This document shows positions 1-64,000 of a stretch of 64,000 nt of DNA, in pieces. The position numbers were made by a program, and so were the translations under genes. Every line of letters starts with the position of its first letter. Position 1 is the stretch's first letter. Below the pieces are notes generated by a model, which made no database searches, had not been told where the DNA came from, and saw only the letters and a list, made by a program, of their open reading frames with translations. The stretch comes from Oculina patagonica (lineage: Eukaryota). Location: the NCBI RefSeq assembly GCF_052425735.1, contig NC_135761.1, positions 14,756,001 to 14,820,000 on the forward strand, written 5' to 3'.

Positions 1-946
1 TCACATGCATCCAATAAAAGGTATTGCTCCTTTGCTGAAAGATGAACACAACATTCAGACTTGTTCACGTCTTGCAAACCACAGTAATCTATATCTGGAA
101 GCAGACCGAGCAAAATGCCAATGGACTGTTATGACTAAACTTAAATAAAGGATAAGTTTGACCTAAATTAGCTACTTTTATTACCAACCAAAACTGACCT
201 TAAAACGGGGAATGGTCGACCTGATAACCTTTTGGGGTTAAACTCGGCCAACAGAACAACGGGACGACAGGATTAAAAGAAGCAAGCATCATCGAAAAAC
301 AAGGTAAGATAGAATAGAAACTCCCAATGGAACTCCAAGATGCATATGGCTATTTGTGATCAATGAAATATTATACAAGCACTGTTAAGTTAAATTGTGT
401 GCGGTAAACAATAATTCTGTCAAGTAGTTAACAAGCTAAAATGGGCTTCACTTTAAATATTATGATTGTTCATTTAAAATGCCAAAGCACCTTAAAATAC
501 GTTTAAATATAAACGACACAATTAAATCTGCGAGTGCAACTTACAATAAACACAACCTTAGTCTTTGACGCCTTGAAAGTCGCACTGATTGTAGGCATCC
601 TTAAATGACTACATATAACATGATGTAGTTTCTGGCAAATAGCCTTTTGATTAACTGAATTTGGAGTTGTCCCTCTTAAGACCCTCATAGCAATAGATCA
701 GTCAGATAGGCGGGAGCACAAGCAGGAAATATTTTTTTTATTGTCGGCTTCTTGATCGCTCAATTTTCGAGTTTATGTAACTGCAAGAACAGCTCATTGT
801 AAAGTATTTTCTTTTATCAGTCATTCCTTGATCGTAATCAGATTTGATTGCCAAATGCAACCAAGATTACTCATGTTGTCCATTAACGTACTGATTTTGT
901 TTTTATTTATTTTATTTTTTGTTTGTTTGTTGTTGTTTTTTACAGT

Positions 947-3803
947 ATGAGGCATATACATCATGCTCTGTTACATACTCTTATCATTGTCTGTTGGGCT
1001 TCATACAAAGCATTTGGAGGTAGGATAAAGAAACTGACAGCGATGTATAGATGTTGCCAATAAATATAGCAATATCGCCTGGTAACAAAAACTTGGTATA
1101 AAAATTATGGTATATAACCTGGTAATAAAATTTACCGTCTTTATTATTTACTATAACCTGTATCATTTATAAAGCAATAAACTTTGTGTATTTTATAAAT
1201 CACAAACATTTGAATTCGTATATATACTTTATCTTAGCCTCTTTAGGCACCACATCGGGAACATTCAAGATTTCTGACAATGGCGTACAGGGCCAAGGTG
1301 CATACACCATCTCCAACGGCACTGTGGAAATAGGACTTAAACTGCTGATAAGAACGATATCAAGCACTTTAAAGGACAAGGCCACTGCTACTATTACATC
1401 ACTTCCTCCTAACAGACTTGGTCCGTCTAGTCCGTCCGGTGCGTCCAACCCGTTAGGTACATCCGGTTCATCGGGTGCGTCCGGTGCAACTGGTGCGTCC
1501 GCTACGTCTGCTCCATCCGCCCCTTTAGCTCCCTCCGCTCCTTCCGCTCCTTCAAGTCCGTCAGGTGCGTTCGGTCCATCCAGTCCCCAGGTAACAACTG
1601 GGCCTGGAGCCATTCTAACTCCAGAAGGTTAGTAGCTAGAATGCTCGTTACATCCTAAAGTCATTTACATTTACAATAGTCGGGTCCATGTTTCCTTGTT
1701 CCCATCAAAATTTCCCTTGTGTTCCCATGTTCCCTAAAAGTATTTCTTCGATTGTGATGATCCCTGTTCCCTAAAAGATGCTCTTGTTCCCATGTTCCCA
1801 GTTTTATTTTCCTTTTGTTCCCATCAAGTCAAGCCATGTTCCCAAAAGGTTACTGGACCTGTTCCCCCTTTCCTTTGAACCCCAGCTGGGAGATCCTCAG
1901 TAACCTGTCAACAGTGTGGACCGGAGCAAGTTTTATTAAGAATTTATTGACCCTTTAATTACCAATTGCAAGTGTCTGAGAGAAACTTTATCGTTCGTAG
2001 TACATGTTTTAAAATGGAAACAGCTCTTCTCACCCCCATACATCAAAATGTTCAGAATGAAATATACTTTCAAATGGAGTATTATAAGCTGAAGTACACA
2101 GGTCATGACCGTCGTCAAAAAAAGAAACACTAAAATTTAAAGCTTATGAAAACAAAGGGACTAAGAGGGCGGTGTATGTGGTAGGACGAATGTGACTGCC
2201 GACAAAAATCAATGGATTAATAGCACGCAGCAATAGTACCGTTATAAAGAAGTGCATTGATATTATGTCAGTGATTATATTATATCATTACAAGTGGCGC
2301 TTATTTTAATAAAATACTTTTTAGACAATCAGTTCATCAATGACATGGTCGCTATTCACAACGAACTTCGCTCCGTGCACTTCTCTCCACCAATTCAAAA
2401 CAACACAGATATGTCCATCGCCGCCAAACAGTACGCTCAGGTTCTCGCCAAAGAAAAAGATCTAAGGCATTCCTCCCCCTTAGACAGACCACAGCAAGGT
2501 GAAAGCTTAGCCATGGGATGCACAACGGCTGCTGGAGAAGGAATCACGGCTAAAGAAGCTATTACGAAATGGTAAAACTCATAAATAACCGCGGCCAATC
2601 CTAAATGAATAACCGAAGAACTAACTAACCAACCAACCACTTCCNNNNNNNNNNNNNNNNNNNNNNNNNNNNNNNNNNNNNNNNNNNNNNNNNNNNNNNN
2701 NNNNNNNNNNNNNNNNNNNNNNNNNNNNNNNNNNNNNNNNNNNNNNNNNNNNNNNNNNNNNNNNNNNNNNNNNNNNNNNNNNNNNNNNNNNNNNNNNNNN
2801 NNNNNNNNNNNNNNNNNNTACTGTTTGACGGCTGACTGATCATGACCAACTGAATGACTGACCAACCGTCTGGTTGACTGACCAATTTACTGACTTTCTT
2901 ACTGACTGACTGATTGACTGACCCGCTGACTTACTGTCTGACTGACTGGTCTACTGAATCACATGAATGCCTAAAAAATTTACGTTATATGATTCACTGA
3001 GTTATTGAATGACTGACTGACGACCGTCCTACCGACCCACTGGCCCGATGGACTGAGTATTGACTAATTGAATGACCGATTAATTGTTTATTCATTGACT
3101 GGCTCACTGACTGGACAATTGATTGATTGATTGATTGATTGATCCTTTCAGGTACGACGAGGCATGTTGCCACAATTTCTCAATTCATGGCTTTCAAAAC
3201 ATCTCCGGACATTTTTCGCAGCTAGTGTGGAAAGCTACGGAAGAAATTGGTGTTGGCCGAGCGTTTGGTACAAAGTGGGGAATGAACTGTACTTTCATTG
3301 TCGCACGCTACAAACCAAAAGGAAACATTAACAGTGAAGCGTTATTCAAAGAAAATGTGGAAAGGGGAACCTTTGATCCAATGGCGTACAACTGCAGTGC
3401 CGTGGACTGTACCGCTATAGCAGAAGAAAAAAGCCAAGCCCAAGACAGTGTAGGAAACCAACTGCAGGATAACAGGATACCAGATAAATCCAGGAACGTT
3501 GGATATCAAAATGTAATACCAAAGAACAAAGAACCTCAGAGATATAACAATTTTAATTATAGAAGTTCCCCAAGGTTTGGTAATGTTTTGGGTTATCAAG
3601 GTTCCCATGGTTACATTAAAATCCCGGAATATAATTCGAAGCAGCTGGGTACGAGTAACGAAGGTAACAGGGTTAGCCAATATAACAGGGAAGAGGGTCG
3701 GCAGCGGTACATTTCAACCCGTCTAAACCAAGACAAAGGAAGACCCAGGTCCATAGTCTATAGAGCTAAGACACCTCCCATCCGAGGCATAAAGGTGCTG
3801 TAA
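947..3803 (+). CDS. CAP-1: secreted CAP/SCP (GLIPR2/PR-1-like) protein, about 453 aa; exons 947-1019, 1238-1627, 2325-2571, 3152-3803
   Basis: Exon 1 reads MRHIHHALLHTLIIVCWASYKAFG (signal-like), followed by an S/P/A/G linker. CAP motifs: HNELRSVH, AKQYA, LRHS, GESLAM, W|YDE, GHFSQLVW, FIVARYKPKGN. GT/AG introns have phases 1,1,2 and the total is 1362 nt. An alternative in-phase acceptor lies at 1247. Confidence 0.9.
1688..1870. repeat. Degenerate TGTTCCC-motif repeat in CAP-1 intron 2
   Basis: Repeated tgttccc units are visible directly. Confidence 0.7.
2620..3142. repeat. Degenerate (ACTG)n/(ATTG)n microsatellite containing an assembly gap, CAP-1 intron 3
   Basis: ctgactgactga and gattgattgatt runs flank an N-run. 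Confidence 0.8.
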
Positions 3804-6332
3804 ATAACCTAACATCCCCTCCGTTTACGTCTTGATTTACGGCAGGGAAATTGATGTTGGATATGAATTTAGAATGGTTCTTCCAATTATGGGAACCGTA
3901 ATAATATAAGAAGTGATTATATATCGAGTCATCTTGAGATAAACTGATAATTATTCTTTAATGTTTTTATGGTCTTTTCTTGAGGACTGCTAAGAAACAT
4001 TGGTCATAAATAAGTGCGTCTTGTATCATATTAGGCTTTGAACATTCTTCTTCTCTTTCTGTATGACCGTGAGTGGCCAAAAGGATACGCAATAACAGAT
4101 AATAATGCTGTGGAAATAAAATAAAATAAACAAAAAAATAAATGAGCAAAAAAAAATTACACAAATTAACGTTTGACGTAAAATCTAAGTAAATGCATGA
4201 AACTGTTGCAACTATGTAGCCGCTGTTAAGAACTGTAACTGTAACTAAACGGAAAGCTAGGATTTTCATTATCCAATGACAATTAAAGGATATACTGTAA
4301 CAAAGGTCCTTTGAAAGTCAAGTTGGGTTAAGTCTAGAAAGCGTGAAATATAATAAAAAATTATGAAAAGTTGAACGAGTCGCCCGCAAGGAAAAACCTT
4401 GCATTTGCTTTTCACTATGTTGCTTAATTTTTTTGATGCATAAAAAAACTTGTAAGCTAAATCTGTTGAGCTCTTCTTTTTCCGCTCCTCGATGGGGACG
4501 ATGAAATTGTGTTGGATTGTAAAATGTGTCTCGGTGAAAATCTTCTCTGAATGTTATAAAATTATTTTAAAAATCGCCCGCTTTCAAAAGCGTAAGTGAA
4601 TAATAAATGTTTTTCTTACCGTGTAAAATCTTCATTACATATTTCAATACAGTCCCTCTTTCTCCTCCAAAATCACCTCGAATAGTAAATTATCCCAGTC
4701 CTTCTTTACGGACAATTTACAAAACGCAAAAGCGGCGGCCATTCTGTTAACAACCGCACGCTGTTTCGCTACTCGCTTTCTATTACAGAATAGATAGTGC
4801 GTAGCGGATCCAATCAGAGAACAGCATTCGTGATAGAACGCTAGTAAATTTATACTTAAAGAGTGTAGACCATGGAAAATGTGGCCAGCTTGGTTTTCTA
4901 CAACAGCACCAAACATTTAACGTCGAATTGAAAGGGAAATCAGTATGACAGCTCGTAAGATCACTTTTTTTTATTGAAACAGACAAGTTCGTCCGAATAT
5001 TTTACCCCGTATGTCTCAATTGCCAAATCCATAGCTAACCGGTTCTCTTTTGTTGGAAACACTCCAAACAATTTCTCATGTTTTATGAAGGTTGCCTTGC
5101 GTTGCGTTATAGGTTATACCCTATTTTCGTGGTCTACCCTGTCATCAACCATATAGCTCCCGACTAATGAACGAGTGAGATTTCTCTCAGTTGTTGTTAA
5201 ACAATGAAACGATCGGCTTTAACTAATCCTGATTGAAAGAGAATTTACAATCGAATTTGATTGTCTGACTAGAGTCGAGCCAACAATAATAACACAATGC
5301 GCCGAGATACGAAATGATTCCTAGTCTGCGTAGCTGTTAGTAACGTTGGCGCAAAACAAGACAAAAAACAAACACCCGGGCCACGAAAACGAGTGGCATA
5401 GCAGCGTAAGGAATGTGGAGGAGCGATGGAGACTCCTTCCTCCCCATTTCTTTCACGGCTCCAACATCCATATTTGCCTCGTTAAGCAGGAACGAAACCG
5501 CAGCGACGCATGCTCCAAAATGTTACCTTTGAACAGTTTTGCCGTCGAACACATGCAAGAAGAGATACGTAGATGCCTGGGCACACAAGGGGGGTGAGAA
5601 AGCGGAGGGGAAACGGGAGGGCAAGCGGAAACGGAAACGATCAGGGAGGCGGCGAAACGACCAGCGAAACGCAACACCTGAGACGTAGGAAGAGGGGGCA
5701 ATCGGGGGGGGGCAAAACGGATGATGTGCAGGAGATGGGCAAACCAGGGGGGGCATAAGCGGGGGGGGGGAGGGGCATAACGGAATTTACGGTATTGCAC
5801 ATATCATCATGCATTATGTAAGCATACTAGAAAGAGAGTTTTCGAGATAGATCCAGAGTTGTTAAGAAAATTGATGTGCTGGCCGAGTGATTAAAAATAC
5901 CAAGAATCCGCAAATGAAAACATTGCGGAAACACGTGACCACGTCACGGAAACGCAGCGGCAAAAACGTGCTTCTGATCACAAAATTGTGACTTTTACAC
6001 ATGTTTCCGTCTATACGGACACAGCGAAAAAACCGGACCACTTTTTTTATGTAATAAAAAAACAGTGATGATAGAAATACGATTTTAACAACAGTCTCGA
6101 GGAGTTATCTGATCTTAAAATCATATTTTTACAATGTCGTCAAGTGAAAAAACTGTATCTTAAATAGCTATCAATTTACAGAAATGTTTTTGATTATAGG
6201 TGACCAGTTATCCATGAGCCGCTAATTATAGAGCCATACCTCCTTTTCCGTTACCTGTTAAGTGCAGTTATTGATTACCAATATTGTGATTGGTATTGTT
6301 TATGAAAATAATCTTGAAATAAAAGACAAACA

Positions 6333-6850
6333 AAACGTGTTTCCTGAAAGCATGGTTAGTTTTCAAATCAAATCAAAGTAGGCAAGGATTTCATTGCATT
6401 TTTTCCATAAACAAACTGATTATCGATCGCGTTGTCGGTAATTGGATCCCAAAAGTCCATTAGCTTCACCCTTGCCTTGTCACGCCTACTTCCAATTAAA
6501 CATACAGGCCACCACGACAAGGGGCGGTCCCGTCTGACAAGTTAACAGAAAGCGCATTTGAACTGCACTTATCTGGTCCAATAAAAACAGTCTATGAAAG
6601 AACATGAAAACGTATTTCCTAAAAGCATGGTAAGTTTGAATCAAAGTAGGTAGGCATTTCATTGCAGTTTTTACATAAATAAACAGAAGATCGATCGTGT
6701 TTTCGGTAATTCAATCCCCAAAGTCCATTAGCGCCACCCTTGCCTTGCCACGCCCACTTCCAATTAAACATACAGGCCACCACGACAAGGGGCGGTCCCG
6801 TCAGACAAGTTAACATAAAGCGCATTTGGACTGCATTAATTTAGCCCAAT
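6333..6850 (+). promoter_or_regulatory. Tandemly duplicated unit of about 275 bp with GC box and CCAAT motifs, upstream of CAP-2
   Basis: Two copies (about 6333-6580 and 6608-6850) share ccaattaaacatacaggccaccacgacaaggggcggtcccgtc. A probable 5'UTR donor ag|gtaagt follows at about 6980. The duplication is certain; the promoter role is inferred. Confidence 0.5.
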
Positions 6851-7589
6851 TAGAACACTCCATAGGATTCCCGCATGACCAGTTCTCCACTAAAGTTATT
6901 TGATTTTTTCGGCCAACGACAGCAGTCCTTCTAGTCAAGCTACCAATTAGCATTTTTTGTCGCATTTTAGCTACAAATAGGTAAGTTTACACAACTGCCA
7001 TGCTAACTGCAGAAATCGACAATTAAATCGTGGAAATCAAACTACTGTGATAAAGGAAGTTGGCGTTAAAAGGGATTACAAGAAGACTCGATTAATTGTG
7101 ACGAATTTTAAAGGCAGGTTAAAAGAATAATGGTAGCCGTAGGCGATAAATTTAAACGTTTGATACTTCAAAAACCTTTCGTAATAGCATCTTAACACTG
7201 AGGATTCTAATGATAGCATAACAGCCACCTCTATAGTTAATGTTTAACTCCAAAGCTGAAAAGACATTATTAATAAACTTTTAAACAAATTTGTTTTCTC
7301 CGTTGCTTTAAACCAAAACATTTATTTTCACTTTACATCGCAGCGAATCCAACAAAATATTTGAAATGCATAAACGGAAAATAGGTGGACAGAACGATTC
7401 TACTGAAATCAACTCAGTCAAGAATCAACTAATATTAACGTTATCTTTTTATAATCATAGTTAAATCTTATGGTAAGTGGAAATTCATTCTTATCTAACC
7501 ATAATATGTTAACCATATTGTGCTTTACTTAGTTGCAGGTCTATCGCCTAAAGCAAATTTTTGCGCAAAAGCGACGCTGGCTATCGGAG

Positions 7590-10500
7590 ATGAACATTCT
7601 ATTCTTGTGTTGTGTGTTCGTTGTGGCACAAATTGTTTATTCGGAGGCGAACAGATTGTCCAGAATCGCTTTACAGCCAAATACACAGAACTGGAATAAC
7701 AATGCGCTGAAGTCAGGAAGCGCTGGCATTGTGAAACCCAACCCCTTTTTGTGGAGAAACCTGATTGGTTTAAAGAACAAAGGTATGGCTTTGTACGATG
7801 ACTTTGCAAGGAAGTCTTTGCAAGACAAAAATAATACATTTGCTGAGTGTTTAATAACAAAACAAATTACGTTTGTAGAGTGTCTTGAAATGTCCATATT
7901 TTCACTTATATATTCCGGTATTACTTAGTCACAACAGCATGAACGTTTACAGGAATACATGTCCACGTTTTCAGGCAAACGATCTAGACAGTCTTTATCT
8001 TACGTCCCTATTTGCCGACCATTGCCTCATAAATATCATGTTAAGTTATGACTGTGGGTGCACGAAACTGGCTTCCTCTAAGAAGGAAACAGTCTATGCT
8101 AAAATAAGCTTAGACCAAGGGAGTACTTAAGGATTATTTAAAAGTCAACTCTTGCTTTATACACCTTCAACCTACGATCGGGTATGCTTTATGGTTGAAT
8201 TTTTTACATGTTCAAAGTTAGCGCGTTTTATATATTGAAATATGAAAATACTGTAGTTCTTCACTATGTTTTACAGTTAAATTTTGATATTTGAAGTTGC
8301 ACTATTTTACACTTTGCCAAAAGGAAACATGTTTTAAAATCAGTCAATGAGCTGAATTTACGTGATCGTGTATATTGTTTTCTTCTGGTGTTAAATTTAG
8401 GAAGAGTTGGACAATTAAGGAAGGACTTAGCTGCACCCCAAAAGTTCCAAATTAAGGGTACTGCAGCTCTTAAGAATGGAAACCTCAAGATGGACCTTAA
8501 CTTAGACACTGCTGATAGCAAATTGCAGTCTGCCGTTAATGTTCACTTGGACCCAGCAGTTGGCAAAATTTTCTTATCTTCGGCATCAACACAGCCAACA
8601 TCAGCAACAACGAATGGACCTGCTACTACAGGTCCCACATCTGGTCCAACATCTGGAACAACTGCTGCAGTAACCACCAGTGCAGGTGGTGCTTCCACCA
8701 CAGCTGTAGGAGCTACATCTGGGCCTGGCTCGACTTCGACAGGTCAGCCGACCACAGCACCGACAGGACCCCCTACTCCACTGGTTACATCAGCGACTAC
8801 CTCCGGGCCCTCTACAACTGCACCCCCATCTGGTCCAACAGCCGGAACAACAATAGCAACAACTGTAGCAGGGATTACCAGTACGAATGGTATCCCTACC
8901 ACAGCCGGAGGAGCCACATTGGGAGTAACTACGAGAGCGACATTGGTGCCACCAACATCCTTGGGCTCATCTTCAACAACTGCTCCCGGTGCATCAACTC
9001 TGCCTACAAGCAAACCAACATCTCCCGTAGGGGCGGGGGTTACCACGAAAGCGACTTTGGTGCCACCAACATCCTTGGGCTCATCTTCAACAACTGCTCC
9101 TAGTGCATCAACGCTCCCTTCAAGCCAACCAACTTCTCCAGTAGGGGCAACAACAATGTCAACCAGCGCGCAACCTACCAGTGCTGTCGTAACAACATCA
9201 GTGATGACCACTTCAAAGCCAACTGGAGCTGCACCGAATAAAATCTGCCTAACTCCCGATAAAGGTAAGCGATCCATATCAATATCGCATTTATTGAGGT
9301 AAGTTATGCTGTGAATATTACATCAAGAATGTCGACACGCTAAAGTAAACTGAGTGGTGGTTAACAATGATGACTTGGGTGAGAGTAGTGATAGTGAACA
9401 ACGACGAATGTCTTTCTTTTAGTCTTCTTGGGTATTTAATTAGCTGTCTACTGAAAAGTTCTCAACTTCCTTTGAAACTTCGGAGAAACGAGAAATGCGC
9501 CATTTTGTAGAATACCTTAAGCCACTGCACATTAATGGCCGGGTGATAGTGTGCAATAGCTGAGCCAATGAAATGGCAGCATTTCCATTAGTAATACTGG
9601 TAGAATTCTATTAATTACATGTTTGTTAATTTTAATATATTCAACTCGTAGCAGGAACCAACCTTATAAAAATACATCAAGGAATTGCTACAGTTTGATT
9701 TCTTTTCACATTTCAGTTTTCGTAATAGTAATTGCCAAGCAGGTAATGAACGCCCACAATGCATTCCGACGTACTCATGGCTCCCCTGATCTGCAACTCG
9801 ACGAACAAATGATCTGTGACGCTCAGAAATTCGCCCAAAATATTGCTTATAGAGGAGTTCTGGAGCACCAATCAAGTGCAATCCTTGCCCGAAAAGGACT
9901 GGGGGAAAACATTGGAATGTCTTGTACGCCTGCTCGAAACGGGCCCCTGAACTACGATAAAGTAATCAAGATGGTGCGAAGTGTGGCTAAGCGCTGGTAA
10001 GAGTGTGTTTGCTGTTGAACATTTCGGATTTGTTACACTGATGTTTAGAACAGAGATTGAGGGGTCCATACTATCCATAAAGGCGATGGTCGTTTGTTAA
10101 AGATCCGGTGATTTTAATTAAAAGACTTTTCTTTTATTAAGCTACACTTTTCCACTATGACAGTACAATATACCTATCGTGTTTCCTTTTACCCAAATTA
10201 TTTTCTTTGGGCTTAGGAAAAAACCTTAATAAAACTAATTGGTAGGAACCGTAGGGAAAGTGAAATAAACAAGTTAGGGATGGATCAAGGGGGAGGGGGG
10301 GGGGGGGGAGACAAAATGAGGACAATGCTCTTGGTAAGGTTATGACGAGCTAGTTTTTTGGCAAAAAAGAAATTTAAAGTATTTGTNNNNNNNNNNNNNN
10401 NNNNNNNNNNNNNNNNNNNNNNNNNNNNNNNNNNNNNNNNNNNNNNNNNNNNNNNNNNNNNNNNNNNNNNNNNNNNNNNNNNNNNNNNNNNNNNNNNNNN

Positions 10501-11185
10501 NNNNNNNNNNNNNNNNNNNNNNNNNNNNNNNNNNNNNNNNNNTGGCTAGTTTGTACACAAACAAGGAATACGTTTTCCCTTGGCACTTACCCTTATTTGA
10601 CATATTAAATTTTTTGCATTAAATAAATATGTAAACCAGAACTTCCTTTTTGTGGAATTAAGGTTATTTGAACTGAACTACTAACTAGTACATTCAAATC
10701 GTATAAGCACTATTAAAATACAAGCATTTAAGATTTGTTAATCAGAACTGCTTTGATTAGAGATGGATTCCCCCTTTCCCCTCTAACGAATACCATACCA
10801 CTCTCCGATTTTAGTTTGTTCCTCTTTTCAATTAATTCATTACAGGTACGATGAGGTCTGTGAATATAACTTCGACAAGCCGAATTTTGCTCCGGGTACA
10901 GGTCATTTCACCGAGGTCGTTTGGTCAGGCAGCAGGAAGCTCGGTGTTGGTTACGCCGTCGGAAAGAATGCCAAATTTCCCGGATATGTTTGCGTCTACG
11001 TTGTTGGCCGATACAGTCCCGCTGGTAACAACGTTGGAGCGCAAAGACTGGAGACGAACGTCAAGAGAGGGAATTTCAATGAAGGTTACTGCAGGCGAAG
11101 GTCAAAAGCGCCATCCTTTACTCTCATCCCTGTGGATAAGAGAAACCATATGAAAAACAAGTTTAGTCACGCCGCAAGGTATTAG
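7590..11185 (+). CDS. CAP-2: secreted CAP/SCP protein with long Thr/Ser/Pro mucin-like linker, about 558 aa; exons 7590-7782, 8401-9264, 9717-9996, 10846-11185
   Basis: Signal peptide MNILFLCCVFVVAQIVYSEA. CAP motifs: AHNAFRRTHG, AQKFA, LEH, GENIGMSC, W|YDEVCEYNF, GHFTEVVW, YVVGRYSPAGN. Stop TAG at 11183-11185; 1677 nt in frame. The ORF track missed the reading frame of the last exon. Confidence 0.9.
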
Positions 11186-11527
11186 GCCAATGGGTGACTA
11201 CTATATTACATCTAAATCATTATGATACAAAATTATGACGATGGGTTATGGCTGTAAAGAAACGAAAGCATTCACATTGTTGATTACAAAATAGGTTATT
11301 CGAGGAAACGGATTCAAAAATGTAATCTAGCTAGTATTTATAAGTATTCTTATAGCGGAAATCACGTATTTAACGAAGACATCCTTATATTTCAATGAAA
11401 TAAGTACAAGGGAACTGATGTAAAGTATTTTACATTGTTAAAATGAACCAGGGAATAAAATAGTCATCCAATAAGAAACCTTAACTGATGTGTAATGCTC
11501 GTAAAACTTCTTTCTTTGACTTAAAAG

Positions 11528-11822
11528 GGGAGGCGAGGTGGCCTAATGGTTAGCGCGCTGGACTCCGGATCGAGCTGTCCGGGTTCGAACCCTGGTAGGG
11601 CAATGCGTTGTGTTCTTAGGCGTGACACTTTACTCTCAAAGTGCCTCGCTTCACTGAAGTGTATAGATGGGTCCCGGCGAAATTAATGTATGGGGGTAGC
11701 CATTCGATAGATTTCTCTCTCATGCAGGGGGGAGTAGAAATACTCTTAGCTGTTTAATGCTACAGGAACTGGAATAAGCTCTGGCCTGATGGGCCACTAG
11801 GCTCGTATACAGACTTTACCTT
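11528..11822 (+). mobile_element. tRNA-derived SINE (family A)
   Basis: A-box ggtggcctaatggttagcgcgc and B-box gggttcgaaccc, then a conserved body and a ctttacctt tail. Related copies occur elsewhere in the window. Confidence 0.8.
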
Positions 11823-11986
11823 AACCTTCGACTTAAAGGAGCGTTTGATCTGTTCTACTTATTAAGGGAATCTTGTTTCTTGAAGCGAAATTTTCTATAA
11901 AATTAGCACTGCTATCGTATGTTCTTCGGCCAGAAAATCTTCTCTCGAAGTTTCTCTCCACTCGGCTGTATAAATGGGTTCGGGCG

Positions 11987-12174
11987 AATAGGCCATTTCC
12001 GAGTTACTCCTTGCCTCTGTTTCAAAACGAGTCTACGTGCGAAACCATACATATGAAATGAGTTTCACCTACGGATCAATTTTTTATGCAAATCAAACTC
12101 ATTTTCATTTGAATGGTTTCGCACGTAGACTCGTTTTAAAACGGAGGCAAAGGGTAACTCGGAAATGGCCTATT
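11987..12174. mobile_element. MITE with 21-bp terminal inverted repeats (TIRs), inserted into a partial family A SINE (about 11945-12345)
   Basis: aataggccatttccgagttac ... gtaactcggaaatggcctatt; the flanks rejoin as SINE body sequence. Confidence 0.8.
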
Positions 12175-12865
12175 TAATGCTTGGGTGGGGAGAGGGAGGT
12201 GGGGAGGGGGGGGGGGGGTGTAACTCTTCGATGGACTAGCATCCAATCCAGGGTAGTATAAATACCCTTAGTCGGTTAATTAATGCTACGGAAACCGGGA
12301 TAAACTTCAGCAAGATAGCTCATATTGTCCCGAACCAGACTTGTTTATGCTTGACGCGATTATAAAGCAGTGGAAGTCACTAGCGCACTCAATAATTAGT
12401 TAACATATAATTATAATGATAAAAAGGCATTCAGGTCTTTTGTCTTCAAATGGCTTTCGTGAAATAACCAATAATTAGCGCTGGGTTTACTCTTCCGTTA
12501 CAAATGTTAATAATCTAATAATCTAAGCTTTAAAATGGTAAAAGAAAAATCCCATAACAAATTTGGCCCCAGGTGTGAACTGTGTACGATCGCGATCAAC
12601 GGAGATTTCCGTGTCAACGTGGAGTTAGGAAGTGCTAATCGAAGTCCTCATAAATGATGTGGACTAATTCAAGCTATGAGAAAACGGAAAATGTCATTGA
12701 CCAAGAGAGACCCAAAGAAACAATCTGTCGCTCAGAGAGAATTTTGTTACTAACACAATAAAGGGTTGCCATATTTTAAATTTTTAATAGGCGAAATGGA
12801 CTCGTCTGGTGGGCGGAAGAAAGTGGATATACGTATTATTTTGATTTGAATTGAATTTAAACTTG

Positions 12866-12872
12866 TATAAAA
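12866..12872 (+). promoter_or_regulatory. Putative TATA box of CAP-3
   Basis: TATAAAA lies about 120 bp upstream of the first coding ATG at 12989. Confidence 0.45.
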
Positions 12873-12988
12873 GAGGTGTGAAAAACCTGCAAAAACGGGT
12901 CAAAAGAAAGACCTGTGGTGTGGAGTACTGACTAGAATTCTTTCAGCCATAGAATTGTTATTATAAAACAAACCATTCCGTTGAATAG

Positions 12989-15900
12989 ATGTACAGTAGA
13001 TTTGTGGCTTATAGGTAAGACGTTTTATCACTCATATTTTGGGTTAACATTTGTCATCAGAATCGAACACCTCTGGCTACTCGAGCTCTTGGCTGCCTCG
13101 ATTCCTATAGATGTTAAGTTGTTAACTTTTGTTTCCTAATTTTGGGTAAACATTTGCCATACGTGTTAATTAGGGAACAAAGTGAAGGAAATAAGGTCCA
13201 GGAATAGTTAACAATCTTAAAGAGGACTGAGGAGGACACAAAACATGTAAGAGGTATTTTATAGTCATAAGAAGATTATTAATATATAATGTACAGTACA
13301 TTATTTTATTTTATTTTAACTTAATCAAGAAATTAAAGAGAAACAGAAACGCATGCATACAAATGAAATACCAACAAAGTTAATTTCAAGGATTTCTTTT
13401 CGGATTCACTTCCATCAATGACGTTTAAAACATTACGTTCGTATTTGAACTGAGAAAAAAGTTAGCTAAATATAAAACACTACATCACAAAGCTTTTATC
13501 AGTTATCTGTCTTTTTTTTTCTAATAAAAGAGACTGCTGAACAAGATCGAGAGCCCTGAAAGACTGGGGCTGAGATTGTTCATTAAATTTGGACAGCAGC
13601 GTGACTAGTTTTATCTTCAAATTACAGATAGTAATAAGATCTAATCTCTTCACCAAAGTTGGGGAAAATCGCCAATTGCCACAAAACATGCAAACTGTAC
13701 CCAGTCCATTGCGCCAACCGCACCTAGACGCCAGAGGAACTTCACAGTGGTCCATAAACGTGACGAATCAGAAGGGTGCAGCTCCTGTCTGTCCATTTTG
13801 GACAACATAACGTGTTAAAACTAGGTCTTAAAGTTTGCGAAGATTCGGGATTTACGTGATAATGTAACAGTTTTAGTGATAATTTTACACTCCATATACC
13901 AATCCTTCCAGAATTTTTCAAGAAACAAAACTATTTTCAAAAGGTGCAAAAACTTTAAATTTCCCAAATTAAGTAATTAAGAGCCGTTTTACTTCTTGAT
14001 AGGTTTTTCACAATGGTTATGCTATTGGTGTTTCTCGAAGCATCCTCCCTCTTTGATCGTAAGTAGACCTCTATTTAGTGATCTTCCGTGTGCTGAAATT
14101 TGTTTTATTACATAAACATCAGTGAAATACCAGGAAATCTTTCGCACGAAAAAATCATATCTTCACACGTGAAAATAACATGTTATTTTCACATGTGAAG
14201 ATATCGATTTCGAAACATTTTCTGACAAGTTTGCCCTGTTTCAATGCTGAATGAGCCAAAGTAAATCGATATTAAGTCGAAACATCTTCGGATCTTCCTC
14301 GGCAATCTTCGGCAATCTTCGGATATCTTTGGAAATTTTCGGAAAAGTTCGGAAAATGTTCGGAAACATTCGTACGACCTTCGGACAACATTCTGCAAAT
14401 CTTTGGAAAATGGTCGGCAATCTTCGGAAAATCGTCAAAAACATCGTAATTAGTAGGTTTAGGTTCAAATCGATATCCCACTCGTTCGCTGCGCTCACTC
14501 GTGAGATATCGATTTGAACACTCGAAGATAAATTTTATATCTCCGCGCAACCATGTAATATCCTCTATGTATGTTGCTTGTTGGTCTCGTGGTAAACACG
14601 AAAAATTTTAATGCAGTGCTGTGGCCGGCAAAGAGTGCCATGCTGTTTGCTTGGATGCAATTTTCTTTTGTCTTTTGTCTGTTTTTGTTTGTTTGTTGTT
14701 TATCAAATAGCTGACAGTTCCAAATTGTACGCACGATTACAGGCAACGGCGATACGTTATGACATGAATCCTCATTAAAGAACTTCTATTAGCCATTGCC
14801 TTTGAATACGTCGTCTACTCTGTTTTATATATTTTTATAATAGTTAAAGTGCAAGGGAAAGTTTTAAAACCCGGAAAGTACAACATTAGTGGTTCCATAG
14901 ACGTTTTGCCAAGTGGAAAAGTGAATCTCAGCCTGACAGCTAAAATGATAGGTGCTAGACAAAGCGTCCAACCTGCAGGACTCACCCCAACAACAAGCGC
15001 CAGTGCTGTCACAACGTCAAAACAATCTGAAAGAGCTGCACCTCCAAAGGCGGGACTCACCACAAGCCCAACCGAGGCAAATAGAAATGCAGGTATAATA
15101 GGCCGTGAGAGTAGTGGGAGGAGGTTTGATTGAATGGAAGAGTTGATTCGGGCTGCCTCCCCCCCCCCCCCCCCCCCCCTCTCCCTCCCATATCTGTTGT
15201 TATCGATACGCAGGGATCGGAATACTCCCCAAAAAGAAAACCTTGATTATTATGTCCTTTAAATTAACGACAGGCATAGCATTCAGTGTGGCCTTATAGC
15301 TAGCGCGGTATAGTATTTTGTAGTGATTTCGTCTAGAACTGTTTATCAACATTTCTTCTCTCCTAAGGAAATATGCCGGTTTTAGTCTAGCTGCATAACC
15401 AATTGCACCTGGTATTTCTTACATTACCTTATAATTACCAATTACCTCAGTCACTTTGCTTCACCTCATTCTTACTTAACTTAGTTCACCTTACCCAACG
15501 TCACATCTCCACGCCTTACCTCACATCACCTGACCTTACCGTAGTCCACCTCGCCTCACCTTGCCTCACCTCACCTCGCCGCACCACACCATACCACACC
15601 AAACCTCTCCGCACCTCACCTCACCCTCACGTCACGTCACGTCACCACACCACACCTCGCCTTACCTCACCTCACCTCACCTCACCTCTCCTCACCTCAC
15701 CTCACCTCACCTTACCTAACCTCACCTCACCTAACCTCACCTCACCTCACCTCACCTCACCTCACCTCACCTCACCTCACCTCACCTCACCTCACCTCAC
15801 CTCACCTCACCTCACCTCACCTCACCTCACCGTACCGTAGCCAACCTCCGCTCTCCTCTCCTTTCTTTATTTGTTACCATACTTGTCTGTTTTCATTCCT

Positions 15901-17008
15901 CTAGCCGTAGGTTCCAATGAGAGGCAGATTGGACTCGACACTCATAATCAATACCGACAAAACCACAACGTTCCTTTTATGCAGCTATCTCAGGAACTTA
16001 ACGGAGATGCCCAGCGATATGCCCACAGACTTGCTCGTGAAAGTTTATTTGAGCATGACCCAAATAACAAAGACCAGGGTGAGAACATTGGAATAGAGTG
16101 TGCCAAGGGCAGTGATGCAGATTTAGTAAAGAAAGTCGTCGATTCTTGGTAAGTACAACCTGCCTGCTGTTCAAAGACTGTGCTGCATGTGTAACTACTG
16201 AATGGTCTGCAATTTAGCTAATTTACACTATGTAAAGGTCTTCTTAAAACACCCACATTATTATGGACAAATGTTTAACATTCTAATATTTTTCCATCAA
16301 CAAAAATATAAGATTAAGTCAGAAAAACATAAAGGTTTAATTTTATTCTTCTTATGCTTGTGATCTCAACAAACTTTCAAGTAACATACGTTTCAGACGG
16401 AGAATTCCTTTAATACGGATTTTTTTGTTGCCCCATTCAGTGTCCGTATAGACGGTGTGCATGTGTTTATTTATTACCCATGACTTAATCTGAGACTTTA
16501 AAGAACAAAATAGATTTCAAATTGATTTGGCTATCCTCTCTGTTTTTAATTTGAGAAAATGATCGGCAGTTGGTATCAGTCTTGTTAACAAGCGCTAGCT
16601 TCGAGCAAGATGTACGAGATTTAAACCTGAATGCTCTGTTGTTACTGTTGTTGCAGGTATTTTGAGGTTTGCGACTACAACTTCAACAGTGGGACTTTTT
16701 CTGGTGGCACGGGTCACTTTACTCAAGTTGTGTGGAAGGGAAGCACACAGCTTGGTATAGGCTTCGCCAGAGGATCGTACAGCTTTGACGGGAAAAAACG
16801 GTTTGACAACTGCCTGTTTGTTGTTGGTAGATACAAGGAACCAGGAAACATGATGAACGCTTTTAAGCAGAATGTGTTCAAGGGAAGCTTCAAAAAGGAA
16901 GCCTCATGCCCTCCACAGGGGAGTAAGAAAAGTAATATTTTCAGTGGGAAGAAAAATGCGAAAAACCTCTATGGAACTGGTTTTGTGAAGAGAATGCATG
17001 TATTCTAA
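12989..17008 (+). CDS. CAP-3: secreted CAP/SCP protein, about 306 aa; exons 12989-13014, 14003-14058, 14844-15092, 15911-16148, 16657-17008
   Basis: Spliced N-terminus MYSRFVAYRFFTMVMLLVFLEASSLFDLKVQG. CAP motifs: THNQYRQNH, AQRYA, FEHD, GENIGIEC, W|YFEVCDYNF, GHFTQVVW, CLFVVGRY. 921 nt in frame. The start could instead be the ATG at 14013. Confidence 0.88.
14080..14570. mobile_element. Interspersed repeat with internal (CTTCGGA/TTCGGAAA)-like array in CAP-3 intron 2
   Basis: Degenerate ttcggaaa/cttcggca units at 14285-14430; absent from the equivalent CAP-4 intron. Confidence 0.55.
15500..15835. repeat. (CACCT)n microsatellite in the intron before the CAP-3 CAP exon
   Basis: Perfect ctcac runs at 15720-15830; these produce the spurious TSPHL ORF. 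Confidence 0.95.
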
Positions 17009-19448
17009 TTAAAGAGACTCAGGTCAAGGAAACTTAAGCCTTGTTAAAGGAAATTAAAGATACAAATGTTGCCTTGCCTTGTCTTATTTTATCTAACGTA
17101 AGAGATGCACAAGTTATTAGTCAGTAAAACAATAACTGAGAGAATTTTTGCGTGCTTATTTTTTATTTTTTTATTTGTCGGAACCTATGATCGATGAGAG
17201 TAAAGACCATGAACTTGAGAAATTGTCGCGTCTTTCCCCCCCCCCCTCCCAAAAAAAAAAAAAAAAACAGGATACGGCGAGTTGTTAAAAGTCAGCTAGA
17301 TACAGTTTCCCACATATTCGTCCGCTTGAAGTGGAAAAATGCGTCCTTGTGATGCTCATGAGCTGTCATACGCGCGCGCGCGTGATTTTGCGATGATGTT
17401 TCATCTAGTTCCCAGTTAAATAAAATGTTGATCAAGTCGCTTGTGTCACCTGTCACTGAGCAACGTAGCTACAGAGACCTATGATGACTTAGTCTCCAAG
17501 CAGGTAAAGGTGTCCCAATAATTTACTAGCATACTGGCTTAGTCAAACAGCAGGCAGTTTGAGAGTCATTATTGCATACGAGAAGCTAAGAAACTCGATT
17601 ACTTTAATTTGTTATCGAGTTCCCCATTGTAGTGAGCTTACGGGTACAATGGCAACATTGAAGTCATTTGTTGTGATCTTTGGAGGAGGCAGTTGTCAGA
17701 GATGGTGTCCAGTTTTCTTTTGTATTTCCTTGGGTTTGACTTATTTACTTATATATTTATTTACATATACAGTTTTCGAAAATTCAGATTGACAAGAGAT
17801 AAATAAGGATAAAATTTAATTTTGTTTACTTCAAATGTATCAGCCAGATCTCACCTAAAACGTCTTTGAAAAGAAAATTATATACCAGTATTCACGGTGT
17901 TGGGCGTGGAAAACTGACAAACATCTGACCGGAAATAAATCGATCTTATGGTACAAGTAAAATGTTTTGGTTTAAAATGAATTTTTACCTCTTTTTGATG
18001 TGTGTTTCGGGCTAAAATTTCTAATCTAAATTACTATTGATTTTATAGTAACAATACAGGTCTTTATTTTCTTTTGATGCTAACAAATTTTGTTTCCTAC
18101 TCTACATCAACGATCAAGCTATCATGACTTATTTGGTAAAAATATTTATTTCTGAGTATGTTTGCGAGACCTCAGAGCGATAAAAGGTATTGGAAAAAAA
18201 GGAAACAATTTAGTTTTAATTTTTTGGGAAATATTTTTAGGTTTTAACCTAAAATTTTATGCCTTTGTCAAGGAGGTAATAAAATTGTATTCATGGTGCA
18301 GGGCGTGGAAACCTGACAAAAATCTGGTCAAGCATAAGGTGATCTTTTCTCAGGAGAGTACTTTACAGTCAGTTTCAGTTGAAACACTTTATAATTAGTA
18401 AGTTCTTGATATCAGGTGAGTGAAATGTTTTGATTTGAAGGCTTCGGAATTGTTTTTTATCTGAATTGTGTACTGTGATAGTTACACATCTTAATTTCTT
18501 ATTGTTTTTATTTAGTTTTGTCTTCTTATATTCTGTCAATGAAGCTATCGTTTATTTAGGAGACAAAGCCAAACCAAGGAAGCTATCCTGGTCCACGATA
18601 AGTTTGACTAAAGAGGGCACAAAATTACAATGTAAGGACTTATTTTGTAATTACGAGTAGGTTGTGAATAATTTTCTCGAACACTTACAAATCTTAAATC
18701 AATAGAGCTTGTACAGCTAATTCAGTTGATAGTTCCAAAGGGTTTCTTTCAAATCTTATATTTTCAACTTTTACTTAAGGGCTAGAAAGGGGTTAACGTT
18801 TTATTTACTTAGTAGGCTACTGGAAGAAAACCATTCAATTCAAATAGGTGCTGTTGATCACTTAAGGGCAATGATATCGTTTTTACTCTAAGGCCTTTAA
18901 GAACTCTCTAAAATTCTACGCATTTTTACTTTCATTTAAAGTTACATCCTTGTTCCATTACCTTTTTTGCACGAAATCAAACAAAGAACTTACGAAAAAT
19001 TGTCCACTTCAAAATGAAAGCTTATGATTGCAAATGCAATATAGTATACTTCCCGAATATTATCGAGGATCATCTCAAACACTTCTATTGACTATTGTTA
19101 TTAACATATATTTCTTTTGTGAAGGTAAGAAGTTTTTATGGAAACGCGCGATACCCCGGGATGATACTTATCCTTAATTGTACTGGTCCCAATAAGAATA
19201 AGTACAACAATATACTTTCTATTTCTTTTTAAATTTTCCAACAAGATTAAGAATAAACCAATATTGTCTTTTATTTCTCGTATTAATTATTGACAGCTGG
19301 ATCTCGCGCAAATGAACAGATTTTCAGATAAGAATCATCTGCTCTTCCATAGTGTAGTGTTATTATTTTGTCACCTTTTGATGTTTTAAACAGCCCGCGT
19401 GAACTTGATTGAAAACTTTTAACTCATTATAGGTTTTTCACAAAAGTT

Positions 19449-22400
19449 ATGCTATTTCTGTTCCTGGAGGCATCATTGTCCTACGATGGTAAGTCAACCA
19501 TCTTCTTTAAAGAAAAAAAAAAAAAAAATCCCATCATGAAGCTAGGGTCCTGATTACAATGCAGCTACTCGAACCGGGCCAGTTGGCCACTGGTCTGTTT
19601 ACGAAAATGTTACCCATCCATTCAGTTCTCATTACAGTTAACGTATTGATTGGTCAACTTTCTGATTGATTAATTACTGTGCGGAAGTTCCGAAACAGTA
19701 ATTAATCAATCAGCATAACTAGTCTGTAGTGTGGAATAATGGGAACATATAAATTAGCCGTTTTAGTTAGTTTGTATTGGTAATCAAGTGATGACGAGTG
19801 AAATTAGGAAATAATTTCACGCGCGTTTTCTCAAAGGCTCGGGAAATTATTAGCATTTTGACAAAATGCAAGTGAAATTATTTCCTTATGTCACGAGTAT
19901 ACCATTTGATTACATTTTAATATCATAGGTGACAAATTGCGCTTGCAATCGTAGGTTTTTGACTGGTATATTGCATCGCAACTGGAAACTTCGAGCTTTG
20001 CCGGAAAAAGTTGAAAGCATACATCTTGCTCAAGTTCGTAAGTTTTTTAGTCTTTGAAGAAAACCTTTTAGAAATTCCTTTTTGCCGTTGACAAAAAGTT
20101 TCAAAGATGAATCAACTGTCAATTATTTTTCACATTATGACCGTAGTTCGTCTTGAATGAACTGAAAACGGTGCCTGTGTAAAACGCTTAAAAATCCGCT
20201 CAATGCCTTTTTTGTAATTGGCTTAAGTCTAGAAGTCGTTTTGACGTTTTGAAATATAAAATATCATCAAAAGTTTTATTATATGGCCAAGGCTAGCTGG
20301 CTGAGATGAAATTCAAGCGAAAATGTACAAAGTTTTTAAAGCTTTAAAACATCTTTTATTACAAACGCCATCTTGCCGCTAACTACGTTGCCATGGCAAT
20401 TTTATAATTTCACATGTGAAATTATAAATTAACGTTAAAATTTCGCGCCAAAATTAAGGAGTAATTTGTCACCTATGATTTTATGAACGTTAACATGAGA
20501 AGTCCCCAAAGTAAAATATTTTTAAGCGTCTTTGTTATGAAGAACCTTGATCTAAGCATCGTCTAACTTTTATAAGCCATTCCTACAACTATGAGTAACA
20601 AGAGTAACAACTATGTGGTACTCTATTGCAGTATGGACATACTTTTAATCAGATTCGTTGCCAGGTTCTTAGAGTATTTAAAGTTGGAAATGTCTGGGTT
20701 AATGAACCTCGATTTCCACGCTAGCTGGGGATGGGGATAATTATATGCTTGTGATATAAGTATGCTGTATAACTGCTCTCTGGCATGATCAAATTAACAA
20801 GAGTCTCTAATTGACTATTTTGTCAATAAGAGGATAATGAATAAATTCGAATGCTTCTAAAGTACACCACATTCATAATTTTGCTTTCTTAGATATTGCT
20901 AACTCGAATCGATTGCTTCTGTTTTGTTATTTTTTTGTTGTTTCCGCATATTTTTTTGGGCGCTTTTTTTGTTACTGCCGCGGCAATGTTCAGGTATCAT
21001 AGCTTAGTTAACGTCAATTTGAAATGGGAGTCTCCATGCACGAATCGTTAATTTCATTTTGTGTCATTGTTTTTATTTCATCCAGTCAAAGCGCAGGGCA
21101 ACCCCTTCAATCCAGGAAAATATCGATTAGCTGGCTCCTTAAATGTGTTACCCAACGGTAACGTGAATCTTCGCCTGAATGCTAAGAAGCAGGGTGCTGG
21201 ACCGAGCCTCCAGCCTCCCAGCGTTACGGTACCAACACCAAGCACAACTGGTTTTACAACTGGAACTCCAAGCGGAGGACCAATCAGCACGAGTACATTT
21301 CCAACGACAGGGTTCAGTACACCAACTGGCACACCAACTGGCACACCAACTGGCACAACAACTGGATACGGAGGCAGGATGGCCGGTATTTGTGTGACAA
21401 GTCAACAGTGGGCAGGGGAGGGCAACTAAGGTGTTTCACAAAAAAAAACTAAGGTTTTTCACAATAATTTAGATCTTCCAGTTTTTACCCACCACCACAC
21501 CTCACCACATCTTATTACACCACACCCCACCACACTACACCTGGCACCACAACACACCACTTTACCAAAACCAAACCACGCCACACCGCACACCACCTCA
21601 CCACACCACACCACGCCTCACCACATCTCATTATACCACACCTTACCTTACTCTTACCTCACCTCACTTTTTTCTGGTGTTTCACAATAATTTAGACCTC
21701 CTCATCTTTACACCACAACTCTCCACACCACACCCCATCTCTTATCTTTTCACTCAGTACAGCTCTCCACACCCCTTCCACCCACCCCTCCACACCACTA
21801 CACCACACCACACCATACCTCACCTCACTCTTACCTCACTTTTTTAGACCTCCTCGTCTTTATACCTCAACTGACCACACCACACCACACCACAAGTCAT
21901 CTCATTACACTACACTACACCTCACAACACCACACCACATCACACCACACCGCATCACGCTACACCCACTACAACAGACCACACCACACCACACCACAAG
22001 TCATCTCATTACACTGCACTACACCTCACAACACCACACCACATCACACCACACCGCATCACGCTACACCCACTACACCAGACCACACCACACCACACCA
22101 CACCACACCACACCACACCACACCACACCAGACTACACCACACCACACCACACAACACCACACCACACCACACCACACCACACCACACCACAGTAGACTA
22201 CACTAGACTACATAGTACCACCGTATCACACCTCACCATATTACTTCACTACAATTTTTTCTGTTACTAAAATTTTTGTTCGTTATTATGCCAACGAAAT
22301 GTTTTTGACTTGTAGGTTCCAATCCAAGACAAGTTGGCCTCGACTCGCACAATCAATACCGAAGAGTCCACAGCGCTCCTGGTATGCAGTTATCCTCACA

Positions 22401-23653
22401 ACTTAACAATGACGCCCAGCGGTATGCAACCAAACTTGCTCGTGAGAGTCTGTTTAAACATGACCCAAATAGAAGAGGCCAAGGCGAGAACCTGGGCCTA
22501 CAATGCGCTCGGGGTAGTGATGCTGATTTAGTAAAGAAAGTCGTGGACGCATGGTAAGTAGACATTTAAAAAGTAGAAAACATTTTCCGTGTTTCTATCG
22601 AGTTATAGAAACAGGAGTGGAAGTTTGGGAGAATGATAAATGCTGTGGGAACACAAGCCGATAGGCGAGTGTCTCCACAACTTTTTAGAGTTCTCCCAAA
22701 GTCGTTCTTTTGCATTGCCTATTCCAGCTCGCATGGGTATGTCGTGACTTATGATTGCCGTGACTACGACAACTGTCTGTATCTCCCTCGAGATATATAG
22801 AAACACGATTTTTAGTTATTATTTACCGCCGACCGGTTAGCTCAGTTGGTAGAGCGCCGGCTCCGTGCGGGAGGTCTCGGGCGGTCCCGCCGGCCCCTTC
22901 TTTTAAATTATGGAGATTTTTAAAATTTTTTTTTTTTTTTACCCCTCTTTTTTTGGGGGGAAAATTTTTTTTTTTTAAATTCTCCTTTTAACCAATCAGC
23001 CCACGTATTTTCCTTTAGCTATTTTCTAAATGATAATATTAGTCAAGTGTTAACAAACAGTGTAAGGCATATCTCTATTTGAGAGATGGCAGAAGTTATG
23101 GCACTTGTGAGTTTGCCTTTTCGCGCCTAGTCGTGCACATAAAACCTCCGCATTCGCCCGGCGTCTGCTTGTTTTTAATATATAGAGGTAACCGCTAAAT
23201 AAGATGATGTGCTACAATATTTGTAACTGTGACATCTGAACGCGTAACGTGGCAGCACTTAATACATGCAAATTCAATTGTACTCGTTTCAACTGTTATT
23301 GCAGGTATTACGAGGTTTGTCAGTACAACTTCAATAATGGAGGTTTTTCTGGTGTCACCGGTCACTTCACGCAAGTTGTGTGGAAGGGAAGCACACAGCT
23401 TGGCATAGGTTACGCCAGAGGATCTTACAACTTTAATGGCAAAAAGTTTGACAACTGCCTGTTTGTGGTTGGCCGATACAAGGAAGCTGGAAACATGCAG
23501 GGGGATTTTCAGCGTAATGTTTTGAAGGGGAGTTTCAATAAGCAAGCCTCGTGTCCTCCCCCTGGGAACTATGGCAAAAGAAATGAGCTTTCTGCGAAGT
23601 CAGATGCAGTTAAAAGAGAATTACCAAAAACCTGGAACTTGTTTTGTAATTAA
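19449..23653 (+). CDS. CAP-4: secreted CAP/SCP protein, about 308 aa; exons 19449-19488, 21086-21385, 22316-22553, 23305-23653
   Basis: N-terminus MLFLFLEASLSYD|VKAQG is paralogous to CAP-3 exon 2. CAP motifs: SHNQYRRVH, AQRYA, FKHD, GENLGLQC, W|YYEVCQYNF, GHFTQVVW, CLFVVGRY. 927 nt in frame; the true start could lie in an upstream exon. Confidence 0.88.
21490..22235. repeat. (CACCA)n microsatellite in the intron before the CAP-4 CAP exon
   Basis: Long caccacacca arrays, in the same intron as the CAP-3 (CACCT)n. Confidence 0.95.
22825..22885 (+). mobile_element. Truncated head of tRNA-derived SINE (family B)
   Basis: ggttagctcagttggtagagcgccgg matches the element starting at 29157. Confidence 0.6.
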
Positions 23654-23789
23654 GCGATGATGTTACATTGTTTTATTTCTATTATGAAATTTGACATGAA
23701 TGAAGACGGGATAAATAAAACACGATGTTGTCGTCAGGCGTCCGAGCTTTATTTCACTTGAACAGAGATTTGTTTTTGAAAACATGTAC

Positions 23790-24025
23790 AGTCGTTAGTT
23801 TCTTATCCTCGTCTCGATAGAATTAAGCAGCAAGGAGTATTTGTACGCCCCCCTTGATGGGAATCTCGTCCATCGCAGGGTATCCCACAGCATTGATTAT
23901 TTCGCCGATACCCGTTTATACACCTGGGTGGAGAGAGGCACTTTGAGAGTAAAGTGTTTTTCAAAGTCTTGAACTGGAACGACCGTTAGGAGTCCGGCGA
24001 GCTAACCATTACAGGCCACCCCTTC
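23790..24025 (-). mobile_element. Degraded family A SINE
   Basis: Reverse-complement similarity to 11528-11822; occupies the same position as the copy at 33930-34218. Confidence 0.65.
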
Positions 24026-25242
24026 TCCAATATGCAAATACGATTAATTACTCAGACTAGTAGTAAATTTTTACTGAAATTTTAACGCAGACACAGAAAT
24101 TAGATCAAATTAGGCAAGTGCAGAAGATGGTTCTGGCTTATTACTGCGGTCCTCCGCCTTAACCTTTTATTTTTAAAAATTATACTTTCGAATGCTTCAA
24201 CATACATCTTCAGAAGTGACCATTAAATACATTGGAAATAAATTAAAATGTTNNNNNNNNNNNNNNNNNNNNNNNNNNNNNNNNNNNNNNNNNNNNNNNN
24301 NNNNNNNNNNNNNNNNNNNNNNNNNNNNNNNNNNNNNNNNNNNNNNNNNNNNNNNNNNNNNNNNNNNNNNNNNNNNNNNNNNNNNNNNNNNNNNNNNNNN
24401 NNNNNNNNNNNNNNNNNNNNNNNNNNNNNNNNNNNNNNNNNNNNNNNNNNNNNNNNNNNNNNNNNNNNNNNNNNNNNNNNNNTCCTGATTAGATACTAGT
24501 CTTTCATGTGACATTTAAATTTATTTGTAGTATAGCGAACAGTCACTTCTGAAGATAAAGGTTGGAGCATTTGATGTTTTGTTATGTTTGTCACCGCACA
24601 ATGTCATTTATTCCTACTAAGACTGAAATAGCCCACGAATAAGAGTGCTTCCGATTAAATCTTTAAGGTTGTTTTTTGACAGTCGCTATCTCGGCATTAA
24701 CTGGGGTGAAGTGGTAAGCTTTCGTTGAGAGTGTTTACAATTCCTTTTCCTACAGCTTCCTTTTCCTACAGCAGATCCCCTAAGATAGGAAACCTAGGTA
24801 TGGGAAGTCATCCTTTCAAAATAAATGAATTTTGACTGAAATAAATGATGATGGGAATAACACTGTCATCTATAGTGATTGGAGCGTTATGGAAACCACA
24901 CCCTCACTTCCCCGTCGATTGTGGTGATCGCCAGGACGGCATTTGCAATGATCGCCTAGTTATTCATTGATATTCTTCGGAGATGGTTGCAATCATTTGA
25001 AAACAACTCTTCAGGAACATTACGATACCTGTTATCAATAAAAGGACACAATGCGTTGAGACTTTCAGATTCTATCGAACATGACGACTGTTTTTCTCGG
25101 TCATAGCTATCGGTAGCGATAAGATGGCTGCAGGGCAAAAGGCCGAATGCGACGAAGTTGAATCTCCGTCATGTTTCTTTAACTTTGTCCTATTCTCTTT
25201 GGAACTGGGATGATAAAAGTATTGACGAGGATGTGCAAATAA

Positions 25243-25345
25243 CAGTCTCCTTCGCCGTCGTTGTTAGGCTTGTCACTCAACGTTCTTTCCCCAAATTTTG
25301 GAGAGCGCTTCGTGACGACCCAAGTAACGGCTGCGAAGGAGACTA
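25243..25345. mobile_element. Small MITE
   Basis: Imperfect TIRs agtctccttcgccgtcgtt ... aacggctgcgaaggagact. Confidence 0.55.
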
Positions 25346-26569
25346 ATAAATAACTAAATAATATTTCGTAAAATAATAGACGGCAGCAGATGATAGATTG
25401 AACTGAAAACGTCTCAATCGTTTAATTAAACAAACACGTTTTTTTTTAGTCAATCACATTTAACTGCCAATCCTTAACTTAATTAAACCGGGCCTGCAGT
25501 TATATCATTCCCAGGCTACCACGGCCCGAGATAGCGGTAAATTCATTCTTGCAGAAGAAAACTGTTCGCTTCTCGGATCAGATAATGTCCGCGGACAAAT
25601 ATCAGTGCATATTTTCGCGCCATGGAACTATTGTTTATCTAGTAAATGCTTACCTCTAGTTAGTGATTTTCAGCTTTTGATTGGTTCCCTCCGCAGAATC
25701 TGAGCCATTTCCAAAGTTGACCAAATAGGGAGAAATGACGAAGAATTCCCTGACGGGATTTTGTGGCGCGACAAAAAAAAAAAAGATCGAGGAAGACGCC
25801 CCAAGAAGTAGAAAATCTAGAAAAAGTGACACCGCGCACACTTGAAAGTCACAAAGTTGGGTAGAAAAATCGCGCGCGGTTTTCATTTTGGATGCTCAAA
25901 TAAAAACACGGTATAATCAAACAACATTCACGACTTTCGTATTTTCAATTAAAATCTTAGTGTTTGCCATGTTTCAGAGTGGCTTGCCAGTCCTGGTGGC
26001 CAAAATTTTTCTAAACTAGTCGAAGAAATGTCGAAAGAACTGAAGAACTGTCTTGCGATTGTTCGACAAGACTTCTTCAATGATATCCATTCGTGCCGCC
26101 ATTAACCAGTTTCACCGCCACACTGCACACTGCAGTTCTTAATATAATAATTGGTCACGCCGCTGTTACAGGTGAGAACAAGTGAATCTGTTCCCTAGGG
26201 AGCAAGACCGGTTTTGGTCAAGCACAATCTGTTAGGATTAACCGATTTCATCAGTCGAGTTCCAACAACAGTAAAACAAGGCAAAAAAATATTTCCTTGT
26301 CCTCAGTATTATTTCCCCAGTTGTAATGTTCGAATCCAATTTGGCATTATGATGGCGATTATGGCTTACTTTGAAGAAACCTTTGACATTCTTCTCGACC
26401 TCGCCGCCTGCATGATTCAGATTCACATTCGCGCGGCTCTCTTTTGATTTGCATAACGGTCATGTGACACTTACTTTTATGTAAGAATTTTTCTTAAAGC
26501 GGAAATAATTTTTTTTCCTTGCATCTTCCGGTTATAGTTCATATGAGTGTTTGAAAATTTACTAAAATA

Positions 26570-29225
26570 GTTATTAAACCACAAGTCCGAGTTTCTATGA
26601 GCGAATATAGTCAACGAGGTGAAGCAGAGTTGACTATCGCTTATAGAAAACTCTTGACTGGTCTACATTCCTTTCACCGCTCTTTGCAAACAAAGCTCGG
26701 CTGTTGACCAAATAATTGACTATACCTTATTGATAAACGGTTTGTATTTAAATTGCACCTGGTATAAGGAGACATAAAGTGAGTTTTATAATATTTCCAC
26801 GAGAACCTACATTGAGGGTCGAAGTCATTATATCCCCCAATTGCTTGTCTTAATATTATCCACCACTGGAATGAATTCATAAATTTGTTCATTGAAGTTG
26901 TTAACACTGGGCGATGCTTTGAGCTTTTGAATTAGCATTAAGAAATATACTTCTTTGAGTCAAATTCAATTTTTGCGTATACAAAAATTAACATTTATTG
27001 GACGAGGTTGAGTAAAATAGCGTGATTTGTCAGTGGCGAGCAGATCAATTGATCTGCGAGACACTGACAAATCACGATATTTTGCGAAAACAGAGTTCAA
27101 TAATTGTTTTATCATTCGATCACTGAATTTGTTTCGCACAAAGTACCTTTGGGAACTGCGTGGAAACCGCACTATTTCTTGAGGAATTAATGCAGACNNN
27201 NNNNNNNNNNNNNNNNNNNNNNNNNNNNNNNNNNNNNNNNNNNNNNNNNNNNNNNNNNNNNNNNNNNNNNNNNNNNNNNNNNNNNNNNNNNNNNNNNNNN
27301 NNNNNNNNNNNNNNNNNNNNNNNNNNNNNNNNNNNNNNNNNNNNNNNNNNNNNNNNNNNNNNNNNNNNNNNNNNNAGAAAAAACTTGCATTGAATGATAA
27401 TTTTTTTGTTCAACTGTTGACTCTCGAGTAGAAACAAAACAATAAATGAAAGCTTGCTTTTGTCCACAACTTCGAATTATTCGCGTTCATACCGTGGCCG
27501 TCAAGCCGCACGTCCTGATCACGTGCAAGTCCAGGGTTCAAGCTGTTGTCACTGAAGGAGTTGGTGAGTTTTTACTCGCCCTAGGGAGTTATACAGTTTT
27601 AATGCACGCTACGTCATACGTTCTCGTCCAATAGGACACTGCATTTCAGTTAAGGGCGGGGGTATAACAATACTATATCACTCAAACCCAGCTTGGACTT
27701 TCGCTTGTTACGGCGATTGAACTAATATCGCAGTACGAGGCGTCAAAACAAAACGGCGAAGGAACAAATTGTAGTTCAGTAAGTAATGTCTGTAACTGTA
27801 GCTATAGATTTCAGAGCAATAACAGCTTAGTAATATAATTCCCCTTAGCTTCGATTATATGTTATATGGACGAACGCCATATAAGTAGAAGAAGATAAAT
27901 GCCTTTAGGATACTCGTTCCATCTCTTACGTATTTTATGCTCAGAAAGCCAAACTAACATTATCTATCTAATACCGTTGTGTTATCACGGACTACTTGGG
28001 AAAATATTCTTTGTCACAAGTGACAGGAGGTGGAACAATGTCAGTATTTAAAGTATCCGGTAATTTACACAAATTGCGAATGAAAATTAATGATCACACG
28101 TTCACAAGTGTTTGTGATTACATAACGGTATTGTGACAATATTGTGACAATAATTGGAATATTCTTCCCTCGACAATGGACTGAAATCCAGCAGATGACT
28201 TTGTCTATTCTCTTGAGTAAGATTTTTGTTTCGTCTCGTTTTCTACAGTATTTAAGAACCACCTTGTATGATGTAAATTTTCTCATTCTGATGATGGTAG
28301 AGCTTCGATCTACCGAAATTTAACAGTTTATGTACCAAGTCGGTCATTTGTGTCCGAACTTCTCGGACACAATGAACCTATTCTGGTTATTCTTTGTTCT
28401 TCCTTAGCTTGTTTTAAATTTTGCTAGAAAAATAGTTTAATTAATTTAGCGGTTAAATTACGAGTGGAGTTTTCTATCAGGGGACAGCCAACGTTTGCTG
28501 TCGCTGAAAATTGATGTAGGGTAAGAAGTCTAAACTCTTTGCTCTGTCACTTGTTCTGTCACATACAGAAATCATAATATAAATTGGCAAAAAACAAATG
28601 GCAAAACAAGCCATTGTTTCTCAAGCAAATGTCGACTATCCAAAACAGCCAAGTATACTTGGCTTGATGTTTACATGCAATCGATAGCCGTTTTTGCGTG
28701 CTTGTGAAAACTGTTACCGTTGTCAAGGATATGATCTTCATTCATCATTTCATGCACGAAGCCTCTTCCTCTTCCTTTCGATCAATTGATCCAGCTGAAA
28801 ATATTATCGTCCCACACCAATGTCACTCATGTATATAACAACGTTGAACAAGTGATATATATAGGACGTGAATTATTGGTTTGCCGTTACATTGGACAGA
28901 GCAAATCATTGTTATTTCAACGCTACGTTATTTGACCATATAAGGTCAGAATATACGCAAAATATAACATGTCATTAACCTATAGTATAAATGACAAGAA
29001 AAGTGAAGTTGAATAATTCACATTTTTTTTCGATTGTTTTACACAAACTACTTTCACTTGTTTCTTATAGTTTTCTCATCGCTAACGGGCTCGAAAAAAA
29101 AACTACGACATTTGTAAAATTCCTGCGTTTATCATCTGCGAAACCATCAAATAAAACCACCGCATGGTTAGCTCAGTTGGTAGAGCGCCGGACTGCTGTG
29201 CGGGAGGTCGTGGGTTCGAACCCCA

Positions 29226-29266
<41 letters not shown>

Positions 29267-29384
29267 TGTGCTGCCTTTGTAATTACATCTGCAAATGGTT
29301 AGACATTCTAGTCTTCTCGGAAAAGGACGATAAACCGTAGGCCGTCTCCTGTATCTTCAGTGTTATGGTCAGCAGGGGACGTTA

Positions 29385-29416
<32 letters not shown>

Positions 29417-31886
29417 CTTTATTAACGTGTCTAAAATGTTTAGCTGAGGGGAAAAGTCCCCTCTACTAATTGTGGACACCTGACTAAGAAAAAACTTTAA
29501 AAAACTTAAACCTATCATTATACAACTATTACAATTAATAATTTAAAGTTAAAACAAGAAGCTATTTACATAATAAAAACGGGTAAAAAAAGTAAATCTA
29601 TTTAGAACCCACACACTTATCGTAAAGAGTAGAGCACGAAGTTCCCGGTGTTGTGGTCTGGCCTTTGTGTAGTAAATTACAGTATGTGTACAGCGCATTT
29701 GAACATTACATATGAAAAATGCGCTATATAAATTGATTATCATTATCATTATCATTATCATTATAAGGTGTAAAAATTAACGCTATTCGGTTTCCATGGG
29801 AGAAACATAATTCTCAAGTCTAAGTGGTCATGATATGATAAAAATAGCAAGCATTTCAGCGACTTGTTAAGCATTATTTCAAATAGCTCGAGGCGGATTG
29901 AGTCTTGAATGAATAAGAATTTCGTAAATTAAACTTCAAATTTATTTCGGCACTTTTTTAGTTCAAAAGTATTTTGAGATGCCTTGCTTTTTCAATCCGT
30001 GCAGAAAGTGCTTGTGCTTTCCGATTAAAACTTGAATTGAAGCATGCATTATGTAGGATCAACTGTCAACATGTTTAGAGCAAGGTCTAATAACCATAGG
30101 TCGAAACTTAACCGAGTTAGGAATCTTTGCATGCAAGAAAGATCTAAGGAAAATCGTTTTTTATCATCATTTTTTCAGCAGGATTTAAATTTGCTAATGG
30201 ATGGCCAAGTCATTCCTTAAAAGTAAATTGTAAGAGGCGAAGATTCCTTGCGCCTGACTATTTTTCTCATTAGGAAGGTATGGGGACGTGCCATGAGTTA
30301 ACTTTGCTTCATTTGTTTGTTGTCCCATTTCAGACCACGAGATAATATCAGAATAATATCGTTCAACTTCAAACAAATTCACGTTTTTAGGAATTATTTC
30401 CAGAAGAACAACACTTTGGAGAGATCAGAACTGGGCAATTTACAGACGTAGACAAAACGGTCTATTATTTAAATTGATAATTAAATTATTATTCCATTTC
30501 AGCTGCACTTATTTTGCCCAGAAGTCGAAACATGGCCGCATGGAAGCGTTTACTAACATATTGGATCTTGATTGGATTCTTCATATCGGGGGAAAGGTAG
30601 GCAAAGTTTCTTAGCAAATGGAAGATGTAAACCAGATAATTCTATAAATACGTAATACTGTGTAGCCAGCGGAGATAAACATATTTTTCTTGCTGATATC
30701 TTCTTGCGCGCTGCCCTGCATGGGCTTATAGTAGTTTAAAAGGCCTTTTTTTAGTAGACACATTGAAGGAAGGGATGGAATTGTGCGTTTTTAGAAAACA
30801 ATCTCTACAACGGCAGCTTATATTCAAATAAGATTTAAAATTTGCAAAATTTCTACAACCCTCATAAATGTTTTCCGAATGTACCTAATACTTAAGAGTT
30901 TTCTTGCGTTTTGCCGTATCCCGAAAGGTTTCGTTATACTTTGCCATAAGACGCTCTCAAACATGACAAGTTCGGCATTAATATTCAAACAAACAAAAAA
31001 TACCAGCAAATTTTCCAATTCAAGTACTCGCAATAGGCTATTCTTCTTAGTGTATCGATATTAACCTAGATGACCTTGTAATTATTATATTAGTTTCTTT
31101 ATTTTTATGCAGCGCCAGCGTAAAGGATGAAGAAGAAACTCAAGTTAAACAAGTAACACGCGAGGGTAAAGCAACATGTAGCATATTTATACTAGATAAC
31201 TTATCTGCTTACCTCAATAAAACACTGACATGAATCAGTTTAATTCATTGCGTCTTGATCAGGGGCAGGAGGGAGAAAAAATGCGCACTATTGATGTTCA
31301 GCAATAATTCTTTAGCTGGGTAAATCAAGAGAGGCGTAGGTTCCAATCGGTGACTTTCCATAAGTTTTTATTGGCAGTCATCGTCACCATATGTTGGCAA
31401 GGAAATTGGCATTCAGCATACTTTTGAGCTTATATTTGGCATCTAAAACAAGCAAAAAAAATTAACACAGAGGAATTTTCCGGCTTCAAAAAAAAATTAA
31501 ATCGTTTCAACATGAAAAAAATAAGGAGATTTACTGTTTGCTTTCGAGATTGGATGAGTTAATTTGTTCGTTTGATTATTTGTTTGTTTGTTTGTTTGTT
31601 TGTTTGTAAGCGCGTGTGATCATTGTGGATAGCAAATGAAAGTAAAAGTGTTGCTACAGAAACTTACATTTTTAACTCGTATTTACATTTTTTTTCCCTT
31701 TTTTTTACTCCATTACTGTTGTATTCTCTGAATGGTGGGTATACAAGTGTGCAAAATAACTGACTTTTATAGCAGAATGAAATCGCTAAACAATTCAAAG
31801 TCGACATTATGATTCTTGGAAGACAGCCTAATAATTCCCTTTGACAATATTCCCAGTGTTTTAGTATATTTTGTAGTTTTATAAAA
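26570..31886 (+). repeat. Segmental duplicate of the lipoxygenase upstream region, exons 1-2 and most of intron 2 (paralog about 41880-49153)
   Basis: Colinear similarity, e.g. 26805 vs 42110 (cctacattgagggtc), 28730 vs 46055 (tgtcaaggatatgatcttcat), 30520 vs 48070 (gaagtcgaaacatggccgcatgg), 31830 vs 49097 (taatattccctttgacaatattcccagtgt-like). Confidence 0.92.
29157..29762 (+). mobile_element. tRNA-derived SINE (family B) with (ATTATC)n tail, interrupted by an AT-rich insert of about 220 bp
   Basis: A/B boxes ggttagctcagttggtagagcg and gggttcgaaccc. The paralogous site at 46501-46525 (aaaccatcaaataaggtgtataaa) is empty. Confidence 0.8.
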
Positions 31887-33691
31887 AAAAATACACCACA
31901 CCACACCTCACTCCTACCTCTCTTCATTCTTTTCTGTTACTTTAATGTTTGTGGTTATATGCCAAAGAAATCATTTTTACCTGTAGGATCCAATCCAAGG
32001 CAAGTTGGCCTCGACTCACACAATGAATACAGAAGAGTCCACAACGCTCCTGGTATGCAATTAACTTCGGAACTTAACGATGACGCTCAGCGGTATGCAT
32101 CCAAACTTGCTCGTGAAAGTCTGTTTAAACATGACTCCAAAAGAGGAGGCGAAGGCGAGAACCTGGGACTACGATGCGGTCCGGGTAGTGATACTGAAAG
32201 GGTAAAGAAAGTCGTCGACGCATGGTAAGTATGACATTTGAATGGGAGAAAACATTTTTGCTTTTCTATCGAAATTCAGTATAAATCTACTAGCGTTCTA
32301 TCACAAATGCTGTTCTCTGATTGGCTACGCTACTCACTATCTATTCTGTTGCAGAAAGTGAGTAGCAAAACAGCGAGCAGTTGTCAACAGAATGGCCGCC
32401 GCTTTTGCGTTTTTTTTTTTTAATTTGACCGCTTATAGGGTTAATATATAAAGATATATAGTACAGTTAAGATAGAGCATTTTGAATTTTGGAGTTTCAC
32501 GCCACACGAGGTCAAAGATGACCGCCGGAAGGTTGTCATGATCAATGATCAATGATCAATGATACCTCATCCTGCGATTTTTAACAAAATGGACATTTGT
32601 GGTTTTGTAGGAATTGTTTATGTGAATGTTTACTTGTTCATGAGGGTGATCTGACCGCTTTTTGTAGCAGAATTTAATGCGAGATGTTTTTTATTGATTT
32701 CCGGCCGCTTTGTTGCAGCCCAAGCAGTTGGATTCCAACATGGCGTTTTCATACTGTGCTCTCTAAATTTGCGTAAAACATTTAACGCATAACTCGAGTA
32801 CGGAATAACGTACAGACCTGCGGATTGGACACATAGTTTATATACTAGTAAATACTACAATCTGTAATATTTTTTGATTTTTTTTGACTCTGTATCTCCT
32901 TCGAGTAATAGTTTATGCTATTTTCAAAATGCTAGTATTAGTAAAGTTTAACAATTAGTGTAATGCATATCACACGTTAAGAGAAGGCAGAAAATATTAC
33001 ACTTGCAAAAGGCACTTGTGAATTTGCTTTTTCGCGCCAAGAAGTGCGCATTAGTCTTTCGTATGTGCATCACTTCTTCACCTCTTATGTTGAAGTAGCC
33101 AAGTCCTTGAGCTCTCTCTTCCGCGCGCCTTTTAAGGTATTGAACTAAGACGCTCGAGGCGAGAGTCCAGGATAACTTGCATATGGTTTTTCCCCTATAT
33201 TTTTGGGGAAAAGCTGGCGCATGCGCATGCAAGTTATCCTGGACTCTCCCTTTGCGCGCCTGGGTTCAGCCCCTATAAAAGGCGCACGGAAGAGAGAGAG
33301 TTCAGCGACTGGACTAAATATATAGAGGTAACCGCTTAATAAGATAATGTGCTACAATGTATGGAATTTTGACACCTGAACGCGTAACGTGGTCCAATAA
33401 AAGTTGTTTCTGCTCTGTTTTAACTGTTATTCCAGGTATAAAGAGGTTTGTCAGTACAACTTCAATAATGGGGTTTTTTCTCGTGGCACGGGTCATTTCA
33501 CTCAAGTCGTGTGGAAGAGAAGCACACAGCTTGGCATAGGTTACGCCAGAGGTTCGTACACCTTTCGTAATGGCAAAAGGTTTGACAACTGCCTGTTTGT
33601 GGTTGGCCGATACAAGAAACAAGGAAACATGCGAGGGGAGTTCCAGAAGAATGTTTTGAAGGGGAGTTTCAATAAGCAAGCCGTGTGTTAA
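30532..33691 (+). CDS. CAP-5: chimeric gene, LOX-derived signal-peptide exons 1-2 spliced to CAP-domain exons, about 203 aa; exons 30532-30596, 31113-31165, 31987-32224, 33436-33691
   Basis: Reads MAAWKRLLTYWILIGFFISGES|ASVKDEEETQVKQVTRE|GSNPRQVGLDSHNEYRRVH...GENLGLRC...W|YKEVCQYNF...GHFTQVVW...QAVC*. Introns are canonical GT/AG with phases 2,1,2; 612 nt with no internal stop. Confidence 0.8.
33096..33316. mobile_element. MITE with terminal and internal inverted repeats in CAP-5 intron 3
   Basis: Ends ctctctcttccgcgcgcc / ggcgcacggaagagagag; internal gagagtccaggataacttgcat / atgcaagttatcctggactctc. Absent from the CAP-4 intron. Confidence 0.75.
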
Positions 33692-33929
33692 TCACCTGGA
33701 AACTATGGCAAAAGAAATGAGCTTTCTGCAAAGTCAAGTGCAGTTAAAAGTGGAGATTCGAAAAACCTGGAACTGGTTTTTTAACTAAGCGTTAATCTTA
33801 ATTGTTTATTTGTATCACGAAATTTGACGTGAATGAAGATGGGTTAAATAAAACACGATTTTGTCGTCAAGCGTCTGAGCTTTATTTCACTTGAACAGAG
33901 ATTTCTGGGAATCAGTCGTTAGTTTATAA

Positions 33930-34218
33930 AAAAAAGGGCAGCCTCGAGCCAAGTGGTGCATACTGCCGGAGCTTATCCTCGTTTCGATAGAATTAAGCAG
34001 TTAGCTAAAGGAATATTTTCCACCCCTCCCCCACCCCGGGTTGGGACGCTAGTCCATCGCAGGGTACCCCCCCCCATTTTTCCGCCCCCCCCTTTACGGG
34101 GGGGGGAGAGTAAAGTGCCTTGCTCAAAAACACAACACAGTGACCCCGGCCAAGGCTCGTACCCGGAACGTCCGCTCCGGAGTCCGGCGCGCTAACCATT
34201 AGGCCACTGCGCCTCCTA
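33930..34218 (-). mobile_element. Family A SINE
   Basis: The reverse complement begins ggaggcgcagtggcctaatggttagcgcgccggactccgga. Confidence 0.8.
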
Positions 34219-34569
34219 TATGCCAATATGATTAATTACTCATACTCAGTAGTAAATTTTCGCTGGAAATTTGACGCAGGCACAGAAATTAGGCAAATGC
34301 AGGAGATCGATGGTTCTGGCTTATTTCTGCGGACCTCCGCCTTCAGAATGAGAACAAGGGGGTGAGGGGAGGGGTATCGTGTAGGTTAAGACTTTGAATA
34401 ATTGTTAACCATTAAATCTGGAGTTTGCTTCGGTAGGGTTATAAAGTACCATTCAACCTTTTATTTTAAAAACTATACGTTTCGTATGCTTCAACAAACA
34501 TCTTCAGAAGTGAACGTTAGCTACATCACAAATAAATTAAAATGTTTAACTAAATTGTATTTAAATAAA

Positions 34570-34695
34570 TAAATAATAATAGTAATAGTTATAATAAAAA
34601 CAATAATGACGACGACGACGGTGATGATGATGATGAAGATGAAGATGAAGATGTAGATGATGATGATGATGATAAAGATGATGATGATGATGATT
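34570..34695. repeat. (AAT)/(GAT)n microsatellite
   Basis: Visible directly. The paralogous position downstream of CAP-4 is the N-gap at 24253-24482. Confidence 0.9.
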
Positions 34696-35744
34696 AAAAA
34701 TAAACTATATATGTTCCTGATTAGATACCAGTCTTTCATTTGACATTTAAATTTATTTGTAGTCTAGCGAGCAGTCACTTCTGAAGATGTATGTTAGAGC
34801 ATTTGATGTTTTGTCATGTTTGTCACCGCAGTTTTTCTTTTTTTTTGTACTGAGGCTGAAATGGCCTACGTATAAAAGTGCTTACGATTTTTTTAGGTTA
34901 TTTTTTTTGGCAGTCGCTATCTTGGAATTGACTGGGCTGAGGAGGTAAGCTTTCGTTGGGAGTGTTAATTACAATTCCTTTATCTACAGCAGATCCCCTT
35001 AGACTGAGAAACCTTAGTATGGGAAGTCATCCTTTCAGAATAAATGAACGGTATTTTACACATAATTTTGCGTGAAACCTCAAGTTGCAACAGTATGTGT
35101 CTATAAAAGTTCGCTCCTTTCTCAGTCTCCTTTTTCCTTTCTCTCTTCACAATCCTTGAGTGAACGAAATGTAAGGTGAAGTTCCTAGCGGCAAGAGAAT
35201 AGAAACGGATTTGTAAAAATCGACGTATGTGAGTCCAATCCTGATTAAAATAAATAATAACAATAACACTTTCATCTATATGATTTGGGCGTTGGGAAAC
35301 CACCCTCCTCGCTTAAGGTTATTTAAGGTTTTGGGTAGCATAATACCTTCAGATGACATGAATGCATAAGCGAAGCATTTTTAAATATAATTTGACAAGC
35401 ATTTTGTGCAGCGAATTGCATGGTCAGGATTGTCATGAAACTTTCTGATACAAAACTAGAGAGCTCTGAGGCTTATTTGCTAAAGTTTGGGAGAAATCTG
35501 TCGTCGGGTTTTAAAGTTATAGAAATTTTTGGTAAAAACTAGATTTTGAAAATATGATCAAATCTCAAAAGATTTTATTCCGACTGAAAAACGAATGTCA
35601 TATTCTGAAAATTCGAACATTTTTCATTCAGGACGCAAAAATTCGAAGAAATCGGTGAAATCTTTCCTGCCAAAAAGCGCGATTCAAAAATGCAACAATC
35701 ACGTAAATAAATAGGATCCGGCCACCTTAAGAATCATAACTTTC

Positions 35745-36440
35745 TATAGCTTTTTTGAACATACAAGTACACTTTTCAAAGGTTTAAATGTCATTAAATT
35801 ATTTGATGAAGTAGCTTTTCACATTGCTGTTTTTATGTACAAATTTAAAAACAAATTTTTTCCTACTAATTTTGATGTTTTTTTTCATTTTGGTAAAAAA
35901 AATTACAATTACAACACAAGACTTTTCTCTAGAATGGCTAATGCTCTACCCCAAACCAGAACAAACTAAGGAATCTTTAATATTAGATATCAGGGTGCTA
36001 AAAACTGGAATGGTATCAGTGATACCATTAAGCTTCAGTCTGATACTAAAACGATTTAAGAAAAAGTTCAAATCAAGCATTATTGCAAGCTATTAACTGA
36101 ACTTTCTATACCACTGTAATTTTAAATACCTTTCTTCTGTTAGTTAATGTGGCCATATACTTTATTTTCCAGCTTATTTTCACTATTTTTAAGTAAACTA
36201 AGATTTTGTCTGTGTGTCTGAATGTTGTTGTATTTGTTATCTATAACTAAGTCCTATAAAGTACTCGGCTGACCCATTTTAAAAATCATTGTATTAAACA
36301 CTAAGGATGGCTGCCCAATCTTATTAGCCAATGGTGTTTATTTTGGGCAACCATGCACTTCATTTTATTCTTATTATTCTTTATATTGTAAATTCGATTT
36401 TATTTTGGGCGCAAATAAAATGTTGTTGTTGCTGTTATAT
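35745..36440 (+). mobile_element. 5'-truncated LINE (CR1/L2-clade-like) ORF2 3' end with tail
   Basis: Frameshifted peptide IAVFMYKF..NYNTR..LPQTRTN*GIFNIRYQGAK.WN..FKKKFK resembles the post-RT C-terminus of these elements. It ends with aataaa and (TTG)n. Confidence 0.65.
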
Positions 36441-36939
36441 ATGTTAATGTGCAAAATCTTATGAAACACGTTGCTAGAAAATTTGTTCAGGGAATTTGTA
36501 GAGTCCACTGGACCTTTAAGCTATATCATCATACTGTACCAAATCAAGTTATTGGTATCTATATGACTCTAGAAAACTCATATTGCATATGTTTTTATTC
36601 CCATTGCAGTTACATCGCAGATTGATCTTTGGAAGCCAGAAAAATACGAAATTACTGGCCAAATAAAACCTTTGCCAGATGGTAGCATGAATGTTCAGCT
36701 GAATGCTTAAAAGGAAGAAGCAGGACCGAGTAGTCACCTTGTTGGTCCCAAAACAACAAAGAGCACCACTGCTACAATAGCTCCTACGCAAAACCCACAG
36801 ACATCTTCAAAACCAACGCCCATGGGAAGCCAGGGACCTTCCAGTTCACCTCCAGGTGCTGGGATGACTACACCTCCCAGTCCAAGCACTGGGGTCGAAG
36901 CAAGTACTCCTTCTACTCCAAGCCAGAGTTCTGAGACGA

Positions 36940-37640
36940 CTGGGGCAAGTACAGCCCCGACTCCAAGACCAGGGCCTGAGGCGAACAAGACATCTACTTC
37001 AAGCTCAGCTGAAAGCACGATACAAAAGGTACTACAAGGGGTACTACAGCGCCAAGTGCAACTCATGGTGTTGGGACAATTACAGCTCCTGCCCCAAGCC
37101 CAGGGCCTAAGCCGACCACAACAACTACTTCAAGCTCAGCTGCTAATATGACTACAAACGGTACTACAAGGGGGACTACAGCGCCAAGTGCAAGTCAAGG
37201 TGTTGGGACAATTACAGCTCCTACTCCATCAGGGCCTAAGGCGAATAAAACTTCTACACCAAGCTCAGCTGAAAACACGACTACAAAAGGTACTACAAGG
37301 GGGACTACAGCGCCAAGTGCAAGTCAAGGTGTTCGGACAATTACAGCTTCTACTCTAAGTCCAGGGCCTGAGGCGAACAAAACATCTACACCAAGTTCAG
37401 CTGAAAACACGACTACAAAAGGTACTACAAGGGGGACTACAGCGCCAAGTGCAAGTCAAGGTGTCAGGACAACTACAGCCCCAACTCCAAGACCAGGGTC
37501 AAGTGCAAGTCAAGGTGTCGGGACAACTACAGCCCCAACTCCAAGACCAGGGCCTGAGGCTAACAAAACATCTACACCAAGCTCAGCTGAAAACACAACT
37601 ACAAAAGGTACTACAAGGGGGACTACAGCGCCTAGTCCAA
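36940..37640 (+). repeat. Coding minisatellite of about 120 bp (GPEANKTSTPSSAENTTTKGTTRGTTAPSASQGV..TAPTPRP) in the CAP-6 linker
   Basis: About five copies are visible in both the DNA and the ORF translations. Confidence 0.9.
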
Positions 37641-38940
37641 GCCCAGGTGTTGGGGCCACTACAGCACCTACCCAGAGCCCGGGGGCTGGAAAAACTAAAC
37701 CTTCTAGTCCAAGGCCGCGACCTTCATCAAACGTAACTTGTACTGGAAGCCCGGGTGGGAGTACAGCTCCAGGTCGGGTAACTACGCCTTCTAGTGCAAG
37801 CCCGGGTGCTAAATCGAATACACCTCCTACTCCAAGTCCGGGTGCGCGTGTATTTCCAACGAGAGGGGCCAGCACAGCCCAAAAAATTGCAGGTACGTTT
37901 CATTAGCCAAAAAAAGGCCTGTAAGGGCCAGGGTTCCTGACTTTCAGTACATACTCTTGACATACACAAACGTAATTATAATTGTCAAAGTACTCGTCAT
38001 CGGCCAAATTAGAAATTTAACCGCCCAATTAAAAATTCGAGTGCATCGATCTTGCCTGTTTAATTGATTATTGATTCTAGACTCTGCATTAAATTCAGTC
38101 AGACAGATCAAAGTGAAAGTGCTTCGGGAGCAAAACAAACAAACAAACATTCTTGTCTATAAACATTCTCGTTTATAATGAAGTTGGTACGAAGTGCGGA
38201 AAAAGATGCGTAAATGATCCACGATTGCTTTTGACTTATCTTCTGATTGGACGAAAAATAAGTGGCGCGAGACTTTTAAACCAATCACTACGGGTTGTAA
38301 TGCAAAACAAAAGAAAATGCGAAATAATTTTAACACTCAAGCGAAATCTGCTCTGTTATCTTCAATTTATTCGGATTTTCCGATATCATCCTGAAGGTTC
38401 AAAGGCTGGGAGGCAAGTTGGACTGAACTTACATAACAAGTATCGACAAATTCACAACGCTCCAATAATGCAGTTATCTCCACAACTAAACGAAGACGCT
38501 CGACTGTTTGCAGAAACTCTGCTGGTATTAATATGTTGGTACATGACAAAAGTCAACTAGAAAATAAAAGTGAAGGTGACCGTCGCAGTAATGTAAAATC
38601 AGTTAAGAAGGTCGTCGATGCTTGGTGAGTGAATATTTTTTTTTTCAAAGATAACTTTCCTGAACTGTCAATTGGTACCCTCATGTTTGCTGCCCTCATG
38701 TTTACTCCTCATTGTACGAGAATAAAAATGGTGGATATAATATGTGTTTCGTTTGAAACTATGGGTACATCAATAAGCTGTAATCTAATCTGTTCTTGTC
38801 TGTTTTTATATAACCCACCGTCACGATGCCCATACATGGTCACGAAGTCATTGTTATCTGTCCTCCATATACATAACATATCCGCTAGGGGCCTCTACTT
38901 ATCGTTTGCACAAATAGTGGACCAACCTTATGCCCATGTA

Positions 38941-39190
38941 CCGTAATGATTCGATTAAGCGCCCTCCTTCCAATAAGCGCCCCCTTCCAAATAAGCGCCC
39001 CCCTTCGATTGTGTTTTTGTCAATAAGCGCCCCTATTCCAATAAGCGCCCCCATTCTAATAAGCGCCCCTGATTCGGTTGTTTTTCAATAAGAGCCGTGT
39101 CCCGAATAAGCGCCCTGTCGCGAATAAGCGCCCTCCCTTGAGGTGCCAAAAGTAAATAAGCGCCCCGGGCGCTAAATCGAATCATTACGG
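38941..39190. mobile_element. MITE with TA target-site duplication (Tc1/mariner-superfamily style) and internal AATAAGCGCCC repeats
   Basis: ta[ccgtaatgattcgattaagcgccc ... gggcgctaaatcgaatcattacgg]ta. Confidence 0.85.
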
Positions 39191-39288
39191 TAAATACGAA
39201 ACAACCACGGTCTCTTGCCCGTCCTCTTGACCTTTACGGGTTCCTAAAGCAGAAGCAAGTCACGGAGTCCCAAAACGCCTTCTTATTT

Positions 39289-40251
39289 AACAATTTTTCT
39301 TTGAAATCGAGGTGAATAGTGGTAGAATATTCACCGAGCCGCGGAGCGGCGAGGTGAATATTCTGCCGCTATTCACCGAGATTTCAAAGAATAATTGTTT
39401 TAGTATATACACACGAAGTGATCTCAACAACAAGCGATCTCAAAGTTTTCAGAAGGAAACCATTTAAAGTCGATTTAATTGACCTCTCAATTCATGCGTG
39501 GGAAACGTACATATATGCGGCACTAACCGACATGCGCGAAACAGTTTACCGAATCTTCAAACATGGCAAATCTAGTTAATCTTCGATAAAATCCTCGTCA
39601 CAATCTAGCAAAATGGTCCTTTAACACCACTCAAACCTGCAATCTGATCAAAAACCTGCTTGCAAAACATTTTGACCGTTGAATCAAAGCTTTTGAAGCT
39701 CACTTGAATTGAAAATTGAAAGAGCAGTTGGCGAAGGATCCACCTGAAAGTTTGGATTATAAGCTTACTGAATGTCTGCAGAACTGTGGTGAAGACTGGA
39801 TGTTTTCTTGCACAAAGACTTTTTCCTGAATATTTGTGGAGGATCTTGGTTGAATAACACTTGATGATGATGCCGATAAATCTGCGGTATTCATTTCTGC
39901 CGATGCCAGGCGAAGAGCGACTTCACGGTAAGCAATTGTTTATCGTTTTAGTACTCGAGTTGTGTAGACATTGTGCTGCAAATTGCGAAATATGTAGTCT
40001 TCTCTTACTTTGAAAACCATCAGGCCAAATTTCTTAGCCTTTTTTTTGTCTTTTCTGGTTCAGCATCTTCTTGTATTCTTAGTATTTGCGATTCAGAAAC
40101 GCCGGCGAAACGCGAGTTTACGCCGGCCATTTTGTTTGAGTTTGGATCAAGCATTATTCACTCCGTAGGGAGTGAATAATGCTCATTAGCCCGAGATAGC
40201 GAACCAATCAGATTGCTTGAAACACCAAAATCCCTGAGTGTGTATATACTA
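39289..40251. mobile_element. Non-autonomous element with a 110-bp hairpin at its left end
   Basis: 39289-39399 is an imperfect palindrome (ctttgaaatc..ggtgaatag / ctattcacc..gatttcaaag). tagtatatacac at 39401 is inverted to gtgtatatacta at about 40240-40251. Confidence 0.55.
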
Positions 40252-43200
40252 AAGGGCCTTATTTCTGGTAAATACTTTTAACTTCAATGATAGCGGAGCT
40301 CCCAGCGGCACGAAGGGCCGCAAAGCAGAGCCCCATACCCTTAGAAAATTAACAGACCCATGCTTTTGGTTTTTCATGGTCATCATGGCTAGCGGCATAG
40401 TTCGGAGGCGCAAATGTCTAGCGACGAACGCCCCCAACATGGCGGCCATACTCCAGAAATAGGTTTATGGTTATGGTTAACGTCAGCTTACATCTTTGAT
40501 ATTGGACATCGATGTCATGGTCAATTGACAGCTGTCAAAACAACCAGTATCACATGATACTGCTGACCAGTATCACATGACCATATCGCGGGCTCACATA
40601 TAGAACATCATCGAGGTCGAATGTTTTTTTTTAAGTTAACCGCTGTCTAAGTAATGGTTTACATTGGATCGTGGGCTCAAGTTCTATATATATTTTATAT
40701 CGGTCAGTAAATTCGGACTTTTGAAAAGGGCGAAGTAACTAACCGGGGAGCTCCGCTTTTAGGCTTGGCTAAATATTTATATTGCTTTGCAGGTATGAAG
40801 TGGTTTGTGACTACAATTTCAACGACCAGAAATTCTCTGGTGCCACTGGACATTTCACTCAACTGGTGTGGAAAAAAAGTACCAGACTCGGTCTGGGTTT
40901 TGCCAGAGGATCTTTTAGCTTTAAAAGGGAGGGGGGGGGGGGGGGTAATGAGTGCTTCAAGGAAGCAGGGAACAAGAAGGGAGCATTTCAACAGAATGTC
41001 GTAAAGGGAACATTCAATAGGAAAGAAACATGTCCCCAAGAAGAAAAACGTAATAGAGTTTCTGTTAAGTTATTGAATGTTTTGTTGAATCCTTGAAAGG
41101 AAAATTGAGGCAGATTACAAACCAGCTTAAAAAAAAGTCAAATATACGTAATAAAAAGGGCCTAAGGTTTCGTAGTTCGCCATTTAGAATCTAACGTAGT
41201 TGGTTGAAGATCGTTAGTCGTACGAACAATCTGCGTCATTTTCCAGTAGAAAGACCTGAAGCTGTAAATCAGCCGACCTGTTATAAATGAGATGTTAAGT
41301 GCATGGCTATCAATTAAATTGTAATTTCACCTACATGTGACATTAAAATATGTGTAAAATCTTCAAAAATTGCTGCTATGATTGCCAAGGAATATTGGGG
41401 AGGATATTGCCGGTGGGTCTAAATGACCGTGCACGTGCAAAATGTTAGGCAATCTGGATGATCTGTTGTTTTGATGAACATTTTAACATTGCAAACTGGT
41501 TGGGCGGTGAAGCAGCTCTCGCAAGATCTCACATGAATGGCTTGCAACCTTTCGAGAGAACAACAGAACAAACAACAGGAACAATGCCCCTAGCTTGCCC
41601 CCACCAAAACAAAAGCAACAGCTACACTAGAGGACCTGTAGAATAAAAAGCTTAGACGAACAGCTACACTCCTGAACTGGTTACTGCGCTCACATTCTGA
41701 TTAGGTCCTAGTCCATGAGAATTAAGAAGCAGATTAAAAAAATTCTATCGGTGTTCTAATGCAATGCTGCATTTAAACTTGGTAAGCTATCGTACAATAT
41801 CAGTCATTAGCATAACCCAGTGACTGAATATTAGGCAAACTGGCAATCTGACTGGCTACACAAGCGCGGTCTAATTAACAATAAGACCACGAGCCCGAGT
41901 TTTCTATGAGAGAACATAGTCAGCGAGGTGAAGCAGAGTTGATTATAATTATCGCTTATAGAAAACTCGGGCTTGTAGTAGTCTAATTGTTTAATAGAAA
42001 ACAGCGAGAGAACTTATCAGATTCGCGGATTTCTAATAGAACACCGCCGAGTGTCTAAGCATTTAATGACGAGCCGCAAGGAAAACAGTGAGTTGTGTTT
42101 CCAGGAGAGCCTACATTGAGGGTCAAAGTCATTATAACCCCCAATCGCTTGTCTTAATATTATCCACCACTGAATTTTCTTCAGCTGAAAATAACATGAA
42201 TTCATGAATTTATTCATTGAAATTGTTAACACTGCGCGATGCTTTTAGCTTTCGAATTTGCATTAAGAAATATCCTTCTTTGAGTCAAATAAATTTTTTG
42301 CGTATACAAATAATTTTTGTTGTTCAGCTGTTGACTCTCGAGTAGGAACAAAACAATGAATAAAAGCTTGCTTTTGCCCACAACTTCGAATTATTCGCGT
42401 TCATACCGTGGTTTTGAGCCGCACGTCCTGACCACGTGCAAGTCCAAGGTTCAAGCTGTTGTCACTCAAGGAGTTGGTGAGTTTTTGTTTGCCCTAGGGA
42501 GTTATACAGTTTTGACGCGCGCTACGTGATACGTTCTCGTCCAATAGAAAACTAAATTTCAGTTCCGACTTGCTTATTGGGGGGTGGGGGTCTTACAATA
42601 CTTCATTACCCAAACCCAGCTTGTTAAAGCGGTTGAACTTATATCGCAGTAGGTGCATGAAAATCAGTGAAGGAACAACCTGTTGTACGGTTAGTTATGT
42701 CTGTAACTAGATGTTATGTGTGTAACTGTAGATGTCAAAGTCATATAATTGCCCTCGATGGACAAACGCTATATAATTAGAAGAAGAAAATGCCTTTAGG
42801 ATATACTCGTTCCTTCTTCCACGTATTTTATACACAGGAAACCAAAATGCAAATACATTTTCTGTGCAGAAACCAAATTATTTAAAAACAATAAAGACTT
42901 CTAGTACCTGATGAGAGTTTCAGTACACAAACGACTGAAACGACGAAGGATAACCCGAATATAGGTTCATGCGCCCGAGTATTCAGACAACAAATGACGA
43001 CTTACATTTGTAAATATATATAAACTGTTATTTTTCGGTATAAGCTATACCATCATCGGGCTAAGAAAATTTTCATACAAGGTAGATCTTAAATACTGTA
43101 GAAAACGAAACGAAGCAAAAAGTTTACTAAAAAGAAAAGACAAGGTTTTCTACTGGATTTCAGTCCATTGTCGAGGGAAGGACTGTCAGGCGTTTTAATT

Positions 43201-43752
43201 TAATGATGTACTAAGACTCTGTATAGGAGAAGATTCCAGTTATTCGGCACAATCTAATGCCGTTGTGTTATCACGGACTACTTGGGTAAAATATTCTTTG
43301 TCACAACAGACAGGAGATGGAACAATGCCAGTATTAAAGAATCCGGTGAATTACACAAATTGCGAATAAAAATTAAATGATCGCACGTACGCGCGTCCGC
43401 AAGTGTTTGTGATAACACAACGGTATTAGATATTCTGATGATGGTACGGTATAGCTTATACCGAAATATAACAGTTTATCTACCAAGTCGTCATTTCTTG
43501 TCCGAATTCTCGGGCACAATAAGCCTATTCGGGTTATCCTTTGTTCTCCGTTTCTAAATTCTGTTAGAAAATAAAAAATAATTAATTTAGTGGTAAGATT
43601 ACGAGACTGGGGTTTTCTATCAGGGAATAGCCAACGTTTGTTTGGGTGAGCAGTACAATCGTTTGCTAATACATTAGAGAATGTAAATCATTATTATTCC
43701 AATGCTACGTTATTTGATACATTAGACTATTGTATTCCCCCATTGTCAGAAT

Positions 43753-43942
43753 TAGGCCTGGTTCACGTAACCACATGGACATAACAGCATAAAGAAAAGA
43801 TCAGTTCTTTCCTTATGTCGTTATGCTTATGTTATTATGTTCCAACTATGTGCTGACATAAAACATCAACGTGAGGTGTTTTTTTGCATTTGCGCGACCT
43901 TGCCGTTATGTTGTTATGTCGCTAGTGTGAAACAGGCCTAAG
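43753..43942. mobile_element. MITE
   Basis: ttaggcctggttcac ... gtgaaacaggcctaa; absent from the paralogous unit near 46340. Confidence 0.65.
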
Positions 43943-46647
43943 CGACATGAAAAATGCAGTGGAATAATTCATGTTATTCGATGGTTTTGCACATAATACT
44001 TTCACCTATTTCTCACAGTTTTCTCACCCCTAATAATAATGGGCTCGGAGAAAAGCAAAAACTACGACGCTCGTAAAATTCCTGCGTTAATATCTGCAAG
44101 ACCATCAAATAAGATGTATAAATTTTAAAACGATATTCGACGCTTTCGATGGTACAACATGATTCTCAAGTCTAAATTGCCATGACGTGATAAAAATTGC
44201 AAATTATAACGAGCATTCTAGCGAATTGTTGAGCCTTATTTCAAATAGCTCGAGGCGTATAGTCTTGAATGAATAAGTATTTTGTAAATTAATCGTCAAA
44301 TTTATTCAGGCACTTTTTTATTTCAAAAGTATTTTGCCGGAGATACCTTGCCTGTGCTTTGCGATGAATAAAAAGGATCTGTCCAATGATAAGTGCTCGC
44401 GCACACGCGTAGTTGGCAGGTGAGTTTTTGTTCGCCTTAGGGAATTATACAGTTCTGACGCGCGCTACGTAATACGTTCTCGTCCAATAGAAAACTGCAT
44501 TTCAGTTAAGGTGGGGGGGGGGGGGGGAGAGAAGGTCTAACAATTCTGCATCACTCAAAACTGACATCGCAGTACGTGGCATCAAAACAAACAGTGAAGG
44601 AACAACCTGAAGTTCAGTAAGTAATTTCTGTAACTACGTAGATGAAATGCGTGTAATTGTAAATGTCAAAGCAATAACAGCTTAGTAATATAGTTGCCCT
44701 CGATTCTATAGACGAACGCAAAATGAGTAGAAGAAGAAAATGCCTTTAGGATACGTTTCTTCATCAGTATTTTATACACAGGAAGCCAAATTCAAAATAC
44801 ATTATCTGTACAGAAACCAAATAATTTGAAAACAATGAAGACATTTTACGTTTTCTTAGTTTCTAAAACTAAGTACCTGACGAGAGTTTTAGTACATAAA
44901 CCACAAAGGATAACCCGAATAGTCATTGTGCCCGAGAATTCAGACCCCTGAACAAATGACGACTCCTGACTTGTTATATATATGAACTGTTATATTTAAG
45001 TATAAGCTTAACCATCACCGGACTAAGAAAATTTATATACAAGGTAGGTCTGAAATACTGTAGATAACGAGACGAAACAAAACGTTCACTCAAGAGAATA
45101 GACAAAGTGCTCTACTGGATTTCAGTCCATGGTTGAGGGAACTTGCTAGGCGGTTGGTGTAATATATGCCTCTTTATCTTTATGCTTGGATGGAATATTC
45201 CTTGTCACAACTGACAGGAGGTAGAACAATGTCAGTTTTTAAAGTATCCGGTAATTTACACAAATTGCGAATAGAAATTAAATGATCGCACGTACGCGCG
45301 TCCACAAGTGTTTGTGATAACACAACGGTATTAGATATTCTGATGATGGTACGGTATAGCTTATACCGAAATATAACAGTTGCGAATGAAAATTTAATGA
45401 TCAGACGATAGCAAGTGTTTGTGATAACACAACGGTATTAGATATTGTGACAATAATTGGATTCTTTTCTTCATTTAATAATTGGAATCTTCTCCTGCAC
45501 AAAGAGTCATATTACATCAAACGCCAAGCACCTTCCCTCAACAATGGACTGAAATACAAATCTATTCACTTGAGTTAACTTTTTGTTTCGTCTCGTTTTC
45601 TACAGTATTTAAGGCCTACCTTGTATGTAAATGTTTTTATTCTGATGAGGGTATACCGAAATATACCAGTTTATCTACCAAGTCGTCATTTGTTGTCTGA
45701 GTTTTCGGGCACAATAAACCTATTCGGGTTGTCGTTTGTTCTTAGTTTCCAAATTCTGTTAGAAAAATATATTAATTATTTTAGCGGTTAGATTACGAGA
45801 GTGGGGTTTTCTATTAGCGAATAACCATGTAACGTTTGCTGTCGCTAAAAGGAAGTCGTGGGGTGAGCAGTCAAAATTCTTTATTTGCTCTGTCATTTAA
45901 AGAAAAACATATGATGTTTACAAATCAAATGGTAAAAAAATGCCATTATTTTTCAAGCGAATGTCGACTATCCACAACAGCCAAATATCGTCGGCTTGAT
46001 ATTTACAATCAATGGCCATTTTACGTGTTTGTGAAAATTATCACCGTTGTCAAGGATATGATCTTCATGCATCATTTCATGCACGAAGCCTCTTCCTCTT
46101 CCTTTCGATCAATTGATCTAGCTGAAAAAATTCTCGTTCCACCAATGTCACCCATGTATATAACAACGTGGAACAAGAGAAAAAAAAGGACGTGAATGCA
46201 AACAATTAATGGTTTGCTGATAAATTGGACAGAAGCAAATCATTGTTATTCCAATGCTTCGTTTTTCGACCATATAAGGCCAGGAGAAGACGCAAATTAT
46301 AACATGTCATGAAACTATTGTATTCCTTCATTTGGCAGAATAAATGTCAATAAAGATGTGGCGGGATAATTCATCTGTTATTCGATGGTTTTGGACAAAA
46401 TACTTTATAACCTATTTCTCGCAGTCTTGTCACCCCTAATAAGGGGCTCGGAGAAAAGAAAACCTACGACGCTCGTAAAATTCCTGCGTTTATCATCTGT
46501 GAAACCATCAAATAAGGTGTATAAATTAACGCTACCCGACGGTTTCGATGGCACAAACATATATCTTAAGTCTGAGTGGTCATGATGTGATAAAAGTAGC
46601 AAATTCTAAGCAGCATTCTAGCAAGTTGTTTAGCATTATTTCAAATA

Positions 46648-47391
46648 TAGTCCGGCGGCTTAGCTCCTGAATTGTGCGATTTTTGATACAAGCACCAAAC
46701 TTTGCAGGATTGCAAGCATTCACATACTAATCAATTCTCGATATAGTGTAAACGCTAATTTCTTATTTTCAGCTAGTAGCAATGAAATTTTCAGTCAAGA
46801 GACCCCTCCCCCACAAAGTACAACTTCTTGCGCTTTTATACACCTTTTATTGTATATTTTATTTCAAAAATACAGATATGAAAATGCTTTAAATTAGGCT
46901 TACGATTGTTATGTTTTTACATTGTACCATCTTTTTTATACCAATAATTTACTAGGAAATTATTGCATCGAAAAATATTTTTTGTTCCCCGCCCTCTGCT
47001 CCCTCGTGTCTTTCGTTTTGCGTTAGTATCCAGGTCTCTCGCGATTCATTCGCCAATCCCAGCGTTCGCCGTTCGCTAACAGAAGAAAAATACGAAAATA
47101 TAGAGGGCTGTAAACAGTCTAAATTAAAGCATTTCATTCTAAATTTTGTACGGGCGACTTGGTATCACTAATTGACATAATAGTATTTGTCTAAAAACCA
47201 GGACAAACAAATATTTCACGAAATTTCATCGATTTTAATAAATTACGTTTTCCATGGAAACTGGCGTTTTTCGGGCTTGGCACTATATCTGAAAAAACTT
47301 CTGTTGGTGGCTACTTTCAGTGTGCCAAATTGCATGCTTGTATCAAAAAGTGCACAATTCAACCAAAATTTCGAGCTAAGCCGCCGGACTA
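46648..47391. mobile_element. Non-autonomous DNA transposon with 19-bp perfect TIR and 3-bp ATA target duplication
   Basis: aaATA[tagtccggcggcttagctc...gagctaagccgccggacta]ATAgctcgagg. Empty sites ttcaaatagctcgagg occur at about 29878 and 44240. Confidence 0.88.
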
Positions 47392-48082
47392 ATAGCTCGA
47401 GGCGGATATAGTCTTGATTGAATAATTATTGCGTGAATTCTGAATCGTCGAATTTATTCGGGCACTTTTTTTATTTTAAAAGTATTTTTTACCGGAGATA
47501 CCTTGCTTTTTCAATGAAAGCCTATGCTTTGCTATTAAAAAAAAACCTAATTTAAACTTCCTTTAAACACACTCACAAAAACCAACGTATATACCAAAAC
47601 AATAGGGAGCATTTATAGCATGTAGGATCAACTGTCAACGTGTGAGGAAGATCTTTTTATATCATCATTTTTTCAGCAGGATTTAAATTGCGAAGGGATG
47701 GCCAAGTCATCTCTTAGCAAACTGAGAGAGGCGAAGATTCTCCGTGCTTGACTTGTTTCTCATTTATAGAGAGGTCTGGGGACATGTCATGAGTTAAATT
47801 AGCTTTTTTTTGTTTGTTGTCCCATTTCAGACCACGTACCGCGTATATCCTGATGGGTAACATACCCATCAGGATATATAATATCTTTCAACTTCAAACA
47901 AGTTCTCGTGGAAATAAGAGAATAATTTCCAGAAGAACAACTCTCTGGAGAGTATCACATGATCAGAAATGGGCAATTTACATACGTAGCTTTCAAGCTT
48001 AAAAGCGATCCATTATTTAAATTGATAATTAAAATATAAAATATTATTCCATTTCAGCTGTATTTTGCCGAGAAGTCGAAAC

Positions 48083-51000
48083 ATGGCCGCATGGATGCGT
48101 TTACTAACATGTTGGATCTTGATTGGATTCTTCATATCGGGGGAAAGGTACGTAGGCAAACTTTCTTAGCAAATAGGAGATGTAAACAGCGCAAACAACG
48201 CGAAATAATGCTATTAATACATAGTACTGAGTAGCAAGCGGAGAGAAATATATTTTGTACTTCTGATAACTTCTTGCGCGCGGCCCTGCATATTTTCCCA
48301 CTCAGGTACTCGCAATAGGCTACACCTCTCAGTGTATGGCTATAAACCCAGCTGACCTCGTTGTTATATATTTAATTATTATTTTCTTTATTTTTATGTA
48401 GCGCCAGCGTAAAGGATGAAGAAGTGGCGCGGGAAGGTCTGTTAAAGCAACACACAACGCAGTTATACTAGATAACTTATATGCTTACCTTAAGACACTA
48501 GATCAGTTTTTGGTTAGGGGCAGGTGGGAGGAAGAATGCGCACTATTGATATTAGCAATAACTCTTCAAATGGGTGAATCAGGAGAGACGTAGGTTCCAA
48601 TCGGTGACTTTCGATAAGATTTTATTGGCACAGTTAGCAAGGAAACGTTTGAGCTTATATTTGGCATCTGTAAAAAATGATCGAAACACAAAGGATTTTT
48701 TTCGGCTGCAAAAACACATTAGTGGCATTAGTGAAAATATTAGTGGTGGTGCACTGTTTGCTTTTGAAATTAGATGAGTTAATTTGTTTGTTTGCTTGCG
48801 TGTAAGAACATTTGATAACTGTTGATAGCAAATAAAAGTGAAAGTGTTGCGACAGAAACTAGCATTGCGGTTAATTATAGTTTGTTAAGTCCAAAGTCAA
48901 CTCGTTAATACATCAATGTTTCGGTTTAATTTATTACGCCATTACTGTTGTATTCTATGAATGGCGGGTAAACAAGTGTACAGTATAACTGACTATATAA
49001 AATGTCTCTTTTTTTTTAACTTCATATTAGTCCTTTCTAACTGCCGGGGAGTCTAACAATTCAGAATGAACACTATTATTCCTTGGTAGACGGCCTAATA
49101 ATTCCCTTTGACAATATTCCCAGTGTCTTAGTACATTTTGTAGTTTTATAAAACTAGCTCTATCTTTTCTTCATGGTTTTTGACAGAGGGCTCCAGCTGT
49201 CCAGTAAATCTTCCACAGAAGTCTACCAAGCGCTGTAAAGTTCTTCGGGAAACTGAACTGGCGGCTCAGAAAGCAATATATCAGCTCACCATAAAACCCC
49301 CCTTACCAATGCCTTTGGTTAACATGACCATTAAACAGCTAGCAGCTCACCATTCCCAAGATGAGTTTTTTAAGGAACATTTTACGAATTACTTCGGCAT
49401 GCTGATGAAGACCAGAAGACTTGGTGCCCAGTGGATAGCAGAACATACAGAGGAGATTACCGAATTTCAAGGATACGAAAACATTTATCACGAATTCAGA
49501 CGCAACATGTTAACTGTGAGTTAAAAGTTTAGAGAAGATACTACATTAATAGTGTACCAAATTAGTCGCACAGCTGTCAATTCAGATGAGATAAGAAAAG
49601 GGGGCGAGGGGTGTGATATGACAGCTCTTTTGTTGTTTAACAAAAACTGGAAACGGGATAGCTGCGCCCTGCTCACTGCATCCACGATTGATGCACACAG
49701 AGACCACAGTCAGGTCTTAAGCTCCGGCTGATCCAGGTGACGACAGTTTTCTTTAGTGAATAAATGTTTTCTGCTACGTGATTGGCCTGATAAAGCTCTT
49801 ATTTTTCTTACAACACAGGGCTCCGATTTCTTTCGATTTGTCTCAGACTCCGAGCCCTTCCAGGATTTTCTAAAGGATTGGCGAGATGACAACATATTTA
49901 CAGACCTTAGACTGTGTGGAATAAATCCTATGGTGCTTCGCAGGGTAACGGACGATGCTTGTAAGTGGAATTAATTATGGACTTGAATATATATCATAAG
50001 TACTTTTTAATAATCATTGAATACTATATGGAAGGGTGGAGTAGGGGCAGGAATACATCACTTGTGCCGAAAAGATATTTTCCCCATAAATTCCGTTTGT
50101 GACACATTTACATTTTTACAGTTTTTTGACTTGTCAACTGTTATTCCTAAAAATCACAGTAAAATGTATTTTTTATTCCCACGATTTAAGCTGACGTTGG
50201 GTTGAAATGGTCTGAGCTGAGCAAGGTACTCAATCCAAATTACAACTGGGAAGCTGCCATTCAAGCCATCATGAATGAACCACTTGACAAGGTATTAGAC
50301 TAGTTATTTTAACTTGCCGCCTTACTGGTTCAGTAGATTGAAGATTATTTTTTCCTGAATAGTTTACTACGGCCCTTTCGGAATGTAACTTACCTCTCGT
50401 TACAAATCATTTACCTAAATAAAAAGCCTAGAAAGTATCTCTCGTTCATGAAGTCATAAAAAAGAAATCAAACATTCTTCCATTTCCTTGTGAACCATAG
50501 TCGAGTCCAGCTGTTCAATCGAAGGAGAATTACAGCTTAGTTTTATCGACTCCATCGGTGAACAGATTAATTAGCTACGGGATAGTCTGACTAGTACATG
50601 TATAAATTTTAATTTCATTTGGCTACCAAAGAGCTCAATGTTTCAAAACGCAGAATCGACACCTACAAGAAAATGATCGAATAGTTTACCAGTATGATTA
50701 TTGCCATTACTTCCTCTATTTTCCCCGTTTATAGGCTGTTAAAGACGGCTATGTGTATGTTCTCCGATACGAAGTGTTCGATGACCTGATTTCATTTCCT
50801 GATGTGGCGGATACTCGTCCTGATCGATCTTTGTGGCCAACGACATCACCAATAGCTCTTTTTGCCGTAAAAGACAAACGCCTTCGCCCTGTGGCTATTC
50901 AAATCGATTATAAACCAGGTTTGAAAAGTTAAAGCCAAATATTTCTTTTCTTTTATAAATTAGCCATATACCCTACGAAAGTGATTTGACCATTGACGTT

Positions 51001-54000
51001 AAACATCGCATTCCAACGGCAAATGTCAGAGTGCTGCTTATTCAGTTAATTATTGTATAAATCCATCATTGAAAATAGAAAACAATTTACTCATTCACAC
51101 CAAACACGAAAATACTCACTTAAACGGCAAAAGTTGTTTTTTGCCTTTTACGGGGAGATTTACTTGGGTGGGTTAGTTGAGTTGCCTTGACGAAAGAGAA
51201 GGAAATATAAATAAAAAGCTAAAAAAGCTAATAATCAAATAATGTACTTGTATTCCTATAAAACATTTCCAGAATTCAGGAGAACTTCCACGAGATCATT
51301 TTAAAAACGAGCAAACCGAAGGAAGAAATCCTACCACTTGACCATAACTTTGAGTAAATCTTCTGAAATTTATTTTTATAGCTGCCTCTCGTGGTTTAAT
51401 TTGCTGTGTTTATGACTTCAGTATTTTGATTTCTATTTAACAAGATTCTCCAGTTTTCTCCCCTTCTGATGGCGGTTCATGGATGTTGGCTAAGTCGGTC
51501 GTCCAGGCAACGGATTACGCCCATAGTCAAATGATAGAACATCTGCTGAAGGTCAGAATAACAGCTTTATCCAAACGAAATGCTTTTAAGCTGTCTGTAT
51601 TCACAGACTGAATTCAGGTCAAGTCTTATAATTGTTTTAAATCAACTATATAAACATAAAACAATTTTAGATAACTGAAATTGTTGTTTCTAGTCTTATT
51701 ATTCAGGGGCACCCAACAAACCGTTTCGGTGAATATCGGTTCGGAAGACCTATAACCACCAACGATTTTCGGATTAAAGTGTCATGAAAATTGGACATTT
51801 TTTTAGCTCAAACTTTTGTGACATGGGCAAAGTAATACCTGTTGTTTTCAGAGAGAGAAAAATGTCGTTTTGGATAGGAAAAAAGGCCAGCTACGATTTT
51901 CGAGAAGGAAACAGCGGCTCGTAAATTCGGTTAATAAATTATTATTTCGTTCCCTAAAATTTTCTGAAGTTTGAAAAATCAGCTAGCGTATCTGAAATGA
52001 TATGTTTTTCTTAGCGTTGAAAGTTAAGGCTTTAAATTGCATAAAAAGGACACCTATAACATAAAGACGGTGTTCAGACACCTATAGTAAAGTTGTCTTG
52101 TTAGATGCCCCTGATTATTATTATGTATATTTCTGCAGATCCATCTCTTTTCGGAGCCGTTTTGTGTTGTCTTACACCGACAGCTCTCCTCCAACCACCC
52201 GCTGAATGTGCTTCTAAAGTACAGTTGCCGAGGGGTTTTGGCTGCAAACACGCTCGGCGCTCCTCAGTTGATCTCGCCAGGAACGTTCATGGACAAACTG
52301 TCTGCTTTTGGATATAAAGGAACCATCATGTTGGTGGGACGCGGCTATGAGGAAATGAGTTGGAAGGACGCAGATTTCCGCCTTGACATGAAGGTAGAGA
52401 AGGATAAACTTATAAGCGATAAGGAAAATATATATATATTTCTTCCTTGGATCTTAGCGCTTTGTTCCAATTAAAAGATGCGTTAGAAAAGTTTTAGATG
52501 AAAGATTCCTACCCACCTTGTAATCTTAATCTAAAAAGCTATGAAAAGCAAAGGTCTGGCTGAGCCGTGATGCCACTAAGAGCAGGCCCACCACAGGAGA
52601 AAACTTGCAAAGATCGCGCAATGTAGTTTTTGATGGACTTGCTTTAAAAGGAACCTGCCCTCTTACGACAACCTGACGTTGAATTGTTTGAAACAATGCT
52701 TAAATTCCAAATTTTACAGAACAATAGAGAAATGACATTTAATAATAACAAAAAATAGAAACGATTATGGCGCTGGAAATTTAAAAGTGACAATCCTTTT
52801 CACTTTTTGTTGCTATTAAATGCTGTTTCTCCCTTAATTAATGCCCTGTAAAATTCAACGTCGACTTGTCGTAAGAGTGGAGGTTCCTTTAAGGAAAGTA
52901 CAAATACTTCTAGATTTCAAATCTAGACGACCTGTCAATGACTTATGTTAAGTTTTGGTAAATAATCATGTTAACGCTACAGTTGCGACAAAAAATATAA
53001 CTTTTACCTATTTGTTAGTTCACAAGATGAAAATCAACGACATGTCTGAACTCACTTGAGGTGTTGAGAGGTTAAGTAACTGCAGTGCTCTTAAGAACGG
53101 TCGAGCTTTTCCTTTCTTCCTGTTAGTAACCTAAGTAACTGTAACAGTTATAAACAGATCGCTGTCTCTTCGTGCGCTCAAAACATCTTCTGCTCTAGAG
53201 GGACGGTTGGGGCTCAACCCTTCAATTCATATTTCATCAGTGTGGAATTCTATCGGGTCGAATGTCAGACGTTCCTCGAGCAGGGGATTGATTACGCATG
53301 CGAAGACCACCAAGGGGGTTCTATCTTATATACGCTATACGGATGGCTATACGGATATACACTATACTGGATAAAGTACGATTTTTCCCTTCCAGGTATG
53401 TGACGAGGTTCCAAATTTGGCCTTATAGTCTCAGATCGGGTCGCTGAATAGCGAAAAGTTACGTCCAATTTATATCTTTCTGCTTATCTAAATCAGGTCA
53501 TTTTAAAAAATGCAAAAATAAATAGCGGATGTTGTAATATTGAGGAAACATCTACAAATAAAAACATTTTCTTCACTTCTGGTCTCAGATTGGGCATACA
53601 ATTTAATTCTTTAGTCTGAAATGGGGAAGCAAATTCAGTTGAGCTTTGTTTGGTTTGAGACAAGGTTGGGGTCTCTAGACACCATCGAAGCTCCCCCGTC
53701 CAAACTTAAGACAGACATCTGTTTGTTGAGACCAACATCTTAACTTATCTGTCAACATAATTATAATTTATCCCCTGATTATTAGAAACGAGGAGTAGAT
53801 GACAAAAAGCTTCTTCCCTATTTTCCGTTCCGTGACGACAGTGAATTGCTCTTTAGGGCAATCAAGAAAATGGCTAAAGAGTACGTCGGAATGTGAGTAC
53901 TACCTTGACTTGTTCCTGCGTCTTGTTTTCTCCTCCCTTACTGCTCTGTACTGTTTTTATAGCCTGCATAGCTGGCGGTATTGTTGGGTTTTAAAGGCGG

Positions 54001-56496
54001 TATTGTTGGATTTTAAAGACTGTCAATATATTTATAACCCTTGGGATCATACCACAGTGACCGTACAACGGAGGGGGAGGTGGCACCCACCTTTATCTTG
54101 GATTTCAACTTTTCCGGAATTCCAAAAATCTCGTTAGAACGGAGAATTACACCAAGACTTTTATGCTTTAGGTGACTGAGTAAACCCGTACACCAAAACA
54201 TGGTTGCCCTGTAGCAAGATCAAACAACTAGAACGTGTCACATCAATATGTCCCCTTGGGTGATTAAATAAATGATTAAATACTGAAAGTTTAATATTTT
54301 GTATTACATATTTTGTAAGTAAAGTTATTAGAGCAGAAAAAGTCCTAAACTCGAACAGTTCACGTCCTTGCACAAAAGCCTTATACTAAGTTTTATATTG
54401 TCTATCATGGATTTGTTAAGTTGCGGATTATCAAGTCCTGAAGTCATTCACCACCCATAAGCATCCCAAAAAAAGCCATTTTAGGGAAATCAATCTTTAT
54501 TCGCTTCCATTTCTCATCAAATTCAGTGCCTGTTTACTAAAGAATGCTGTGTATGCAGGGACGTCTTGAACAGATCTTTAAAAAGACCCGAGTTTCAATT
54601 ACACAAAGTAATAGCTTGGTACTATATATGTAGGTTAAAAAACACATTTGATATATTTTGCCTCTTTTCTATTTTAGATACTATCGCCGCAATCGTGATG
54701 TTAAGAAGGACAAAGAGTTACAAGCTTTTGTGAATGAGTTATCTGCCAAAGGAACTGGACCAGATGGTGGGAATGGCCAGGTAAACCAATGAGGGTTCAT
54801 CAGCGAGTGTTTTCGAGTTTCTCTCGTAAAACATCTAGAACAAGAAACACCATAAGAATCTTAAAAAAATCTTACGAACCTTACATTTCTTGATATAAAC
54901 CTCTTCTGCAAACCACTCTCAACGTCATCCAATCAAAACATACGTATGGTAGTGAAGTATGGTAGTGTGCTTATTGTTCAGCTATTATTTGCAATTAGTT
55001 TCTCTACTCCCCCATCTACATTACAAAAAGTAAAAGTTCTCTCTAAACATAATTAATACGATTTTCCAATCTACAACTCAAAGATTTGGATCTCATTAAG
55101 CGGCATTCCAGTGTGTATGATACGTTTCACTTAATTAATAGGATAGCATCGCTCAGCTATCGGGGTCTGCTTCAACACTCCGTGATGACTAAAGGACACT
55201 TAGACACAGTGGACAAGGCAGTGAAATTTATACCTACACTTTCTTAGCCACAAAACGTTCTAAGTTATAGCCGGTCTTTTAATCCCATATTGTTGCCTTC
55301 CTTTGGTTTGATGACCTTGTGTTCATTCTACACTTCCTTCTCTAGGTGAAAGACTTCCCTGCCGTGATGAAGACAAAGAAGGAAGTCGTTGACATGGTAA
55401 CTCATTTACTGTGGTTAATGAGTGTAAAGCACGCCGCAGTGGACTATCCTATGGGTGAATATGGAGCCTTCACACCCCTTTCTCCGACCAAGGTTTACAA
55501 CGATAGTCGTGTGCCACCAGAAACTTTTGCCGTGTTTAATTTAGCACACGTAAACATCTCTGTGGTAAGTCATGGTTTGTCAAAAGGCCTTTGCCGTTTT
55601 ATCTTATATCTTCGTTATATCTTTAAAGGATAAAATCTAAGATAATGGATCTACTGTAAGTTCATTGGCTGACACTCAGTAAATGCACATTTAGTTAAAT
55701 TTCCCGCGGCGGAGGAATGGTACCCAACGAAGTTTATACGAGGAGGCTCCGCCCAGAGCTCCAATCCTTAACCCTTTTATATACCATACCAAAAGGGGAA
55801 ACCTTCATATACCTTCCGTGCAAAATAGTACACCATTTTTGCTTAGTAAAAATATTATATTCCCTTTCTAAATTTCTTACTTGAGTAACTTTTTAAAAGA
55901 CCAAGATAAATCAGCCGTAAGGCACGTGTCAAGGGGCCTGTACCAAAAGGAAACTTTCTCCTGGCCTTTCCTATACTTTAACGCATGAAACTCTTACCCT
56001 TATATGCCTTTGGTCTAAAACATGTACCGCTTTTGGGTGGAACTTCACCTTTTAGTCCATTACAGGGAGTTTATCGCTCGGGGTAGGATGAAGGGGGAAG
56101 GCTATTAAGTTGCGATTAGACCCATATACATGCCATGCATGCATGTTGTGTGTAATTATAAACTGCAAAGTCATGATCTTGTAAAGAACTAAGTCATGTT
56201 TATTCTTATAGAATAAGCAAGAAGGTCAGTCCTCTAAACCTCTGGGTTTTTTCCCGGCACAGGCACAGATGCAAGTTGCGATGAACGTCGGGACATACCA
56301 TTACGACACATTGTTTGACCAATACGATGAACTGACGGATTCTCGCGCATCTGAAGTCGTCAAGAAGTACTACAACTATCTCAAAGACACCATTGACCCA
56401 ATGTTGAAGAAGAGGAATAACCGGAGGTTCCATGAAGGGCACCTGACTTATCCCTACCTGGAGCATTACTGGCTTCCGAACGGCATCCAAACTTAA
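48083..56496 (+). CDS. Lipoxygenase, predicted secreted, PLAT-less, R-type, about 626 aa; exons 48083-48147, 48402-48436, 49187-49515, 49819-49960, 50191-50291, 50735-50918, 51445-51551, 52139-52393, 53786-53892, 54678-54780, 55346-55564, 56263-56496
   Basis: LOX motifs: WRDDNIF..RLCGINP, SPIALF..LRPVAIQ, WMLAKSVV, HSQMIEHLLK|IHL (Fe His pair), RQLSSNHP, KRGV..PYFPFRDD, DKELQAF, KHAAVD, YPYL..PNGIQT*. All introns are GT/AG and phase-consistent; 1881 nt. Confidence 0.95.
52642..52893. mobile_element. MITE in LOX intron 8
   Basis: aaaggaacctgccctcttacgacaacctgacgttgaatt is inverted to aattcaacgtcgacttgtcgtaagagtggaggttccttt. Confidence 0.7.
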
Positions 56497-57570
56497 ATGG
56501 ATAAAGTACACGGAATAAGGACCGACCAAAAAGTAACATAATGGGCTTGTGAAGGAAAATATAACTTTAATGCTGGTAGGGGTACCTTCGTAAGGGAGTG
56601 TTATTTGGCTTTAAAGGTGTAACTAATATGAAGACAATAAAGGTGCAAACATGTCTTGTGTGTGTATTTGCTCGGTGTGGAAATGGAACAATTCTGAGGA
56701 CATTCGACCTTGACAGCCTTTTTTTGCCTTCCTAAAGATCAGTGAAATAAGGACATCTCTGTTCTTAGTAGATTGTAGAAAAATTCTTATGTCTCTCTTG
56801 CAAATTTAAAAACAAACCATTTAAGCCGATTTGTAAAACATACTCTGGACAAAACGTTTTGGTTCTGAGGCGTGTTCGTCCGGTGAGGCAAAACCAAACA
56901 TATCGCTCTCCTTTTATTTTGGCGACTGGTACAGATCTACTCGTTGGGTTTGTTACATTTTACAATGAGACCTTTGTCATTTTACAATAAATCACTAAAA
57001 TTTTCTTTTTAAGTTTAGGCTTCGAGGATTAGTATAGGTAATGACTTGATTTCGAATGCAATTTGAAATAATTAAGCACGAGTAAATTTTTCAAAGGCTG
57101 ACAAAATTTTTGTCTTTGAAAACTTTACAATTGCTTATTTATTTCGAATTGCACGATAAAAACCATGTGATTGCTTATAAATAATATACATAAAAAAGGG
57201 ACAGAAAGAAAAAGAAAACCAGTTGAATTTTGACATCGAGTGCCTTTTCGGATGTTGGAGTTTTTTTGAAGTACAGCAAACACATGTCAACTTCAAACTT
57301 TCGCCCTTTTGGTGGATTCTACTGTGGTATATATATATATATAAGTTAAGCTTTTGTTTCATTTGCATTAATCATAGTAAAATCAATAACAAAAGAGATA
57401 TACATACAAATTTGCGCACATAAAAAATATACATTGCTTTTATATCATTTTTTTAATTAAAAGGGGAACTTTGTAATGTACTTATTAGTTAATATATAAG
57501 TAGAAGAGCATCGTCGGTTAAAAAAAAATATTAAATTATTAAGACACGAGAAATCGAAATATAGTAACGT

Positions 57571-58400
57571 TCAAAGTTCAGTTGTCATTTGAAAGGTAAC
57601 TGGTCGATGAGCTGAAGGGTCGGCTTCCCTGGCATTTTCCCTGTCCTCCTCGAAACTCTGAATCTTGACTACGGCCCGAATTCTTATAATTGGGGGAGCC
57701 GTCTTCAGCATTTTATAATGAAGTACTGGATTTGCTACATATGTAAACCCTGTAACAGTTGCCGTTATTAGCTTGAGCGATCGCGTATGTTCAGAACTGG
57801 CACCAAAAAATCGAGCAGCTAGGTGAGAAATCATTACCGGAAACCAGCAAGAATGAAGATGGCGCAGGTCTTGTAAGTAAGTTTGGTGATTTGCGACTCG
57901 TATCTCTGATGCAGTGATCGAGAATGAGGCAAAGAGGAGAGCGAATCTTTTCACGATACGCACGAATTTATTACGATAATGAGAACTGCAGCGACGTTAA
58001 AAACTGTGCCAAAGATTGTGATGTAAGTGCTATACAGAACACTCGAGAGTGACATCAAATTAAGTGATGGATGGGAAAGAGAGCTTATAAGAAGAAGAGT
58101 GATATATAGCTACGCACCAAAGAAGACTTCTTTACATTAGCAGCGTGTACGTCGCCGGAGGGGAGAAAAATACAGTCTTTCGACCACAGCCAAAATATGC
58201 GTTGATGCACTGAGAAGAATGATCCTCGATGAATTCCGAGCGCTCAGTCCACTGAATCTTCTTCTAATATCCTCATGTAGAAATCACACTAAAGTACAAA
58301 CACCGACCGAATGATTGGACTCCAGGTCGCTCGTCTACAGTACAGGCAAGGCCGTAAGTACCAGCAGCAACTCGTCAGGAAGAGGTGACTATAACTTGCG
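57571..58400 (-). pseudogene. Decayed intronless class A (rhodopsin-like) GPCR
   Basis: Minus-strand fragments in the correct order but shifting frames: TM3 IILLSASTHILAVVERLYFFSP (E/DRY-like), TM5 LYSTYITIFGTVFNVAAVLIIVIN, TM6 ESQITKLTYKTCAIFIL/CWFPVMISH (CWxP), TM7 VTGFTYVANPVLHY (NPxxY-like). Confidence 0.65.
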
Positions 58401-60460
58401 GAATCGTTAGAGAGCCATTTATTATTCATCGTAGGTTGTGACAACTTCATAACTGCTTTTTACCTACTATGCTGACACTGTTTGTATTTGATTCGCACCT
58501 CACTTCTTTGCACTTTCTTTCTGTTCGGTCAATTGACCAGATGATTTCTCAATTCGTCTCTTTTAAATTAAACTTCTGTTGGATGAATCTCGCTAAAACT
58601 GTGCACAGTGTTCCAAGTTATAAATTATATTCCTTAAGAGCTTATACAGAGATTCGCCTGGACACACTTGACTCAATTTAAATTACAACAAAGATGAAAC
58701 ATAGCCTGTCTTAGTTTATAGAATCTCGTTCTTCTAGAAAATGATTTTCTTTTTTTAGCCAAAAATTAATTCTGAAAATAAGACCGAAAGCTATTACAAT
58801 TCTTAATGGATTATTCGACATAATAAAGAGCATATGCATCAAGCTGTACTTTTCGCAGCAACTTATTTAGTGTTAAATGGACACGAAAAATGTGCGTTCT
58901 ACGAGTCAGTTGATATCAACATTTTCCTGTATAAACATTAATATAACATTCACAAGGATGATTTTCACGGGTGTTCTACATACAGTTACCATAGTTAAAT
59001 TTCACTCTCATCACATTGATGGTATTGAATAATATTTCAGTGCATTTAAAATTTTTCTGAAATGTAATACATTATTAATTAAAAAACCTCTTCAAAAAAT
59101 TTGTTATAAATGTTATCTCAAGTATATTCAGGACAATGCTCAAACTTCCTTTCAAGTATTTTTTTTGTGTGTCTTGTTTGATTTGGTCCAATCGGTTCCT
59201 GTAAAATTTAGCCACACTAGCTAACGCTATAGCCTTTCTTAAGTCAGATATTTTCGTCTTTAATTTATAGAAATTCATTCGCGCGAGCATTTTCTCCGTA
59301 CAATTACGTGCGTAAAATGCAGACATTATTTCCGTTCCGTCAATTCAAGTAATTTAAGAGAAAATGCATGGTCCTTCATTACTGTCAGGTTGCGCTTTTG
59401 TAATTTAAGTTTAAGTGTAGAAATCCAGCCACTCCGCAAAAAGTGTTTAAGTGGTACGAAATGAAGATTCGTTTTACGTCTCCATTTGCGTTTTCCTATG
59501 TATGCAATATTTGTTGTAAGATATCCATATCTCCTTTCATAAAGAACTGACAACCCGTTTTTCTGCATTCACTCTTCTGAACTTTCATTTGCAAATAAAG
59601 GCTAAAGAACCGTTCGGTGCATTTCAAATCTTAAAATAAACAGTTATTATTAATTAAAAGTAAAATTTAGGAATCACACTATTAATATATGACTATAAAT
59701 ACAATCCATATAGCCAATCAAGTGTATAAAGTTGACTTTTATAATAGTTGCCGAAACCATAAAAAGATATTTTAAAAAAATCATCCGCCAGTTCCAGAAT
59801 AAGGATTTCGGTTTTAAGTAAGCGTTTGGTAAAATATTTTTTATAATTTTGCTTAACACGCGCACGTTAAGTTATTTTCGCTTTTTATAGTGAAACCCCG
59901 AATAACAAGGGTCGTTTCGAATTTACGGTCCGTATAATTTTTTCCGGAATAAATACGTTAATCGGATTGTTTCGAAATTAGTCCATATAAATTCTCAACA
60001 AAGTTCCACTATCCCTTCCCTGATTAAGAGCCAAGTAGACGGTGAGGGAAGGATCACATTTTTTTTCGTTTAAAGAAGATGAAAGGTGAAATAGCGCAAA
60101 TGTTTATTAACGCCTTTTTTCACAAAGTGGACCAGAAGTTAAAACCACTCGTTAGTAGATTATTTCATATCTGAACGACAATCTACTATCAATTGTTATA
60201 ACCTGTCTTTAAAAGTGAAGTAACTAAGTATTAAATTTCTCAAGTACAGAACGTAACAAAACACTTATTATTCTTGTTTTAATGGAACCCTGTTAACGTG
60301 TAATAAATATTCAACTAATGAGTTCACGACTGACAACAGATGGCATGTTAAGCCTTCTAGGATGTGGCCAAGAGATATACAGTACATTTAAATATTTTCT
60401 TATGTTTTCCCTTGGAGGAGGACTGATTTATTCCCAAGTACCACACCTATATAAAGCCTA

Positions 60461-61082
60461 GTTTACACGAGCAATTTTGTGTGACAATGTTTATGTGAAA
60501 TTTTTTTTGTATTAAAATGTAAAATAGCGTTCTCTGGTTTAAAAAGTTAAGAAAAAATATGAGCTTTCGGCTATTTTACTATAGCCTTTGACGAATGCAA
60601 AAAAGATAAAGCGCGTGGTGGAAATTATATTTCCACCACGCGCTTTATCTTTTTTACATTCGTCAAAGGCTATAGTAAAATAGCCGAAAGCTCATATTTT
60701 TTCTTAACTTTTTAAACCAGAGAACGCTATTTTACACTTTTAATATGTCTCATCCTGGTTGCAGTTCAATTTTTAATTTTTATTTGCTCGTGTAGATGAC
60801 AAACATTGGCCATTTTTTTTTTATCACAAATATATTTGTTCACAAGCTAGCGTGTTAGCTTTTATGTGACAATTAAAATGTGTCACATACGAAATTTGCT
60901 CGTGTAGACGACTCGTCACATAAAATGTGGCATATATTGCGTCAGCATATGTGGTTCCCAATCTCCAAATGAGCAATGCGTGCGCGTATCTCTGTGCGTA
61001 TTTCTGCTGTCCAAGGACTTAACTGGCGCACTAAACTTTGACGATCAAATGTATTTGTCACATAAAAATTGCCCGTGTAAAC
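60461..61082. mobile_element. TIR element with a nested near-perfect palindrome (60510-60745)
   Basis: gtttacacgagcaattttgtgtgacaa ... ttgtcacataaaaattgcccgtgtaaac, with internal atttgctcgtgtaga repeats. Confidence 0.7.
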
Positions 61083-62091
61083 CCATAAGATGTAAAATAA
61101 AAGACGTAATCATAAGACGTAAAATTAAAAAAACGAGAGCTTTGACTTAATCAATCACTCGGAGCGAGATGGCCTTTGCACTTGGACAATGATTAGTTTT
61201 GAACCGCGAATCAAATGAGATATAAATTTTGATGGCCGTGCACGACTATGATACCATTTGTTTTTTTCTCTACCTCAGTTGGTTGAGGTTTTTATTTCTT
61301 TTATTACAATTTTTAACAATAGTATAAATGATATATGTACAAGGCAAAAAAATACAAAGATATGATACACAACCTAACGTTATCGACTTGCTTTCATCAT
61401 CAGGATGAGAAAGTCGTCGATGATTTTCCAAGGTTATTTTCAAAGGGAACAAGTGCGCAACATAGCAATTCTTGTGCAGTTTTTCCTTAGTTGTTCAAAG
61501 TTCCGATTTTTCCCCCTTCCTTCCTCCTTTTTCAATATTACTGGAATCATTATTTCCGACAGAATTTTGCCACAGTGTTTTTTTTTTATTATTATTTTCT
61601 TTTGACTAGTGACCTCCCGCTAACTTATTTAGGCCTAATCCGTCGCCACTGGCAAGTCACCGTTTTCCTTCAAAAGACGTTATGTGTACTTCATAATGGA
61701 ACATTTCGTGGTCAAATCCGCCATTTTGAAACTGGCGCAAACATGTCACAGTTTTCGATGTCAAATAACTTTCATAAATTTGAATTTCTGCTACATTTAG
61801 GAATCATAAACTTAAGATATTAGATAAGTGATTTGAATGATAAAGTTTGAGGGATGTGACCTGGGTGTGAAACCTGTAATCGCGGTTTTAGTTTTCCAAA
61901 CATTTGTCTAAAAAATTTCCCCGTAGACAACAGCGCCGTTTTGCAAATGGTTTTCCTTAACGTTTGCCTTGCATCATCTTACTAGTGGCAGGTGCTCTGT
62001 TACAATGTCTTGGTTGTGGGAGGATCCTGGCTGACATCAAATCAAGGAAGGTGTTTCAAATCTGATTGTTGCTACTTACGAAAGCTAGCAA

Positions 62092-62959
62092 ATGTAAGTA
62101 AATTTGGAAAGAAAACCTTATTTGTTAGGTAATTTTGCGATTAAGCTCTTATAATCCAAGTCGAGGTTAACTGGCCACTTTGTAAAGATTAGAGTTAGCG
62201 TGTCATCTGTGTAGGAGCCGTGGCGTGTTTAAACAGTTTTCTCATTGGTTGTTATGAAGTAACTTGCGGTCGTGGTGTTTATTCTATAGAAACGGTTATA
62301 TATTTTGGTTAAGTATGTAGCTTCAAGTTATACGATTTTCTTTTTCATTTCCAGGACTCTAGAGGTCACTGTATGGCTTATTCGCTGTTGCTTTTTTGTT
62401 TGGTCGGTTGTGTGTTCTGGAGGTAAGAGTTTTTATTCATTCTTCCATTCGGCAATTATTAATCATTGCTGCTATATAACTTTATTTTTTTATTCCCCTT
62501 TCACAGCAAATGCAGGCTCGTTACGAATCCCTATCGGAGGGCAGCTCGTTTACGACTCGTCGTCAAAAACGGCGGACCTTTGCCTCTCACCGCACATGTG
62601 TCCACCGTGTGTTCTTGACGCTCTTTGCCAACAGCAAAACATGCCACCCGTGACTGCCACTGCCGCAACAACTGAAGCTTCGTCAACAGGCTCTTCGCCA
62701 ACTCCTACGGCATCGACATCTTCAAGTACGGAGTTAACGTCTACAGAATCAGCTTCGACCACTGACACCAGTACACCAACTGAAGAACCGGCGAGTAGCA
62801 CAGCAACACCGACAGCACCAAGTAGTACCACTGACTACACACATCCATCTGCTTCTCCGACGACATCTGCCACTGAAGCTACAGGATCAAGTGCGAGTCC
62901 TACAGCTACAGTTACGACGGCTACCACAACGGTTGGAGGTGGAGTGGAAATTGAAGGAG
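62092..62959 (+). CDS. 5' part of a secreted Thr/Ser-rich protein, probably another array member; exons 62092-62093, 62355-62422, 62507-62959, continuing beyond the window
   Basis: Hydrophobic exon ..FVWSVVCSG|ANAG, then LRIPIGGQLVYDSSSKTADLCL, a Cys cluster and a long T/S/A/P linker ending in a phase-1 donor gag|gtgaga, as in the CAP genes. No CAP exon is seen inside the window. Confidence 0.65.
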
Positions 62960-63894
62960 GTGAGATGACTGTGTGTGCAATTCTGTTTTATATGGACCTT
63001 ATATTAATCATCGAATAATCATTAATCAAAATGGTCGTTCTCATTGTCCTGTCGCCGTGTGTTACGTGCATGCACGTGGGCGTGTCCGGTGACGCAATTA
63101 GAATTAGTTAACCAACAACTTCGCGTGCACGTGACATTCTGTTTTGTAACAACTACTTTCGGGGAGTTCGCAAAGGAAGTTACGAATGTTCAGATAATTT
63201 CGAAGCGAAACGTAATAATCCTGGCTGGAAACATAGAGCGGGCGTATGCCTTAGAGATGTACGTTAGCTAAGAAACTTTGATGCGAGAAACCACGAATAA
63301 GTCCTGAAATTCACATGTCCTTTGCGCTCATTAACGCAGAAAGAAGCGACCACCGACTACTAGTTTCATATTTTTGCATCGAGAGTCTCGTTGCTGTCAT
63401 GTCGTTGTTTTTTTTTGTCCGTTCCATTTTAAACTATTCAAATTCAAGACAGTATAAATGTCCGTCAAGTTTTATAATACTGACAATTTTACTTTTAGTT
63501 TTAATTTACCTTAATAATTCGATGTCGCGCCCTCCTACCAGTAAACCCCTCCTTTCTAAAAACCGCTCCTCCTTGATTGTCGTTTTTCAATAAGCGCCCC
63601 TATTCCAATAAGTTCCTTCATTGCGAAAGTCATTAAAGGCATTGACATAGAATATACTAATTAGACTAGTGAAATATGCGAACTGCTTTCTCATCTATAC
63701 GTACTATCCAGTATATTGAACAAGCGAATGGTGTGATGACTGTGTGAGCCCCTCTTGTTACAGTCGTTGAGTTGCAGTATCTGTCGTTGTACCGATGTTC
63801 ATGTCAATAAAAGAAATAAGCGCGCCGCCCTTAGAAAACCTCCCCCCCCCCCCCCCCAGTGCGTGGGTAAATAAATGGCATTTACCTTTTTTAC

Positions 63895-63985
63895 ATCACA
63901 ACACAATGAACTTGGCTAGTGCTCGAAACTGGGCCGCTCAATGTGAGGTCCAACGCGCTAGCCACGAGGCCATAGCGTCTTTTAG
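63895..63985 (-). mobile_element. Family A SINE head fragment
   Basis: The reverse complement contains tggcctcgtggctagcgcgttggac and ttcgagc..cattgtgttgtg. Confidence 0.5.
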
Positions 63986-64000
63986 TCCCGGGCCCCGGGC

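Follow-up and report, generated by a model that had tools for sequence, protein, structure and literature searches.

In a 64,000-nucleotide stretch of the Oculina patagonica genome (hereafter the window), two directly adjacent and collinear units lie head to tail on the same strand, and at their single novel joint the 5' part of a lipoxygenase gene (LOX) meets the 3' part of a CAP-domain gene (CAP-4), forming a spliced chimeric gene with an intact reading frame. We consider it likely that one event made the duplication.

Duplicated units and their joint

BLASTN of the window against itself (E-values of the matches 1e-14 to 0) placed unit 1 at 22219-31886 and unit 2 at 31894-49153, each consisting of a CAP block A (22219-24909 / 31894-35314) followed by a LOX 5' block B (26794-31886 / 42098-49153). 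Divergence between the units is 15-20%, and at both outer ends of the duplication the parental sequence runs on. The order of CAP and LOX blocks given in the first-pass annotation was borne out by this same-strand, collinear chain, which also served as the dot-plot check suggested there, and its coordinates were correct within ~20 nt. Its 'CAP exons 4-5' has to be amended, the duplicated exons being the final coding pair, 3-4 of 4 (CAP-3 model P0002). The features of the locus are as follows.

21061-23653, + strand: CAP-4, the upstream parent (tblastn, Pfam PF00188, tandem repeats, exon ends)
21061-21429, + strand: ORF of the CAP-4 N-terminal exon
21493-22192, + strand: (CACCA)n tract of the CAP-4 intron
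22316-22553 and 23305-23653, + strand: CAP exons a and b of CAP-4, with an intact 194-aa ORF over both
22219-24909, + strand: block A1, comprising the (CACCA)n tract end, both CAP-domain exons and 1.25 kb of 3' flanking sequence (HSPs to 31894-35314)
24910-26793, no strand: middle of unit 1, unmatched in unit 2 (24910-25553 being unique DNA and 25553-26779 made up of dispersed repeats)
26794-31886, + strand: block B1, covering LOX from its upstream region through exon 1, intron 1 and exon 2, together with nearly all of intron 2 (HSPs to 42098-49153)
30532-33691, + strand: chimeric gene, 203-aa ORF (ORF and GT..AG ends, RNA-like splice joints, NCBI model P0001)
30532-30596, + strand: chimera exon 1, LOX-type signal peptide
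31113-31165, + strand: chimera exon 2, LOX type
31987-32224, + strand: chimera exon 3, CAP domain
33436-33691, + strand: chimera exon 4, CAP domain
31886-31894, + strand: duplication joint, with the last base of LOX intron 2 at 31886, ~6 extra bases (AAAAAT) and CACCA units from 31891/31894 (alignments)
31894-35314, + strand: block A2, comprising a CACCA remnant, CAP exons and an A1-type 3' flank (HSPs, depth table, K80)
35324-36436, no strand: two inserts of dispersed repeats, immediately behind the last A2 match (own-genome search)
36588-41096, + strand: CAP-6, probable pseudogene, in unit 2 only (tblastn, tandem repeats, alignments), with the N exon and mucin-like 132-nt repeats at 36588-37906, a frameshifted CAP exon at ~38384-38626 and the last exon at 40793-41096
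42098-49153, + strand: block B2, part of LOX itself, from its upstream region into intron 2, ending 33 nt short of exon 3
48083-48147 and 48402-48436, + strand: LOX exons 1 and 2
49187-56496, + strand: remainder of LOX, starting with exon 3 and present once; the downstream parent (ORFs, PF00305 matches, in-frame e1-e2-e3)

The matches between the units (unit 1 / unit 2) are:

22219-22601 / 31894-32272, block A, 83.9% identity
23018-23107 / 32917-33005, block A
23177-23771 / 33317-33904, block A, 84.5% identity
23976-24252 / 34165-34546, block A
24483-24829 / 34715-35048, block A
24828-24909 / 35237-35314, block A
26794-26985 / 42098-42310, block B
27397-27953 / 42310-42846, block B
31789-31886 / 49055-49153, block B, last of the chain

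An extra match (26573-26653 / 41881-41968) may be just a common repeat. The A2 intron is swollen by high-copy repeats (~32300-32850 and 33114-33381), a transposable element (TE) sits at ~33918-34164, and B1 carries later inserts at 26986-27396, 29154-29764 and 30722-31010. Of the two repeats directly behind A2, 35324-35735 has many copies in the genome at 90-96% identity, and 35730-36436 has two at 80%. Two assembly gaps in unit 1 were left unfilled, and both spare the exons and the junction. The first (24253-24482) has flanks collinear with unit 2 on both sides and lies opposite a 168-nt loop (34547-34714) of an inverted repeat with a (TGA)n tract, while the second (27198-27375) falls within the repeat at 26986-27396, which is found in unit 1 only and has many copies across the genome, at up to 94% identity; opposite to it, unit 2 is uninterrupted at 42310.

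Both parents have open ORFs, with the CAP-4 N exon and tract upstream of A1 and LOX exon 3 downstream of B2. LOX gave a PF00305 match at 55346-55633 (28 bits, cut-off 23.6), and the genome scan placed LOX window exons at 52127-52306 and 55349-55495. In the whole 529-Mb genome, B1 matched B2 only, TE inserts aside, and the closer LOX paralog elsewhere that the first-pass annotation had named as a possible objection was thus not encountered. Processed retrocopies, for which intron loss and a poly-A tail would be expected, were rejected as a source, introns being kept in A2, B1 and a further copy of block A described below (the C1 copy).

The junction reads ...TTTTATAAAA + AAAAAT + ACACCACACCACACCTCAC..., located on the LOX side 33 nt before exon 3 and on the CAP side at the 3' edge of the intronic (CACCA)n repeat. 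It is the only readable joint and contains ~6 extra bases without long homology or clear microhomology; both broken introns (LOX intron 2 and the CAP-4 intron) are phase 1. Contigs from two runs of different studies bridge it (DNA contig X1 record 6, 31830-32307; X14 record 11, 31617-31934). Microsatellite-associated joining, proposed earlier for this site, may have operated and gains some support from the C1 copy, which starts within ~15 nt of the same edge, but the tract makes up ~80% of the CAP-4 intron and a break there is therefore expected by chance.

The chimeric gene

The 203-aa ORF of the chimera is intact and in frame, LOX exon 2 being spliced in frame to the CAP exon owing to the matching phase of the two introns. 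The splice that is diagnostic of the fusion, 31164>31986 (GT..AG), was detected in RNA-like contigs of runs X20, X14 and X18, representing three coded organisms, and these contigs also carry the following joint, 32223>33435; in X20 and X18 the whole B1-specific exon 2 (side 54) was carried along with it. Although the run type (RNA) is a guess of the tool, the splicing in these contigs indicates RNA. At the joint between exons 1 and 2 the RNA contigs bear LOX-type letters (30545 T, 30560 G), and this joint was therefore rejected as proof that the chimera uses its own exon 1. The NCBI model ACROYT_G012493 (P0001), a hypothetical protein, is the same as the chimera over its first 167 residues.

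Both CAP exon ORFs of the chimera match PF00188 (31959-32228 with 29.4 bits and 33404-33691 with 22.1 bits; gathering cut-off 21.1), and a lipoxygenase domain is lacking. The CAP domain has 77-83% identity to that of CAP-4 and ~46-48% to Orbicella GAPR-1-like and Nematostella NEP-16. The chimera shows purifying selection together with faster protein change: one indel, in frame, was found in 494 coding nt where 12.2 were expected (P = 7e-5), and omega is 0.41-0.44. Judged from the sequence, its product should be a secreted protein with the CAP domain only, and its expression pattern may be LOX-like, via the LOX-type 5' regulatory DNA.

Ages of the blocks, related loci and the C1 copy

Clearly different ages of the two blocks had been named beforehand as an argument against a single duplication. 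Non-coding K80 was 0.168 (0.142-0.194) for A and 0.205 (0.188-0.222) for B, which is not a clear difference, and the per-block means were 0.177 and 0.167. For the CAP exons, dS of the chimera was 0.22-0.24 against CAP-4 and 0.67-0.81 against CAP-3. When a relative (R) was included, block B gave a star-like pattern (48/38/32 unique changes, chi-square P = 0.19), the stem under (A1,R) in the A tree was just 0.005, and an AU test of duplication versus split order returned P = 0.22 against 0.78, without resolving the order. The A2 branch is ~2.3x that of A1 or R, likewise at non-coding sites (37 vs 16 and 10), and the branch proportions of A and B differ (Fisher P = 0.028; small data). Added outgroups put the extra A2 length on the terminal branch, as expected for a rate effect, and not on a deeper node; an older A, as read from three-taxon counts alone, was rejected on these grounds. 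A and B thus appear to be of the same age within error, a somewhat older A being possible, and both would date the duplication to about the split of O. patagonica and R. A chimera orthologue in R is not on record in ORF-level protein searches, which does not speak for its absence, R being available as contigs of <=2 kb.

The lineage of a second relative (S) split off ahead of the duplication (UFBoot 88-90). The 35 kb of its locus that were covered hold CAP-4, CAP-6 and LOX exons in order and no B1-A2 insert, and the locus is itself rearranged (CAP-4 duplicated independently, CAP-6 inverted, LOX fragmented with no 5' part found) and not a clean ancestral state. Three further contigs from relatives were set aside as off-locus or too remote: L027 has a CAP gene but LOX is absent within 10 kb, L030 has LOX without a CAP gene within 10 kb upstream (the CAP genes on this contig are >100 kb away), and L037 is at equal distance to CAP-3 and CAP-4.

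A third copy of block A lies on another chromosome (C1:26790363-26792254). It is younger, ~3.4% diverged and still open-reading, is 94-95% identical to A1 and groups as its sister (UFBoot 99), which marks it as having been derived from A1 later; A2 shares 84-85% identity with A1 and equally with the C1 copy. The left end of the C1 copy (22224) falls within ~15 nt of the start of A2 at the tract edge, and 23853 is joined to 26208, omitting 2.35 kb and including 26208-26653. The copy has A|TC at its left joint and a hairpin with a 9-bp stem close to its right end; a Helitron reading of the copy was rejected, this being resemblance alone.

Origin of the locus and its significance

The history that we lean towards is a tandem duplication from the CAP-4 intron to LOX intron 2, which created the chimera at the joint and was followed by the loss of CAP-6. 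The ancestral order would have been CAP-4, CAP-6, LOX, all on the + strand, and a segment of ~13-14 kb from the CAP-4 (CACCA)n intron to LOX intron 2, 33 nt before exon 3, would have been duplicated head to tail. At the joint 31886/31891 this would have set a second LOX promoter, the signal-peptide exon 1 and exon 2 ahead of a second CAP exon pair, leaving CAP-4 upstream and LOX downstream whole. Afterwards CAP-6 would have been lost from unit 1 by a later deletion, TEs would have entered both units, B2 would have undergone its ~2 kb internal duplication, LOX exon 2 would have lost 18 nt, and the chimera would have gained an earlier stop and evolved faster while purifying selection was kept. 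The single head-to-tail duplication with the fusion exactly at the unit junction, as first put forward from the sequence, is supported by the layout, the joint and the frame, and none of the three checks proposed for it (dot-plot, ages, other LOX copies) speaks against it.

CAP-6 carries a 1-nt deletion near 38513 in its first CAP exon, and in its last exon the conserved FDNCLFVVGRY core is replaced by a G-run. A remnant of it in unit 1 was not found (BLAST word size 6, E up to 5, 24880-25600 vs 35280-42120), the region between A1 and B1 consisting of 0.64 kb of unique DNA plus TEs with no visible deletion scar. The first-pass annotation had left open whether CAP-6 was lost from unit 1 or inserted into unit 2. 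The earlier-branching S, with CAP-6 between CAP-4 and LOX exons and no chimera, speaks for the former over insertion, and unit 1 probably either lost CAP-6 or was formed with the gene skipped.

Skipping would follow from one complex replication-based event with serial template switching (FoSTeS/MMBIR type), in which the fork passed from the CAP-4 3' flank over CAP-6 to the LOX upstream region and then from intron 2 back to the CAP-4 intron. CAP-6 would never have been in unit 1, and there would still be one event, with the chimera formed in the same way. This is possible but the less likely course. It dispenses with a later deletion and agrees with the missing CAP-6 remnant, with the few untemplated or extra bases at a joint lacking long homology, with further short duplications at the locus, both direct and inverted and about as old (a ~2.1 kb internal tandem duplication in B2, 42310-44351 / 44419-46672, K80 0.16; inverted 170-240-nt copies at 42943-43180 and 44903-45141 in B2) and with the likewise skipped 2.35 kb in the C1 copy. 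However, its predicted second joint (24909 to 26794) is filled by TEs and unreadable, with ~20% divergence the visible joint shows no recognisable microhomology, and duplication followed by deletion is the commoner history.

Two events, in which CAP-4 was duplicated to a full CAP-5 and a LOX 5' copy later inserted into the CAP-5 intron, replacing its 5' exons, appear rather improbable. The CAP genes do form a six-member tandem array (tblastn), multi-step histories are plausible at a rearrangement-prone locus, and the long A2 branch and the differing branch proportions would fit. Nevertheless, two additional breakpoints would be required, and the A1/A2 homology would have to end by coincidence exactly at the end of B1. 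A CAP N-terminal exon was not found by tblastn upstream of A2 (24910-31890), which argues against a former full-length CAP-5; A and B agree within error both in pairwise divergence and in the dating calibrated with R, and with outgroups the extra A2 length is terminal branch rate.

It is very unlikely that a mobile element (Helitron-like capture or Pack-type transduplication) carried CAP-4 3' fragments to new sites, among them the one preceded by the LOX 5' copy: the C1 fragment, with its near-identical left end, its junction to 26208-26653, its A|TC joint and its hairpin, would fit, but terminal repeats, a target-site duplication and element ends were not found around B1 and A2, which stand beside their parents in tandem-duplication order and orientation. 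An assembly artefact, by mis-join or by haplotypes placed side by side, can practically be dismissed despite the two gaps in unit 1, given a divergence far above allelic difference, the bridging contigs from different studies, the chimeric exon-exon joint in spliced RNA-like contigs of three coded organisms and the position of the gaps in a repeat loop and a TE.

That a tandem duplication crossing gene boundaries makes a new gene is already known and a textbook mechanism. In a reported system (PMC5460883, 2017) a head-to-tail duplication likewise ends inside two neighbours, the downstream gene contributing the 5' part of the fusion and the upstream gene the 3' part, while complete versions of both are retained; duplication-deletion constructs are listed there as well. 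In contrast to that system, the case in this stony coral is old and fixed (K ~0.2) instead of a segregating variant, its chimera is still open, spliced and under purifying selection, and its duplication spans a probable third gene (CAP-6) now absent from one unit. With classical exon shuffling it shares the in-frame swap through two phase-1 intron breaks, here of a signal peptide and short linker to a CAP domain, and differs in its particular partners alone. The two 3' exons encode the PF00188 domain of the CAP/SCP superfamily (GAPR-1/GLIPR2-like, 'ectin-like' coral proteins), but three features of its CAP parent family are missing from the chimera (the N-terminal domain, a Thr/Pro-rich linker and the conserved C-terminal tail ...LELVL), and a lipoxygenase-derived signal peptide is present instead.

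We tentatively suggest, as an idea with rather low odds, that the 3' edge of (CACCA)n was a recurrent break or copy point that independently seeded both A2 and the C1 copy, and that the CAP-LOX locus is a small exon-shuffling hotspot. The interval has rearranged repeatedly, as seen from the internal duplication of B2 and the inversion and duplications in S. In a preprint on exon-shuffling hotspots (bioRxiv 10.1101/2025.10.28.685065), such hotspots are small regions that repeatedly receive or donate pieces of genes; in O. patagonica, one tract edge was the starting point for at least 2 copies of the CAP-4 3' half, and further nested duplications are present, although, unlike in those hotspots, there are just two copies and recurrence is not statistically established. 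If true, the coral genome would contain a small exon-shuffling hotspot with a microsatellite edge as a possible repeated breakpoint.

New are the O. patagonica LOX-CAP chimera as a further example and the younger block A copy on another chromosome. The general view is unchanged because the mechanism is textbook; the locus provides a well-documented natural one-step new gene outside the usual model organisms, with a readable joint, a phase-matched frame and the splice in RNA-like contigs. For corals it offers a comparison pair, one CAP domain under two promoters and N-termini, from which the effect of a promoter and signal-peptide swap may be read.

Layout of the duplicated locus

The locus (G000:C4:14756001-14820000, from a 529 Mb assembly) carries six copies of a CAP/SCP-domain gene, every one on the plus strand, followed downstream by a divergent lipoxygenase gene (LOX). 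Self-BLAST of the window aligned unit 1 (22219-31886) with unit 2 (31894-49153) as a single same-strand collinear chain, consisting of blocks A (copies A1 and A2) and B (B1 and B2).

CAP-domain copies and duplicated blocks
~3150, plus strand: CAP copy
9746-11083, plus strand: CAP copy
14849-17008, plus strand: CAP-3
21061-23653, plus strand: CAP-4
31959-33691, plus strand: CAP part of the chimera
36588-41096, plus strand: CAP-6
22219-24909 vs 31894-35314, plus strand: block A, two exons of the CAP domain with 1.25 kb of 3' flank
26794-31886 vs 42098-49153, plus strand: block B, LOX upstream region with exons 1 and 2 and intron 2

A head-to-tail tandem duplication from a CAP-4 intron to LOX intron 2 had been proposed in the first-pass annotation to explain both the chimeric gene, made of LOX 5' and CAP 3' exons, and the layout. 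Self-BLAST confirmed the observation, with block coordinates correct to ~20 nt, and the interpretation is supported; we consider it likely that a single event made the arrangement. An extra pair, 26573-26653 / 41881-41968, may be merely a repeat common to both units. The interval between A and B is 1.9 kb in unit 1 (0.64 kb unique, the remainder dispersed repeats) and 6.8 kb in unit 2, where it holds CAP-6 with its flanks and two TE inserts at 35324-36436. One assembly gap (24253-24482) is the counterpart of a 168-nt inverted-repeat loop with a (TGA)n tract in unit 2 and has collinear flanks, and a second (27198-27375) lies within a repeat insert (26986-27396) that unit 2 lacks, its sequence being unbroken there; both are clear of exons and of the duplication joint. 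The inverted repeat around the (TGA)n loop in the CAP 3' flank (34486-34802 and 24188-24570) has arms of 69 nt with 78% complementarity. Within B2, the LOX upstream region shows an internal tandem duplication of ~2.1 kb (42310-44351 / 44419-46672; K80 0.163), each copy containing 170-240 nt in inverted orientation (42943-43180; 44903-45141), which is slightly younger than the main duplication.

The joint and the chimeric gene

The homology of block B ends with ...TTTTATAAAA (31886 = 49153), and LOX exon 3 starts 33 nt past this point at 49187. In the chimera the end of B is followed by about six bases (AAAAAT), then by CACCA units and then by the homology of block A. The corresponding point in CAP-4 is where a 700-nt (CACCA)n tract (21493-22192) ends on its 3' side, and the equivalent intron of CAP-3 contains a (CCTCA)n tract. 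The joint is spanned in DNA by record 6 of sequencing run X1 and record 11 of run X14. As no homology was seen between its two sides, joining was probably non-homologous, as had been suggested. It may also have been associated with the microsatellite, as further suggested, but the tract makes up ~80% of its intron, so that a break inside it is the chance expectation.

Exons of the chimera
30532-30596, plus strand: exon 1, LOX type, 63/65 nt the same as LOX exon 1
31113-31165, plus strand: exon 2, LOX type
31987-32224, plus strand: exon 3, CAP domain
33436-33691, plus strand: exon 4, CAP domain

Each intron of the chimera begins with GT and ends with AG, phase 1 is shared by LOX intron 2 and the CAP intron, and the reading frame is open over 203 aa. 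The splice joints 31164>31986 and 32223>33435 were detected together on single Logan contigs from three RNA-like runs (three organism codes; contigs 98.7-99.4% identical to the window), and in contigs of runs X20 and X18 the shorter side of 31164>31986 spans the entire B1-specific exon 2. All contigs with the joint between exons 1 and 2 read as LOX at 30545 and 30560, and this joint thus belongs to LOX or is not assignable; that the chimera uses an exon 1 of its own, with K5 and Y10, is predicted by the NCBI protein model P0001 ('hypothetical protein ACROYT_G012493'). Over 33436-34694, this model breaks off the last exon at ...RNGK and continues by splicing into the (TGA)n tract, leading to a poly-Asp tail. 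The RNA-like contigs are continuous through 33435-33742, with a stop at 33689-33691, and compared with them P0001 is incorrect at its 3' end. In a second protein model, ACROYT_G012490 (P0005, 15403-15840), the (CCTCA)n intron tract of CAP-3 is translated as HLTSP repeats, probably a mis-annotation; model P0002 ('ectin-like') looks like the correct one for CAP-3.

Age of the duplication and the history of CAP-6

Clearly different ages of the two blocks had been named as an argument against one duplication. From K80, dS and trees calibrated with relative R, the ages are not clearly different, on few data. R is represented by Logan contigs (runs SRR31575922-28): L033, which runs from exon 2 to exon 3 of LOX, and L028, with the last exon of CAP-4.

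Divergence of the duplicated copies
Non-coding K80, A pair: 0.168 (0.142-0.194), 1143 sites
Non-coding K80, B pair: 0.205 (0.188-0.222), 3419 sites
Non-coding K80, per-block range: 0.09-0.28
Non-coding K80, per-block means A / B: 0.177 / 0.167
dS, chimera vs CAP-4: 0.22-0.24
dS to CAP-3: 0.67-0.81

By dS, the split of CAP-3 and CAP-4 is about three times as old as the duplication. Unique changes at 578 sites of block B were star-like (B1 48, B2 38, R 32; P = 0.19); those of block A numbered 28 for A1, 68 for A2 and 26 for R (16, 37 and 10 at non-coding sites only), and branch proportions in these three-taxon counts differed between A and B (Fisher P = 0.028). The three-taxon counts alone would have block A older, which is not our reading: in the ML tree with outgroups, (CAP-3,(S1,S2),(T,(((A1,A3),R),A2))), the stem of (A1,A3,R) is just 0.005 and the terminal branch of A2 is long (0.117), so that the excess of changes is probably a rate effect on A2. 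The AU test did not separate the two possible orders of duplication and R split (P = 0.22 vs 0.78). By both blocks, the duplication falls at about the split of O. patagonica and R, after the relatives S and T had branched off (UFBoot 88-90).

The first-pass annotation had also raised a closer relationship of B1 to another LOX paralogue; besides a young TE at 29154-29764, B2 was its only match in the whole genome. Block A has a third copy, A3, on another chromosome (C1:26790363-26792254, minus strand; loci L043/L024), with 94-95% identity to A1 (~3.4% mismatches) and 84-85% to A2; as the sister of A1 (UFBoot 99) it is a later derivative. Its left end at 22224 lies at most ~15 nt from the A2 boundary at the edge of the (CACCA)n tract, a possible recurrent breakpoint, and 23853 is joined directly to 26208-26653. 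The CAP reading frame of A3 is open and ends in ...LELVL. A (GGC/GGT)n tract was observed 150 nt upstream of A3.

CAP-6 shares 48-54% aa identity with the other CAP copies, a divergence that makes it older than the duplication. With its first CAP exon frameshifted by 1 nt and, in the last exon, a G-run where the conserved core is expected, it is probably a pseudogene, barring homopolymer errors at these lesions. Its Thr/Pro-rich, mucin-like exon (36941-37665) contains 132-nt tandem repeats (~4.3 copies, 85% alike), and a similar ORF of 402 codons is present in the orthologue from S. In the 35 kb covered for S (ENA ERZ25067872, contig ctg18891; ctg18891_10x, record 1-35294; L038/L040/L041), the order is CAP-3-type flank, CAP-4a, inverted LOX exon fragment (50 nt past the CAP-4a flank), CAP-4b, inverted CAP-6 and LOX 3' exons, with the CAP-4 unit tandemly duplicated at a distance of ~11 kb. 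The B1-A2 insert between CAP-4 and CAP-6 is absent from this stretch. The same neighbourhood is thus rearranged independently in another coral (S; also L039), in a layout that fits an inversion in S of an ancestral order CAP-4, CAP-6, LOX.

As CAP-6 lies between CAP-4 and LOX in S, a segment duplicated from CAP-4 through to LOX would be expected to have spanned it. We lean, if only moderately, towards duplication followed by loss of CAP-6, in which the unit 1 copy would have disappeared from an interval now overwritten by TEs. A one-step version, in which template switching skipped CAP-6 and unit 1 never held it, is the less likely reading. Of the two routes offered earlier, the layout in S favours absence of CAP-6 from unit 1 by loss (or skipping) over its insertion into unit 2.

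Fate of the copies and known routes

The CAP exons contain one in-frame indel in 494 nt, where the non-coding rate predicts 12.2 (P = 7e-5), with an omega of 0.41-0.44. Private amino-acid changes number 13 in the chimera vs 4 in CAP-4 (P about 0.03-0.05), and an earlier stop in the chimera removes a tail of ~31 aa. In CAP-4, a 1-nt deletion near the 3' end (23620-23653) rewrites the last 12 residues and replaces the ...LELVL tail that the relatives, Stylophora and the C1 copy have conserved; the ancestral C-terminal frame is kept in R, T, S, A2 and A3. Since R and B1 both have a long exon 2, the present LOX has lost 18 nt in frame from this exon. At its 5' end (48083-49521), LOX has a signal-peptide-like first exon and a short second exon, while exon 3 gave no Pfam match. 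B1 and B2 show identity islands of 88-97% over a background of ~80% at 30480-30600 (LOX 5' UTR and exon 1) and at 31789-31886, the last 100 nt retained from intron 2, pointing to constraint on signals for regulation or splicing, or to local gene conversion.

No account of the chimera's origin was apparent in the searchable literature. Its likely route is the standard one described for Drosophila, joined here with classical phase-compatible exon shuffling, and the only part that is potentially more than ordinary is the possible reuse of the (CACCA)n tract edge as a breakpoint.
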